A DNA stretch of 64,000 nt from an uncultured Bacillota bacterium (GTDB lineage Bacteria; Sysuimicrobiota; Sysuimicrobiia; Sysuimicrobiales; Segetimicrobiaceae), in contig CAWDRG010000019.1 in assembly GCA_963804645.1 (NCBI GenBank), forward strand, positions 224,001 to 288,000, written 5' to 3'. A program made the position numbers and the translations under genes. Within the stretch, counting starts at the first letter, position 1. Each line of letters starts with the position of its first letter. This document shows, one piece after another, positions 1 through 64,000 of the stretch. Below the pieces are notes generated by a model that worked only from the letters and a program-made list of their open reading frames with translations, had not been told where the DNA came from and made no database searches.

Positions 1-548
1 ATACTATCGACAGTAAGGTTTTATCACTTACCGGAAGCGTTGGCTGGGGCCAAACCTTTTTGCTCAGGTGATCGCGGCCGGTTCGGGTGCGCTCATCTCC
101 GTTGGGGACCCGGCGGGACAGATCCTCGTGCTCGACGTGACGCCTGCCGACGCGATGGGGACGGGAGTCGGGACGTTCACCCTGGCGAGCCAGTGGGGCC
201 AGAAGCTGGCGCACGGTCTCTGCAACGCGATGCCGTCGTCGCACTGGAACGTCAACTACGCCAGACCGTAAGGGCGGTCACGGAAAGGAGGTGGCCGAGC
301 CCGGCGCGCCCCTCGACCAGAGGAACAGGTTGGCTTGATACGCGGTGAGGGGCCCGTCGTGAAAACCACTTGGGGGCTGCCTTGTGGCAGTCCTGGTTCG
401 CCCTTGTCGACGGCGGCGCCGCGGACAAAGGTGATGACCGAAATCAAGGGGGTGAACACGGTTCCAGAAGGTTCTGCGCACTGATGGCCGACATTCGGTG
501 GAGCACGTCTCCTTGGATGAGGCCAATACTTGTCGGCGGAGGTCTAAG

Positions 549-2084
549 TTGGCTACCAAACAACCGAACATCGTCGTGATTATGGCCGATGACATCGGCT
601 ACTGGAACATCGGGGCGTACCACCGGGGCATGATGGCCGGGCGGACGCCGCACCTCGACAAGCTCGCCGCCGAGGGCATGCTATTCAGCGATTACTACGG
701 GGAGGCGAGCTGCACGGCGGGGCGGGCGGCGTTCATCACCGGCCAGCTCCCGATCCGCACGGGTCTCACGACCGTCGGCCAGGCTGGCGCGGATGTCGGC
801 ATGCCGGACTCGGCGCCCACGATCGCGACCGCTCTCAAAGACATGGGCTACGCGACCGGGCAATTCGGGAAGAACCACCTGGGCGACATGAATAAGTACC
901 TGCCCACGGTCCACGGGTTCGATGAGTTCTTCGGCTATCTCTACCACCTCGACGCCATGGAGGACCCCGCCCACCCGGCCTACCCGCAGGAATTGTTGAA
1001 CATGGTCGGCCCGCGCAACATGGTCCATTCCTGGGCCACGGAGACGGATGACTCGACGGTGATGCCGCGCTGGGGCAAGGTCGGCAAGCAGAAGATTGAG
1101 GACGCCGGCACGCTGTATCCGAAGCGGATGGAGACCGTGGACGATGAGATTCTCGCGGCCAGTCTCAAGTTCGTCGACAAGGCCAAGGCAGCTGGCAAGC
1201 CGTTCTTCCTCTGGTTCAACCCGACCCGCATGCACATCGTGACCCATCTGTCGCCGAAGTATGAGGCGCTGCGCAATTCGAAGAACGGCTGGACCATTCA
1301 CGAAGCCGGGATGGCCCAGCTCGACGACAGCGTCGGCGCGCTCATGCAGTACTTGAAAGACAACGGGTTGGACGACAACACCATCGTCATGTTCACCACC
1401 GACAACGGCACCGAGACCTTTACCTGGCCCGATGGGGGACAAACGCCGTTCTACGGTTGCAAGGGCACGGGCTATGAGGGTGGGTTCCGCTGCCCCGCGT
1501 TCATTCGCTGGCCCGGCAAAGTCCCCGCCGGCACGGTGGAGCCTGGCATTATCTCGGGCATTGACTGGTTTGCGACCTTTGTGGCCGCCGCCGGCAACCC
1601 GAACATTGCCGAGGAGCTCAAGAAGGGAAAACAACTCGCTGGAAAGACCTATAAGGTACATCTGGACGGCTATAACCAGATGGACCTAATCACTGGCAAG
1701 GGGCCATCCGCCCGCCACGAGATCTTCTACTTCGCGGAAAGCAACCTTGCGGCGGTGCGGATCGACGACTTCAAGTATCGCTTCATTGAGCAACCCGGCG
1801 GCTGGATTGGTACCAAGGAGCATCCGGACGCGCCGGTGCTCGTGAACCTGCGCCTGGATCCCTTCGAGAAGGCGACGTGGCCACTGGGAAACGGAAATCT
1901 GGGATCCTACCAATTCTTCGACTGGTTCAGGTACGAGTTCTGGCGCTTTGTGTTTGTCCAACAGGAAGTGGCGAAGCTGGCCATGACGGCCATCGAGTTC
2001 CCGCCGGCGCAGAAGGGCGCGAGCTTCAACCTCGATGCGGTGAAGGCGAAGATCGCGGAAGCGATGGCAAAGCACGGACAGTAG
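549..2084 (+). CDS. Arylsulfatase (Cys-type, formylglycine-dependent)
   Basis: PNIVVIMADDIG, SCTAGRAAFITG (CxxxR signature), FGKNHLG, TTDNG, EGGFRCP. TTG start at 549 follows GGAGG at 538-542. Confidence 0.92.
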   Translation: MATKQPNIVVIMADDIGYWNIGAYHRGMMAGRTPHLDKLAAEGMLFSDYYGEASCTAGRAAFITGQLPIRTGLTTVGQAGADVGMPDSAPTIATALKDMGYATGQFGKNHLGDMNKYLPTVHGFDEFFGYLYHLDAMEDPAHPAYPQELLNMVGPRNMVHSWATETDDSTVMPRWGKVGKQKIEDAGTLYPKRMETVDDEILAASLKFVDKAKAAGKPFFLWFNPTRMHIVTHLSPKYEALRNSKNGWTIHEAGMAQLDDSVGALMQYLKDNGLDDNTIVMFTTDNGTETFTWPDGGQTPFYGCKGTGYEGGFRCPAFIRWPGKVPAGTVEPGIISGIDWFATFVAAAGNPNIAEELKKGKQLAGKTYKVHLDGYNQMDLITGKGPSARHEIFYFAESNLAAVRIDDFKYRFIEQPGGWIGTKEHPDAPVLVNLRLDPFEKATWPLGNGNLGSYQFFDWFRYEFWRFVFVQQEVAKLAMTAIEFPPAQKGASFNLDAVKAKIAEAMAKHGQ

Positions 2085-2097
2085 GCGGAGCGGCAAC

Positions 2098-2131
2098 CGG
2101 GTGGGCGGCCCGTACCAGCCGCCCACCCGTT
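2098..2131 (+). terminator. GC-rich hairpin after sulfatase 1 (possible terminator)
   Basis: Perfect 12-bp stem CGGGTGGGCGGC / GCCGCCCACCCG with 8-nt loop; U-tract weak. Confidence 0.55.
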
Positions 2132-2183
2132 CGGTCCGGAGCACGCGGCAGCGACCACGATCGAGACATAAAGGGGGAAGACA

Positions 2184-2348
2184 ATGGCGACGGCACCTAC
2201 CGTGCTGACATATCGCGTGCTGTGCGTGTCGTCGTCAGCGGCGGTCGAGCGTGTGCAGATTGGCCCGCTCGAACGGTATGGTGAGGTGCTCAGTGGAGCG
2301 TTTATCACGGTGGTTGGATTCGTGTTTCTCGTGTGGGTGCGATGGTAA
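2184..2348 (+). CDS. Small 54-aa putative membrane protein or gene remnant (not in ORF track)
   Basis: AAGGGGGAAG upstream of ATG; translation MATAPTVLTYRVLCVSSSAAVERVQIGPLERYGEVLSGAFITVVGFVFLVWVRW with a C-terminal hydrophobic helix. Confidence 0.4.
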   Translation: MATAPTVLTYRVLCVSSSAAVERVQIGPLERYGEVLSGAFITVVGFVFLVWVRW

Positions 2349-2912
2349 TTGGGACACCGGACCCCACGGGCAGCGCCGGGATCCACGCCCGATCGGACAC
2401 ACGAGCGGCAGCCCGTTGAACCCGGTGTATCACGACGCCAGTGCCAGACCAGCGGCCTCGACTCGGGCGCACGGGTCGTGTGCAGCCGACCGGGAGCTTC
2501 CCCACGTGGTTCGTGCCCCCCGTTGCGCCGACGTTGTGCCAATGGAGTCGCCGAGCGCGCACGATGTGGGTGATATTTTGCGCATGTCTTCGGCTCGCAC
2601 GCGATAGTTCTTCTGCGATCGCCTCGTACTCTTGCTATAGTGGGCGTGTAGCGGGAGCCCTTAGTCGCAACTACGAGCCATTGGGCCGGTGCCCCGCACC
2701 GTGAGTCGCGTCACACTGGTCGTACGCTGCAGCGAGTACCGCAGGCCCCCGAGACGCTCTCGGCTTCACGGATGTGACGCGGGTCGCGGGACCTCTATCG
2801 TACGCGCGTCGTCGATTTCGCGGCTCGCGTCGTCGCGATGCCGCTCTCAGGGTTCAACGTAAGCCACGGCTTGACCGCGCTTTACCGCAGGAACAACGAG
2901 TGGGGGTGCACC

Positions 2913-5270
2913 ATGGCAGATTTGAAAGAGTACAAACCCGGGACGGCATTCCCTGGGGTGATCGGACGCACGTTCGACGTGTCGAGTCCCGCCTGGCCGG
3001 CGCCGCTGCGTGCCAGAGAGGGCGCACCCAACGTGCTCTTCATTATATTGGATGATACGGGGTTCGGACACCTGGGCTGCTACGGGAGCCCCATTGAGAC
3101 ACCGAATCTGGATAGCCTGGCGGCCGGCGGCCTGCGCTACAACAATATGCACACGACGGCGCTGTGCTCGCCCACCCGTTCGTGCGTCCTCACCGGGCGA
3201 AACCATCACTCGAATGCCATGGCGTGTATCACCGAGGGCTCGACGGGGTACCCGGGCTACAATGCGAATATCCCGCACGAGAACGGCTTTCTCTCCGAGA
3301 TCCTGCTGCAGCACGGCTACAACACCTACGCATTCGGCAAGTGGCATCTGACGCCGGCCGACCAGATGTCGGCGGCCGCCCCGCGCGACCGGTGGCCGCT
3401 CGGACGCGGCTTCGAGCGCTACTACGGCTTTCTGCCCGGCGACACGCACCAGTACTATCCGGAGCTGACCTACGACAACCACCGGGTCGAGCCGGAGAAG
3501 ACGCCCGAGGAGGGGTACCATCTCAGCCAAGACCTGGCGGACCGGGCGATCAGCTTCATTGCCGACGCCAAACAGGTGGCGCCCAACAAGCCGTTTTTTG
3601 CGTACTTCGCCCCCGGGGCGTGCCACGCGCCGCATCAGGTGCCGAAGGAGTGGGCGGACAAGTACAAGGGGAAATTCGACGACGGCTGGGACGCGTATCG
3701 GAAGAAGACGTTTGCCCGGCAGAAGCAGCTCGGTATCATCCCGGCCGACGCCGAACTGTCGCGGCACGATCCGGATGTGCAGGACTGGGGCAAGCTCTCG
3801 GCGGACGAGCGGAAGCTGTACGCCCGGATGATGGAGGTGTTCGCCGGCTTCCTCAGCCACGTCGACCACCACATCGGACGGGTGCTCACCTTTCTGAAGA
3901 CGATCGGCGAGTTTGACAACACGCTCATCATGGTCCTCTCCGACAACGGGGCCAGCGCCGAAGGGGGGCCGACGGGCTCGGTCAACGAGTCCAAGTTCTT
4001 CAACATGGTGCCGGACTCGTTGGAAGAGAACCTGAAGGCGATCGACGACCTCGGAGGCCCCAAGTACTATAACCACTACGCCTGGGGATGGACCTTTGCC
4101 GGGTGCACGCCCTTCCGGCGCTGGAAGCGGGAGACCTATCGGGGCGGGATCAGCGACCCGTTCATGGTCCACTGGACGAAGGGGATCAACGCGAAGGGCG
4201 AGATCCGTACGCAGTTCGCTCACGCGATCGACATGGTGCCGACGGTGCTTGACGCGCTGGGCATCGAGCCGCCTGCGACGATCGACGGGGTCACCCAGTC
4301 GCCGATCGAAGGGGTCAGCTTTGCCCACACCTTCGACAACGGCACGGCGCCGAGCAAGCACATCACCCAGTACTTCGAGATGCTGGGCCACCGTTCGCTC
4401 TATCATGATGGGTGGCGGGCGGTCTGTCCCTGGCCCGGACCGTCGTTCACGGAAGCGGGCAAGCCGTTCGGCATGCCGATTCCGTACGCGATGCTGACCG
4501 AGCTCGACGCCAAGCACTGGGAGCTCTACCACGTCGCCGCGGATTTTGCCGAGAACCACAACGTCGCCGCGGAGAACCGGGCGAAACTGATCGAAATGAT
4601 CGCGACCTGGTACGTCGAGGCGGGCAAGTACAACGTCCTGCCGATCGACGGCCGGGGTGCGCCGCGCCTCGCCGATCCGCGCCCGCAGATCGCGGTCAAT
4701 CGCACGCGCTACATGTATTATCCTGGTACGGAAACGGTGCCGGCGAACTCGGCCGCCAACGTGCTCAACCGCTCGCACAGCATCACCGCGGACGTGGAGA
4801 TTCCGAAGGGCGGCGCGGAGGGCGTGCTCGTGTGTCACGGCGGGGTGGATGGCGGCTACACCTTCTACCTCAAGGACGGGAAGCTGCACTACGGGTACAA
4901 TTATGTCGCCGAACAGTACTACCACGCCGTCTCTGCACAGCCGGTGGCGGCGGGCCGTCACCAGCTGCGGTTCGAGTTTGAGGTCACCGGCAAACCCGAT
5001 ATCATGAAGGGGAAGGGGACGCCCGGGACCGGCCGGCTCTACATCGACGGGAAGCAGGTCGGGGAAATTCAAATGCCCGTCACCACGCCGCTCGCGATGT
5101 CGCTCGGCGGCGGGATCACGTGTGGAGCGAATCCCGGCTCGCCGGTCACGCCGGAGTACGAGCCTCCATTTGCGTTCACCGGCACGATCTACAGCGTGAC
5201 GGTGGATGTCAGCGGGGACGCGATCACGCACCCGGAAGGCGCCATGCGCGCGGTCATGGCTCACCAGTAG
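2913..5270 (+). CDS. Arylsulfatase (long AtsA/AtsD-like, C-terminal beta-sandwich domain)
   Basis: PNVLFIILDDTG, LCSPTRSCVLTGRNHH, FGKWHL, LSDNGAS, WKRETYRGG. ATG at 2913. Confidence 0.93.
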   Translation: MADLKEYKPGTAFPGVIGRTFDVSSPAWPAPLRAREGAPNVLFIILDDTGFGHLGCYGSPIETPNLDSLAAGGLRYNNMHTTALCSPTRSCVLTGRNHHSNAMACITEGSTGYPGYNANIPHENGFLSEILLQHGYNTYAFGKWHLTPADQMSAAAPRDRWPLGRGFERYYGFLPGDTHQYYPELTYDNHRVEPEKTPEEGYHLSQDLADRAISFIADAKQVAPNKPFFAYFAPGACHAPHQVPKEWADKYKGKFDDGWDAYRKKTFARQKQLGIIPADAELSRHDPDVQDWGKLSADERKLYARMMEVFAGFLSHVDHHIGRVLTFLKTIGEFDNTLIMVLSDNGASAEGGPTGSVNESKFFNMVPDSLEENLKAIDDLGGPKYYNHYAWGWTFAGCTPFRRWKRETYRGGISDPFMVHWTKGINAKGEIRTQFAHAIDMVPTVLDALGIEPPATIDGVTQSPIEGVSFAHTFDNGTAPSKHITQYFEMLGHRSLYHDGWRAVCPWPGPSFTEAGKPFGMPIPYAMLTELDAKHWELYHVAADFAENHNVAAENRAKLIEMIATWYVEAGKYNVLPIDGRGAPRLADPRPQIAVNRTRYMYYPGTETVPANSAANVLNRSHSITADVEIPKGGAEGVLVCHGGVDGGYTFYLKDGKLHYGYNYVAEQYYHAVSAQPVAAGRHQLRFEFEVTGKPDIMKGKGTPGTGRLYIDGKQVGEIQMPVTTPLAMSLGGGITCGANPGSPVTPEYEPPFAFTGTIYSVTVDVSGDAITHPEGAMRAVMAHQ

Positions 5271-5280
5271 GTCGGCCAGG

Positions 5281-5312
5281 GGCCCGGCAGTCCTCTGAAG
5301 GGCTGCCGGGCC
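5281..5312 (+). terminator. Hairpin after sulfatase 2
   Basis: GGCCCGGCAGTCC...GGGCTGCCGGGCC inverted repeat 10 nt after the stop. Confidence 0.55.
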
Positions 5313-5650
5313 TCATGCTGTCAGCCCCTCCACGAACGTCGGTTTGATTCGTGACTCGCCGCCGTGTCCGAAGAACCATCTCACGGAGCGACCGGCGGGA
5401 GGCCGCCCGCGTACCCAGGACCACACGGCGGCATACGTGCGGCATAAATGGATACAACGCGCGAGATGGTCGACGCTTATGTCCAACGGCTGCGACTCGC
5501 CCGTTGTGTCACCCGGTCCGTCTCGCGTGCGTGCGCCCCTCCGGCCACACGTTCCGCGAGCCGCCCGCAATGAATGGGTATTTCGGTCCGATCGAGAAAG
5601 TAGGGCCAAATGCTGCGAGGCGCACTCGGGGCCTGCGGAGGTGGCATGGG

Positions 5651-7210
5651 ATGACACGGGCTCGCTTGCGGAAGTGGGTCGTGGCGGTCGCGCTGACGGC
5701 GCTGCTCGGGGCCGGCGCCACCTGGGATCTGTTGCCGGCACCGGGCGCCCCCGAGCCGCCGCTGATCTTTGGGCTCTCGGCGGAACCGGTGAATCTCGAT
5801 CCGAACCTCAGCGTCGGGGCGGCGGCGCAGACCGTCAAGATGCAGCTCTACAGCGGGCTGTTCCGCTTCGGCACCGGGGGGATCGTGCAGAACGACCTGG
5901 TCGCGTCCTACGAACAGCCGACGCCGACGACGTACGTGTTTCACCTCCGTCGCAACCTGAAATTCAGCGACGGATCTCCGCTGACCGCGACGGACGTCGC
6001 CTTCACCTTTGAGCGCATCGCCGACGCCAAGGTCGGCGCGTATCTCCGGACGCTGCTTGGTGGGGTCCAGAGCGTCGACGTGGTCGATCCGCAGACGGTC
6101 AAGGTGACGCTCAGCGCGCCCGACGCGGTCTTCACCACGCTGCTCGCGCTCCCGCAGGCGGCGATCGTCTCCAAGGCGTTTGCGCTCGCGCACAACGACG
6201 ACCTGAAGGCCGCCACGCTCGGCGAAGGGCCGTACGTGCTCGGCGAGTGGCAGCGCGGCGTCCAGCTCACGGTCGAGCGGAACCCGAACTACTATCAGCG
6301 CGGGCTGCCGCGAACCTCAGAGATCCGGTTCGTGTTCTACCCCGACGACAACTCGCGCTTCGCGGCGCTTGAGTCGGGCGCGGTCGACATGATCGAGTAC
6401 GTGCCGTGGCAAGACATCTCCGCGATTCGCGCCAACCCAGAGTTTGGCTACCAGGGCACGCCCGGACCGTTCATGTATCTGCAGTTCAACGTGACGCAGG
6501 CGCCGTTCAATGACGCGCGTGTGCGGCGCGCCATGGGGTACGCGATCGACCGGGACGCGATCGTCAAGACCGCGTTCTTCGGCCGGGGCACGCCGATCTA
6601 CGGCCTGCCGATCACCAAAGGGAACCTGGCGTATGACCCGGCCCTGGACCACTACTACACGTACGACCCCGCCAAGGCCAAACAGATGCTTGGGGAGGCG
6701 GGCTTTGCGAATGGGTTCACCGCGACCCTCCTCAGCACGTCTCAGTACGGAATGCTCAAGGACACCGCCCAGGTCGTGCAGCAGAACCTGAACGCGATCG
6801 GGGAGCACGTGACGCTGGCGCTGCCGGACTGGGCGACCCGCATCGCGACGGGCAACGCCGGACGCTACCAGTTCGCGGCGAGCGGCGCGGTCGGCGACTA
6901 CCCCGACCCGGACTTTTTGACGGTGTACTTCCACTCGGGCCCGACCTACTACAACTACACGACCGGGTACGACGACGCGACAATGGATGCGATGCTGAGC
7001 ATGGCCCGCGGCATGCTCGATCCGGCCGGCCGTGCGGCCATGTACGGGAGAATCGAGCGGAAGGCGCTGGACGACGCGCCCTATATCTTCCTGAACTACC
7101 GGGAGCAGGGGTACGCGTATAAGAAGAGCGTCGGCGGGTTCCGGATCTTGCCGGGGTTCCTCGTGTTCTATACGGCCGGCACGCTGGATACCATCACGGT
7201 CACGAACTAG
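5651..7210 (+). CDS. ABC transporter substrate-binding protein, family 5 (peptide/nickel type)
   Basis: Signal peptide-like N-terminus; FHLRRNLKFSDGSPLTATDVAFTF; PFNDARVRRAMGYAIDR. GGAGG precedes ATG 5651. Confidence 0.92.
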   Translation: MTRARLRKWVVAVALTALLGAGATWDLLPAPGAPEPPLIFGLSAEPVNLDPNLSVGAAAQTVKMQLYSGLFRFGTGGIVQNDLVASYEQPTPTTYVFHLRRNLKFSDGSPLTATDVAFTFERIADAKVGAYLRTLLGGVQSVDVVDPQTVKVTLSAPDAVFTTLLALPQAAIVSKAFALAHNDDLKAATLGEGPYVLGEWQRGVQLTVERNPNYYQRGLPRTSEIRFVFYPDDNSRFAALESGAVDMIEYVPWQDISAIRANPEFGYQGTPGPFMYLQFNVTQAPFNDARVRRAMGYAIDRDAIVKTAFFGRGTPIYGLPITKGNLAYDPALDHYYTYDPAKAKQMLGEAGFANGFTATLLSTSQYGMLKDTAQVVQQNLNAIGEHVTLALPDWATRIATGNAGRYQFAASGAVGDYPDPDFLTVYFHSGPTYYNYTTGYDDATMDAMLSMARGMLDPAGRAAMYGRIERKALDDAPYIFLNYREQGYAYKKSVGGFRILPGFLVFYTAGTLDTITVTN

Positions 7211-7234
7211 CGGCGGCGTTCCGAGCAGGCTTGC

Positions 7235-8203
7235 TTGCTCAAGTACGCGTCCCGCCGCGTCCTGATCGCGGTCGTCCTCTTGTGGGTGATTGCGAGTCTG
7301 GTGTTTGCGTTTCTGCACCTGCTGCCGGGCGACCCGGTGCTGATCATCCTCGGGTCGGAGGGCGGGTCGCAGGCGCCCAGCCCGGACCAGGTCGTCGCCG
7401 TGCGCCACGCGCTCGGCCTCGACCGGCCGCTCCCGGAGCAGTACGGCCGCTGGCTGGCGCAGCTCGGGCGGTTCGACCTGGGGACGTCGCTGTACGACTC
7501 GACGTCGGTCACGAGTGATATCCTCGGGCGGCTGCCGACCAGCCTGCAGCTGATCGCGGTGGCGGTGGCGCTGGCGGTGGCCGGCGGGATTGCGATCGGC
7601 ATCGCCGCGGCCCGGCGGCGCGGCACATGGGTCGACGCGGCGCTGTCCGGCGTGCTGGCGAGCGGACTCTCGATCCCGGTGTTCGTCGTCGGCACGCTCA
7701 TGGTGCTCGTGTTCGGCGTCCTATTGAAGTGGGTGCCCATCGGCGGGTACGTGCCGTTCACGCGGGACCCCGCGGCGTATCTGCGGCAGCTCGTCCTGCC
7801 GGCCGTGACGCTCGCCTTCAGCCTGCTCGGGATCGTGGGACGGATTACCCGCGGGAGCGTGCTCGAGGTGATGCACCAAGAGTACGTGCGGACGGCGCGT
7901 GCGAAGGGGCTCAGTGAAGCCCGGGTGCTCACGCGGCACGTGCTGCGGACGGCGCTGATTCCGATCGTGACGGTGATCGGCGTCCAGTTTGGGATTCTGA
8001 TCGGCGGCACCGTGCTGGTCGAGTATGTCTTTAATTGGCCGGGCATCAGCACGCTGCTGTTCACGGCGATTCAGCGCCGCGATTACCCCACGGTGCAGGG
8101 CGTGGTGCTGGTGACCTCGGCGCTCTTCATCCTTATCAACATGGTCGTGGATCTGTCCTACGCGGCGCTCGACCCCCGGATCCGGTACGAGGGCGGCGCG
8201 TGA
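7235..8203 (+). CDS. ABC transporter permease (DppB/OppB-like)
   Basis: LGLDRPLPEQY; EAA loop EYVRTARAKGLSE; RDYPTVQG; LDPRIR. Confidence 0.93.
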   Translation: MLKYASRRVLIAVVLLWVIASLVFAFLHLLPGDPVLIILGSEGGSQAPSPDQVVAVRHALGLDRPLPEQYGRWLAQLGRFDLGTSLYDSTSVTSDILGRLPTSLQLIAVAVALAVAGGIAIGIAAARRRGTWVDAALSGVLASGLSIPVFVVGTLMVLVFGVLLKWVPIGGYVPFTRDPAAYLRQLVLPAVTLAFSLLGIVGRITRGSVLEVMHQEYVRTARAKGLSEARVLTRHVLRTALIPIVTVIGVQFGILIGGTVLVEYVFNWPGISTLLFTAIQRRDYPTVQGVVLVTSALFILINMVVDLSYAALDPRIRYEGGA

Positions 8204-9027
8204 GGCGCCGCGACCCCGCCCGGCGCGTGCAGGTGGTCACGAGCGCGGCGGTCGTGGCGGCGGTGGTTGCCGCGGCCGCGTTCCCGGGGCTGTTCACCGG
8301 GAAGGATCCGCTGCTGATGCACCCGACCATCCCGTTCGCGCCGCCGGGCGGTGCGTATCTGCTCGGCACCGACGAGTTCGGGCGCGACCTCTTTTCGCGC
8401 ATCGTGTACGGCGCGCGGCCGTCGCTCGAGGTCGCCGCTGGGTCCGTCGCGGTCGCCGGCGCGGTGGGGACGGCGCTCGGTGTCATCGGCGGGTACTGGT
8501 CGGGCGTGTGGGAGACGGTCACGATGCGGTCGGCCGACGTGGTGCTGTGTTTCCCGCCCATCCTGCTCGCGATGCTGATCGCCGGGTTTCTCGGCGCCGG
8601 CGTCGGGCACCTGATCCTGATCATCGGGTTCCTCTATCTTCCGCAGTTCAGCCGGCTGGCGTTCGCTCAGACGCTCGCGGTACGCCAGGCGGAGTTCGTG
8701 GACGCGGCCCGGGCCGCCGGCGCGTCGTCGGGGCGCATCCTCGGGCGCGCGGTCCTGCCGAATATCGTGGGCCCGCTCGTCATCCAGGCGTCGCTCTCCG
8801 CGGCGTCGGCGATGCTGCTGGAGTCCGGGCTCAGTTTCCTGGGCCTCGGCGTGCTTCCGCCGGCGCCGTCGTGGGGGCTGGAGATCGCCACCGCCCGAAA
8901 TTACATGTTTCAGACCCCGTACTATGTGCTGTGGCCGTCGCTGGCGCTGAGCCTGACGATTCTTGGGATCAACACGATGGGCGACGCGCTGCTCGACTAC
9001 CTCGATCCCCGGCGCCGCGCCGGCTGA
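8200..9027 (+). CDS. ABC transporter permease (DppC/OppC-like)
   Basis: LGTDEFGRDLFSRIVYGAR; EFVDAARAAGAS; LSFLGLG; PSWG. GTG overlaps the upstream TGA. Confidence 0.92.
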   Translation: MRRRDPARRVQVVTSAAVVAAVVAAAAFPGLFTGKDPLLMHPTIPFAPPGGAYLLGTDEFGRDLFSRIVYGARPSLEVAAGSVAVAGAVGTALGVIGGYWSGVWETVTMRSADVVLCFPPILLAMLIAGFLGAGVGHLILIIGFLYLPQFSRLAFAQTLAVRQAEFVDAARAAGASSGRILGRAVLPNIVGPLVIQASLSAASAMLLESGLSFLGLGVLPPAPSWGLEIATARNYMFQTPYYVLWPSLALSLTILGINTMGDALLDYLDPRRRAG

Positions 9028-9203
9028 GGCGGGCGCCCGGCGACAGGGCGGATGTACTGGGCACTCCTGTCGTGCGCGGTTCCACGGGCGGCAGTCCGCC
9101 GCGTCCTCCCGACTGGGACCGCGCCGTTGAACACCCGGTCGCCTGCGCCCGCTGGTGTCAGGGACATCGTGTGCGGCCGTGCCTGCGTGACATGGGCTCG
9201 AGC

Positions 9204-11105
9204 TTAGGCGTGAGCCGCACTGCCTGCCGGGACGAGACCGCGAGAGGGCGCTCGCGTCGGCATCGGGCGCGTCGGAAGGGTGGGGGGCAGGGGCGGTGCT
9301 GCGATCAGGGCGTCGAGTTCGTCGCTGTCGAGCGACTCCCGCTCCAGCAGGGCGGTGGCGATTCGCTCCAGTTGTGCCTTGTGCTCGCCGAGGACCTGTC
9401 GGGCCCGGTGGTAACATTCGTCGATGATCCGCCGGACCTCCATGTCGATCTCATACGCGGTCTCGTCGGAGTAGCCCCGGCTCTCGATCAAGTCATGACC
9501 GAGAAACACCGGCCCATGCTTCGTCCCGAGCGTGAGCGGGCCCAGTTTGTCGGACATCCCGAACTCGGTCACCATTCGCCGTGCCAGCTCGGTCGCGTGT
9601 TCGAAGTCGTTCGCCGCGCCGGTGGTGATCTCAGAGAACACGAGTTCCTCGGCCACCCGGCCGCCGAGCATCGCCGTGATGGTGGCCAGGATCTCGCCAC
9701 GGGTGAGCGTGTACTTCTCCTCTGCCGGCAGGAGGAGGACATACCCGAGTGCCATCCCGCGCGGCAGGATCGTCACCTTGTGCGGCGGACTCGCGTGCGG
9801 CAGTAGTTTTCCAAGCAGGGCGTGCCCACCCTCATGGTACGCGGTGAGCGCGCGTTCCTTGGCGCTCAAAATCCGGCTCTTGCGTTGCGGACCGGCAAGC
9901 ACGCGCTCGATCGCCTCGTCGAACTCGGCGCGACCGAGACGCGTCTTCTCCCGGCGCGCCGTCAGGAGCGCCGCCTCGTTGACCATGTTCGCCAGGTCCG
10001 CTCCGCTGAATCCCGGTGTCCGGCGCGCGAGGAGGTCGAGGTTGACGTCGTCGGCGATTGGCTTCCCGCGCACGTGCACGTCCAAGATCGCCCGCCGTCC
10101 CTTCGCGTCGGGATTGTCCACCACGATGCGCCGGTCGAACCGGCCCGGCCGCAGCAGCGCCGGATCCAGAATATCCGGTCGGTTCGTCGACGCGAGCACG
10201 ATGACCCCCGAGTTCGTATCGAACCCATCCATCGCGACCAGCAACTGGTTGAGCGTCTGTTCGCGCTCGTCGTGCCCGCCGCCGACTCCCGCCCCGCGGT
10301 GGCGGCCGACCGCGTCGATTTCATCGATGAAGACGAGACACGGGGCGGATTTCTTCGCTTGGTCGAACAGATCCCGCACCCGGCTGGCCCCGACCCCCAC
10401 GAACATCTCCACGAACTCGCTGCCCGCGAGCGCGAAGAACGGGACCCCGGCCTCCCCGGCAATGGCCTTCGCGAGCAGCGTCTTGCCGCTGCCGGGAGGA
10501 CCGATCAGGAGGACGCCTCGGGGGATCTTCGCCCCCAGCGCCTGGAATTTCTTCGGATATCGCAAAAACTCAATGATCTCCGCGAGCTCTTCCTTGGCTT
10601 CCTCCACGCCAGCCACGTCCTCGAACGTCACCCGGGACTTTACCTCGGTGTGCGGCCGCGCCTGGATCTTGCCGAACGACATCGCCTGGTTCGGGCCCGA
10701 CTGGGCCCGCCGGAGCATAAACAGCCAGACGCCGACCACGACGAGGATCGGCAGCATCATGGTCAGCAGGGTCGACCAGGGCGACGACCGGGACTGCGGC
10801 TCCGCCGTGATCGTGACGCCTTTGGCTTCCAACACCCCGATGTACGAGGGGTCACCGGCCGGGACGTATGCGTGGAATGCACGGCCGTCCTTCATCTGAC
10901 CGGAGACGGAGTCGTTCGTCACGGTGACCCGGCTCATCTGGCCGGCCTCGGCCTTGTTGAGAAAATCGCTGTAGGGAATCTCTTGTGGCGGGAGCGCCCG
11001 AGGCTGCGGCGCGCCCTTCGGGGTGAGAAACAGCGCCATCGCCATGTCGACGGCGATAAAGATCGCGAGCCCCCAAATATACGCGCGCCCCGCAAACTTA
11101 CGCAC
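9204..11105 (-). CDS. ftsH: ATP-dependent zinc metalloprotease FtsH (probable paralogue)
   Basis: Two N-terminal TM helices, Walker A GPPGSGKT, Walker [24 protein letters not shown] zinc motif. Confidence 0.96.
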
Positions 11106-11386
11106 GCTCAGCGGCCCTCCATTTGTCCACTCGGGGTGGCGGGTCCATTGCGCACGTGTGACCCCGGGGCGCGTGTGTTCCGCGACGCCGATCGCGACGG
11201 GGGCATCTGCGTGTACCCAACCAATGCCCCGGCGGAGCGTCGGAGCAGCTGCGTCCTAGCGCTCCCGGCTACATCCACGGGGCGCGACGGTCGTGTCATC
11301 CTCCGTGATCGGTTTGGGCCATCCACGCTGTGCTCTCCTGGGGGCGACGCGTACGAACGAAACGTCGATCATCCCGACCACGAGCT

Positions 11387-11431
11387 AAGCGTAGCACCAT
11401 GTGCAGATCCCTGACTGTGCAAAACCGCTCA
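11387..11431 (-). promoter_or_regulatory. Putative ftsH promoter: CRP-like box plus extended -10 TGCTACGCT
   Basis: Minus strand TGAGC-N6-GCACA (11431-11416), then TACGCT (11393-11388) within GTGCTACGCTT; same spacing as the 11675 promoter. Confidence 0.5.
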
Positions 11432-11674
11432 CATTTCTTCACACCGTGCGCGTGGCAACGACGGCGGCAGTCGTGTTGATCTCCGTGCATTCCGTTGAGC
11501 TACGCACAGGAACGGAGGCCGAATCGCGATGTCGGCACCGGACGACCCTCTCGGACGAGGTACGTCTCGCGGGCCAGGACGTTCGCATAGTCGCAGCGAT
11601 GTCGCGGCCTCGTCGGGCCAACACGCGCGCTCGGGCCACCGCTCTCTTTGGTCTCTCTGTGGTCGTTGACGCCC

Positions 11675-11718
11675 TGTGACATTATTCACAGCCCCCCGGC
11701 GCCGTGCGGTGCTACGCT
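11675..11718 (+). promoter_or_regulatory. CRP/FNR-family box plus extended -10 (class II geometry)
   Basis: Perfect TGTGA-CATTAT-TCACA (11675-11690); TG-C-TACGCT with the hexamer at 11713-11718. Confidence 0.65.
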
Positions 11719-11804
11719 TTTGGTGGCCGATCATTGTCACACGTCTCATGGCGCAACTCGCTCAGTAGCGTTGAGCGCATCCGAGACGAAAGGGGGGAAC
11801 GCCA

Positions 11805-11954
11805 ATGCTGTGGACGCTGGTCGTCGTCCTCTTCGTGTTGTGGCTGTTCGGGTTCGGCATGCATGTCGGGGGCAGCCTGATTCACTTGCTACTGGTATTC
11901 GCGCTGATCGTGTTGATCTTCAACTTGTTCAGCGGCCGCCGGATGTTGACGTAG
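11805..11954 (+). CDS. lmo0937-family small membrane protein (49 aa, not in ORF track)
   Basis: AAAGGGGGG RBS; MLWTLVVVLFVLWLFGFGMHVGGSLIHLLLVFALIVLIFNLFSGRRMLT fits the family pattern MLW...LW.LG....GGLIHLLLV.A....GRR. Confidence 0.85.
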   Translation: MLWTLVVVLFVLWLFGFGMHVGGSLIHLLLVFALIVLIFNLFSGRRMLT

Positions 11955-12017
11955 ATCGCAGATCTGGCGGTCGGAAGCCCGAGACCAACATCTCATATGT
12001 TCCGGGGGGGCGTTAGG

Positions 12018-12323
12018 ATGCGACTGCACAGGTACACCTTGAATCTGAGGAGCGTGAGGACCGCGGTGCTGGCGGGGAGACGCTATCCCGGGCTTGCCTT
12101 CATATTAGCGATGGTGGCGGTGCTGGCGATAGGGGTATTGCCGGCCGCTGCCGCGGTCGCCGGTCGCGGCATGACGTTCACGCTGGGCGTGGCGACGTTG
12201 TCGCCGATTGTGGCGTTGATCGCGGGGATCTTGATTCTGGTCGTGCCGCGGCTTCTGAACTTTATCGTCGCGATTTATCTCATCTTTTCCGGGTTGCTCG
12301 GGCTTGGGCTCTTTGGGCGTTGA
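12018..12323 (+). CDS. DUF3096-domain membrane protein
   Basis: C-terminal PIVALIAGILILVVPRLLNFIVAIYLIFSGLLGL. Start uncertain (alternative ATG 12171). Confidence 0.75.
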   Translation: MRLHRYTLNLRSVRTAVLAGRRYPGLAFILAMVAVLAIGVLPAAAAVAGRGMTFTLGVATLSPIVALIAGILILVVPRLLNFIVAIYLIFSGLLGLGLFGR

Positions 12324-12799
12324 GCGCCACATCACCGCGGGCAGGTGCGGGGGAGACGACGGCCGCGATGCGGCGACGGCGACCGCTCGTTCGACGTGAC
12401 TTCACCCCCCGGTGGGTTTGTTGAAGAACGAGGCGATGATGCCCAGTCATGGTGTGTGGTGGAGGACGGCGACTGTTTGCACCGGCCCCATCCCCCAGCG
12501 ATCGCGTTGCCGTCCTCGCCGGTCTCGCGCGGCCCCTCAGCCGTACTCGGCCGCCACCGGTACTTCTGGAGCTCGACCGCTCCCGCGAGCGCGTACTTGA
12601 GCAGCGCCAATGCCGCCACGATGTCATGGACGTGACGCCGTCTGGTATGTCGACTTCGTTTCGCGAATGAGTAACGCACCAACCCATCCCGGTCGTCGAG
12701 CTGCGGATCTTGGACCATCGCGGACGAGCCCCGATCCCCCACGGCGATCTTCACCGAGGAGACGCTCCAGAAGTCTGACGACCTTCCGCCGTTGACCCC

Positions 12800-12842
12800 T
12801 GTGACATTGCTAACAGTTCCGCAGGCCGGGGAGTGCTACGCT
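12800..12842 (+). promoter_or_regulatory. Second copy of the CRP-like box plus extended -10
   Basis: TGTGA-CATTGC-TAACA (12800-12815); TACGCT at 12837-12842 within GTGCTACGCTTTTGGTG. Confidence 0.6.
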
Positions 12843-12891
12843 TTTGGTGAGAGAGTGTTGTCGCCAGTCTCATGGTGAGGAGGAAACCCGG

Positions 12892-13125
12892 ATGAAGGCA
12901 GTGGATCGCATGAAAATCGGGGTTGCCCTTGTGCTCGCCACGTTCTTGGCCGTTCTTGGAATCGGACTTCGTCCCGGTGCACCGCCGGGGAACCCCAAGA
13001 TACGTGTGGTGGTTGGCTCCGATCATCCTGATGCGTCGAGGCGAGCGGAGACAGGCACCAAATCGACCTTCACGGTGGACGGTGTTCCTCTCATCGTCGA
13101 TGAGGAAACTGTCATCTATGCGTAG
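12892..13125 (+). CDS. Hypothetical small protein with N-terminal TM/signal segment
   Basis: GAGGAGG RBS; MKIGVALVLATFLAVLGIGL hydrophobic stretch; lies behind the 12800 promoter. Confidence 0.55.
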   Translation: MKAVDRMKIGVALVLATFLAVLGIGLRPGAPPGNPKIRVVVGSDHPDASRRAETGTKSTFTVDGVPLIVDEETVIYA

Positions 13126-13457
13126 GCTGAGAGTGTGAGGGACTCAGATAGTCCCCGGGTGGGCGCGGCGTAGACGCGAGCTTGGACGACCGAGAGGCCG
13201 GGTTCGCGTGAGTTCTGGTTAGGTTGTCGCCCAGCCGGCCGGCGGAGCACGTTGTCGCCGAGGGGGACCTCCAGTGAAGGCGCCGATTCGGATGCGAGTC
13301 GGCCCGTGATGGCGGGTCGAGCAATCCGGCCGACCAATTCATTACCAATTTGTGTGGCCTGCTTGTCCGATTCGGCAAGAGGATCGAGGTCGATCCAAAT
13401 GGCGCCCATCGCGGATTTGCACTCGGCAACGCAACAAGCCCGACTGAAGGTGTCGTG

Positions 13458-14675
13458 GTGACCTTCGCGACCCTGTTTCGGGTCGCTTGGCAGGCGTTGG
13501 AGCGGAATGGCATGCGGTCGCTGTTGACGATGCTCGGCATCATTATCGGTGTCGGGGCGGTCATCACGTCGATGGCAATCGGGTCGGGGGCCCAAATGGC
13601 GGTCCTCGCACAGATCGAGAGCCTTGGGGCGAACCTCGTTGTCATCAGCCCTGGTGCGGTCACAAGCGGCGGGGTGAGCCTTGGCACCGGTACCCAGACG
13701 TCGTTGACACTTCCGGACGCTGCGGCGATCGCGCAGATCGTCCCGGATGTCGTCGCAGCGGCGCCATTTTCACAAACCAACGCGCAGGTGGTCGCCGGCA
13801 ACGCCAACTGGTCTACGGTTATCGGCGGCACAACGCCGGCGTACACGACGGCGCGTGACTGGGCGGTGACGCAGGGGACCTTCTTCACCGACGCCGAGGT
13901 GGCCCAAGCAGCGAAGGTCGCGGTCTTGGGCGCTACCGTTGCCCAGAACCTGTTCCCCAGTGGAGGTGCGGTCGGTGCGACCGCGGTCATCCGAGACGTC
14001 CCGTTTCGAGTGACGGGCGTCCTCGTCGCCAAGGGGCAGTCGGGATTCGGACGTGACCAGGACGACACGGTGTTGGTTCCCATCACCACCCTGCAGGACC
14101 GTCTCACGGGCCAGACGTGGATCGGCACCATCTTTGTCTCAGCCGACACGGCGGAAGCGGTCCCGGAGGTGGTGGACGCCACGGAACGCCTGCTACGCCT
14201 TCGGCACAAGCTCACCGCGGCCGAGCCCGATGATTTCTCGGTGCGCAATATCTCCGATCTCCAGCAGGTGCGCGAGGCGACATCGCAGACCCAGGCCCTG
14301 CTGCTGGCGGGTATCGCGGTCGTTTCCCTTGTCGTCGGCGGGATCGGGATCATGAACATCATGTTGGTGTCGGTCACGGAGCGAACCCGGGAGATCGGGC
14401 TGCGTCTGGCTGTCGGCGCCCGGGGGCGCGACATTCTCTTGCAGTTCTTGGTCGAGGCGCTCACACTGGCCTGTCTGGGCGGCGCGATCGGCATTGCGAT
14501 GGGGCTCGCCTCCATCGAGGCCGTGGCGATCCTCGCACATTGGCCGGTGGTCATCTCCGGGTTTTCGATTATCTTGGGATTCACCTCGGCTGTCGTGATC
14601 GGCGCCGTGTTTGGGTTCTATCCTGCGCGGCGTGCCGCCGCGCTCGAGCCTATCGCGGCGTTGCGCTATGAGTGA
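13458..14675 (+). CDS. MacB/FtsX-family ABC transporter permease
   Basis: [66 protein letters not shown]. Confidence 0.93.
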   Translation: MTFATLFRVAWQALERNGMRSLLTMLGIIIGVGAVITSMAIGSGAQMAVLAQIESLGANLVVISPGAVTSGGVSLGTGTQTSLTLPDAAAIAQIVPDVVAAAPFSQTNAQVVAGNANWSTVIGGTTPAYTTARDWAVTQGTFFTDAEVAQAAKVAVLGATVAQNLFPSGGAVGATAVIRDVPFRVTGVLVAKGQSGFGRDQDDTVLVPITTLQDRLTGQTWIGTIFVSADTAEAVPEVVDATERLLRLRHKLTAAEPDDFSVRNISDLQQVREATSQTQALLLAGIAVVSLVVGGIGIMNIMLVSVTERTREIGLRLAVGARGRDILLQFLVEALTLACLGGAIGIAMGLASIEAVAILAHWPVVISGFSIILGFTSAVVIGAVFGFYPARRAAALEPIAALRYE

Positions 14676-15194
14676 GCGGTGGCTTGACGCCGTGCCTCGG
14701 TGGTCGGCGCCTCCCGTCCTTCTGCGGTGGCACTGTGCGCTCTCGCCGAGACGGCACGCTTCGCGCCCGCTGCGGATCCGCTCCTGAACGCGAGCGTGCG
14801 TCCTGATCTTCTGTATGCGATGGCGGGGGAAGACGGCGACCCCCAGACGACGAGCCTCCACGGAGACATGTGGGCTGGCGTGCTTCGAGACGGCGCCGAT
14901 GTCACCGCGTGTCTTGGAAGGAGGCGCCCCCCCGCAACGACAAACAGACAAACGCGCCGCATGGTGGGGTGGGTCCGATGCGATCGCACCGCGTGGGTCC
15001 CCGGCTAGTCGCGGCAGCGTCGATCGTAGCGAGTGGCGCCCGGGCCCGCGATCGGAGGGGATGACAGGGCCGGTCACAGCGACGTTGCCACGGGGTGGGC
15101 ATTGGTGCGCCTCGCTGTCGACTGCCGCGAGAGGATCCGTGATGCTGCGGCGTTCTAAAACCACGTAGTCGAGTCGTGACCGGGAAGGAGCCAC

Positions 15195-16766
15195 GTGCGG
15201 ATGCCTGGAGCGGATCGCCAGCACGCGCTCGATCACGTCGTCGTGATCATGTTCGAAAACCGGTCCTTCGACAACCTGCTGGGGCGGTTGTATCAGCCGG
15301 GCGAGGTCTCGTCGTTCGAGGGTGTCCTCGGCAAGACGCTGACGAATCCCGTTCCCGAGTGGGCCGAGAACCGTGCCGGCGGGGCGGTGATCCCGTACGG
15401 GGTGGCGACGAACATGAACACCCCCGACCCCGATCCGGGGGAGGAGTACCCCCACGTCAACACCCAGCTGTTCGGCACGATCAACCCGCCGGGGAACCGC
15501 GGCAAGCGACTCGCCGAGATCGTCGCGCCGTATAACCTTCCCGACGGCCCCGGCCGGCAGCCGACCATGGACGGGTTCGTGGCCGATTACATCAGTGCGT
15601 TTCTGGCCGGGCACGGGCGCCAGCCGACGTACGACGAGTACGCGCAGATCATGACGGGCTACACGCCCGCGCAGATGCCGGTGATCTCGGCGCTCGCGCG
15701 GGGTTTCGCAACCTTCGATCATTGGTTCTGCGAGGTGCCGTCGCAGACGTTCACGAACCGGGCATTCTTTCATGCCGGCACCGCGTCGGGATACGTCAAC
15801 AACATCCCGCCGGCGGACGCCTTCCCCGTACGCAACGACGCCGAGACGCTCTTCGAGCGGCTGGAGTCCGCGGGCCTGACCTGGCGTGTGTACTGCGATC
15901 CGCCGAGCCACCTGTCCTTCACCGCGATCATCCACGCGCGGCGCCTCGTCGACCGGTTCGCCACGCACTTCTTCACGGTCGACCAATTTCTCGAGGACGC
16001 CGCCCAGGGGCACCTGCCGACGTACGCGTTCATCGAGCCCAACATGTGGTTCGGTCACAACGACATGCACCCGCCCTGCGGCGTGCTGCCCCCGGGGGTC
16101 GCGTGGGACCCGCCGTCGTCCCTCCTGGGCGGCGACGCGCTGCTGGCGAAGATCTACGACGCCGTGCGGACGGCGTCATCGCCCGCCGGCTCGAACTATC
16201 TCAACACCCTGCTGCTGGTGGTCTTCGACGAGCACGGCGGCACGTACGACCACGTGCCGCCGCCGTCCGTACCGGCGCCCGACCCGTCGGCGCCGGCGGG
16301 CCAATGCGGCTTCACGTTCACCCGCGCGGGGGTCCGCCTGCCCGCGATCGCGATCTCCCCGTGGATTCCCCCGCGCACCGTGGTGAACGAGCCGCACCGC
16401 CACACGTCGGTGATCCGGACGCTGCGGGAACGCTGGTCGCTTGGCGCGGCGCTCACCGCGCGCGACGCGACCGCTCCCGATCTCGCGGGCGTCCTGACGC
16501 TCACCGCGCCGCGGGCGCAGGAGGATTGGCCCATCGTCGTGCCGCAGCCCGTGCCTTCATTCCATGCGTCGCTGATCGCGCCCGGCGTGCTGCTCCACCC
16601 GCTCGGCACGGCCCTGCTCCACGGGGCGCTGGCGTTCGCCAGACATGTCGGGCGCCCCGCGCCGGACCTTGCCCAGGACGCCATCCTCACGCACGACGAG
16701 GCGACCCAGATCCTCCATGAGGTCTCCGCCGAGATGTTCCCGAACCTGCGGCCGCCGGCTGGATGA
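15195..16766 (+). CDS. Phosphoesterase (phospholipase C/acid phosphatase family), no obvious signal peptide
   Basis: DHVVVIMFENRSFDNLLG; FDHWF; TFTNR; NDMHP; FDEHGGTYDHVPPP; GVRLPAIAISPW. Confidence 0.9.
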   Translation: MRMPGADRQHALDHVVVIMFENRSFDNLLGRLYQPGEVSSFEGVLGKTLTNPVPEWAENRAGGAVIPYGVATNMNTPDPDPGEEYPHVNTQLFGTINPPGNRGKRLAEIVAPYNLPDGPGRQPTMDGFVADYISAFLAGHGRQPTYDEYAQIMTGYTPAQMPVISALARGFATFDHWFCEVPSQTFTNRAFFHAGTASGYVNNIPPADAFPVRNDAETLFERLESAGLTWRVYCDPPSHLSFTAIIHARRLVDRFATHFFTVDQFLEDAAQGHLPTYAFIEPNMWFGHNDMHPPCGVLPPGVAWDPPSSLLGGDALLAKIYDAVRTASSPAGSNYLNTLLLVVFDEHGGTYDHVPPPSVPAPDPSAPAGQCGFTFTRAGVRLPAIAISPWIPPRTVVNEPHRHTSVIRTLRERWSLGAALTARDATAPDLAGVLTLTAPRAQEDWPIVVPQPVPSFHASLIAPGVLLHPLGTALLHGALAFARHVGRPAPDLAQDAILTHDEATQILHEVSAEMFPNLRPPAG

Positions 16767-16923
16767 GCCGTCGAGCCGGAGCGCCCCTGGTGCCCGCGCC
16801 GCCGCGGGCGGCCGGAGAGGGAGTGCTATACTCTGCGGGGAGTCATGCCCATGCGAAGCGCGGCGCGCCCATGGGGCGACGGCGTGAGACGGTTGGTATG
16901 CGGGTGAGGGCGGCCTCAGCCCT

Positions 16924-18405
16924 GTGATGGAAGCGTCCCCGCAGCGGGTGCCGACCCGCGTCCCGGCCATCGCGGTGGCCGGGCTCGTCGCCGCCGGCGC
17001 GGTGCTCCGGTTCGCTTGGCTCGGACGCAACAGCCTCTGGTACGACGAGACGTTTACCGCCCTGGTGAGCAGCCTCGCGTGGCCGAAACTTCTCGCGTTC
17101 ATCCGCCTGACCGACACCCATCCGCCGCTCTACTACGCGGTCGTCAAGCTCTGGACGGCGGTCGCCGGCACGAGCGAGGCCGCGCTGCGGTTTCCATCCG
17201 CGTGCTTCGGGGCCGCCGTCGTGGGGGCGACGTACGCCCTCGCGCGCCGGGTGACGACGGTTCCGGTGAGCCTGCTTGCCGCGCTGTTCGTCGCCCTGGC
17301 ACCGATCGACGTGATGACGAGTCAGGACGCCCGAATGTACGCGCTCCTCGAGCTGCTCGCGGTGGGGAGTACGTGGGCGCTCGTCGCCGCCACCGAGACC
17401 CGGCGCGCCCGCGTGTGGGTGGGCTACGCGCTCCTCCTCGCGCTCATGGGCTACACCCAGTACCTCGGCGGGCTCGTGGGGATCGCGCAGGGGCTCTGGG
17501 TGCTGCTGTACCGGCGGTCCGAGGCCCCGCGCTGGGGTGCGGCGGCGGTCGCCGTCTTGGTGCTCTACGCGCCGTGGCTGCCGTCGATGTGGTGGCAGGT
17601 GACGCACCCTCCGTTCATCGGCTGGTACGCGCAGCCGCTCTACCTCAGCGTCACCGACCTGCTCGGGCTCCTCGCGTTCGGCGGGTCGCTCCTCGGCACC
17701 GCCAGCTTCTTTCAGGCCAGCACGCTGCCGTTCGTGGAGCGGCTGATCCTCGTGCTGCCGTTCTGCGTGGTGCTGTGGCGCGGGATCGTCTCGCTGCGCG
17801 CCACCCCCTCGGCGCTCGGCCTGGTCATCCTGCCGCCGCTGGTGGTGGTCGGCACGATGCTGGTGCTGTCGGCGCCGCGCCCGCTGCCGGTGTTCCTGCC
17901 GCGCTGGTTCTCGTTCCTGCTGCCGTTCTACGCGGTGCTCCTCGCCCAAGGGGTCGTGGATCTCGCGGCGCATGTCCGGGCGCGCCGCACGCTCGTCGTC
18001 GCGGCCGTGACCGCCGCGCTGGTGCTGTCGAGCGTCCCCGTGTTGTGGGGGTACTATTTCGATCCGGGCGCCAGGCCGGACCGCTGGCGGGACGCCGCGG
18101 GGCTCCTGCGCCAGAATCTCGACCGCGACAACATCCTGATCTACGCCTCGCCCGAGGTGGCGATTGCCCTCCGGTACTACCTGCCGAGCCCGCCAGGCGC
18201 CGCGGCCTACCTGCCGATCACCGTGACGCCCGAGTGGCTTGACGGGATCACGTCACGGTACCAGCAGGTGTGGCTGGTGCGCACCGCGGTGGAGGAGCCG
18301 CGGGTCACCGCGCGGCTCGGGCTGTTTGCGGCTCGCTTCACGGTGCTCAGCACACGCGACTTCGGGGGGGTGCGGGTCTATTCGCTCAGGCCGACCCGGC
18401 GGTAG
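16924..18405 (+). CDS. GT-C fold membrane glycosyltransferase (GT39/PMT_2-like)
   Basis: SLWYDE; DTHPPLYY; SEAALRFPS; SQDARMY; many TM helices. Confidence 0.85.
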   Translation: MMEASPQRVPTRVPAIAVAGLVAAGAVLRFAWLGRNSLWYDETFTALVSSLAWPKLLAFIRLTDTHPPLYYAVVKLWTAVAGTSEAALRFPSACFGAAVVGATYALARRVTTVPVSLLAALFVALAPIDVMTSQDARMYALLELLAVGSTWALVAATETRRARVWVGYALLLALMGYTQYLGGLVGIAQGLWVLLYRRSEAPRWGAAAVAVLVLYAPWLPSMWWQVTHPPFIGWYAQPLYLSVTDLLGLLAFGGSLLGTASFFQASTLPFVERLILVLPFCVVLWRGIVSLRATPSALGLVILPPLVVVGTMLVLSAPRPLPVFLPRWFSFLLPFYAVLLAQGVVDLAAHVRARRTLVVAAVTAALVLSSVPVLWGYYFDPGARPDRWRDAAGLLRQNLDRDNILIYASPEVAIALRYYLPSPPGAAAYLPITVTPEWLDGITSRYQQVWLVRTAVEEPRVTARLGLFAARFTVLSTRDFGGVRVYSLRPTRR

Positions 18406-18598
18406 TCCCCACGGGTTCGAGGGCCGCCGCCGCAGGAGTTTCGGAACCCGGGATAGCTGATCCACCGGGTCGCCCATAAAGAGGCCGATAAGGCGGCCGC
18501 TGCCAGCATCGTGGCAGGGGCCTCTATTTTCGCATTCGAACGGAGTACTTGCATTCACGAGTATCTTATGCTACTAATTACCATAGGATGAGGCGTCG

Positions 18599-18988
18599 AT
18601 GACAAAACCGACCCCGAAGTTGCGCGTGGACTTCACGGCGCCGCGCGGCCCGGTGGCGGCGCGGCTGCGGCAGCAGCAGCATGAGCTGTTGCGACGGTTT
18701 CGGTTGCCGGCGGAGTTGCTGGAGCAGTTGCCGGGATCGTTGTCGTTGACTCATTTGCGGTGTGGGAAACCGACGTGCCACTGTGCGCGCGGTGAAGGAC
18801 ATCCGGCGTGGCATCTGACGTACACCGTCGGGGGGCGGAAACAGGTGCTGCACATTCCGACCGCGCTGGCGGAGGAGATCGGGCACCGGGTGGAGGCGGG
18901 GCATGCGGTGCAGGATGCGGTCCGCGACGTGCTGGCCGCTAACGCGCAGTTGTTGAAGTTGGCGCGTCAGCAGCAGCGGCGGCGATGA
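18599..18988 (+). CDS. IS accessory protein, DUF6788-like, putative zinc-binding
   Basis: LPGSL...RCGKPTCHCA...GHP.W.LT; stop overlaps the transposase ATG (ATGA). Confidence 0.85.
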   Translation: MTKPTPKLRVDFTAPRGPVAARLRQQQHELLRRFRLPAELLEQLPGSLSLTHLRCGKPTCHCARGEGHPAWHLTYTVGGRKQVLHIPTALAEEIGHRVEAGHAVQDAVRDVLAANAQLLKLARQQQRRR

Positions 18989-20184
18989 GAGGGCCGACCC
19001 CGCGGCGTCTGTGGAAGTACGTCGTGCAGCGCTTACGCTTGGCCACCTACTTCGCGGCGCCTGGGGATGAGCGGCCCGCGCCGCAAATTCCGGCGCGGGC
19101 GATCTTGTGGGGGCTGGTGATCGGGCACATTCTGCGGGAAGACGCGTTTGCGGGGGTGGATGCCCTGGTCCGGGGCGCGGCCCGGGCGCTGGGCGTGGGC
19201 CGGCGGTTCAGTCACGATACGCTGGCATATGTGACCGCGCGGTTGGATCCGGGGCCGACGCGCGCGGCGTTGAGCGCGGTGGCACGCCGCGCGAAGCGGA
19301 ATAAAGCCTTGGTGGGCAGTGGGTGGATTGGCCTCGCGGTGGATGGCACCGCGACCACCTGTCTCAGCAAGCCGGGGACCGACTGTCCGTACTGTCGACC
19401 GTTGCGCAAAGAGGATGGCACCCTGCTAGGGTATCGGCATGAGATGGCCGTGCTGAGCATCGTGAATGCGGGCGTGACGTTGCCGTGTGACCTGGAGCTC
19501 TACGGGCCGGGCGACAGTGAGTCGGCGGCGGGGCAGCGCGTGCTGCGGCGCGGGGTGGCGGCGTTGGGGCCGCGGTTCGCCGACTATGTCGTGGGCGACA
19601 GCAAATTCGCGACGGCACCCTTCCTGCATACGGCGGGGGACGTCGGCCTGCGGGTGGTGGCGCGCTTAAAGGACAATCTCCCGGAGCTCCATGCCGCGGC
19701 GCAGGCGCGGTTTGTGGGCCGCATGCCGACCGCGACGTTCACAGACGGTCGCGATCAGCTGGAGGTGTGGGATGCGAGCGATTTCGATCCGTGGGTGGGG
19801 CTGCGGTGGAAGACGGTACGCGTCCTGAAGTATCGGCAGACCAAGCCGAACGGCAAGATCATCGAAGCGTTCTGGTTGACCGATTGGCCGGTGAGTCTGG
19901 TGTCCAGTCACGCCTTGTACCGCATGGCCAAGAGCCGGTGGGAGATCGAGAATCAGATCTTCAATGTGGCGAAAACGTACCACGGATTGGAGCACGTCTG
20001 CCACCATCAAGGCACGAGCCTTGTGGCGAGTTGGCTCATTACGCTGCTGGCGATCGCCATCGAAACGCTCTACCGTCTCCGCTTCTTGCATCGCGGCTCG
20101 CATCCCGTGCTCGCGGCGATCGACCTCTGCCGGCGCCTGCGGATGCAGCTCGCGTGCCGTCCCGCTAGCGCGGCCCCCGGCTAA
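18985..20184 (+). CDS. DDE transposase
   Basis: AVDGT (D), CPYC insert, VVGDSKF (D), LKDNLPEL, SRWEIENQIF (E). Confidence 0.88.
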   Translation: MRGPTPRRLWKYVVQRLRLATYFAAPGDERPAPQIPARAILWGLVIGHILREDAFAGVDALVRGAARALGVGRRFSHDTLAYVTARLDPGPTRAALSAVARRAKRNKALVGSGWIGLAVDGTATTCLSKPGTDCPYCRPLRKEDGTLLGYRHEMAVLSIVNAGVTLPCDLELYGPGDSESAAGQRVLRRGVAALGPRFADYVVGDSKFATAPFLHTAGDVGLRVVARLKDNLPELHAAAQARFVGRMPTATFTDGRDQLEVWDASDFDPWVGLRWKTVRVLKYRQTKPNGKIIEAFWLTDWPVSLVSSHALYRMAKSRWEIENQIFNVAKTYHGLEHVCHHQGTSLVASWLITLLAIAIETLYRLRFLHRGSHPVLAAIDLCRRLRMQLACRPASAAPG

Positions 20185-20390
20185 CCCCCAGGCAGCGTGT
20201 CGAGGACGCGACCTCTGGCTTGCGGCCTCTCGAAGCCGCCGGCCTCGTCTCCCTCCACCCCCCAACAGCCCTTGCGTCGATGCCGGTCGGATTGATTCGG
20301 GACGCAAACACGCGCTCGGGCCTCTATTTTCGCCTCTCTTGCGTCCCCCCCAACGCAGGTTGCGAAATTGCTGCCGCCGCCGTGCGCTTC

Positions 20391-20420
20391 TTGTCAGTAA
20401 TCGACGTCCTGTGATATACT
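20391..20420 (+). promoter_or_regulatory. Sigma70-type promoter of the rimP-nusA-infB operon
   Basis: TTGTCA-18 nt-TATACT with extended TG. Confidence 0.7.
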
Positions 20421-20466
20421 GACGAAGGTTCGAAGTAAGGGCGGGCCCCAATCGTGGCGTGATCGG

Positions 20467-20494
20467 GAGTGGGTAGTTCGGGACCCACTCTTTT
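20467..20494 (+). terminator. rimP leader attenuator hairpin
   Basis: GAGTGGGT-8 nt-ACCCACTC-TTTT between promoter and rimP start. Confidence 0.7.
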
Positions 20495-20540
20495 CCTTCT
20501 TACCGGAACGCCGGAGGAGGGGGGCACGCGAGGGCAACGG

Positions 20541-21035
20541 ATGAGACGCCGGGAGATCGCGGACCAGGTGACGGTGCTGGCGGCCCCGATCGCTGCGAGG
20601 CTCGGCCTCCAGATCGTGGACGTCGAACTGGCCGGCGCCGCGGGGCACCAGGTGGTCCGGGTGCTGGTGGAGCGGGACGGGGACGTGGGCGTCGAAGACT
20701 GTGCGAAGCTCAGCGAGGCGCTCGGGCGGGAGATGGACCTGTACGACCTCCCGATCGGGACCTATACGCTGGAGGTGGCATCGCCCGGTCTGGACCGGCC
20801 GCTTCGGAGGCCTGAGGAGTTCATCAGGTTTTCCGGGCGGAACGTGTCGGTGACGACGTTCGCGCCCGTAGACGGGCAGCGGCGGTTTCGCGGACAGCTG
20901 CTCGGCCTGGTCGACGGGGCGGTGACAGTGCGGCTCGAGGATGGACGCGAGGTGCGGTTTCCGCCCTCGGACATCGCGCAGGCGAGGCTCGTGGTCGGGA
21001 TGGACGATCTGCGGGCGGATCTGAGACGGTCATAA
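20541..21035 (+). CDS. rimP: Ribosome maturation factor RimP
   Basis: VEDCAKLSEAL; YTLEVASPGLDRPL; upstream of nusA. Confidence 0.95.
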   Translation: MRRREIADQVTVLAAPIAARLGLQIVDVELAGAAGHQVVRVLVERDGDVGVEDCAKLSEALGREMDLYDLPIGTYTLEVASPGLDRPLRRPEEFIRFSGRNVSVTTFAPVDGQRRFRGQLLGLVDGAVTVRLEDGREVRFPPSDIAQARLVVGMDDLRADLRRS

Positions 21036-21101
21036 CGCTGGACGACAGGCTTCCGGGCGGTGCGGGAGGGCGGCCGCCGGAGGCGTGGGGGTGACGCCAG
21101 G

Positions 21102-22301
<1,200 letters not shown>

Positions 22302-22304
22302 GCG

Positions 22305-22661
22305 ATGCCCAAAGTACGCAAAATCCCTCAGCGGCAGTGTGTCGCCTGCGGCGAGACGCGGAGCAAGCGGGACCTGGTCCGCGTCGTCCGCACGCCCGCG
22401 GGCGACGTGCGTGTGGACGCGACGGGCAAGTTGTCCGGGCGCGGGGCCTACGTGTGCCCGGCCCCCAGCTGTGTCGACCGTGCCCTTCGCGACGGCCGGC
22501 TCGCGGGCATCCTCGAACGGCCGCTGCCGGAAACCCTGTCCGAGGCCCTCAGGGAGGCGGTGTCGCGGGATACGACGCCCCGCGCCCCCGTCGTGCGTCG
22601 GATCTCGCTCCGCCAGGCCGCGGAGGCCCTGCGGGGCGAGCCGGAGGGACGGAACGAATGA
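22305..22661 (+). CDS. ylxR: YlxR/RnpM family RNA-binding protein
   Basis: PQRQCVACG; LVRVVRTP; GRGAYVC. Confidence 0.93.
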   Translation: MPKVRKIPQRQCVACGETRSKRDLVRVVRTPAGDVRVDATGKLSGRGAYVCPAPSCVDRALRDGRLAGILERPLPETLSEALREAVSRDTTPRAPVVRRISLRQAAEALRGEPEGRNE

Positions 22662-22692
22662 GCGGACGTGGAGATGAAATGGAGGGATCCTT

Positions 22693-25194
22693 GTGAAGGT
22701 GCATGAGCTGGCCAGGGAGCTCGGCCTGACCAGCCGGGAGCTGATTGCGCGGCTGGAGACGATGAAGGTCCCGGTCCGCAACCACATGAGCACGCTCGAC
22801 GACGACACGGTGGCGCGCCTGCGCCGCGGTCCGTCCGAGGGCGCGGCGGCAGCCGCATCTTCGCCGGCGGCGCCCGAGCCGCCGCGCGGTCCGGCGAAGG
22901 CCGTGGACGAGGACAAGATCAAGCAGAGTGCCTTCCTCCAGACGAACTACGGCGCGGAGATCAAGGGCGTGCGCGTCATTCGGACGCAGCGCGTGGAGGC
23001 GGCTCCGCCTCCGCCGCCCGAGGTGGTGGAGGTACCGGCCGAGGCCGCCCCGGTGAGGGCGGGGCAGAAGGCGCCCGTGCGTCCCGGAGCCCCAGCGCCC
23101 GCCAAGAAGCCGGAGATTAAGAAGTCCGCCCCGACGGTGCCGGCCAAGGAGCAGCGGCCCGCCGCGCAGGCGCCGGCTGCGGTCCAGGCGGCCGCACCGG
23201 CCGCCCCCGCGAAGGACAAGCCCACCGTGCGGTTTGGCGATGTGCGCAAGGCGCCGCGCTACGCGGCGGGGACGGCCGACGCGGGCACGCGCCCACTTCC
23301 CGAGACGGCCCCCGTGAGCGTGCCGGCGGAGCCGGCCAAACCGGTCGAGCCGGTGCGGCCGCAGCCCGCCGCTGCGGCGATGGCCCCCGCGGCCCCGGCG
23401 GTTCCGGCCCCCGCGGCCCCGGCTCCGGTGCGGTATCTGGAGCTCGACGGGCCGATCCAGGTCGGCGAGTTCGCCGCGCGCATGGGCGTGGGCCCGGGCG
23501 AGGTCGTCAAGAAGCTCGTCGAGAGCGGCGTGATGGCCGGCATCAACCACATGATCCCGCTCGAGGTGGCGAGCAAGATCGCCCCTGCGTTCAATTTCTC
23601 GGTCAAGGCCCCCGAGGTGGTGCAGGTCAACGAGGTCGCGTCCACTCTGGAGGCGGCCGAGGTCGCGCCCCACGAGAAGGGGACGACGCCCAGGCCGCCG
23701 GTCGTCACCGTGATGGGCCACGTCGATCACGGGAAGACGAGCCTGTTGGACGCGATTCGGAAAGCGTCCGTCGCAGCCCAGGAGTTCGGCGGGATCACCC
23801 AGCACATCGGCGCCTATACGGTCGACGTCGGCGGGAAGCCGGTCACGTTCCTCGACACGCCCGGCCACGAGGCGTTCACCGCCCTGCGGGCGCGGGGCGC
23901 GCAGGTCACCGACATCGTCGTGCTGGTGGTGGCCGCGGACGACGGCGTGATGCCGCAGACGATCGAAGCGATCAATCACGCGAAGGCGGCGCGGGTGCCG
24001 ATCATCGTGGCGATCAACAAGATCGACCTGCCGCAGACGAACCCCGACCGGGTGAAGCAGGAACTGTCGGATCTCGGCCTTGTGCCCGAGGACTGGGGCG
24101 GGGACACGATCATGGTGCCGACCTCGGCGCGCCAGGGGACCGGCCTCGACACGCTTTTGGAGATGATCCTGCTTGTGGCCGAACTGCGCGACTTCCGGGC
24201 GACGCCGGACCGGCCGGCGCGGGGGACCGTGATCGAAGCGCGGCTCGATCGGGGCCGCGGCCCGGTATCCACGGTGCTCGTGCAGGACGGCACGCTGCAC
24301 GCCGGCGACGCCGCGGTGGTCGGGGAGACGTACGGTCGCATCCGGGCCATGACGGACGACAAGGGTGTGCGGCGGATGGAGGCGGGGCCCAGCATCCCGG
24401 TCGAGGTGACGGGGCTGAGCGAGGTCCCCGCCGCCGGCGACCTGCTCGAGGTGGTGACGAACGAGCGCATCGCCAAGGCCGTCGCCGAGGAGCGGCGGGA
24501 GCGCCGCCGGGCGACCGATCAGACGCAAATCCGGCAGCTCAGCGTGGAGGAGATCTCCAAAGAGGCCGGCTCCCAGACCGAGCGCAAGGAGCTGCGCCTG
24601 ATCATCAAGGGCGACGTGCAGGGCTCCGTCGAAGCGCTCGTCGGCGCGCTCGAGCGCGTGACGACGCGGGAGGTCGTCATCACGATTCTCCACGCGGCGG
24701 TCGGCAACGTGACCGAGTCGGATGTCATGCTTGCCGCGGCGAGCCACGCGACCGTCATCGGCTTCAACGTGCGGCCCGAGCCGCCGGTGCGGCGTCTCGC
24801 CGAGAGCGAGGGCGCCGACGTGCGGCTCTACCGGGTGATCTACGAAGTGCTGGACGACGTCAAAAAGCTCGCAACCGGCCTGATCCCGCCCGAGGAAGTC
24901 GAGGTGATCACCGGCCGCGCGGAGGTCCGGCGCGTCTACTCCATCAGCCGCGTCGGCGTGATCGCGGGGTCGTACGTGCTCTCCGGCAAGATCACCCGCG
25001 GCAGCAAGTGCCGGCTGATCCGCGACGGCGTCGTGGTGCACGAGGGGGTCATCGGGTCGCTGCGCCGGTTCAAGGACGACGTGCGCGAGGTCACCGCCGA
25101 CTTCGAGTGCGGCATCGGCTTGGAGCGGTTCACTGACGTCAAGGAACGGGACATTATCGAGACGTACGCGATCGAGACGAAACCGGCCGCCTGA
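22693..25194 (+). CDS. infB: Translation initiation factor IF-2
   Basis: [10 protein letters not shown]; Pro/Ala-rich linker; [25 protein letters not shown]. Confidence 0.98.
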
Positions 25195-25219
25195 TCAGAT
25201 CCCCGCCGGGGATGGCGCG

Positions 25220-25501
25220 ATGGTCGTCGGTGTGCTGCACGTCGAGTGCGGCCTTCCTGGAACCCAGAGCATCAAAGACAAGCGGCGGGTCGTGAAGTCG
25301 CTCCTCGACCGGCTGCACCATCGGTTCCACGTGGCCGCGGCCGAAGTGGCGCACCAGGACTCGTGGCGACGGGCGGGGCTGGCCGTGGCGTGCGTGAGTA
25401 CGAGCGCACGCCACGCCGACGAGGTGCTGGCGCACGTCGCGCACGCGATCGAGCTGCACGCGGATCTCGTGCTGCTCGACTACCACATTGAGATGCGGTG
25501 A
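25220..25501 (+). CDS. ylxP: DUF503 (YlxP) family protein
   Basis: SIKDKRRVVKSL; AEVAHQDSW; position between infB and rbfA. Confidence 0.9.
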   Translation: MVVGVLHVECGLPGTQSIKDKRRVVKSLLDRLHHRFHVAAAEVAHQDSWRRAGLAVACVSTSARHADEVLAHVAHAIELHADLVLLDYHIEMR

Positions 25502-25507
25502 GACACC

Positions 25508-25873
25508 ATGACGTCCCCACGGATCGCCCGATTACGCGAACTGTTCAAGCAGGAGGCCAGCGTCATTCTTCAGCGGTCGATGAACGATCCCCGCGTCGGG
25601 TTCGTGTCGGTCACGGACGTGGATCTGAGCGGTGACCTGAGGCACGCGAAGATCTTCGTGAGCGTGTATGGCGACGCGAAAGAGAAGACGCGCACGATGG
25701 CGGCGCTGACGAGCGCGCGGGGATTCGTCCGGACCGAGCTGGCCCGTCGGATCCGGCTCCGGTACTTCCCCCAAGTGCACTTCCAGATGGATGAGTCGAT
25801 CGAGCGGGGCGCCCGCGTGAACAGCCTGCTGCGGCAGGTGAAGCCCCCCGACCCCCCGCGGGACCCTGCATGA
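25508..25873 (+). CDS. rbfA: Ribosome-binding factor A
   Basis: DPRVGFVSVTDVDLSGDLRHAKIFVS; IRLRYFP; DESIERG. Confidence 0.96.
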   Translation: MTSPRIARLRELFKQEASVILQRSMNDPRVGFVSVTDVDLSGDLRHAKIFVSVYGDAKEKTRTMAALTSARGFVRTELARRIRLRYFPQVHFQMDESIERGARVNSLLRQVKPPDPPRDPA

Positions 25874-26844
25874 GCCCAGCCACGCGGATCGCCGAGGCCC
25901 TCCGAGGCCGCAGCCACGTGCTGCTGCTCGGCCACGTCTCCCCCGACGGCGACAGCCTCGGGTCCACCCTGGCCCTCGCCCGGGCGCTGTGGACGTGCGG
26001 GCAGCACGCGACCGTGGGGAGCGCCGACGGGGTGCCCACGATGTACCGGTTTCTGCCGGGGAGCGAGCGGATTCAGACGGCCCTTCCGGACGGCGCGACG
26101 TACGATGCGGTCGTGTTCATGGAGTGCAGTTCACCGGAGCGCGCCGGGGCGCTCGCGGCCCGCGCCGCCGGCGTTCCGCTCTGGGTCAATATCGATCACC
26201 ACGTCAGCAACTCGGGGTTCGGCGACCTGATCGACCACGATCCCGCGGCCGCCGCGGTCGGGGAGCTCGTCTATCCGATCGTCCGAGAATTTCTGCCCAC
26301 CCTCGACGCCGGAACGGCGACGTGCCTGCTGTGCGCGCTGTTGACGGACACCGGCAGCTTTCGGTATCAGAGCGTCGCGCCGGGCACGCTCCGCATCGCC
26401 GCGGACCTGGTCGCCGCCGGCGCGAGCGTGGCCGAGGTGTACGAACAGGTCTACGAGAACCGGCCCGCCAGCGCGCTGCACCTGCTCGGCAAGGCGCTCG
26501 ACCGCTGCGCGCTTGCGGAAGAGGGCCGCGTCGCGTGGACCGTCGTGACGCAGGCGATGCTCCGGGAGACCGGCGCCGTCATGGAGGACTCCGAAGGCAT
26601 CATCGGCGCGCTCCGAGGGATTGCCGGCGTCGAGGTCGCCGCGCTGTTCAAGGAGGAGCCGGACGGCATTCGCGTGAGCCTGCGGGCGCGGGGCCGCGTG
26701 CGGGCGCATGTGATCGCGGGGGCGTTCGGCGGGGGCGGGCACGCCGCGGCCGCCGGCTTCACCGGTCACGGCAGCCTGGATGACGTCGTGCGGCAGACGC
26801 TCGAAGTCGTCCAGCGTGAGCTGGGCGCGGTTTCGGAGTCGTAG
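25870..26844 (+). CDS. nrnA: DHH/DHHA1 phosphoesterase (NrnA-like oligoribonuclease/pAp phosphatase)
   Basis: HVSPDGDSLGS; NIDHH; TDTGSF; GGGGHAAAAG. Confidence 0.92.
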   Translation: MSPATRIAEALRGRSHVLLLGHVSPDGDSLGSTLALARALWTCGQHATVGSADGVPTMYRFLPGSERIQTALPDGATYDAVVFMECSSPERAGALAARAAGVPLWVNIDHHVSNSGFGDLIDHDPAAAAVGELVYPIVREFLPTLDAGTATCLLCALLTDTGSFRYQSVAPGTLRIAADLVAAGASVAEVYEQVYENRPASALHLLGKALDRCALAEEGRVAWTVVTQAMLRETGAVMEDSEGIIGALRGIAGVEVAALFKEEPDGIRVSLRARGRVRAHVIAGAFGGGGHAAAAGFTGHGSLDDVVRQTLEVVQRELGAVSES

Positions 26845-26852
26845 GGGCGCCG

Positions 26853-27800
26853 GTGGACGGAATCCTCTGCGTGCTGAAGCCGCCGGGCATGACGTCGCAC
26901 GACGTCGTGGATGTCGTGCGGCGCCTCGTGGGGATTCGCCGGGTCGGGCATACCGGGACGCTCGACCCGGGCGCCGCGGGCGTGCTCGTGTGCTGCGTCG
27001 GCCGCGCCACGCGGCTCAGCGAGTTCTTGATGGACGCCGACAAGGAGTACCGCGTGGAACTTCGGCTCGGGATGAGCACGAGCACCGGGGACGCGTACGG
27101 CGAGCTCCTCCCGCCCGCCGACGCGGAGCAGGCCGCGCGGCCGGTGCCGCGCGCGGCGCTGGACCAGGCGCTCCGGCAGTTCACGGGAGAGATCATGCAG
27201 ATCCCGCCGATGGTGTCGGCGATTCACCACGGCGGGACGCGGCTGTACCAGCTCGCGCGCCGCGGCGAGGTGGTCGAGCGGGACGCACGCAAGGTCTCGA
27301 TCTACCGCATCGACGTGCTGCGCGCCTCCGAGGATGGGCGGACGGTCCTGCTGCACGTCTCCTGCGGCAAGGGGACGTACATCCGCACACTGTGCGCCGA
27401 CGTGGGCGACGTGCTCGGCGTCGGCGGGTACGCGCACTTCATGATCCGCACCCGCGCGGGGCAGTTCGAGCTCGAGGACGCGTGGACGCTCGAAGAGCTG
27501 GCCGCGGCCCAAGCGCGCGACGCGCTGGCCGAGGCCCTCGCGTCGATGGACCGCGCCGTCACCCACCTGCCGGCGGTGGACCTCCCCGACCGGTCGGTGA
27601 CGGACGTGCTGCACGGTCACCCCGTGCCGTTATGGAAGCTGGGAGACACCCGCGTGTCGGACGACAGTCCGGTCCGGCTCCGCAGCCGGCAGGGCACCCT
27701 CATCGCGCTGGCGCGCATCGAGGACGGGGCGCTGCGGCCGTTCAAGGTGCTCGCGGGACCCGAGGGAGGGTCGGTTGCGCATCGCGCGCGGCCTCGCTGA
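26853..27800 (+). CDS. truB: tRNA pseudouridine(55) synthase
   Basis: KPPGMTSHDVV; GHTGTLDP; CGKGTYIRTL. Confidence 0.97.
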   Translation: MDGILCVLKPPGMTSHDVVDVVRRLVGIRRVGHTGTLDPGAAGVLVCCVGRATRLSEFLMDADKEYRVELRLGMSTSTGDAYGELLPPADAEQAARPVPRAALDQALRQFTGEIMQIPPMVSAIHHGGTRLYQLARRGEVVERDARKVSIYRIDVLRASEDGRTVLLHVSCGKGTYIRTLCADVGDVLGVGGYAHFMIRTRAGQFELEDAWTLEELAAAQARDALAEALASMDRAVTHLPAVDLPDRSVTDVLHGHPVPLWKLGDTRVSDDSPVRLRSRQGTLIALARIEDGALRPFKVLAGPEGGSVAHRARPR

Positions 27801-28722
27801 GGTTCCCGAGGCGCTCCCGGCGCCCGTGCTGGCGCTTGGGACGTTCGACGGCATCCACGTGGGGCACCGGCAGGTGATCGGCGGCGCCATGGCGCGCGCG
27901 CGGGATCTCGAGGGCACCGCGGTCGTCGTCACGTTCGAGCCCCATCCGCTCGAGGTGCTCCGGCCCGGCACCGACCCGGTCCTGCTGACGACCCTCGACG
28001 AGCGCCTCGCCCTGCTGGACGACGCCGGCGTGGACCTCACGGTCGTGCTTCCCTTCGACCTCGCGTTCTCGCAAATCACGGCGGAGACGTGGCTCGACGA
28101 GATCCTCGCCGGACGCCTGGACGCGCGCGCGGTGTTCGCCGGGTCGTCGTACACGTTCGGGCACCGGCGCCAGGGTACTGCGGCGCGCCTGGCGGAGTGG
28201 GGCCGGGACCGCGGGGTCGAGGTGCACCTGATCCCGGCGGTGCTGGTGAGCGGCGAGCCGGTCAGCAGCAGCCGGATCCGCACCGCGCTGCGGGAGGGGC
28301 TCGTTGACGAGGCGGCGCGCCTCTTGGGCCGCTGGTACGGATTGGGCGGCACCGTGACCTCGGGGCAGGGCCGCGGCCGCACGATCGGGTTTCCCACCGC
28401 CAACCTGGTCCCGCCGGCCCGGAAGGTGCTCCCGGGGCAGGGCGTCTACGCGACGATCGTCGACGTGGACGGGCGGCGATACGGGGGAGCGACCAACGTG
28501 GGGCGGCGCCCCACGTTCGGCGGCGGCGACGTGACGGTGGAGACGCATCTCCTGGGATTCGCCGGCGAGCTGTCCGGGCGCACGACCGTCGTGTCATTCG
28601 TGCAGCGGCTGCGCGAGGAGCGCACGTTTCCAGGCGCCGACGCCCTCGTGCGGCAGATTCACGACGACGTCGAGCAGGCACGGCAGTTGCTTGCCGGGGT
28701 GGGACCGGGTATAATACGGTAG
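27775..28722 (+). CDS. ribF: Bifunctional riboflavin kinase/FAD synthetase
   Basis: GTFDGIHVGH; VSSSRIR; GRTIGFPTAN; VETHLL. Confidence 0.97.
   Translation: MRIARGLAEVPEALPAPVLALGTFDGIHVGHRQVIGGAMARARDLEGTAVVVTFEPHPLEVLRPGTDPVLLTTLDERLALLDDAGVDLTVVLPFDLAFSQITAETWLDEILAGRLDARAVFAGSSYTFGHRRQGTAARLAEWGRDRGVEVHLIPAVLVSGEPVSSSRIRTALREGLVDEAARLLGRWYGLGGTVTSGQGRGRTIGFPTANLVPPARKVLPGQGVYATIVDVDGRRYGGATNVGRRPTFGGGDVTVETHLLGFAGELSGRTTVVSFVQRLREERTFPGADALVRQIHDDVEQARQLLAGVGPGIIR
28687..28715 (+). promoter_or_regulatory. Internal sigma70 promoter in the ribF 3' end, driving nusB
   Basis: TTGCTT-17 nt-TATAAT; an exact TATAAT is unusual in this GC background. Confidence 0.7.
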
Positions 28723-28788
28723 TGCCGGAGGGCCACCGGAGGGGCGCGGAAGACCACGGGGCATTGCAGGAGCCCCCGGCCACGAGTC

Positions 28789-28817
28789 TGACCACCGTCG
28801 CGGTGGTCAATTTGTTT
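28789..28817 (+). terminator. Terminator-like hairpin in the nusB leader
   Basis: TGACCACCG-TCG-CGGTGGTCA followed by ATTTGTTT. Confidence 0.7.
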
Positions 28818-28837
28818 GGGACGCAATTCGGAGAACG

Positions 28838-29266
28838 GTGACGATGCGGCGGCGGGCGCGCGAGGCGGCGTTGGAGGTCCTGTTCCAGATGGACCTGGGG
28901 AAGTTGTCGCTCGACGACGCCCTGGAGTCGATCCGCGGGCAGGGCTGGCCGCCGGACGACTGGACGTTCATCGTCACCCTCGCGCGCGGGACGCGCGAGC
29001 GGCTTGAGACCATCGACACGGTGATCACCGGGGTCGCCGAGCACTGGACGCTGGAGCGCATGGCGACCGTCGACCGCAACATCCTCCGCCTCGCCGTCTT
29101 CGAACTGCAGTCCGGGGACACCCCGGTCGGGGTCGTCATCAATGAGGCCGTCGAACTCGCCAAGCGCTACAGCACCGAGGAATCCGGTCGCTTCGTGAAC
29201 GGCATGCTCGGCAAAATCGCCCGATCCGGCCCCTCGCCGCTAGTGCGGCAGGCGGCGGACGTATGA
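28838..29266 (+). CDS. nusB: Transcription antitermination factor NusB
   Basis: RRRAREAALEVLFQ; VDRNILRLA; INEAVELAKRY; FVNGML. Confidence 0.96.
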   Translation: MTMRRRAREAALEVLFQMDLGKLSLDDALESIRGQGWPPDDWTFIVTLARGTRERLETIDTVITGVAEHWTLERMATVDRNILRLAVFELQSGDTPVGVVINEAVELAKRYSTEESGRFVNGMLGKIARSGPSPLVRQAADV

Positions 29267-29282
29267 GGGGCGGGGGTGGCCG

Positions 29283-29567
29283 ATGCGCGTGCGTGCAGTC
29301 GTGTCGGGACGGGTGCAGGGCGTCGGGTTCCGCTATTTCACCCGCTCGGCCGCGACGCGCCTCGGGGTCGGCGGATTCGTCCGCAACCTGCCCGACGGCC
29401 GCGTCGAAGTCTCTGCCGCAGGTGATCATCGGGCGCTCGAGGCGCTGCTGGCCGTGCTGCGCGAGGGTCCGGCCGGAGCGGCGGTCCGCGGCGTCGCCGT
29501 GGAGTGGGTCGACGCCGCCGAGGCGGGAGCGTCCGGCGCCGGGGCGCGCGAGTTCACCATCCGCTAG
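29283..29567 (+). CDS. acyP: Acylphosphatase
   Basis: VSGRVQGVGFR; GFVRNLPDGRVE. Confidence 0.95.
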   Translation: MRVRAVVSGRVQGVGFRYFTRSAATRLGVGGFVRNLPDGRVEVSAAGDHRALEALLAVLREGPAGAAVRGVAVEWVDAAEAGASGAGAREFTIR

Positions 29568-30488
29568 GTGAGGATGAAGGGAACGTCGCGCCGACCGGCC
29601 GCCATCGAAACGCTCCTCGCTGAGCACGGTCGCTTGGTCGAGGATGCGCTGGATCGCTATCTCCCCAGTTCCGCCACACCGCCGCAGGCCGTGCACCAGG
29701 CGATGCGCCACAGCGTGTTCGCCGGGGGCAAGCGGCTCCGCCCGATCCTCGTCATCGCCGCCGCGGGGGTCGTCGGAGCGCCGCCCGGGCACGTCATGGC
29801 GTCGGCGTGCGCGATCGAGCTGATCCATACCTACTCGCTGATCCACGACGATCTCCCCGCGATGGACAACTCGCCGACCCGGCGGGGCCGCCCGACCTGC
29901 CACGTGCTCTACGGCGAGGCGATGGCCGTGCTCGCCGGGGACGCGCTCCACGCCCTCGCGTTTGAGCTGCTCGTCCGCAACGCCGAGGTGCCGGGCATCG
30001 AGCCCGCGCGCGTGCTGCGGGCGATCGGCGAGGTGACGCACGGCATCGGCACGGCGGGGATGGTCGGCGGGCAGGTGCTGGATCTGCTCGCCGTCGGCGG
30101 GCCCCTCGACGAGGCCGCCGTGCGGGAGATGCACCGGCTCAAGACGGGCTCGCTGATCCGGGCGTGCCTGCGCGTGGGGGCGATTCTGGGCGGCGCCGAG
30201 CCGGCGACGCTCGAGGCCCTGGGCCGGTACGGCGCGCACGTCGGGCTCGCCTTTCAGATCGTCGACGACATCCTGGACGTCGTCGGCGAGCAGGCGAAGC
30301 TCGGCAAGGAGACCGGCAGCGACGCGACGATGGCGAAGGTGACGTTCCCGTCGGTGTTCGGCGTCGAGCGCTCGCGCGCCATCGCCGAGGACGCGACCCG
30401 GCAGGCGGTCGAGGCGCTGGCGTTCCTCGGCGCCCCGGCGGACCGGCTGTGCGATCTCGCCGAGTTTCTGCTGCACCGCGAGCGATGA
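29568..30488 (+). CDS. ispA: Farnesyl/geranylgeranyl diphosphate synthase
   Basis: GGKRLRP; SLIHDDLPAMD; RRGRPT; FQIVDDILD. Confidence 0.94.
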   Translation: MRMKGTSRRPAAIETLLAEHGRLVEDALDRYLPSSATPPQAVHQAMRHSVFAGGKRLRPILVIAAAGVVGAPPGHVMASACAIELIHTYSLIHDDLPAMDNSPTRRGRPTCHVLYGEAMAVLAGDALHALAFELLVRNAEVPGIEPARVLRAIGEVTHGIGTAGMVGGQVLDLLAVGGPLDEAAVREMHRLKTGSLIRACLRVGAILGGAEPATLEALGRYGAHVGLAFQIVDDILDVVGEQAKLGKETGSDATMAKVTFPSVFGVERSRAIAEDATRQAVEALAFLGAPADRLCDLAEFLLHRER

Positions 30489-31324
30489 CGACGCGGGCCG
30501 CGCCGGCGGTGGGTATGCGCCTCGACCAGTGGCTGGTGGCGCGGGGATTGACGGCCACGCGCGAGGAGGCGCAGGCGGCGATCATGGCCGGCCTCGTGAC
30601 CGTGGACACGCAGCGCGCGGACAAGCCGGGACGGCACGTTGGTCCGGACGCCGCGCGTCGTGCTGCACGGGCCCGCGCGTCCGTACGCCAGCCGCGGGGG
30701 GATCAAGCTGGCGGCGGCGCTCGACGCGTTCACGCTCGACGTGCGCGGGCGAGTCGCGGTCGATCTCGGCGCGAGCACCGGGGGGTTCACGGACTGCCTG
30801 CTGCAGCGGGGCGCCGCGCGGGTGTACGCGGTGGACGTGGGCCGCGGACAGCTGGCGTGGACGCCTGCGGACGCGATCCGCGCGTCGTCGTGCTCGAAGG
30901 CACGAACGCGCGGTCCCTGACGCCGGACGCCGTCGGAGGCCCGCGGGGGCTCGTCACTGCCGACCTGGCCTTCATCAGCCTGCGGCTCGTCTGGCCGGCG
31001 ATCGCCGGGCTCGTGGTGCCGGACGGCGACGTCGTCGCGCTGGTGAAGCCCCAGTTCGAGGCGGGCCGGGCCCGCGTGGGGCGGGGCGGCGTCGTGCGCG
31101 ATCCGGAGGTGCACGCGGCCGTGCTCGAGGACGTACTGCGCGGTGCGGAGGCGCACGGCCTGGTGCCGGCGGGGGCGATCCCGTCCCCGATCACCGGCCC
31201 GGCGGGCAACATCGAGTATCTCGTGCACCTGCGCCGCGCGGCGCCGTCCGCCGCGCGCCCGGACGTGGCGGCGGTCGTGCGCGAGGCGCACGCGCGGCTG
31301 GCGCCGGAGCGGGCGCGCCCGTGA
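30485..31324 (+). CDS. tlyA: TlyA-family rRNA methyltransferase, frameshifted as assembled
   Basis: S4 domain MRLDQWLV and KPQFE/GNIEY in one frame; SRGGIKL and [15 protein letters not shown] in another. Shifts near 30651 and 30861-30872. Confidence 0.9.
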
Positions 31325-32200
31325 CCACCGTCGGCGCTGTACGTCAATCCCGGGAAGCTCGAGGAAAATCCCGAGGTCGCGCGGCTCGCGCGCGAGGCCG
31401 TGGGGATGCTGGTCGAGCGCGGCGTCGCCGTCCTCGTGAACGACGGCGCCGCCGCGCCGCTCGGGTTCCGGGACCTGGGGGTGCCGGAGACCGCGCTCGC
31501 CGCGCGCGCGGACGTGTTCGTCGTGTTCGGCGGGGACGGTACGATTCTGGCCGCGGCCCGCGAGGCGGCGCCGCGGGAGATCCCGCTCCTCGGCGTCAAC
31601 CTCGGCGCCTTCGGCTTTCTCGCCGAGGTCACGGATGCCGAGGTGAAGGACGCGCTCGAGCGGCTGCTTGCCGGCGACTATCATCTGGACGAGCGCATGA
31701 TGCTGCGGGCCGAGGTGCGGCGTGCGGACCGGCCGATCAAGGAATTCCTCGCGCTCAACGACATCGTCGTCACCAAGACCGGCTACGCGCGGCTGCTGCG
31801 GGTCCGCACCTACGTCAACGACAACCATCTCGCGACCCACCGCGCCGACGGCCTGATCGTGGCCACGCCGACAGGCTCGACAGCGTACTCGCTGTCGGCG
31901 GGCGGGCCGATCGTGCACCCGTCCGTGCCGGCGATGGTCGTGACGCCGATCTGCCCGCACACGCTGAACGCGCGCGCGGTCGTGATCTCGGCCGACGACG
32001 TCGTCGCGGTGCGGCTCGATCCCGGCGGCGCGCCGCCGCCGCCGGCGATCCTGACCGTCGATGGGCAGGAGGGATTTCCGCTGGCCGACGACGATGAGGT
32101 GCGCGTGAGGCGCTCGCCCTACCGGGCGCGCCTGATCCGGTTCGGCGGAGAAGGGTTTTACACGGTGCTTCGGTCCAAGCTGTGGTGGGGGGCGCGCTGA
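31321..32200 (+). CDS. nadK: NAD kinase, +1 frameshift just after the start as assembled
   Basis: [36 protein letters not shown] 31321 couples to the tlyA stop but needs one base removed near 31336. Confidence 0.93.
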
Positions 32201-32237
32201 GGGCTCGCGGGCGCCGACGGAGGAGGGGACGCAGCTG

Positions 32238-33960
32238 ATGACGCAGTCGCAGACCAAGTACGTGTTCGTGACGGGGGGCGTCACCTCGGCCCTCGGTAAA
32301 GGGATCACCTCCGCCTCGCTCGGGCGCCTCCTCAAGAGCCGCGGGTGGAAGGTTACGCTGCTCAAGTTCGACCCCTACGTGAACGTGGACGCGGGCACGA
32401 TGAACCCGTTTCAGCACGGCGAGGTGTTCGTCACCGACGATGGGGCGGAGACGGACATGGATCTCGGCACCTACGAGCGGTTCATCGACCAGAACTTGTG
32501 CCGCGACAACAATACGACGACCGGCAAGATCTACGGGGCGGTGATCGCCCGGGAGCGGCGCGGCGAGTACCTCGGCGGCACCGTCCAGGTGATCCCCCAC
32601 GTTACGAACGAGATTCGCGACGAGATCCTCCGCGTCGCCCGCGAGTCCGGGGCCGAGATCGTGGTGGTCGAGGTCGGGGGGACAGTCGGTGACATCGAGA
32701 GCCTGCCGTTTCTCGAGGCGATCCGGCAGTTTCGGCGGTATGTCGGCGAGGAGCACGTGATGTATGTGCACGTGTCGCTGATTCCCTATCTGCGCGGGGC
32801 CGGGGAGCTCAAGACGAAGCCGACCCAGCACAGCGTGAAGGAATTGCGCAGCATCGGGATCCACCCCGACGTGATCGTGTGCCGGACCGAGCGGCCGCTC
32901 GGCCGGAGCGTGCGCGAGAAGCTGGCGCTGTTCTGCGACGTGGCGCGCGGACGCCGTGATCCAGGCGATCGACGCGCCGAGCATCTACGAGGTGCCGCTG
33001 ATCCTGGAGGAGGAGGGGCTCGCGCGCCAGGTGGAGCGACGGCTGCATCTGCCGGTGCGCCAGCCGGACCTCGCGGAGTGGCGGCGGCTCGTGGAGCGGG
33101 TCCTGCATCCGGAGGCGACCGTCCGGATCGCGCTCGTCGGCAAGTACATGGGCAACGAGGATTCGTACGTCAGCATCGAGGAAGCCCTCCGGCACGGCGG
33201 CATCGCGTCGGGGTGCCGGGTGCGCATCGTCAAGCTCGACTCCGAGGAGCTGGAGGCGCTCGACGCCGACGCCGTCGCCGCGGCCCTCGCCGAGTGCGAC
33301 GGCATCCTCGTGTGCCCTGGGTTCGGCGCGCGGGGCGTCGAGGGGAAGGTCAAGGCCGTCCGGTACGCGAGGGAGCACCGCGTGCCGTTCTTCGGGGTCT
33401 GCTACGGCATGCAGTGGGCCGTGGTCGAGTTCGCCCGGCACGTCTGCGGCCTCGAGGGCGCCAACACCACCGAGGTCGACCCGGATACCCCTCATCCGGT
33501 GATCGCGCTGCTGCCGGAGCAGCAGGGCGTGACCGACAAGGGCGGGACGATGCGGCTCGGCCTGTACCCCTGCCGCCTCGCGCCGGGTTCGCTCGCGCAG
33601 CGGGCGTACGGCGAGGGCGAGGTACGGGAGCGCCACCGCCACCGCTTCGAGGTCAACAACGACTATCTGGCGGTGCTGACGCGGCACGGCATGCGGGTGA
33701 CGGGGCTGTATCCCGACCGGCAGCTGGTCGAGATCGTGGAGCTCGCGGACCATCCGTGGTTCCTGGGGACCCAGTTCCACGCCGAGTATCGGTCGCGGCC
33801 GAACCGGCCGCACCCGCTCTACCGCGATTTTATCGCGGCGGCGCTGCGGCACGCCCGGTCCGCCTCCGCCGAGCCGGAACGGGCGTCGCCCGCGCTGGCG
33901 CAGAACGGCGACGCGGTGGCGGCCGCCGCTCCGGAAGAAGAGCCGGTCGGCGGCGCGTGA
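32238..33960 (+). CDS. pyrG: CTP synthase, +1 frameshift near 32948 as assembled
   Basis: [11 protein letters not shown] and KTKPTQHSV in the first frame; GATase [22 protein letters not shown] in the second. Confidence 0.96.
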
Positions 33961-34036
33961 CCGGGGAGGAGGCGTCGGACCCCGGTACGAATTAAACGGG
34001 TTACGAACGCACGAAGTGAATCGGGAGGGAGCGGCG

Positions 34037-34939
34037 ATGGCGAGCGTCGTGTACGTGAACGGTCGGTTCGTGACGAAGGACGAGGCCACGGTGTCGGTGT
34101 ACGATCACGGGTTCCTCTACGGCGACGGCGTGTTCGAGGGGATCCGAGCGTACAACGGCCGCGTGTTCAAGCTCCGGGAGCACGTCGACCGGCTGTTCGA
34201 CTCCGCCCACACGCTCCAGCTGAAGATTCCGATGTCCCGCGAGCAGATGGCGGACGCGATCGTCGAGACCGTCCGGCGCACGGGATTTCGCGACGCGTAC
34301 ATCCGCCCCGTGATCTCGCGCGGCCGCGGCGACCTCGGCATCGATCCCAAGAAGTGCCCGGCGCCGTCGGTGATCATCATCGTCGATACGATCCAGCTGT
34401 ATCCCGAGGAGGCCTACCAGCGCGGCCTGCGCCTCGTCACCACGTCGACGCGGATGCGCGCGGCGGACGTGCTCAATCCGCGGATCAAGACGTGCAATTA
34501 CCTGAGCAACATCATGGGCCGGCTCGAGGTGAACCTCGCCGGGGCCGACGAGGGGCTGATGCTGACGGCCTCGGGCCACGTCGCCGAGTGCACCGCCGAC
34601 AACATCTTCGTCGTGCGGCGCGGCCGCGTGGCGACGCCCCCGGTTTACCTCGGGATCCTCGAGGGCGTCACCCGCCAGACGGTGCTCGACCTGTGCGACA
34701 CCCTCGGCCTGCCGGCGGTGGAGCAGGTGATGTCGCTCCACGATGTCTACACCTCCGACGAGTGCTTCCTGACCGGCACCGGGGCGGAGCTCGGACCGGT
34801 GGTGCAGGTCGACGGCCGCGCGATCGGCACCGGCAAACCCGGGCCGATCACAAACCGGATCCTCAAGGCGTTCCGCGAGTACGCCGCGCGCGAAGGCACG
34901 CCGGTGTACGCGGCCGAGGGAGCGCCAGCGGGGGAGTGA
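34037..34939 (+). CDS. ilvE: Branched-chain amino acid aminotransferase
   Basis: DHGFLYGDGVFEGIRAY; IKTCNY; ILEGVTR; FLTGTGAE. Confidence 0.93.
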   Translation: MASVVYVNGRFVTKDEATVSVYDHGFLYGDGVFEGIRAYNGRVFKLREHVDRLFDSAHTLQLKIPMSREQMADAIVETVRRTGFRDAYIRPVISRGRGDLGIDPKKCPAPSVIIIVDTIQLYPEEAYQRGLRLVTTSTRMRAADVLNPRIKTCNYLSNIMGRLEVNLAGADEGLMLTASGHVAECTADNIFVVRRGRVATPPVYLGILEGVTRQTVLDLCDTLGLPAVEQVMSLHDVYTSDECFLTGTGAELGPVVQVDGRAIGTGKPGPITNRILKAFREYAAREGTPVYAAEGAPAGE

Positions 34940-35469
34940 CGTACCGCCTGGTCGAGAGCCGCCGCGTCTTCGACGGCAAGGTCGTCGGGGTGCGGCTCGA
35001 CGAGGTGGAGTCACCGAGCGGGGCGCGGTTTACCGCCGAGATCGTCGAGCACCGCGGCGCCGTGGCGATCGTGCCGGTGACGGCGGACGGACAGGTGCTG
35101 CTCGTGCGCCAATACCGGCTTCCGGTCGGGCGCGACCTGCTCGAGGTTCCTGCCGGGACGATCGAACCCGGAGAGGCGCCGGATGTGTGCGCGCGCCGCG
35201 AACTGGCCGAGGAAGTGGGACAGGCCGCGGCGCGGTGGGACCACCTGCTGTCGTTCTTCCCGTCCCCCGGCATCCTGACCGAGGTCATGTACGTGTACCT
35301 GGCCCGGGACCTGACCCCGCGGCCCGTGCCCCGCGAGGAAGAGGATCTTCGGATCGTGCCAACGCCGCTCGATGACGTGCGCCGCCGCATCGCGTCCGGG
35401 GAGATCTGCGACGCGAAGTCGATCATCGGCCTCCACGCCGCGTGCGAGCGGCTCGGCCTCGCGCCCTAG
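34936..35469 (+). CDS. nudF: NUDIX hydrolase (ADP-ribose pyrophosphatase-like)
   Basis: LVRQYR; Nudix box PAGTIEPGEAPDVCARRELAEEVG; DAKSIIG. Confidence 0.9.
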   Translation: MTYRLVESRRVFDGKVVGVRLDEVESPSGARFTAEIVEHRGAVAIVPVTADGQVLLVRQYRLPVGRDLLEVPAGTIEPGEAPDVCARRELAEEVGQAAARWDHLLSFFPSPGILTEVMYVYLARDLTPRPVPREEEDLRIVPTPLDDVRRRIASGEICDAKSIIGLHAACERLGLAP

Positions 35470-35497
35470 CGGGGGCGCACCCATCCGGGACTGATCG

Positions 35498-36682
35498 ATG
35501 CCCCCGTTTGAGCGGGTCGTCGTGATCGTGCTCGACAGCTGCGGCGTCGGCGACGCCCCCGATGCCGCACAGTACGGCGATCTCGGCGCGAGCACCCTCC
35601 CCCACGTCGCCCGCGCCTGCGGCGGCCTCCGCCTGCCCGTGATGGGGCGGCTCGGGTTGGGCCGCATCGCGGCGATCGACGGCATCCCTCCGGCGGCGGC
35701 GCCGACGGGTGCCTTCGGGAGGATGATCGAGATCGCCGCGGGCAAGGACAGCACCACCGGGCACTGGGAGCTGATGGGCCTGCCGCTCGCCGTGCCGTTC
35801 CCGACCTACCCCAAGGGATTTCCGCCCGACGTGATCGCGGCCTTCGAATCCCGGATCGGCCGCCGGGTCCTCGGGAACCGCCCCGCGTCGGGAACCCAGA
35901 TCATCGCGGAACTCGGGGAAGAGCACCTGCGCACGGGGCGCCCCATCGTGTACACCTCCGCCGACAGCGTCTTCCAGGTCGCCGCGCACGAATCGGTGAT
36001 TCCGGTCGACGAGCTGTACCGGGAGTGCCAGATCGCCCGGGACGAGGTGCTGGTCGGGTCCCACGCCGTCAGCCGCGTGATCGCCCGGCCGTTTGTCGGA
36101 GAACCCGGGCGGTTCGTGCGGACCGACCGGCGGCGGGACTTCTCCGTGCCGCCGCCCGAGCCGACGGTCCTCGACCGCCTCCAGGCCGCCGGCATCGAGG
36201 TCGTCGCGATCGGGAAGATCGCGGACCTGTTCGCCGGCCGCGGCATCACCGGGACCGTGCACACGCACAACGACCTGGACGGCCTGCTCGAGACCGCGGG
36301 TGCCTTGGAGCGCGGCCGCCGGGGTCTCATCTTCACCAACCTGGTCGATCTTGACACGCTGTACGGCCACCGGAACGATCCCCGCGGGTACGGGACCGAT
36401 CTCGAAGCGATCGATGCGGTGCTCGGGCCGATCGTCGACAGCCTCGGTCCGACCGATCTGGTCATCTTGACGGCCGATCACGGAAACGATCCCACCACCT
36501 CCGGCACCGACCACACGCGAGAGATGGTCCCCTTGCTCATCGGCGGGCCGCGGGTCCGGGGCGGCACCGACCTCGGCGTGCGGACGACGTTCGCGGATGT
36601 CGGTGCCACCGTGGCCGAGGCGCTCGGCGCGGCGCCCCCGCGTGCGGGGACGAGCGTGCTCCGCCAGGTGACGACGCAGTGA
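35498..36682 (+). CDS. deoB: Phosphopentomutase
   Basis: [42 protein letters not shown]. Confidence 0.96.
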
Positions 36683-36716
36683 CGCGGACGCGCGTCCGAT
36701 CTGCGGGGAGCGGGCC

Positions 36717-37562
36717 ATGACGCTGCGGGAGCGGCTGCGGGAGGCGGTTGCCGTCGTGCGCGCCAGGTCGGAGGGATTCCGGCCCGAGGTCGGGGTCATC
36801 TTGGGCAGCGGTCTGGGTGGTCTCGCCGACGTCGTGCACGCGCGCGCCGCGGTGCCGTACGCGGAGATCCCCCATTTTCCGGTGCCGACCGCCGAGGGGC
36901 ACCGAGGGCGGCTGATCCTCGGGACCCTCGAAGGACAGGCGGTCGCGGCACTCCAGGGCCGCTGCCACCTCTACGAGGGCCACTCGGCCGCTCACGTCGC
37001 GCTGCCGGTGCGCGTCCTCGCCGACCTCGGGGTGCGTACGCTGCTCGTCACCAACGCGGCGGGCGGCCTGAACCCTACGTTCAGAGCGGGCGACCTGATG
37101 ATCATCGAGGACCACATCAACTTCACCGGCACGAACCCGCTGGTCGGCGAGAACGATCCGGAGCTGGGTCCTCGGTTTCCGGACATGTCGGCGGCGTATG
37201 ATCTGGCGCTTCGCGAGGCCGCCCTCGCGGCCTCGCGCGAGGAGGGCGTCCCGCTCCGGTCAGGCGTGTACGTGGGGGTCTTGGGTCCGTCGTACGAGAC
37301 GCCGGCCGAGGTCGAGATGCTGTCGCGGTGGGGCGCCGACGCCGTCGGCATGTCGACGGTCACGGAGGTGATCGCCGCGCGGCACCGGGGCCTTTGGGTG
37401 TTGGGGATCGCCGCGATTACCAACTCCCTCGTGCGAGGAACCGGCCAGAAGGGCGCGGTGACGCACGCGGAGGTGCTGTCGGTCGCGTCTGAACTCGGGC
37501 CGCGATTCGTGCGGCTGGTGCGGCGAATCTTGCGCACCGTTCCGCGAGGGGACATCTGGTGA
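36717..37562 (+). CDS. punA: Purine-nucleoside phosphorylase (trimeric type)
   Basis: ILGSGLG; GRCHLYEG; TNAAGG; GPSYET; VGMSTV. Confidence 0.95.
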   Translation: MTLRERLREAVAVVRARSEGFRPEVGVILGSGLGGLADVVHARAAVPYAEIPHFPVPTAEGHRGRLILGTLEGQAVAALQGRCHLYEGHSAAHVALPVRVLADLGVRTLLVTNAAGGLNPTFRAGDLMIIEDHINFTGTNPLVGENDPELGPRFPDMSAAYDLALREAALAASREEGVPLRSGVYVGVLGPSYETPAEVEMLSRWGADAVGMSTVTEVIAARHRGLWVLGIAAITNSLVRGTGQKGAVTHAEVLSVASELGPRFVRLVRRILRTVPRGDIW

Positions 37563-37599
37563 CACTTGGCAGCCGCACCAGATCAGTTCCTGGTCGCAG

Positions 37600-37851
37600 C
37601 TACGTTTTTCGATAGACCTCGCGGCGGTGAGCGATGCGGAGTACGAGATATCCCTCTTCGGTTCGCGCGTAGATCACCCGATAGTCGCCAACCCTAAGCT
37701 TGAACAGGCCAGCAAACGGCCCGTGCAGCGCTTCTCCTCGGTGCCCCTCAGTACTCAGAGCGCGCTCGACTGACGCGAGCACTCGCGACGCCCTGGCCGT
37801 GTCAAGTCGTCGAAGATCCTTCTCAACTGACGCTTTGTACGTGATTACCAT
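37600..37851 (-). CDS. RelE/ParE family toxin
   Basis: KDLRRLD; LFKLRVGDYRVIY; IAHRREVY. Confidence 0.9.
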   Translation of the reverse strand: MVITYKASVEKDLRRLDTARASRVLASVERALSTEGHRGEALHGPFAGLFKLRVGDYRVIYARTEEGYLVLRIAHRREVYRKT

Positions 37852-38001
37852 GCAACGGCGTCGCCGGCTTCGTTCCCATTGACGCCGCGGTCACCCGAAT
37901 CTCGAGCTGCGCCCGCTGGGTACCGGCCTTCCGTCGCGTTCTCGGCGTCGCAACACGTCGGCACGACACTCAACCCTCGCATGTGATAGGGGAGGACGTT
38001 C

Positions 38002-38226
38002 CTACTTCTTACGAGCGATACGCGCCCGAAGGACGGTTGCAGAGACCACGGGGTCGTCCTTATCCCGCAGACGATCCAAGGCGATCTGATAGTCTGCATA
38101 ATCCGCAAGGTATGCCTCAATGGCACGGAGCACGATGTAGGTCTTCGGCCGGTCGGTGGCCGACGCAACGGTATCGAGCGCCTTCGCGGTAGCGTCGGGC
38201 AGACGAATCGAAATCGGAACAGACAC
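38002..38226 (-). CDS. Ribbon-helix-helix (RelB/CopG-like) antitoxin
   Basis: ISIRLPD...LD......RPKTYIV..AI..YL pattern; acidic/aromatic C-terminus; GGAGG RBS. Confidence 0.85.
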   Translation of the reverse strand: MSVPISIRLPDATAKALDTVASATDRPKTYIVLRAIEAYLADYADYQIALDRLRDKDDPVVSATVLRARIARKK

Positions 38227-38250
38227 AAGATCGCCTCCGATCGCATCATG

Positions 38251-38298
38251 TGTCTAACACGTAAGACAAGTATATCGAATTCACATCCCGCGCGTCAA
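38251..38298 (-). promoter_or_regulatory. TA promoter and palindromic operator
   Basis: Minus strand TTGACG-18 nt-TATACT, followed immediately by the imperfect palindrome TGTCTTACGTGTTAGACA (38268-38251). Confidence 0.75.
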
Positions 38299-38329
38299 CG
38301 GCTCCCGGAAGCACCGGCACGGCGCCGGG

Positions 38330-39421
38330 TCAGAGCGGAAAGCACAACGCGAGCCAATCAGGGGGCGGGCCGAGCTGCGCTGTCAGCGCCGCCCATTCGA
38401 CGGCCAGGCGTGCCGCCAACTGGTACGTCGTCGCGGCGGTGCTCGGCTGCCAGACTCCAGCGAAGCCCGGGACGCCCACCGCCGCGCGAGTCTTGTCGAA
38501 CGCGATCGTTGTGTGGACGAACTCCTCGTGCGTCTCGTCGCCGCGGGCGTAGGGCTCGAGCCACCGCAGCGCCGCGGCCAGCGACGCCCCGCTGCGGCCC
38601 GCGGTCGTATACCAGTCGAGCCCGTGCGCGCGCGCGGCGAGGGCCGCCGTGAGGAGCGGCTCGAGGTCGTACGTGACGTAGTGCAGTGCGTCCCGCTGCC
38701 CGAAGTCCACCGGCGCCCCGTCGGCGCGCAGGTTCCAATCCAGCTGCGTCTGAAACGCGCGGGCGGCGTCCGCGATCAGCTCGGGGTCGCCCAGCGCAAA
38801 GGCTGCGAGGGTAATCAACTTCACCCGGTGGCTCTGCCAGTTGTTGAAGGTATTCAGATGCTGCGGGTCGGGATGGACGCCGAGGTAGCCGACCGCGAGC
38901 GCGCGCAGGAGCGCGGTCATCTGTCCGCGCGTGGCATCCGGCAGCCGCGCGCCCACAAGGTCGTATCCGAGAATCATGCCATCGAGGTTCGTTTCGTCGA
39001 TGGGATCGAGGCTGACCCGGTACACTGCGAGCCACGCCTGGAAGTAGCGGGCCGCGGCACGCGCGTAGGCATCGTCTCCCGTCAGCGCGTACGCGAGCCC
39101 GAGATCGCGCATCGCGGGCCAGTCCCGTTCGGCGACCTCGCTGTCGTCGTAGATCCCCTGATGCGGCAGCGTCCCTTCGACGTGGACGCGCGGCACGGCG
39201 TCGGGGACGCGTGCGGCGGCGCGATCCGCGGCCCGGATCGTCTGCTGCGCCGCGGTGGTCGTCCGCGCACCCGGGAGCGCGTCGGCGGTCGTGGGCGCGA
39301 TCAGGGCAAAGGGCGGGGATCCCGGCACGTCCGCCGGAGTTTGCGATGCCGCCAGCAGCACGACGGCGAGCGCCGCGAGCGGCCACGCGCGGCCCGCGTC
39401 AATGCGGCGTGCCGGTCGCAC
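38330..39421 (-). CDS. Secreted alginate lyase-family protein
   Basis: Signal peptide; LAYALTGD..YA..A; NNWQSH; DFGQRDALHYVTYDL. GTG follows GGAGG. Confidence 0.8.
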   Translation of the reverse strand: MRPARRIDAGRAWPLAALAVVLLAASQTPADVPGSPPFALIAPTTADALPGARTTTAAQQTIRAADRAAARVPDAVPRVHVEGTLPHQGIYDDSEVAERDWPAMRDLGLAYALTGDDAYARAAARYFQAWLAVYRVSLDPIDETNLDGMILGYDLVGARLPDATRGQMTALLRALAVGYLGVHPDPQHLNTFNNWQSHRVKLITLAAFALGDPELIADAARAFQTQLDWNLRADGAPVDFGQRDALHYVTYDLEPLLTAALAARAHGLDWYTTAGRSGASLAAALRWLEPYARGDETHEEFVHTTIAFDKTRAAVGVPGFAGVWQPSTAATTYQLAARLAVEWAALTAQLGPPPDWLALCFPL

Positions 39422-39444
39422 CGGGAGCCACCTCCAGCGCCGTG

Positions 39445-39876
39445 CTAGCGCGTCGTGCCCGTCGACCGCATGCGCGCGGCGATCGTCCGAAAGTCCGCGG
39501 CCGGGATCTCGAGAAACCCGAACCGGAACGGCGCGCCCCACCGTGCCTTGTTCTTGATGAAGGACAGACGCGCGATGAGGGGACGGATGCTGACCTCCGC
39601 GGCCCGCTCGTACCGGACCCGTCGCCGGTAGGGCTGAAACCCGGGCGACTGCTCGACCTGGATGGGTTCGGCGTCGAGGACCCGTCCGATCGCCGTGAAC
39701 TGCTGACAGAGCGTCGGTCCATCGTACGTTTCCTTGCCCGAATAGTAGATCACCCAGTCGCCTTTCGAGAGCCGCTTGGCCGGGCCAAGATTCCCATGGC
39801 CGAACTGCGCGAAGCCGCCCCGCCGCCCGAGCCGCACGTGCTCCCTGGACGCGACCCCGATCCAGTAGCGCGTCAT
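39445..39876 (-). CDS. EVE domain protein (YdcG-like)
   Basis: YWIGVASREHV; GDWVIYYS; FTAIG; FRFGFLEIP..DF..I. Confidence 0.88.
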   Translation of the reverse strand: MTRYWIGVASREHVRLGRRGGFAQFGHGNLGPAKRLSKGDWVIYYSGKETYDGPTLCQQFTAIGRVLDAEPIQVEQSPGFQPYRRRVRYERAAEVSIRPLIARLSFIKNKARWGAPFRFGFLEIPAADFRTIAARMRSTGTTR

Positions 39877-40106
39877 GCCCGATCGCCCCCGCCGCGGTGT
39901 GTCACCACGTGTCAGTCTACGTTTTCAACATCCTGCCATTCGGTCAACTGCGCACGAGCATCCGCCGGCGCTGGTGAACTCCTCGCCTTACTGGGATTCG
40001 TTCGGCGAGCGTCCCGTTATCCTCCCGTCGCCGCGCCATGCGCCCCTCCCGTGCCCGCACGGTGAGGGAACATGCGGCGCCGCCCACCGACGAGCCGTTC
40101 GTTCGG

Positions 40107-41483
40107 CTACTTCTTCTTGCAACTGCCGCTCGTCGCATCCCACGTGTCTTTGGCTCCACACGTTGTCTCCACCCACTTGACTGCCCCGGTCGGCAGGGTG
40201 ATGACGAGATGCCGGGAACTCTTGTTGTTGTCGGTCAGCATGTGGACCTTCGGGTCGGTATTGATCCCCACAAATTTGCCGCTTCCCTTGACCCCGTCGT
40301 CCTTGATCAGATCGGCGGACCCCTGCATCGTCACTGACGAGAAAACGGGCCATTCTCCCGCACCCTTGGTGTCATCTTCGATGATGAATTCCGCCTGCCA
40401 GCCGAGCTTGCCGTTGCCCAGGTCGCTGGCAATGAGCTTGTAGGACGGGCAGTCTGAGCTTGCGGCCTTGTCGCACTCCCATTGTGTGTGTCGGGTGATG
40501 TCGACCATGTTCGTGCACTCGTAGCCACCGGTCAGATCCAAGCCTCCCTTGGCGTTGCAATACCACTCCTCGAGGGAAATGCGGTCGCCGGGCACCGGAG
40601 TGAATCGTGTTCCCGCGGTGTCGATTCCCTTGTTGCTGTGAGGGTCAAACGATTGGCGGTGAATCGCAAAGGACGCGGCCGTCGCCGTCGAATTGACATC
40701 GATGACGGCTTGGAACACATTGTCGAGCCCGTTCCATATCGTCATCGCGGCCGTGGGCCCGGGCGTGACCTTTGGGACCACGACGGTCGCCGAACTCGCC
40801 CCGTAACTGATGGTCTCAGCGGCCGTCGCCTTCTTTTGGAAGGAACCTTGAAGGATGACCCCGGTCCAGCCGGACGACGGGCTCTTGTAGACGTTCGCGT
40901 TCAACACGGGGGCCTGCAACGTTCGGTCGGTACGGAGCTTGTACACCGGCACGCTCGCCGCGGCCAGCCACTGTTGGTACGCGTCCGGATTCGCTGTCGG
41001 ATCGGGGCGCAGTCCGTAGCCTGCCTGGACCAGCGCGTCCTGCGTGAAGCGACGCGGGTCGCCGGTCAGTGCTGGCCGTACCGCCAGCGCCGCGCGCGGG
41101 GCGTCAAACGGACGCGGTGTGAACGTCGCCTCCGAGCGAAGATCGACGACATAGGTGGTGGTCCGGTTGGTGACGCCGGTGCAATCGAGCGCCAACCGCT
41201 CGACGCTGTGCGGCAGCGTTGGACGCACCGCGAGAAAGCGGGCCACGCCATCCTCATCGGCATTGACGCGGATGGACTCCGTCGGGTCCGGGTTCCCTTC
41301 GGGGTGAAGGATGCAGTTGCTGCCCGCGGGGACGGCGACCGACGCCGGTTCAAATTGCGCCTGCCCGTCCGGGCGTTGCGGCGGCGTGCTGTGCGACGAC
41401 GCGTCAGGGGACCCCAGCAGACCCAAGATCATCACGATTGCGCACACTGCGCCGTAGCGACTCGAGGGACCGTAGCGTGCCAT
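40107..41483 (-). CDS. Secreted protein, probable divergent G1 (eqolisin-like) glutamic peptidase with propeptide
   Basis: Signal peptide; GYGLRPDP...YQQW; SSGWTG; IWNGLD..FQA; PGDRI; QAEFIIED; FSSV. Confidence 0.6.
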   Translation of the reverse strand: MARYGPSSRYGAVCAIVMILGLLGSPDASSHSTPPQRPDGQAQFEPASVAVPAGSNCILHPEGNPDPTESIRVNADEDGVARFLAVRPTLPHSVERLALDCTGVTNRTTTYVVDLRSEATFTPRPFDAPRAALAVRPALTGDPRRFTQDALVQAGYGLRPDPTANPDAYQQWLAAASVPVYKLRTDRTLQAPVLNANVYKSPSSGWTGVILQGSFQKKATAAETISYGASSATVVVPKVTPGPTAAMTIWNGLDNVFQAVIDVNSTATAASFAIHRQSFDPHSNKGIDTAGTRFTPVPGDRISLEEWYCNAKGGLDLTGGYECTNMVDITRHTQWECDKAASSDCPSYKLIASDLGNGKLGWQAEFIIEDDTKGAGEWPVFSSVTMQGSADLIKDDGVKGSGKFVGINTDPKVHMLTDNNKSSRHLVITLPTGAVKWVETTCGAKDTWDATSGSCKKK

Positions 41484-41662
41484 CGCGCGCCTCCTGTACG
41501 TCGGAATCTCCCGGCAGACTCCAGAACGCGCCCCGTCTCTGCAGCGGGGACCTCTCTCGCTCTAATGTCAGAGTATACCTCCGCGTGGCCCCGTCTACCG
41601 CCGCGGCGGCAGGGTTTGCCGCGGGACGGGGCCAACTTCTGCCGGACATGGGCGCGGGGACG

Positions 41663-42967
41663 ATGCGGCCGTACGACGTGATCAAGACCAAGCGCGACGG
41701 CGGGGAACTGCCCCCCGACGCGATCGACGGATTTATTTCGGACTACCTCGGCGGGCGGGTCACCGACGGGCAGGCCGCGGCGTTCCTGATGGCCGTGTAC
41801 TACCGCGGCATGAGCGAGCGCGAAACCACGGCGCTGACCGCCGCGATGGTCCGCAGCGGCACGACGCTGGATCTCAGCCGCATCCGCGGCCCGAAGGTGG
41901 ACAAGCACAGCACCGGCGGGGTTGGCGACAAGACGTCGCTCGTCGTGGTGCCGCTCGTCGCGAGCGTCGGGGTGCGGGTCGCGAAGCTCTCCGGCCGGGC
42001 GCTCGGCCACACGGGCGGGACGCTCGACAAGCTCGAGGCGATTCCGGGCCTGCGGGTCGAGCGGTCCGTCGACGAGCTGATCCGTCAGGTGAACGCGATC
42101 GGGTGCGCGATCGTGAGCCAGTCCGCGGACCTGGTCCCGGCCGACAAGCGCCTGTACGCGCTGCGCGACCAGACCGCGACGGTGGACAGCGTGCCCCTGA
42201 TCGCCGCGAGCGTGATGAGCAAGAAGCTCGCGGCCGGCAGCGACGCGATCGTGCTCGACGTGAAGGTGGGCCGGGGTGCCTTCATGAAGACGCTCGACGA
42301 CGCGCGGGCGCTGGCGCGGGCGATGGTGGGGATCGGCCGCGGCGTAGGGCGGCGCACGGTCGCGGTGCTCAGCCGGATGGACCAGCCGCTCGGGTGCACC
42401 ATCGGCAACGCGCTCGAGGTCGCGGAGGCGGTGCGGACGCTGCGCGGCGGCGGGCCGGACGACCTGCGCGAGCTGAGCCTCGCCCTCGGCGCGCACATGG
42501 TCCTGCTGGCCGGCCTCGCCGAGACGCCGGCCGCCGCGCGGGCGCTGCTCAAGGCCCGGCTCGCCGACGGCAGCGCGGCCGGTCGGTTCGCGGACATGGT
42601 GGCGGCGCAGGACGGCGATCGACGGGCGGTGGAGGAGCTCGAGCGGCTGCCGCTGGCGCCGATCGCTGAGCCCGTACGTGCGCCCGCCGACGGCGTCGTG
42701 ACCGCCATCGACGCCGAGGCGCTCGGCGGCGCCGCGATCACACTCGGCGCCGGCCGCGCGGGTGCCGGTGACGCCGTGGATCCCGTGGCGGGTCTGGTGC
42801 TGGAGCGGAAGATCGGGGACGCGGTGCGCCGGGGCGAGACGCTGGCCGTGCTGCACACGTCGGCGCGCGGGAGGCTGGGGCGGGCCGCGGACGTGGTGGC
42901 GTCCGCGTACGCGATCGGGACGTCCGCACCCGCGTCGGAGCCTCTGGTGATTGACACGATCCACTAG
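41663..42967 (+). CDS. pdp: Pyrimidine-nucleoside (thymidine) phosphorylase
   Basis: DKHSTGGVGDK; SGRALGHTGGTLDKLE; SVMSKK; DVKVGRGAFMK. Confidence 0.96.
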   Translation: MRPYDVIKTKRDGGELPPDAIDGFISDYLGGRVTDGQAAAFLMAVYYRGMSERETTALTAAMVRSGTTLDLSRIRGPKVDKHSTGGVGDKTSLVVVPLVASVGVRVAKLSGRALGHTGGTLDKLEAIPGLRVERSVDELIRQVNAIGCAIVSQSADLVPADKRLYALRDQTATVDSVPLIAASVMSKKLAAGSDAIVLDVKVGRGAFMKTLDDARALARAMVGIGRGVGRRTVAVLSRMDQPLGCTIGNALEVAEAVRTLRGGGPDDLRELSLALGAHMVLLAGLAETPAAARALLKARLADGSAAGRFADMVAAQDGDRRAVEELERLPLAPIAEPVRAPADGVVTAIDAEALGGAAITLGAGRAGAGDAVDPVAGLVLERKIGDAVRRGETLAVLHTSARGRLGRAADVVASAYAIGTSAPASEPLVIDTIH

Positions 42968-42976
42968 GAGGGCGGC

Positions 42977-43834
42977 ATGGCGTTTCGTCAGATCGGGGTG
43001 GTAGGGTGCGGGCTGATGGGCTCGGGGATCGCCGAGGTCGCCGCGCGGGCCGGGTTTCCGGTCGTCGTGCGAGAGGTGACCGACGAGCTGGTGACGCGCG
43101 GGCTCGACCGGATCGACCGCTCGATGGCGCGCGGCGTCGAGCGCGGCAAGCTCGCCGCGGGCGACCGCGACGCCGCGCGCGGCCGGATCCGCGGCACCAC
43201 GCGCCTCGCCGACCTCGCCGCCTGCGACCTCGTGTGCGAGGCCATCATCGAGAACATGGACCAGAAGAAGGCGCTGTATCGGGAGCTCGACGGCCTGTGC
43301 CCGCCGGAGACGGTGTTCGCGAGCAATACGAGCTCGCTGAGCATCACCGAGATGGCGTCGGTGACGCGGCGTCCGGCGCGGTTTCTCGGGCTGCACTTCT
43401 TCAATCCCGTGCCCGTGATGAAGCCGGTCGAGATGGTCCGCGGGCTGCAGACGTCGGACGAGACCCTGGCGCTCGCGCGCGCGTTTGCGGAGCAGGTCGG
43501 CAAGACCGTCGTCGCCTGCAAAGACTATCCGGGGTTCATCGTCAACCTGCTGCTCGTGCCCTATCTGCTCGACTCGATCCGGGCGCTGGAGCTCGGGCTG
43601 GCGACGAAAGAGGACATCGACACGGCGGTCACCCTCGGGCTCAACCATCCGATGGGGCCGTTGACGCTGCTCGACTTCGTCGGGATCGACACGACGTACT
43701 ATATCGCCGAGGCGATGTTCGAGGAGTTCAAGGATGCCCGCTACGCCGCCCCGCCGTTGATGCGCAAGATGGTGCTCGCGGGCCTGCACGGACGGAAGAC
43801 CGGGCGCGGATTTTACGAGTATCCGGCACGCTGA
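42977..43834 (+). CDS. hbd: 3-hydroxybutyryl-CoA dehydrogenase
   Basis: GCGLMGSGIA; ASNTSSLSI; GLHFFNP; PGFIVN; HPMGPL. Confidence 0.93.
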   Translation: MAFRQIGVVGCGLMGSGIAEVAARAGFPVVVREVTDELVTRGLDRIDRSMARGVERGKLAAGDRDAARGRIRGTTRLADLAACDLVCEAIIENMDQKKALYRELDGLCPPETVFASNTSSLSITEMASVTRRPARFLGLHFFNPVPVMKPVEMVRGLQTSDETLALARAFAEQVGKTVVACKDYPGFIVNLLLVPYLLDSIRALELGLATKEDIDTAVTLGLNHPMGPLTLLDFVGIDTTYYIAEAMFEEFKDARYAAPPLMRKMVLAGLHGRKTGRGFYEYPAR

Positions 43835-43868
43835 TGGAGCAGGCTCCTGCACCGGTCGGCCGATCGGC

Positions 43869-44489
43869 ATGACGACGCCGGAGTGGCTCGATCTCCTGGA
43901 TTGGAAGCGCCGCGTGTTCGACCTGTACCGCGAGATCAGGCTCGAACCGGATCCGGAGGCCGCGTGGCGCCGGTGGCGCGCGGTGCGTGACGACCTGTTC
44001 GCGACGCATCCGCAGTCCCCGCTGTCGCCCGACGCGCGCGGCTCCTTCGGCGGGCTCGCGTACTTTGGGTACGACCCGTCCGCGCGCGTGCTCGCCGAGA
44101 TCCGCCCGGCGGAGCCGGCGCCCTACGCACTCAGCGGCAGCGACGGCACGCCCTACGGCGCCGCGCGCGTCGCCACCGCGTCCTTCGCACTGGGGGGGCG
44201 GGCGAGCGCGGTCGAGCTGTACTGGCTGGAAGGGTACGGCGGGGGCCTGTTCCTGTCGTTCGCCGACCAGACGAGCGGCGGTGAGACGTACGGCGGCGGC
44301 CGCTACCTGCTCGATACGATTAAGGGGGCGGACCTCGGAGACCGGGACGGACGCCTGTTGCTCGACTTCAATTTTGCCTATCATCCCTCGTGCGTGTACG
44401 ATAGTCGGTGGAGCTGCCCGCTGGCGCCGCCCGGGAACCGGCTCCCGGTGCCGGTCCGGGCGGGCGAGCGACTGGGGCGGGATCCGTAG
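43869..44489 (+). CDS. DUF1684 family protein
   Basis: HPQSPL; TSGGETYGGGRYL; LDFNFAYHPSC.Y...WSCP. Confidence 0.88.
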   Translation: MTTPEWLDLLDWKRRVFDLYREIRLEPDPEAAWRRWRAVRDDLFATHPQSPLSPDARGSFGGLAYFGYDPSARVLAEIRPAEPAPYALSGSDGTPYGAARVATASFALGGRASAVELYWLEGYGGGLFLSFADQTSGGETYGGGRYLLDTIKGADLGDRDGRLLLDFNFAYHPSCVYDSRWSCPLAPPGNRLPVPVRAGERLGRDP

Positions 44490-44537
44490 CGCAGGACCGC
44501 TTCCGTTTCGGCGGCGAATACCGACCGGGGTGATCGC

Positions 44538-45683
<1,146 letters not shown>

Positions 45684-45717
45684 CCCGCCGCGCCGCCCAG
45701 ACTCTGACCCGGGAGGA

Positions 45718-46497
45718 ATGATGAACGTCGTCGTCTGTGTGAAGCACGTGCCGGACACCGAAGCCCCAATCCGGATCCGCGGGGATGCCCGCGGCGTCGA
45801 GGAGTCGGGCCTCAACTTCGTCATGAACTACTACGACGAGCACGCCGTCGAGGAGGCGCTGCGGATCAAAGCGGCGCGGGGCGGCACCGTCACCGTGCTC
45901 ACCGCCGGGCCTGCGCGGGCCGTCGAAGCGCTCCGGGCGGGGCTGGCGATGGGCGCGGACCAGGCGGTGCACATTCAAGATCCGGCGCTCGACCTCACCG
46001 ACCACCTGCGCGTCGCGCGGGCGCTGGCCGCGGCGATCGCGCCGCTCGGCCCCGACCTCGTCCTCTGCGGCAAGCTCGCGACCGACGACAACGCGTCCGT
46101 CGTCGGCCCCGCCCTCGCCGAATACCTCGGGTTGCCGCAGGCGACGGCCGTCACCACGCTCGAGCTCGGGGAGGGCCGGGCGACCGCGCACCGCGAGCTT
46201 GAGGGCGCGGTCGAAATCCTGGAGCTTTCGCTGCCCGCGGTCGTGACCGTCGAGCGCAACATCAACGAGCCCCGCTACCCGTCGCTTCCGGGCATCATGA
46301 AGGCCAAGCGCACGCCGGTGACGACGAAGACGCTCGCCGACCTGGGACTCACCGGCGAGGGGGAGGGGGCCCGCACGGACGTGCTCGGACTCGTGCCGCC
46401 CCCCAAGCGCCAGGCGGGCCGGCTGATTCAGGGGGAGCCCGAGGTTGTCGTCCGGGAGCTGATCCGGTCGCTGCGCGAGGAGGCGAAGGTCCTGTGA
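45718..46497 (+). CDS. etfB: Electron transfer flavoprotein beta subunit
   Basis: VCVKHVPD; LAMGAD; NEPRYPSLPGIMKAK. Confidence 0.95.
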   Translation: MMNVVVCVKHVPDTEAPIRIRGDARGVEESGLNFVMNYYDEHAVEEALRIKAARGGTVTVLTAGPARAVEALRAGLAMGADQAVHIQDPALDLTDHLRVARALAAAIAPLGPDLVLCGKLATDDNASVVGPALAEYLGLPQATAVTTLELGEGRATAHRELEGAVEILELSLPAVVTVERNINEPRYPSLPGIMKAKRTPVTTKTLADLGLTGEGEGARTDVLGLVPPPKRQAGRLIQGEPEVVVRELIRSLREEAKVL

Positions 46498-47504
46498 GTC
46501 CGAACGCCGCGCACGACGTGTGGGTTCTGGCCGAGCAGGACGGGGGCGCGCCCCGGAAGATTACCTGCGAGCTGCTGGCGAAAGCCCGGTCGCTCGCGGA
46601 CGCCCTCGGCGGCCGGGTGACCGCAGTTGCCCTCGGCACCGGGATCGGGGGACTGGCGGGCGAGCTGGCGGCACGGGGCGCCGACCAGGTGCTTCTGGCC
46701 GATGCGCCGGTGCTCGAGCCGTACACGACCGACGCCCATCTCGAGGTCATCGCCCCGCTGCTCCGCGAGGCGTCCCCGGCGCTCCTGCTGGTCGGGAGCA
46801 CCGCGGCCGGGCGGGATCTGGCCCCCCGACTCGCGGCACGCGTCGGCGCCGGCATCGTCACCGACTGCGCCGCGGTGGACCTCGAAGACGGACGGGTGGT
46901 GGCGACGCGTCCGGTGATGACACGCAAGGCGATCGCCCGCGTCGGGTTTGCCGGGGACGGGCTCCGCATCGCCGTCATGCTGCCGAACGTGGTCACGCCG
47001 GCCCCGGCGGATGCCTCGCGGACGGCGGAGGTCGTGAACGTCCCGGTCAGCGTCGATCCCGCGAAGCTTCGCACCCGGGTCGTCGAGGTGCGGACCGTGG
47101 CGCGCGAGACGGTCCCGCTGACCGAAGCCGACATCATCGTCTCCGGCGGCCGGGGTCTGCGCGGTCCGGAGCACTTCGCGCTGCTCGACGCGCTCGCCGC
47201 GGTGCTCGGCGCCGCGGTGGGGTCGAGCCGGCCGCCGGTGGACTCGGGCTGGGTCCCGCACGACTACGAGATCGGGCAGACCGGCAAGACTGTGAACCCC
47301 CAACTGTACATCGCGTGCGGCATCTCCGGGGCGCCCCAGCACCAGGCGGGAATGTCGGGATCGCGGTGCATCGTCGCGATCAACAAGGACGTCCAAGCTC
47401 CGATCTTTCAGATCGCGTCGTACGGCGTGGTCGGCGACCTGTTTCAGATCGTGCCGCTGCTGACCGACGAGGTCCGCAAGCTCAAGGCCGCGCCGGCGGG
47501 ATAG
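46494..47504 (+). CDS. etfA: Electron transfer flavoprotein alpha subunit
   Basis: [29 protein letters not shown]. Confidence 0.95.
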
Positions 47505-47695
47505 CACGGCCGCCCCACCGTCCCCACCGTTCCCCTCGGCGCCTCCCGCGGGCAGCGATTTCGCAAATAGTACGGTAAGGTGACGGGTTCGCCCAGCACT
47601 ATCAGCGATTCCCGCTGATTTCTGTCGTCCGGGCATTTTTGCATTCGCAGAAAGTCCTTGCATGCCGAGGGATCTAGGAGTATAGTTGCTCCTAG

Positions 47696-48082
47696 ATGAC
47701 ACGCGCTCGGCTCCGCCTGGATTTCAGTGGACCCCGCGGTCCGGAGGCGGCGCGCCTCCGGCACCGCCGCGCGGCGGTGCGGCGGGAGCACGCGCTGACC
47801 GAGGCCGTGGAAGAGATGTTACCCGGGTCGCTGACGTTCAGCCATTTTCGGTGTGGGAAACCGACGTGTCACTGTGCCCACGACGTCGGGCATCCGAAGT
47901 GGTCGCTGACTTATATGGTCGACGGGCACAAGCGGATGCTGCACATCCCGACGGCGCTCGTGGACGACATTCGGGCGCGGGTGGACGCGGGGCGGGCGTT
48001 TCAGGACGCCGTGCGCGAGGTGTTGACGACCAACGTGGAGTTGCTCGCTCTCGCGCGCCAGCAACGGCGGAAGGCCCCGTAA
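47696..48082 (+). CDS. IS accessory protein, DUF6788-like
   Basis: RCGKPTCHCA...GHP.W.LTY, LHIPTAL and QDAVR shared with the 18599-18988 protein. Confidence 0.85.
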   Translation: MTRARLRLDFSGPRGPEAARLRHRRAAVRREHALTEAVEEMLPGSLTFSHFRCGKPTCHCAHDVGHPKWSLTYMVDGHKRMLHIPTALVDDIRARVDAGRAFQDAVREVLTTNVELLALARQQRRKAP

Positions 48083-48085
48083 GCG

Positions 48086-49344
48086 GTGGGGCGGCACGAG
48101 GTCGAGGCGTATTTCGAGAAAATCTTCAATTGGTCGGTCCTGCTGGCGGCCTGCCGGAGGGGCGGCAGCACCCGCAGCACTCGTGTCAGAAGGTCTTCGC
48201 CGCCGTCTTCTGGGGGGCGATCGGGCGGATCCCGAGCTTCCATCAGTTGGAATATGAGTGCCGGGCCGGTGGGCTGCGCCATCGGATCGGGCCGCTCAGC
48301 GAGGACACGCTGCGCTACACGCTCGAGCGCCTGGCGCCCGAAGCGGTATTGACGCTGGGCTGCGACGTGGCGCGCCGGCTGAAGCGCAATGGGGTGCTGC
48401 GCACGGACGCGGCACACGGCCTGATCGTGGCGGCGGTGGACGGGATCGAGATTTGCCAGTCCTACGTCCGCTGCTGCGACACCTGTCTGGAGCGGACGGT
48501 CGAGCGGATGATCGACGGCGTCCTGCAGACCGCCGTCCAATACTATCACCGCATCGTGGCGGTCGCCGTGGTGAGCACGCCGTTTCCGATTCCGCTGGGG
48601 CTACGCTTTCAGGCGCCGGGCGAAGGCGAAGTGGCCTGTGCACAGGCCCTGCTGGAGGAGCTGGTGGGCCAGTTGGGGCGGCGGTTCGTGGACGTCCTGG
48701 TGGCGGACGCGCTTTATTTCGGCAAGCCGGTCATCGATGCCATCGAAGCGCTTGGCCTCGACTGGGTGTGCTCCGTGAAAGACAATCAGCCCGAGTTGGT
48801 CGCGGAACTGGCGCGCAGAACGAGTGACGTGATGCCGGCGGAGACGGTGACGCCTGACGTTGTGACGCACCTCTGGTATGTGCCCGACGTGCACTGGGCG
48901 GCGGGCGACCGGTCCGTGCGGTGCGTCAAGGAGGTGCGGCGGGCCGCGCAGACGCGCGTGCACGTCCAGCGCGAGGGGGGCCACTGCACCCGCCACAAAA
49001 CGGTGGTGTGGGACGAGAGCACGAACCTCTACGCCAGTAGTCTGCTCGAGCTGGCCTGTTCCCCGGTGGGGCTCGCGGCGCTGGGGCGCGCGCGGTGGCG
49101 CATTGACACGGAAGTCTTCCAGACGCTGACGAAGGAGTGCCAGCTCAAGCATCCCGCGGTGCACCAGCAGCACGATCAAGCCTTCGTGGTGCTCACCATG
49201 ATTCGCATCCTGGCCTATACACTGCTGCTGGTGTTCTTTCATCGCCAGGTGCTGAGTCACGCCCGGCACACGCCGCCGACGCTCTGCCAGATCGCGCGCC
49301 AAATCGTCCCGGCGTTCGCCCAGGTGCACGTCGACTCGAGCTGA
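48086..49344 (+). CDS. Transposase, -1 frameshift near 48150 as assembled
   Basis: N-terminus MGRHEVEAYFEKIFNW joins the frame carrying AVDG, CDTC, LVADALY, KDNQPEL, RWRIDT. Confidence 0.85.
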
Positions 49345-49633
49345 CCGTTGGCGCCGGAAACGCCCCAGACCCGGAGTCGCGACTCGGACTCTCAGGGCCT
49401 TCCCCCCGTCGTCACTTCCCCCCGGTCCCGTTCGCGCACTCGTGCAGCCACGAATCCACCGCAAGACTGTTCGACAGCTTCTATGCCGCCCCGGGACCTG
49501 CGGGCGTTTTGGCTACCGCTCGCCCATCTGCGAAATTGCTGCTCCCGCGGGTGCGGCCGGTGTGAAGCCTCCCGGTTCGTGGTAGTCTGATACTGTGTGG
49601 GCGCGGGACCGGCGGCCCGCGCGGGAGGCGGGG

Positions 49634-51310
49634 ATGGACGGAGAGGAGCTCGAGCGGCATCGTCGCGCGCGGCGCCGCTGGGAAGACGGACCGCTGGCGG
49701 ACGCGGTGTCGCGTCAGCCCGAACGGTCCGCGCGGTTTACCACGGTCTCCGACCTCGAGATCGGGCGCCTGTACGGGCCTGAGGATCTCGCGTCCTGGGA
49801 CCCCGCCCGCGACCTCGGACGTCCGGGTGAGTATCCGTACACGCGGGGCATCCACCCCACGATGTACCGCGGCCGCCTGTGGACGATGCGGATGTTCGCG
49901 GGGTTCGGGACCGCCGAGGACACGAACGCCCGGTTCCGCTACCTCCTGGCCCAGGGGCAAACCGGATTGTCCACCGCGTTCGACATGCCGACGCTCATGG
50001 GGTATGACTCGGACCACCCGCGCTCGCTCGGCGAGGTGGGGCGCGAAGGGGTCGCCGTCGACACGGTCGTCGATATGGACCTGCTCCTCCGCGATCTTCC
50101 GCTCGACCGGATCACCACCTCGATGACGATCAACGCGCCGGCGAACGTCCTGCTGGCAATGTACGTGGCGGTGGCCCAATCGCGGGGCGTGCCGCTGGAC
50201 GCGATCGGGGGCACCATCCAGACCGACATGCTGAAGGAGTTTATCGCGCAGAAGGAATGGATCGTGCCGCCCCGACCGAGCATGAAGCTGATTCAGGACA
50301 TCCTCGTGTACTGCACGCGCGAGGTGCCCCGGTGGAACCCGATCAGCATCAGCGGGTACCACATCCGCGAGGCGGGGGCGACCGCGGTGCAGGAGCTCGC
50401 GTTCACCCTCGCCGACGGCATCGCGTACGTGGAGGCGGGGCGCGAGGCGGGGCTCGACGTGGACGCGTTCGCGCCCCGGCTGTCGTTCTTCTTCGACGTG
50501 CACAGCGACTTCTTCGAGGAGATCGCGAAGTTCCGGGCGGCGCGCCGGATGTGGGCCCGGGTCATGCGGGAGCGGTTCGGCGCCCGGGATCCGCGGTCGT
50601 GGGTGCTGCGCACCCACGCGCAGACCGCGGGGGTCACGCTGACGGCGCAGCAGCCGCTCAACAACGTCGCCCGTACCGCGCTGCAGGCACTCGCCGCCGT
50701 GCTGGGCGGGTGCCAGTCCCTGCACACGAACTCGATGGACGAGACCTACGCGCTGCCGACCGAAGAGGCGGCGACGGTCGCCCTCCGAACCCAGCAGATC
50801 ATCGCCCACGAGACCGGGGTCACGAGCACCGTCGATCCGCTCGGGGGTGCGTACTTCGTCGAGGCGCTGACGGACCGGATCGAGGCCGAGGCCCACGCGT
50901 ACATTACCAAGATCGACGAGATGGGCGGCATGCTGGTGGCGATCGAGCGCGGGTACCCGATGCGGGAGATTGCCGACGCCAGCTACCGGTATCAACAGCA
51001 GCTCGAGGCCGGGGAGAAGACCGTCGTCGGCGTGAACGCGTTCGCGCAGGACGAGCCGGCGCCGATTCCGACCCTCACCGTGGATCCGGAGGTCGAGCGC
51101 CGCCAGGTCGAGCGCGTCGCCCGGGTGCGGGCCGAGCGCGATGCGTCGGCCGCCCGACGCGTGCTCGACACGCTGGCCCGCACGGCAGAGGACGGCGGCA
51201 ACACGATGCCCGTGATCGTGGAGGCGGTCCGCACTCGCGTCACGCTGGGGGAGATCTGCGACGTCTTCCGCCGGGTATACGGGGAGTACCGCGAGCAGGC
51301 GGTGCTGTAA
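49634..51310 (+). CDS. icmA: B12-dependent acyl-CoA mutase large subunit with isobutyryl-CoA mutase signature
   Basis: [18 protein letters not shown] (Phe); [13 protein letters not shown] (Gln); [16 protein letters not shown]. No fused B12 domain. Confidence 0.85.
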
Positions 51311-51371
51311 TCGGGCCCCGCGCGGCCGCCCGCGCTTGTCCCGGGCTCGGTCGCTGTGGGATAATGGCAGG

Positions 51372-51785
51372 GTGACGGAGCTCAAGGTTCGGATTCTGGT
51401 CGCCAAGCCCGGCCTCGACGGCCACGACCGCGGGGCCAAGGTGGTCGCCCGCGCGCTCCGGGACGCCGGCTACGAGGTGATCTACACCGGGCTGCACCAG
51501 ACCCCGGAGATGATCGCGGCAGCGGCGGTCCAGGAGGACGCGGATGCGATCGGGCTCAGCATCCTCTCGGGCGCGCACAACGTCCTCCTGCCCAAGATCA
51601 TCGAGCTGCTCACCGCGCAAGGGGTGACCGACATCAAGGTGTTCGCCGGCGGGATCATTCCCGATGCCGACATCCCGGGGCTTCACGCCGCCGGGATCGC
51701 GGCGGTATTTACCCCGGGCACGTCGCTCGAGCACATCGTCAGCTGGGTCCGCGATAACGTCAAGCCGCGCCACGTGACCGCGTGA
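51372..51785 (+). CDS. icmB: Acyl-CoA mutase small (cobalamin-binding) subunit
   Basis: [10 protein letters not shown] (DxHxxG); [14 protein letters not shown]. Confidence 0.88.
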
Positions 51786-51982
51786 AAGTCCTCATCCGCC
51801 ACGAGAAGCGCGAGGTCGAGGTGCAGGGCCGCCGGCGCGTGCGGGAGCTGCTGGTCGAGCTGGGCGTGAATCCCGAGTCCGTGCTCGTTATCCGCAACGC
51901 GCAGCTGCTGACGCACGACGCGCAGGTGGCCGACGACGAGACCGTCGAGCTCAGGCAGGTGATCTCCGGAGGCGGGGCCTGA
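51782..51982 (+). CDS. Ubiquitin-like sulfur carrier (TtuB/ThiS/MoaD family)
   Basis: 66 aa beta-grasp pattern ending VISGGGA; translationally coupled to ttuA. Confidence 0.85.
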
Positions 51983-52947
51983 TGCGCTGCCAGCGCTGCA
52001 AGGGCGACGCCACGGTCGAGGTGCGGCGGCACCACACCGCGTTCTGCAACGAGCATTTCATCGAGTTCTTCGACCGACAGGTGGAGCGGGCGATCGAGGG
52101 GGAGCACATGTTTGTGCGCGGCGAGCGCGTGCTCGTCGCCGTCTCGGGCGGCAAGGACAGCCTCGCGTTGTGGGACGTCCTGCGCCGCCTCGGCTACGAT
52201 GCGACCGGCCTGTACATCAACCTCGGCATTGGGGCGTACTCCGAGGAGTCGCATCAGAAGTCGGTGGCGTTCGCCGACGCCCAGGGGCTCGAGTTGCTCG
52301 TCGCCGACATCCCGCGCGACTACGGTATGAACGTCGAGGAGTTCGCGCGGGCGACCCGCCGGGTCAGCTGCTCGGCGTGCGGTCTCAGCAAGCGGTATCT
52401 GTTCAACCGCGTCGCGGTCGACCGGGGGTTTCAGGTCGTCGCGACCGGACACAACCTCGACGACGAGGCGGCGGTCCTCTTCGGAAACCTCCTGCACTGG
52501 CAGACGGAGTATCTGGCCCGCCAGGCGCCGGTGTTGCCGAGCACGCACCCGCGTCTCGTGCGCAAGGTCAAGCCGCTGTACCGCATCGCGGAGCGGGAGG
52601 CGGCCGCGTACGCGATCATCCGCGGGATCGACTACATCGTGGATGAGTGCCCGAACAGCGTGGGGGCGAAGAGCCTCCTCTACAAGGACGCGCTGAACCT
52701 CTTGGAGCAGGCCGCGCCGGGCACGAAGCAGAGCCTGTACTGGGGGTTTCTCGAGCGGGGCCGGCCGCTGGTGCAGGCGCAGGACAACGCGACGCTCCGC
52801 GACTGCATCCACTGCGGGCAGCCCACCACCGCCGAGGTGTGCGCATTCTGCCGGATGACCGAGCGGGCGGCCGAGCGGATGCGCGTGCGCCGGGCCGCCG
52901 ACGTGCCCGACGAGGTGCCCGCAGCGGCGCCGTCGGCCGGCGGATAG
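51982..52947 (+). CDS. ttuA: tRNA 2-thiolation enzyme (TtuA/Ncs6-like)
   Basis: N- and C-terminal zinc fingers; PP-loop SGGKDS; CSAC; GHNLDDEA; ECP. Confidence 0.88.
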   Translation: MRCQRCKGDATVEVRRHHTAFCNEHFIEFFDRQVERAIEGEHMFVRGERVLVAVSGGKDSLALWDVLRRLGYDATGLYINLGIGAYSEESHQKSVAFADAQGLELLVADIPRDYGMNVEEFARATRRVSCSACGLSKRYLFNRVAVDRGFQVVATGHNLDDEAAVLFGNLLHWQTEYLARQAPVLPSTHPRLVRKVKPLYRIAEREAAAYAIIRGIDYIVDECPNSVGAKSLLYKDALNLLEQAAPGTKQSLYWGFLERGRPLVQAQDNATLRDCIHCGQPTTAEVCAFCRMTERAAERMRVRRAADVPDEVPAAAPSAGG

Positions 52948-52963
52948 CGGACATCTCGCCCCT

Positions 52964-53839
52964 GTGACTTCCGGCGTCCTCCGCGACGGAGAGCCCGTCC
53001 TCCTGATTGACCGCCGCGGCCGGCGCTATCTCATCGCGCTCAAGGCCGGCGGCACGAGCGACCTGCGCGGCGGCAAGATCCCCCACGACGACCTGCTGGG
53101 CTACGAGGAAGGCGGGACGGTCAAGTCGACGCGCGGGGAGCGGTTCCTCGTCGTCCGGCCGACGCTCGCGGAGTTCGTGCTCGAGATGCCGCGAGGCGCG
53201 CAGGTGATCTACCCCAAGGATCTCGGCACGATCGTGCTGCTGGCGGATGTCTTTGGCGGCGCGCGCGTGCTGGAAGCGGGCACGGGCTCGGGCGCCCTGA
53301 CGATGGCGCTCCTCCGGGCCGTCGGCCCTTCCGGGCGGGTCGTCAGCTACGAACTGCGGGAGGACTTCGCGCGGGTGGCGGCGCGCAACATTCACCGGTA
53401 CCTCGGTGCCGCCGACGCGCTGCTGACCCGGCAGCAGGACGTGTACGAGGCGATTCTGCCGGAGGATCGGCCGCTCGACCGCATCCTGCTTGACGTGCCC
53501 GAGCCCTGGCGGGTCGTGCCCCACGCGGCCGACGCCCTGGTGCCGGGCGGGATCGTGCTGGCATACGTGCCGACGGTCCCGCAGGCGCAGCAGATGGTAG
53601 AGACGCTCAGGGGCTCCGGGATGTTCGCGCTCGTCGAAACGCTCGAGGTGCTGCTGCGGCCGTGGAACATCGACGGCCGCAGTGTGCGCCCGGCCCACCG
53701 CATGGTCGCACACACCGGCTTTCTTGTGCTCGCGAGACGCGTACAGCAGGGCGCCGCATCACTCCACCGTCCAGCCGCGGGCGCGGAGCCGGACGCCGGG
53801 GACGCGGAGTCCGAGGATGTGGCGACGGACGCGCCGTAG
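52964..53839 (+). CDS. trmI: tRNA (adenine58-N1)-methyltransferase
   Basis: MPRGAQVIYPKD; EAGTGSGAL; LDVPEPW; MVAHTGFL. Confidence 0.94.
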   Translation: MTSGVLRDGEPVLLIDRRGRRYLIALKAGGTSDLRGGKIPHDDLLGYEEGGTVKSTRGERFLVVRPTLAEFVLEMPRGAQVIYPKDLGTIVLLADVFGGARVLEAGTGSGALTMALLRAVGPSGRVVSYELREDFARVAARNIHRYLGAADALLTRQQDVYEAILPEDRPLDRILLDVPEPWRVVPHAADALVPGGIVLAYVPTVPQAQQMVETLRGSGMFALVETLEVLLRPWNIDGRSVRPAHRMVAHTGFLVLARRVQQGAASLHRPAAGAEPDAGDAESEDVATDAP

Positions 53840-53940
53840 CGTTTAGGGGGAGGTCGCCAGCGCGCGGGTGTGGCCGCGCCCGCGGGCCGAAGACAAGAGG
53901 GCCTATCCGTTCCGGGCACACCCGCACGGGAGGAGCGTGG

Positions 53941-54408
53941 ATGGCGAGCGCGGCGGCGCGGTGGGGACGGTTCCTGCTCGGCCTCCTGAGCCTGCTGTGT
54001 GTGGTGTTTCTCGTGGTCAGGTTGCGCCCGCGGAAGGTCGCCGAGTTCAACAGAACCGCCACCAATCGGATCACGAGCCGATTCGCTGCTCGACTCCCGG
54101 GGTTTGGTATCGTGACGCACGTGGGGCGGAAGTCAGGGCGGCTCTACCGCACACCGGTGAACGTCTTTCGAGTGCCCGAGGGGTGTCTGATCGCGCTCAC
54201 GTACGGGCGAGAAAGCGAGTGGGTCAAGAACGTCGTCGCCACGGGCGGGTGCGAGATCGAAACGCAGGGCGTCGTGTATCGACTCTGCACGCCGGTGGTC
54301 GTGCACGACCCCACCCGACGCCAGTTTCCGCCCCCCGTGCGCGTGGCTCTGTGGCTTGTGGGCGCGACGGACTACTTGAGACTGTCGACCTGCTCGCCGG
54401 CCTCGTAG
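53941..54408 (+). CDS. Deazaflavin (F420)-dependent nitroreductase-family oxidoreductase with N-terminal hydrophobic helix
   Basis: HVGRKSGRLYRTPV; ALTYG..SEWVKNVVA.GG. GGAG RBS. Confidence 0.8.
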   Translation: MASAAARWGRFLLGLLSLLCVVFLVVRLRPRKVAEFNRTATNRITSRFAARLPGFGIVTHVGRKSGRLYRTPVNVFRVPEGCLIALTYGRESEWVKNVVATGGCEIETQGVVYRLCTPVVVHDPTRRQFPPPVRVALWLVGATDYLRLSTCSPAS

Positions 54409-54499
54409 ACCGAGCGAGCCGCGTCGACCGATTAGCGGGCGGTGCCCGTTCTCCTCGGGACTCCTGTGGCGTGCCGGCAGATCGTCGAGAGTCGCTTCG

Positions 54500-55009
54500 T
54501 TACCTCGTCGGAATACCTTGGAGCGCTCGCAAGTACATGATCTGGCCTGCGTGATAGGTATCGTGGGTTGTTGTTCGGATCAGGCGTACCGCCAACGGTC
54601 GAGTCGCTCCGTCGTTGTACCAGACAATCCGCTTTGAGAGATCTTCATCATCGAGCGCCCGCACGCGGGTCAGGAACTCGGCGGAGATATCAAGCAGGGT
54701 TCGGCGATCCCGCTCCCAGTCCACTTCGCTTCCGCTGACCTCCTGCCAGTCGTTGGCGCGAAGCGTGTCCTCATCGGGCGGATACCCATCCCATGCGTGG
54801 AGGATCCCGCGGTTCCAGAGGGTCAGGTGGTTGACGATCTGCCAGATCGAATGTCGCAGTAGCGCGGGCTTCCACGCCGCCTCCGGAGCTGTCAGTCCAC
54901 GGAGCGCCTCGCTGAGCGGAGGTTGTGCGGCGCTCTTGTGGTCCAGCGTGCTCTGCACGTGATGGACAACTAGCTCCTTGAGGGTCAGTGTGATTCCGGA
55001 GCGGTTCAT
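54500..55009 (-). CDS. DinB family protein
   Basis: LRGLT..EAAWKP; HSIWQIVNHL; HDTYHAGQI. Confidence 0.87.
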   Translation of the reverse strand: MNRSGITLTLKELVVHHVQSTLDHKSAAQPPLSEALRGLTAPEAAWKPALLRHSIWQIVNHLTLWNRGILHAWDGYPPDEDTLRANDWQEVSGSEVDWERDRRTLLDISAEFLTRVRALDDEDLSKRIVWYNDGATRPLAVRLIRTTTHDTYHAGQIMYLRALQGIPTR

Positions 55010-55100
55010 CCCTTCACCCCAACGCAAACAGTTTCGACTCCCGCCGCGCGACCAAGCGGCGATGACATCAAAAACCTCTGCGGGGTGCGTCGGCGGAGGA

Positions 55101-55469
55101 TCAAGACATCGCGGATCGCGCATGATGTCTTGCGAGCGATACCCCCGCCGAGGCATGTCGCTCGACGATGACTCGCGGATTCAAACCCAGCGCGACCAGC
55201 CCCAGAGAGACGCGGTACAGGCCGATCACCGCGACCGAGACGCCCGCCCAGAGCTGCGGTCGGTGTCGGCTCCGCATGCCGGACCCAATGACCGGCATGC
55301 CCACTTGGAAGACGATCAAGCCGCCTACGACTCTCGTCCAGAAGATGACGTGGTTGTAGTTCGTGTGCCGCAGTGGAGCCGCGGCGGCAAGGATGCCCAC
55401 GATGACGAGGGTTGCGGCCAGCCAGAAGAGCGCCTCTGTCCGGGCGATGCACATGTCGGTTTCCCGCAA
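55101..55469 (-). CDS. Hypothetical membrane protein
   Basis: Three hydrophobic segments; same strand as its neighbours. No family recognised. Confidence 0.45.
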   Translation of the reverse strand: MRETDMCIARTEALFWLAATLVIVGILAAAAPLRHTNYNHVIFWTRVVGGLIVFQVGMPVIGSGMRSRHRPQLWAGVSVAVIGLYRVSLGLVALGLNPRVIVERHASAGVSLARHHARSAMS

Positions 55470-55500
55470 ACGCCAGGCCGGAGCGCGAACCTCCCCCTAG

Positions 55501-56830
55501 CAGGATGCTGAAAAAGCAGGTATTTGGATGTTCATATAGAATGATACTCTGTCGCGTCTCACCCTCATTCGCACTCCTCCCTCGGAGGTGCCACGATGCG
55601 CGGAGACGATCGGCAGCAGGAAGGCATGTTCAGTTACCTCTCCCCGGAAGCGCGCGTCCCGCAGGATCATCCGTTGCGCGCGATCCGGGGCATGGTCGAC
55701 GAGGTGCTGCATGCAGTTGTCGCCCACGTTCGCCAAGCTCTATTCGCAGATTGGGCCGGCCGTCGATCCCGCCGGAGAAGCTGCTGCGGGCGTTGCTCGT
55801 GCAGGTGTTCTACACGGTGCGCAGTGAGCGGCAATTGATGGAGCAACTGGATTACAATTTGCTGTTCCGCTGGTTCGTCGGGTTGAACATGGATGAGCCG
55901 GTCTGGGACCCGACGACGTTCACCAAGAACCGCCAGCGGCTGCTCGACGGCGATATCGCCCAGGCCTTCTTCACGCGCGTGCTGGCCCAAGCGCGGGAGC
56001 GGGACCTGCTGTCGGAGGAGCACTTCACGGTCGACGGGACGCTCATGGAAGCGTGGGCGGGCCTGAAGAGCTTTCGCCCCAAGGACGAGGACCCGACCGA
56101 CCAGCCGCCGCCGGATGATCCGGGGAATCCGACCGTCAACTTCCACGGCCAGCGCCGGAGCAATGCCACGCATCAGTCGACGACGGATCCCGAGGCGCGC
56201 TTGCAGCGCAAGGGCAACGGCCGGGAGGCGAAGCTGTACTATATGGGCCACGTGCTGATGGAGAACCGCCATGGCTTGGTGGTGCGGGCCCAGGCGACCG
56301 CGGCGACGGGCACGGCGGAACGGGACACGGCGGAAGAGCTGCTCGAGCAGGTGGCCGGCGAGCGCCGCGTGACGGTCGGCGCGGACAAAGGCTTCGACAC
56401 CGCGGAATTCGTCCAAGCCCTGCGCGACTTGGACGTCACGCCGCACATTGCGCAGAACACCAGCAAGCGGCGCAGTGCCATCGATCTGCGGACCACCCGG
56501 CATCCCGGCTATGCGATCAGTCAACGCATCCGCAAGCGGGTGGAAGAGATCTTCGGCTGGCTGAAGACCGTCGGGCTGATGCGCAAGCTGCACCATCGCG
56601 GCACCGATCGGGTGGACTGGATGTTCGTGTTTGCCTGTGCGATCTACAACCTGGTGCGGATCCGCAATCTCCAGGAGGCACTCGCATGAGGGCGCCGCAC
56701 CGCGGTGCGATGTCGAGGCCGCACGGAGCGCGCGGAACTCGCGCAAGCAGATCCGAGGAACTTCAGTTGACATGATCACTCCCGAACCGGGCACGATGAT
56801 TAGTCATAAACACGTTTTTTCCGCGGCCTG
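55501..56830 (+). mobile_element. IS5/IS1182-type insertion sequence
   Basis: Ends CAGGATGCTGAAAAA and TTTTTCCGCGGCCTG; CTAG duplicated at 55497-55500 and 56831-56834. Confidence 0.9.
55596..56689 (+). CDS. IS5-family transposase (DUF772 plus DDE), two +1 frameshifts near 55710 and 55755
   Basis: MRGDD...MFSY...VPQDHPLRAIR; GRPSIPPEKLL; FTVDGT; GADKGFD; RKRVEEIFGW. Confidence 0.88.
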
Positions 56831-58009
56831 CTAGACGCGTTCGACGGCGAGGCTGACCGCCTCGCCGCCGCCCAGGCACACCGCCGCGACCCCGCGCCGG
56901 ACCTGGCGTTCCTGCATCGTATACAACAGCGTCGTCAGAATCCGCGCCCCGCTCGCGCCGACCGGATGCCCCAACGCGACCGCGCCGCCGTGGACGTTGA
57001 TCCGATCGAGATCGAGGCCGGCCTTTTGCGCGACCCCGAGCACGACGACCGCGTAGGCTTCGTTGATCTCGTAGAGATCGACGTCGTCCTTCGCCCAGCC
57101 GATCTTCTTCAGTAGCCGCTCGATCGCCCCGGCCGGCGCGATCGTGAACCACTCTGGCGCCGTGGCGAAGACCGCCTGGCCGACGATGCGGGCGATCGGC
57201 TGGGCGCCGAGCCGCCGGGCCGCGTCCGCGGACGCCACGACCACCGCGGAAGCGCCGTCGCTGATCGAGGACGCGTTGGCCACGGTGACGCTGCCGCCTT
57301 CCTCGAAGGCCGACCGCAGGGTCGCCATCTTGTCGGGGCTGAACCGCCGCGGTTCCTCGTCCTCGGTGACGCGGCGCGCGGGCCCGCGGCCGTTGCCCAC
57401 CTCGACCGGGACGATCTCGCGTGCGAACCGGCCCGAGTCCATCGCCGCGATCGCCCGCGTGTAGCTGCGCACCGCGAACGCGTCCTGGTCCGCGCGGGAG
57501 ATCCGGTACTCGCGCGCGAGCAGCTCGGCGCAGTTGCCCATGAGCTGATCGGTGAACGCGTCGCACAATCCGTCGCGGACCATCGAGTCGACGAGCGCGC
57601 CGTTCCCGAAGCGGTAGCCGGTCCGGGCCTGTTCGAGCAGGTACGGCGCCCGGCTCATGTTCTCCATCCCGCCGGCCACCACGACCTCGGCATCGCCGGC
57701 CTGGATCGCCTGCGCCGCGAGCATCACCGCTTTGAGCCCGGAGCCGCACATCTTGTTGACGGTCGTCGCCGGCACCGTGTTGGGGAGCCCGGCGAAGATG
57801 GAGGCCTGCCGTGCGGGCGCCTGGCCGACGCCTGCGGCGAGAATAATGCCCATGTAGACTTCGTCGACCTGGTCCGGGGGCACCGCGGCACGGCGCAGCG
57901 CGTCCGCGATCGCCGCGCTGCCGAGGCGAGGCGCGGGGACCGAGGACAGGGCTCCCTGAAACCGCCCGATCGGGGTCCGCACCGCACCGAGGATTACCGT
58001 TTCACGCAT
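56831..58009 (-). CDS. Acetyl-CoA acetyltransferase (thiolase)
   Basis: RTPIG; NKMCGSG; GGMENMS; EINEAY; GHPVGASG; CLGGG. Confidence 0.95.
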   Translation of the reverse strand: MRETVILGAVRTPIGRFQGALSSVPAPRLGSAAIADALRRAAVPPDQVDEVYMGIILAAGVGQAPARQASIFAGLPNTVPATTVNKMCGSGLKAVMLAAQAIQAGDAEVVVAGGMENMSRAPYLLEQARTGYRFGNGALVDSMVRDGLCDAFTDQLMGNCAELLAREYRISRADQDAFAVRSYTRAIAAMDSGRFAREIVPVEVGNGRGPARRVTEDEEPRRFSPDKMATLRSAFEEGGSVTVANASSISDGASAVVVASADAARRLGAQPIARIVGQAVFATAPEWFTIAPAGAIERLLKKIGWAKDDVDLYEINEAYAVVVLGVAQKAGLDLDRINVHGGAVALGHPVGASGARILTTLLYTMQERQVRRGVAAVCLGGGEAVSLAVERV

Positions 58010-58091
58010 CTGCACCGCCTCCTGTATGCGCCAACGTTAGACGTGGCTCCGGTGATTCCCTTGGCGCGCCGCGCGGTGCGGCGCCCGTTCG

Positions 58092-58121
58092 TTGACACTC
58101 CTCCGCGGGCCGTGCTATCGT
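58092..58121 (+). promoter_or_regulatory. Putative sigma70 promoter for lysA
   Basis: TTGACA-18 nt-TATCGT with extended TG. Confidence 0.6.
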
Positions 58122-58177
58122 GTCGATGCCGGCCTGCGTTTCACGGGCCGGCGTGCGCGTGTCGACGGGGGTGGCGG

Positions 58178-59506
58178 GTGGCGAGTCAATCGGTGACGGA
58201 CGGCCGGCAGGCGGTGCTCCTCGGAGAGGCGCGCGGCGGCACGCTCGTCATCGGCGGGGTCGCGGCGCCCGATCTCGCCCGCGAGTTCGGCACGCCGCTG
58301 TACGTGATGGACGAGACGCGGGTGCGCGGCCGCTGCCGCAGTTACGTGGCGGCGCTGCGGGAGCGGTACGCGAACACCCAGGTGGTGTTTGCGAGTAAGG
58401 CGTTCTGCTGCATGGCGATGTGCCGGCTGGCGCACGACGAGGGCCTGTACGTCGACGTCGTCTCGCCCGGCGAACTCGCCACGGCGGTCCGCGCCGGCGT
58501 GCCCGCCTCCCACCTGCTGCTGCACGGCAACAACAAGACGGCCGACGAACTGCGCGAGGCGCTCGGGGTCGGCGTCGGCCGGATCGTGGTCGACAACTTC
58601 TACGACCTCGAACTGCTCGACGCACTGACGCGCGAGACGGGCCGCACCGCGGACGTGCTGCTGCGTCTCACGCCCGGGATCGAGCCGCACACGCACCGGG
58701 CGATCCAGACCGGCGGCGTCGACAGCAAGTTCGGATTCGGCATGCTCGACGGGACCGCGCGCGAGGCGGTGGCGCGCACGCTCGACGTCCCGGGCGTGCG
58801 CCTCCGGGGCCTCCACTGCCACATCGGGTCCCAGATCTTCGATCTCGAGCCGTTCGTCCAGGCTGCGGCGGCGCTGATGGAGTTCGCGGGGTGGATGGCC
58901 CGCGACCGCCGGGTGGTGATCGAGGACCTCAACGTCGGCGGGGGACCCGGGGTCCGCTATCTGCCCGGGGACCGGCCGCTCGGGATCGACGCGTACGCGG
59001 CCGCGGTGACCGAGGTGGTCAGCCGCCGCGCCCGGGAGCAGGGGCTGCCGCTTCCGCGCCTGCTGGTCGAGCCGGGGCGCTCGATCGTCGGCGACGCCGG
59101 GGCGACTCTCTACCGGGTGGGCGCGATCAAGCCGATCCGCGACGTGCGCACCTACGTATCGGTCGACGGCGGCATGTACGAGAATCCGCGCACCGCCCTG
59201 TACCAGGCGCGGTACCAGAGCGTGCTCGCGGAACGCCTCGATGAGCCGTGCACTGCGACGGTGACGATCGCCGGGCGGTGCTGTGAGTCGGGCGATGTGC
59301 TGATCTGGGATGCCGTGCTGCCCGAGCCGCACGCGGGCGACCTCCTCGCCGTGTTCAGCACGGGCGCCTATAACTATTCGATGGCCAGCAACTACAACCG
59401 GTACCCGCGTCCCGCGGTGGTGTTCGCGGCGGACGGGCGCGCGCGCGTGGTCGTGCAGCGGGAGACGGTCGACGACGTGCTGGCCCGTGATGTCCCCCCG
59501 GCGTAG
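58178..59506 (+). CDS. lysA: Diaminopimelate decarboxylase
   Basis: FGTPLYV; FASKAF; HGNNK; HCHIGSQ; EPGRS; CESGD; GAY. Confidence 0.96.
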   Translation: MASQSVTDGRQAVLLGEARGGTLVIGGVAAPDLAREFGTPLYVMDETRVRGRCRSYVAALRERYANTQVVFASKAFCCMAMCRLAHDEGLYVDVVSPGELATAVRAGVPASHLLLHGNNKTADELREALGVGVGRIVVDNFYDLELLDALTRETGRTADVLLRLTPGIEPHTHRAIQTGGVDSKFGFGMLDGTAREAVARTLDVPGVRLRGLHCHIGSQIFDLEPFVQAAAALMEFAGWMARDRRVVIEDLNVGGGPGVRYLPGDRPLGIDAYAAAVTEVVSRRAREQGLPLPRLLVEPGRSIVGDAGATLYRVGAIKPIRDVRTYVSVDGGMYENPRTALYQARYQSVLAERLDEPCTATVTIAGRCCESGDVLIWDAVLPEPHAGDLLAVFSTGAYNYSMASNYNRYPRPAVVFAADGRARVVVQRETVDDVLARDVPPA

Positions 59507-59530
59507 CCGCCGCCCCGGACGGTCCTGTCG

Positions 59531-60154
59531 ATGCTGACTGGACGGTTTTCTGACCCGCTGTCGATCGTGCTGCTGCTCGCGGCCGTGACGGTCGCGACGA
59601 CGTGCCACGAGTTTGCCCACGCGTTCGTGGCGGACCGGCTCGGCGATCCCACCGCGCGCCAGTTGGGCCGGCTGAGCCTCAACCCGCTCGTGCACGCCGA
59701 TATCCTGGGCACGCTGTGCTTTGTGCTCTTCGGATTCGGATGGGCGAAGCCCGTCCCCGTCAACCCGCGCAACTTCGCGAATCCCCGGCAGGGGATGCTG
59801 CAGGTGGCGATCGCGGGTCCGCTCGCCAACCTCACCGTAGCCGCGATCGTCGGCGTGCTCGCCCGCACGTTTGTGCCGCCGACGGCGTCGCTCGTCCTGG
59901 AGCTCCTCGCGATCATCGCGTGGATTAACGTGATTCTCGCGGTGTTCAACATGATCCCGGTCCCGCCGCTCGACGGCTCCCGGGTCGTCGAAGCGGTGCT
60001 GCCCCTCCAGCAGGCGTACGCGTACGCGCGCCTCCAGCCGTACGGCATGCTCGTCCTGTTCGTCCTGCTCTACCTCGGGGTCGTGGGCCGCGTGCTGCTC
60101 CCCGTCGCCGGATGGCTGTACGGGGTCACGACCGGCGGACTCGGCGGGCCGTGA
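59531..60154 (+). CDS. Site-2 protease (M50) family
   Basis: HEFAH; GWAKPVP; AGPLAN; FNMIPVPPLDG. Confidence 0.93.
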   Translation: MLTGRFSDPLSIVLLLAAVTVATTCHEFAHAFVADRLGDPTARQLGRLSLNPLVHADILGTLCFVLFGFGWAKPVPVNPRNFANPRQGMLQVAIAGPLANLTVAAIVGVLARTFVPPTASLVLELLAIIAWINVILAVFNMIPVPPLDGSRVVEAVLPLQQAYAYARLQPYGMLVLFVLLYLGVVGRVLLPVAGWLYGVTTGGLGGP

Positions 60155-60300
60155 GCCCGGGGGCGCGGGACTCCTCGAAAGAAGGCGCGTGCGCGAGCAG
60201 GAACCAGACGATCTACGGAGAATAGGCAGCGAGCACACCGGGACAGGCCAAGAGACGCAGCAGCGGTTCGTGACACTTTGTTCGTCGCAGCGATCGGAGG

Positions 60301-61029
60301 ATGGGTGTGGCCTATCAGGTGCATTGTACGGCGTTTGAGGGCCCGCTTGACCTATTAGTGAGCCTCGCGTACCGCGGTCAGGTCGACCTGCAGGACGTTC
60401 CTCTCCGAACGATCGCCGAAGAGTTTCTCGCCGAGGTGCGCGCGATGCCGGATCTTGACGCGGCGTCCGAGACCCTCGTCCAGCTCGCGGTCCTCACCGA
60501 CCTCAAGGCCCGCACGCTCGTGCCGAAGGCCCCTCCCGCAGACACGCCGCCCGCCGCAGAGGACGCGGGTCCGTCGGACCTTGGCGAGCGGCTCGGCGCC
60601 CAGATGGCCGAATACCTCCAGTTCCGGGAAGCCGCCCAGGCACTGCGCGTCCTCGAAGATCTCCAGAGCCGCGTGTTCGCGAGGCCCGGGGACGCCCGCG
60701 AGCCGGAGGGAGACGTGCTGCTCGACGGGGTGACCCTCCAGGATCTGTTCACCGCGTTCGCCCAGGTCCTGAGGAGGGCGGCGGAGGCCCCGGGCGAGAT
60801 CGCCGGCGAGCGCTTCACCGTGGGGGAAAAGATGGACGTGGTCCTCGCCATGCTCCGGACGGCCGGCGGGACCCTCCCGTTCGGGGTGCTGTTCCGCGAG
60901 GGCGCGAGCCGCCTCGAGATCATCGTGACGTTCCTGGCGCTCTTGGAGTTGATCAAGCAGCGGCGCATCCGTGCGAGACAGGCGCAGGCGTTCGGCGAGA
61001 TCGAAGTCATGCTGGCGGAGGCGTCATGA
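60301..61029 (+). CDS. scpA: Segregation/condensation protein A
   Basis: FEGPLDLL; IIVTFLALLEL; Q...FGEI. Confidence 0.93.
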   Translation: MGVAYQVHCTAFEGPLDLLVSLAYRGQVDLQDVPLRTIAEEFLAEVRAMPDLDAASETLVQLAVLTDLKARTLVPKAPPADTPPAAEDAGPSDLGERLGAQMAEYLQFREAAQALRVLEDLQSRVFARPGDAREPEGDVLLDGVTLQDLFTAFAQVLRRAAEAPGEIAGERFTVGEKMDVVLAMLRTAGGTLPFGVLFREGASRLEIIVTFLALLELIKQRRIRARQAQAFGEIEVMLAEAS

Positions 61030-61682
61030 GCGACGCGGACGCACGACACCACGACGACGGCCCGCTTGGTGTGGGGAACGGCCATGGGATCGCTCTCGAT
61101 GGGGCGCAGCACGCCTCGGATCCCCAGCGCGACCGGCATCACGAGGGTAACACCGAGGTGCGGAACGCGCTCGAGTGCCTGCTGCTGACCAAAGGAGGCC
61201 CGATTCGGGTCGCCGAACTCAAAAAGGTGCTCGACGTCGGGGAAGCGGAGATCCGGGCGACGCTCGCGGCGCTGCAGGTCGAGTACGACGGCCGCGGACT
61301 GCAGATCCAGGAGGTGGCCGGGGGCTACCAGCTGTGCACCCGTCCGGCCTACGGCGCCTACGTGCAGCGCCTCCTCCGGATGGAGGAGCTGGAACCGCTG
61401 ACCCGTGCCACCCTCGAGGTGCTCGCGATCGTGGCGTACCGGCAGCCGATGACCCGCGCCGAGTTGGACGCGGTCCGGGGCGTGCAGTCGGCGCACCATC
61501 TGACCAAGCTCCAGGACAGGCGGCTGCTCCGCGAACTCGGCCGGCGGCCGGGGCCGGGCCGGCCGATTCTGTACGGGACGACGGAGGGGTTCCTGCGCTA
61601 CTTCGGGCTCAAGGATCTCGGATCACTGCCACTCCTGGGGGCTCATGACCGCCCAACCATTCTTCCGACGCCGGCTTCTTAG
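61026..61682 (+). CDS. scpB: Segregation/condensation protein B
   Basis: EVAGGYQL; LEVLAIVAYRQPMTR; GRPILYGTT..FL.YFGL. Confidence 0.94.
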   Translation: MSDADARHHDDGPLGVGNGHGIALDGAQHASDPQRDRHHEGNTEVRNALECLLLTKGGPIRVAELKKVLDVGEAEIRATLAALQVEYDGRGLQIQEVAGGYQLCTRPAYGAYVQRLLRMEELEPLTRATLEVLAIVAYRQPMTRAELDAVRGVQSAHHLTKLQDRRLLRELGRRPGPGRPILYGTTEGFLRYFGLKDLGSLPLLGAHDRPTILPTPAS

Positions 61683-62937
61683 GCGACTCGCCGCCGTCGT
61701 GGCGGCCGGGCTCATGCTGCCGCTCGCCGGGGGCGGCGCCTCCGGCGCGACGCTGGTCCGCCCATGGCTGTTCCGCGCGTACCGGTACGAACAGCCGGCC
61801 ACGTCTCCCGTCCGGGTGACCGCGACCGCCGCCTTGGTGATGGACGCCCGGAGCGGCCAGGTGCTGTACAGCCGGAACGCGCACCTGATCTGGCCCCCGG
61901 CCAGCACGACGAAGATCCTCACCGCGCTTGTGGCGCTGCACCGGATGTCGCTGAACACCCCGATCACCGTGTCGCCCGAGGTCGCGCGGTTCCGCGTCGG
62001 CTCGGTGGTCGGCCTGCCCGCGGGGGCCCGGATCTCGCTGCATGACCTGCTGTACGGACTGATGCTGCCGTCCGGGAACGACGTCGCGCTGGCGATCGCC
62101 GAGGGTGTGGCCGGGACGGTGTCGGCGTTCGTCGCGCAGATGAACGACGAGGCGTATCGTCTCGGGGCGCGGCAGACCCACTTCACCTCGCCGCACGGGT
62201 TGTACGACCCCAACCACTACACCACCGTGTACGATCTCGCGCTGATCGCCCGGGCGGCGATGGCAGACCCGACGTTTCGGGACATCGTACGCACCGAGCG
62301 GTGGACGTTCCGACCGCCGGGCGCGCGGGCGCGGGTCCTGTACAACCATAACCGCATGCTGTGGTGGTATCCTGGCGCCGACGGGGTCAAGACAGGGTAC
62401 GTCGACATGTCCGGGGAGACACTCGTCGAGTCCGCGACCCGGAACGGCTGGCGGCTGATCGTGGTGGAGTTCCACAGCGGAGATATGTGGGGAGACGCGT
62501 CACGCCTGCTCAACTACGGGTTCGACCACTACCGCGCGGTCGAGCTCGCCCATCCGGGCGAGGAGATGGCGGCGATCCAGCTGCCCGGCACCCAATCGGT
62601 GGTCGTGGGGGTCGTCCCGGAAGCTGTGTACGCTGCGGTGAGCGGGTCGAAGGCGCCGGTGCGGCGCGTCACGATCGAGCGGCACCTGATGCTGCCGGTG
62701 CGCCCGGGAGAGCGGCTCGGGACCGTCGACTTCTATGAATCGGGTCAGCTGCTCCAGTCGGCGCCGATCGTAGCCGTGTCCCGGATCGGCGCGGACATGG
62801 ACCAGGGCGTGCAGAATCCTCTCGCGCGTGCGTTCGGTTGGGTGGGGCGAATGGTGGAGGGTGTCGTGGGGGCGGCCGCGGTAACGGGCACGCCGCGGGC
62901 GCGGAAGGTCGGGATGTCCCGCGCGGCGCCCGACTGA
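61645..62937 (+). CDS. D-alanyl-D-alanine carboxypeptidase (S11, DacB/DacF-like)
   Basis: Signal peptide; STTK (SxxK); SGN; KTG. Confidence 0.92.
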   Translation: MTAQPFFRRRLLRRLAAVVAAGLMLPLAGGGASGATLVRPWLFRAYRYEQPATSPVRVTATAALVMDARSGQVLYSRNAHLIWPPASTTKILTALVALHRMSLNTPITVSPEVARFRVGSVVGLPAGARISLHDLLYGLMLPSGNDVALAIAEGVAGTVSAFVAQMNDEAYRLGARQTHFTSPHGLYDPNHYTTVYDLALIARAAMADPTFRDIVRTERWTFRPPGARARVLYNHNRMLWWYPGADGVKTGYVDMSGETLVESATRNGWRLIVVEFHSGDMWGDASRLLNYGFDHYRAVELAHPGEEMAAIQLPGTQSVVVGVVPEAVYAAVSGSKAPVRRVTIERHLMLPVRPGERLGTVDFYESGQLLQSAPIVAVSRIGADMDQGVQNPLARAFGWVGRMVEGVVGAAAVTGTPRARKVGMSRAAPD

Positions 62938-62950
62938 GCCGCGACGGGTC

Positions 62951-64000
62951 TCAGCTGCGACGCGGCCCCGGTCCCGCCGGGGCCGTTGCGTGTGCGGTCG
63001 CCCCCGCGCCGCGCGGCACGGCGAGGGACGTCGGCGGGAGCAGGGGCACGGGGTGCCCGAGAAATCCGCGGCACCAGAACAGGCCAAGCGTCCGCACCAC
63101 GATTCCGCGCCGGACGATCCGCACGGACGGGGCCGGCTCCACGGCACGGCACCCCAGCAGGGGGTCGACCGCGAGCGGGTAGCGGCCGTCGCGGATGAAC
63201 AGGGCGTCACGGCCCCGGAGGGCCACCCATGAGATCCAGAGGTGGTACTCGTCCGAGGCGATCATCGTGGTCGCGGGCTCTTCTCCGCGCGTCGCCAGAT
63301 CGAACTGGGCCATCACCTGGTACCGGTCGGTGGTGAAGAAGTACGGACCCCGCGCGCCGCGCCGGGCAATCTCGGTGACGGCGCGCGCCGCCTCCGGCCA
63401 CCCGTAGTAATCGACCGTGGGGTCCAGGCGGGGCGGCAGCAGCGACGGCCCGAGCAGCGGCACCGCGTAGATGAGCAGCGTGACGAGCGCCGTCGTTCCC
63501 AGCACCGCGGTGGCGGCCCCGCGCCACGCGGGCGTGCGCGACGCCCACGGCCGTTCGGTGCCGAGCGCCGCGAGCGCGATCGTGGCCCCAAGATACCCGG
63601 GCGCCGCCCAGTGGCCCTTCGCATCGCCCACGAGGCTGACGAGATAGACCGCCGCGATGAGGGGAAGGCCGGAGAGGGCGAGGAACAGCCAGCGGTCGTC
63701 GCCCACCAGCCCCCGGTGGGCCGCGACGATGAGGGCGCCGAGCAAGGCCGGGAACATCAGCGGACCGAGATAGACGAACTGCAGCGCCGTAAACACGGGC
63801 AGGTTGCCGTGCGACGACCACGCCGGCAGGCGCACGGCGGTCGTGGCAAACGACACCCAGCCGTGGGTTGCGTTCCACCAGACCACCGGCGCAAAGACGG
63901 CCAGCGCCACGGCCGCGCCGGCGTACAGCGCCCAACGCCGCCACCACTGCCGGTGCGGCGGGCTGAGCGCGAGCCAGCTGCCGATCGACACCGGCAGGAT
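62951..64000 (-). CDS. GT-C membrane glycosyltransferase (ArnT/GT39-like), 5' end outside window
   Basis: PVVWWNATHGWVSF; HWAAPGY; YGW; multiple TM segments; frame continues to the window edge. Confidence 0.75.
   Translation of the reverse strand: MLPVSIGSWLALSPPHRQWWRRWALYAGAAVALAVFAPVVWWNATHGWVSFATTAVRLPAWSSHGNLPVFTALQFVYLGPLMFPALLGALIVAAHRGLVGDDRWLFLALSGLPLIAAVYLVSLVGDAKGHWAAPGYLGATIALAALGTERPWASRTPAWRGAATAVLGTTALVTLLIYAVPLLGPSLLPPRLDPTVDYYGWPEAARAVTEIARRGARGPYFFTTDRYQVMAQFDLATRGEEPATTMIASDEYHLWISWVALRGRDALFIRDGRYPLAVDPLLGCRAVEPAPSVRIVRRGIVVRTLGLFWCRGFLGHPVPLLPPTSLAVPRGAGATAHATAPAGPGPRRS

Follow-up and report, generated by a model that had tools for sequence, protein, structure and literature searches.

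Insertion sequences are usually described as one transposase gene between two repeats. Two elements in the window (the whole 64,000-nucleotide stretch of DNA that was analysed) instead carry a small gene ahead of the transposase gene, and the two small proteins are more alike than the two transposases. What does the second gene do, and why is it the better conserved of the pair? In the following, S and T denote the small protein and the transposase, and S1, T1, S2 and T2 those of elements 1 and 2.

Two related two-gene insertion sequences

A sequence-only reading had described CAG-initiated terminal repeats, 9- and 10-bp target site duplications (TSDs), a shared right end, a shared 20-mer and a common order of open reading frames, and every one of these details is present in the sequence (Table 1). 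The left and right inverted repeats (IRL and IRR) are identical at 13 of 16 positions in element 1 (counted manually) and at 14 of 16 in element 2. The 13-bp right end TGCGAAATTGCTG is identical in both elements, and the 20-mer at 18758 and 47849 is the sole exact word of at least 14 nt that they have in common. Non-coding sequence amounts to 166 nt on the left and 189 nt on the right of element 1, and to 143 nt and 197 nt in element 2. Sister copies are found on contig C6 (element 1; 99.95% identical, with its own TSD GCGGTGCCA) and on contig C17 (element 2; 99.4% identical, with its own TSD GCCGCTGGCC). Because each element has a second genomic copy with its own 9- or 10-bp duplication, both are beyond chance. 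Pfam places a DUF6788 (PF20586) small gene and then a DDE_Tnp_1 (PF01609) transposase in both, which bears out their earlier description as related two-gene insertion sequences.

Table 1. Positions of the features of both elements in the window.
Feature	Position	Strand	Remarks
Element 1 (T1-type IS)	18433..20373	+	1941 bp; inverted repeats and 9-bp TSD
TSD CCGCCGCCG	left 18424..18432, right 20374-20382		9 bp
IRL CAGGAGTTTCGGAACC	18433..18448	+	aligns with the relatives' conserved IRL CAGCCGTTTCGGAA
Conserved box CTATTTTCGC	18524..18533	+	just 5' of the putative -35
Putative -35 TTGCAT	18549..18554	+	aligned with the relatives' TTGACT/TTGATT
Imperfect palindrome TCTTATGCTA-N5-TACCATAGGA	18564..18588	+	over the putative -10
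Four-codon mini-ORF ATGAGGCGTCGATGA	18588..18602	+	between palindrome and S1; overlaps the S1 ATG
S1, DUF6788 small protein	18599..18988	+	129 aa; PF20586, E 1.6e-14, 54.4 bits
T1, DDE transposase	18985..20184	+	399 aa; ATG overlaps the S1 stop (ATGA); DDE_Tnp_1, 26.4 bits
IRR	20358..20373	-	reverse complement reads CAGCAATTTCGCAACC
Element 2 (most likely chimeric: T2-type transposase and T1-type small-gene module)	47553..49541	+	1989 bp
TSD CTCCCGCGGG	left 47543..47552, right 49542-49551		10 bp
IRL CAGCGATTTCGCAAAT	47553..47568	+	
Box GCATTTTTGCA	47633..47643	+	form of T2-type elements
Putative promoter TTGCAT, 17 nt, TATAGT	47658..47686	+	relaxed scan, 8/12 matches
Perfect palindrome ATCTAGGAG-N8-CTCCTAGAT	47672..47697	+	encloses the putative -10; runs into the S2 ATG
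S2, DUF6788 small protein	47696..48082	+	128 aa; PF20586, E 8.1e-18, 64.9 bits
T2 transposase gene	48086..49344	+	frameshifted in this copy; DDE_Tnp_1, 32.1 bits
IRR CAGCAATTTCGCAGAT	49526..49541	-	

T1 and T2 are 28% identical (E 6e-23), and both exceed the DDE_Tnp_1 gathering score of 23 bits. Residues D119 and D208 and the motif R337-W338 are invariant among 13 T sequences. The T2 gene of the window starts at a GTG and its remainder reads in the frame of 48085; the window copy is one base short near 48147 relative to its sister copy and is therefore frameshifted at about codon 21. In the sister copy T2 reads through, giving about 420 aa. The sequence-only reading had overlooked this frameshift.

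The label ISAs1/IS4-like, given earlier to these elements, holds only at the superfamily level, and the scores stay below the cut-off of every curated NCBIfam IS model. Against transpos_IS4_1 (NF033592), T1 scores 21.9 and T2 47.3 bits, below the cut-off of 115; against ISAs1 (NF033564), T2 scores 17.5 bits for a cut-off of 70 and T1 is without a match; and against IS701_3 (NF049999), T2 scores 17.9 bits for a cut-off of 170. DDE_Tnp_1_assoc gave no match in T1 or T2 at E ≤ 0.01, and the T profile gave none among PDB sequences. In the ISfinder sense, elements of the IS4 family have terminal repeats beginning with CA and duplicate about 9-12 bp of target, and the CAG-initiated repeats and the 9- and 10-bp TSDs of the four insertions agree with this. 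A signature Y-(2)-R-(3)-E-(6)-K follows the third catalytic residue in that family. By eye in the alignment, T2 reads RWRIDTEVFQTLTK there (R-3-E-6-K, with no Y at the expected place), and T1-type sequences read RWEIENQGFNDAK. Both elements fall into an IS4-like (DDE_Tnp_1) group that no curated model covers and that is frequent among metagenome-assembled genomes, mostly labelled Acidobacteriota. Their likeness to IS4/Tn5 (IS50), ISAs1, IS701 and IS1380 lies in the DDE_Tnp_1 domain, the CA(G)-initiated repeats and the 9-10-bp duplications. To our knowledge, those elements are described as having a single open reading frame, whereas elements 1 and 2 carry two genes.

A conserved DUF6788 protein that nearly always accompanies the transposase

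S1 and S2 both exceed the DUF6788 gathering score of 27.2 bits, and PF20586 is present in 120 of 120 homologues among the matches listed. The two proteins had been judged by eye to be roughly half identical; the measured value is 58% over 122 aa (E 5e-47). Among 42 S sequences, C55, G56, C60, C62 and H68 are invariant and so is the motif C-x4-C-x-C-x5-7-H, which includes the C-C-C-H residues that had been picked out earlier. The AF2 model of S1 (pLDDT 82.9) has a C-terminal helix of 40 residues. The modelled S1 homodimer scores 0.83, compared with 0.01 for the best control, with at least 96% of contacts common to three runs and a partner pLDDT of at least 84. In calibration, 20 of 30 proteins solved as one-chain pairs and one of 23 solved as single chains reached the mark for this score, counts that hold only roughly because the S run used the author's own alignment. 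S is predicted to be a zinc-knuckle protein, with the long C-terminal helix as its dimer interface. Foldseek returned no match to the fold at E ≤ 0.001, the best VIA hit (Z 4.9) covered the C-terminal helix only and is uninformative, and a sequence comparison with the PDB gave no match. A search for 'DUF6788' and 'PF20586' found no papers in the literature library used.

S is conserved, is under purifying selection and nearly always accompanies T. Among T-ascertained and pooled loci, 128 of 131 full-length T genes are preceded by S; two of the other three loci hold a decayed S remnant and the third is ended by the contig end. Loci ascertained through S (n = 79) show the same association: 68 have a T match of 300 aa or more immediately downstream, and nine have shorter or broken matches. 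The two loci without T comprise one cut 110 nt past S and one with no T within 4 kb. Across 60 pairs sampled among 311 eligible, S has a median dN/dS of 0.16 and T one of 0.125. The proposal that S is a functional component and not a passenger is upheld by these counts and by the low dN/dS: close homologues have almost never lost the small gene.

DUF6788 is not confined to these two transposases. The genome holds 24 matches in about ten lineages, and the genes downstream encode T1- and T2-type transposases, an IS1380-family transposase (282.8 bits for a cut-off of 180), a large serine recombinase and other distant DDE proteins.

The left end and candidate autorepression by S

The left ends of the elements hold three features ahead of S. 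The first is the box, which is nearly invariant in an alignment of element 1, element 2 and 65 related upstream regions and lies mostly 93 nt from the left terminus in relatives; element 1 has a second direct copy at 20324-20333. The second is a putative promoter. The standard, stricter promoter scan found 0 sites in both left ends, so the putative -35 of element 1 is placed by alignment; a relaxed scan matched 64 of 98 distinct upstream windows, compared with 21 of 98 shuffles. The third is the palindrome. In element 2 its 8/8 inverted repeat was equalled in two of 300 shuffles. The palindrome of element 1 (seven Watson-Crick pairs, one G.U-type and one other mismatch in its 9-nt arms) has its homologues in the better palindromes of relatives and is separated by 10 nt from the downstream S ATG; in relatives that ATG stands directly at the palindrome, unlike in element 1 with its intervening mini-ORF. 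The position abutting the ATG is conserved, and the arms differ between lineages. Four S lineages of the genome, including the IS1380-linked one, have perfect 8/8 inverted repeats near the S start, equalled one to five times in 300 shuffles; in four of the 12 lineages tested (D01, D06, D07 and D12), no significant inverted repeat was found. The sequence of the palindrome tracks the S type and the form of the box tracks the T type, though the palindrome touches the S start codon and its co-inheritance with S could thus be plain linkage.

From this arrangement and the dimer model, we infer that S is a dimeric zinc-knuckle autorepressor, with the palindrome as its candidate operator. The layout of the group is fixed. 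After IRL and a subterminal box come a putative sigma-70-like promoter and a palindrome, which surrounds the -10 and reaches the start codon; the S gene, the T gene and IRR follow, and insertion generates a 9-10-bp target duplication. The T gene overlaps S or follows it within about 40 nt, and the S-T mRNA would be leaderless or nearly so. An S dimer would bind the palindrome and block the promoter that drives both genes, and transposase would therefore be kept low once S accumulates.

Among the roles suggested earlier for S, repressor fits best, but transpososome partner and targeting factor fit poorly. S could work with the transposase itself, as a subunit of the transpososome, a co-factor that binds the ends or a factor in target choice, and act at the ends of the element and not at its own promoter, a role that we consider unlikely. 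It would account for S being almost never lost and for the translational coupling, or near coupling, of the two genes (the ATGA overlap in element 1; gaps of 0 to about 40 nt in relatives). Six of 24 T1-type representatives (0.0 expected from shuffles) also have an inverted copy of the left-end box at 98-100 nt from the right end, and some protein probably binds both ends. Yet one S type serves transposases that are just 24-33% identical, and DUF6788 also precedes the IS1380-family transposase and the large serine recombinase, which makes a specific protein-protein fit unlikely. Half-sites of the palindrome, allowing up to one mismatch, are absent elsewhere in either element. Recurrent S-T fusions were not seen among 8000 candidates scored, the seven longer domain-bearing proteins all being singletons, though this is weak evidence.

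In IS10 and IS50, a hairpin in read-through transcripts hides the start codon. A similar RNA hairpin over the S start codon in transcripts entering from outside, with S having a separate role, would suit a palindrome that ends exactly at the ATG, the pairing of 85% of arm positions (676 of 792 in 88 distinct inverted repeats) and transcripts from the element's putative promoter, which would lack the left arm, but it is improbable: the 116 mismatches (11 G.U-type, six A.C-type and 99 other) carry no signature of RNA wobble, the centre of the palindrome falls on the putative -10, as in an operator, and the obligatory S protein is left unexplained.

Autorepression by a small protein has a parallel in IS1, where InsA, a small zinc-finger protein whose reading frame precedes that of the transposase, acts as a repressor of the IS1 promoter. 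InsA and the transposase have a common N-terminus owing to a frameshift, and InsA binds at the terminal repeats. S resembles it as a small Cys-rich protein, encoded by the first gene and co-transcribed with the transposase, that is proposed to repress its own promoter. The two have no sequence relation, a Pfam scan of S at E ≤ 0.01 giving no family besides DUF6788. S is a separate open reading frame with CCCH spacing and a predicted coiled-coil dimer helix, and its putative site lies about 120-130 bp inside the left end, in contrast to the terminal repeats bound by InsA. CvkR is a MerR-type repressor of type V-K CRISPR-associated transposons that regulates the element's own transposition genes, and the paper on it uses the term 'leaderless' (PMC9938897). 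CvkR is like the proposed S in being a transposon-encoded transcription regulator of its own transposition genes, but differs in belonging to the MerR family and to another type of element.

Probable mosaic ancestry of element 2

That S is better conserved than T, as the sequence-only reading had it, does not extend to the family. Within clades, median dN(S)/dN(T) is 1.27, S changing slightly faster than T, and the opposite pattern to that of the window also exists: transposases 52-57% identical to T2 are paired with S proteins just 28-39% or so identical to S2. S2 itself shares 47-60% identity with the S proteins of T1-type elements, which have transposases just 24-33% identical to T2, and a two-dimensional table of S and T identities shows two off-diagonal clusters. 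Given the T2 relatives with distant S, the element 2 lineage is most likely a chimera in which a T2-type transposase and box were joined to a T1-type palindrome and S. The contrast of 58% with 28% would then most likely stem from module exchange, and not from S having evolved more slowly.

In the S tree, the four S of the element 2 lineage (element 2, L025, L107 and L115) are grouped with the 35 S of the T1 clade by a branch of length 2.84 (support 100); in the T tree, the four corresponding T sit inside a 31-row T2 clade (support 99). Within clades, pN(S)/pN(T) comes to 0.91 and 1.21, and T1 against other T2 gives 0.95; by comparison, the element 2 lineage gives 0.56 against T1 and 1.64 against other T2. 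Most comparisons are saturated for synonymous differences (pS about 0.67-0.71), which cannot date the genes.

Tree topology alone does not prove a swap, because the order other-T2, element 2 lineage, T1, with one burst of change per gene, fits both trees. S and T would in that case have co-diverged vertically, S bursting before the element 2 lineage split and T afterwards, towards the T1 clade. The AU test does not reject such alternatives (with outgroup rows, holding all T2-clade S together gave p 0.76, and the held tree scored higher), the 35 T1-clade S already form one side of a branch in the S tree without outgroups (support 46), and a single consensus, with variations, underlies the inverted repeats of the three groups. 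Vertical descent nonetheless seems unlikely: two independent bursts would have to restore the ratio of 0.95 between T1 and other T2, like the values within clades; with outgroups, the S of element 1 joins the four S of the element 2 lineage (support 96); and between elements 1 and 2, in the same genome, pS is lower in S (0.49) than in T (0.62).

Taken jointly, the best explanation is an uncurated two-gene IS group, an S protein that represses its own operon at the palindrome, and module exchange in element 2, to which we give a probability of roughly 0.55. A broader reading, which we hold tentatively, is that the DUF6788 gene and the palindrome may form a portable operator-repressor cassette, captured and exchanged by unrelated elements to throttle their recombinases, with element 2 as an exchange caught in the act between two transposase clades. 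Such a cassette would cover IS4-like, IS1380-family and large-serine-recombinase elements and others.

An abundant group of environmental elements nearly always carries a second gene, from a family for which no literature was found. Should S prove to be a plug-in repressor that brings its own operator, it would explain copy-number control across very different mobile elements, DUF6788 would gain a function, and a compact, orthogonal set of repressors and operators would become available for synthetic biology. More generally, unequal conservation of neighbouring genes in two elements can mean mosaic ancestry, not unequal constraint.

The two elements, their copies and their transposases

Elements 1 and 2 are two-gene insertion sequences in which a small DUF6788 (PF20586) gene, S, lies upstream of a DDE_Tnp_1 transposase gene, T. 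The four ends were read directly and then checked by script, and every feature that the sequence-only reading had listed for both elements is present. The 13-bp right ends are the same in the two elements, and a 20-mer is the sole exact word of at least 14 nt common to both. Each element has a second genomic copy (99.95% identity for element 1 and 99.4% for element 2) with other flanks and its own duplication of 9 or 10 bp, respectively, which marks both as genuine insertion sequences that moved recently. The terminal repeats were missed by an inverted-repeat search with a 9-nt seed and are confirmed by direct reading and by the second copies. The target duplications of all four insertions (window, contigs C6 and C17) are very G+C-rich (CCGCCGCCG, GCGGTGCCA, CTCCCGCGGG and GCCGCTGGCC), which may be meaningless, the host genome being high-GC.

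Positions of the features of elements 1 and 2 and of the related loci in the same genome (G000)
Feature	Position	Detail
Element 1	18433-20373	1941 bp; terminal repeats CAGGAGTTTCGGAACC and CAGCAATTTCGCAACC
Element 1 target duplication	both flanks	9 bp, CCGCCGCCG
Element 1 box	18524	
Element 1 mini-ORF	18588-18602	four codons (ATGAGGCGTCGATGA)
Element 1 second box copy	20324	direct; 50 nt from right end
Element 2	47553-49541	1989 bp; terminal repeats CAGCGATTTCGCAAAT and CAGCAATTTCGCAGAT
Element 2 target duplication		10 bp, CTCCCGCGGG
Element 2 frameshift in T	~48147	48086-48160 region
Shared 20-mer	18758 and 47849	
L014	G000:C2:2300-7000	identical S copies at C15:236594 and C19:303707
L015	G000:C11:11600-16300	
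L019	G000:C2:157800-164300	
L021	G000:C9:199500-204100	S at 760-1074
L023	G000:C15:237900-242600	

The transposases of elements 1 and 2, T1 and T2, are 28% identical. Both score above the Pfam DDE_Tnp_1 cut-off, and neither reaches a curated NCBIfam IS-family cut-off. They share IS4-like ends and duplications and the DDE_Tnp_1 domain, yet lie outside all curated IS models tested. A T profile gave 0 matches in the PDB, and T1 compared with plasmids gave a single weak match (24.8% identity). Guerillot et al. 2014 (PMC3942029) deals with Mutator-like transposases, a different subject with no bearing on these elements.

In relatives, the T N-terminus (…RH.VEAY.EK.F.WS.L…LPEGRQHPQHS…) is in a single frame; element 2 in the window splits this stretch across two frames. 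On contig C17 (about 109649-110900), the sister copy of the element, which differs from the window copy at 12 positions in all, has one extra nucleotide, a T, at this point. Its T2 is uninterrupted and about 420 aa long, with a GTG start beginning 4 nt past the S stop. The absence of that nucleotide frameshifts the window copy of T2 at about codon 21, which the sequence-only reading had overlooked.

Pairing of the small gene with the transposase

The S proteins of elements 1 and 2, S1 (129 aa) and S2 (128 aa), are 58% identical and are both Pfam DUF6788. At E <= 0.001, the homologues of S1 number more than 1155; PF20586 is present in all 120 of those listed, and an informative name in none. 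Neither DUF6788 nor PF20586 is mentioned by any paper in the literature searched, with subscription journals and ISfinder lying outside it.

An S alignment was used to scan species-representative genomes, and 79 loci were kept. Most are labelled Acidobacteriota, and the other labels are Solirubrobacterales, Planctomycetota, Gemmatimonadota, Dehalococcoidia, Opitutaceae, and Micromonosporaceae. A T match of at least 300 aa is directly downstream of S in 68 of the 79 and a shorter or broken T in nine; of the two loci without T, one ends 110 nt past S and the other has no T within 4 kb. For the reverse ascertainment, a T-alignment scan yielded 80 kept loci, single-sequence scans with T2 and T1 being too insensitive (2 and 1 loci). 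When all loci are pooled, S is upstream of 128 of the 131 full-length T regions. Two of the three T regions without intact S (loci L142 and L175) retain frameshift-broken S remnants, and the third is 199 nt from a contig end. Loss of the small gene is thus not frequent among close homologues in these sets. S is under purifying selection: over 60 representative pairs sampled from 311 eligible ones, dN/dS has a median of 0.16 in S and 0.125 in T. This selection and the co-occurrence in 128/131 support the earlier claim that S is functional and not a passenger.

Relative conservation and the ancestry of element 2

The claim that S is better conserved than T fails. Within clades, S changes slightly faster (median dN(S)/dN(T) 1.27, IQR 1.02-1.57), and the contrast between the two elements is most likely an effect of mosaic ancestry. 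Relatives of T1 (T1-type elements) have 48-63% identity to T1 and 51-66% to S1. In the T-ascertained set, the contrast seen in the window is inverted: T there is 52-57% identical to T2, and the S that precedes it only about 28-39% identical to S2.

Tabulated for 68 non-redundant pairs, S identity and T identity form a diagonal and two off-diagonal clusters. The element 2 lineage is composed of four elements: element 2, an 82-83% relative in the same genome (D17/D18), L107 from a genome of the same genus, and L025 on a contig labelled Solirubrobacterales. The ratio pN(S)/pN(T) is 0.91 among T1-type elements, 1.21 among T2-type elements, and 0.95 between T1-type and other T2-type elements; for the element 2 lineage, it is 0.56 against T1-type and 1.64 against other T2-type elements. 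In the T tree, the four are inside a 31-row T2 clade (SH-aLRT 99). In the S tree, they join the 35 T1-clade S via a branch of length 2.84 with support of 100, and their nearest neighbour is the S of element 1 (5-row clade, support 96). The simplest history is one of two old sister families with S and T diverging in step, followed by mixing in the element 2 lineage. This lineage is very probably a mosaic with a T2-type backbone and a T1-type small gene.

The mosaic origin is not proven by tree topology alone. With two long outgroup rows included, an AU test does not reject a tree that holds all T2-clade S together (p 0.76), but the test on the S tree is uninformative because the long rows can move. 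Without these two rows, the T1-clade S form one side of a weak branch (support 46). One of the two, L111, is from a genome flagged unpublished, and no conclusion depends on it. Vertical descent with no swap would require one burst of change in each gene and is unlikely. pS is saturated between genomes and cannot date S against T; within this genome, it is lower in S (0.49) than in T (0.62), which leans towards the swap.

The palindrome at the S start and a candidate repressor

An alignment of the 230 nt upstream of S from elements 1 and 2 and 65 related loci, with the groups side by side, contains four conserved features: the left terminal repeat, a box, a TTGnnn hexamer, and a palindrome. The box is just 5' of TTGnnn and reads CTATTTTCGC[AG]TTCG in T1-type elements and GGCATT[CT]TTGCA in T2-type elements, including the element 2 lineage. 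About 17 nt past TTGnnn is a TAnnnT-like hexamer, held in the centre of the palindrome, whose right arm ends at the S ATG. The arms are TCT[TA][AG]nnGTA… in T1-type elements and the element 2 lineage, with a perfect palindrome in element 2 (ATCTAGGAG-N8-CTCCTAGAT). The arms of other T2 elements are TCTGACACTA…TAGTGTCA, and TGACACTA is their putative operator type. The box tracks T type and the palindrome tracks S type, which delimits the exchanged stretch as lying somewhere from the -35 region to the S/T junction. The palindrome reaches the S start codon, and its co-inheritance with S could be a matter of linkage alone; the pattern is consistent with an operator-repressor pair and no proof of one.

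Of the 792 positions in 88 distinct best inverted repeats, 676 are paired, and the 116 mismatches comprise 11 of G.U type, 6 of A.C type, and 99 others. By this pairing pattern, the palindromes look more like a DNA site than an RNA hairpin. A promoter scan called no site in either left end, and a relaxed scan scored 64/98 distinct upstream windows against 21/98 shuffles; we infer a promoter upstream of S. The second hexamer ends about 9 nt ahead of the ATG, a Shine-Dalgarno sequence is absent, and the S message would thus be leaderless or nearly so. No extra palindrome half-sites were found within elements 1 and 2. Element 1 deviates in having an imperfect palindrome and a mini-ORF between it and the S ATG. 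The mini-ORF is at the position of the S start in relatives, its stop overlaps the S ATG, and it is common to both genomic copies.

Counted from the left terminus, the box (TATTTTC) of T1-type relatives is at 93 nt in most cases. Six of the 24 representatives of this type (e.g., L035, L036, L040, L063, L100, and L101) also have it inverted (GAAAATA), 98-100 nt from the right terminus, against 0.0 expected from shuffles; none of the 24 has it near that end in direct orientation. The box is thus a subterminal inverted repeat and a candidate site for protein binding at both ends. Element 1 itself has a second box copy in direct orientation.

The AF2 model of S (pLDDT 82.9) is composed of two N-terminal helices and a strand, a knuckle, a beta-hairpin, and a 40-residue C-terminal helix. 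The CCCH motif of the knuckle, C55-x4-C60-x-C62-x5-H68, is invariant. S has no match among PDB sequences and none in Foldseek at E <= 0.001, and a wide VIA search gave a best Z of 4.9, to a coiled coil only; no solved structure in these searches resembles S beyond its helix. By structure, S matches only DUF6788 clusters in the ESM Atlas, and a 0.78 feature match to a phycobilisome cluster was discounted. The S homodimer prediction is 0.83 against 0.01 for the best control, with at least 96% of contacts shared by three runs and a partner pLDDT of at least 84. In calibration, 20 of 30 proteins solved as same-chain pairs and 1 of 23 solved as single chains reached the mark, counts that are only rough for S because a custom alignment was used. 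The predicted interface involves residues 103-125 and 19-46. Such a symmetric zinc-knuckle dimer would suit a palindromic site, in support of a model in which S is predicted to bind there.

DUF6788 is matched 24 times in the genome, by about ten lineages, several of which are present in 2-4 identical copies. The genes downstream differ and include those for T1/T2-type transposases, an IS1380-family transposase, a large serine recombinase, and distant IS4/IS701-like proteins. This breadth of partners speaks against S being fitted to one particular transposase and in favour of a role of its own, promoter control for example. Perfect 8/8 inverted repeats occur at the S start in four lineages, one of them linked to IS1380 (shuffles match 1-5/300), and no significant inverted repeat is found there in four other lineages. 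At L021, S directly precedes the IS1380-family transposase (282.8 bits against a 180-bit NCBIfam cut-off). Seven longer proteins with a DUF6788 domain, all singletons, are among the candidates scored; weak evidence suggests that S stands alone as a rule.

Several of these loci have features of their own. The L021 palindrome, TGATAGCGTA|TACGCTATCA, is perfect, and S starts 44 nt downstream of it. At L015 and L023, the DUF6788 gene is directly upstream of a ~690-aa large serine recombinase (Resolvase, Recombinase, Zn_ribbon_recom, and HTH_17 domains), and the L023 S has an in-frame TGA. A near-palindrome here, ATCTTTGGTACCAATGAT, overlaps an internal ATG, possibly the true S start, and its arms resemble T1-type arms. 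A 123-aa DUF6788 gene is present in three identical copies, at L014 and two other sites, each with a perfect palindrome (TCTGTCTG-N8-CAGACAGA) over a TAGAAT hexamer; their downstream genes differ, with RibD_C in one. L019 has two more elements of this IS group about 1.9 kb apart. In the first, S is 54% identical to S1, the palindrome is perfect, and the transposase is present only as a T1-like fragment. The second is an element 2-lineage copy with S broken by an in-frame TAG and a split transposase.

We give a probability of roughly 0.55 to S being a zinc-binding dimeric repressor of its own promoter, acting at the palindrome. S would bind zinc and dimerise, and the dimer would sit on the palindrome over the -10 and the start site and so silence the one promoter from which S and, through coupling, T are expressed. 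In a new arrival, the transposase would be expressed until S accumulates; resident copies would stay quiet. The nearest systems by function are IS1 InsA and OrfA-type regulators, to which a Pfam scan finds no sequence relation. The DUF6788 gene and palindrome may, more tentatively, form a portable cassette across element types. Insertion sequences with a small regulator are a kind already known, and as a repressor S would make elements 1 and 2 of that kind.
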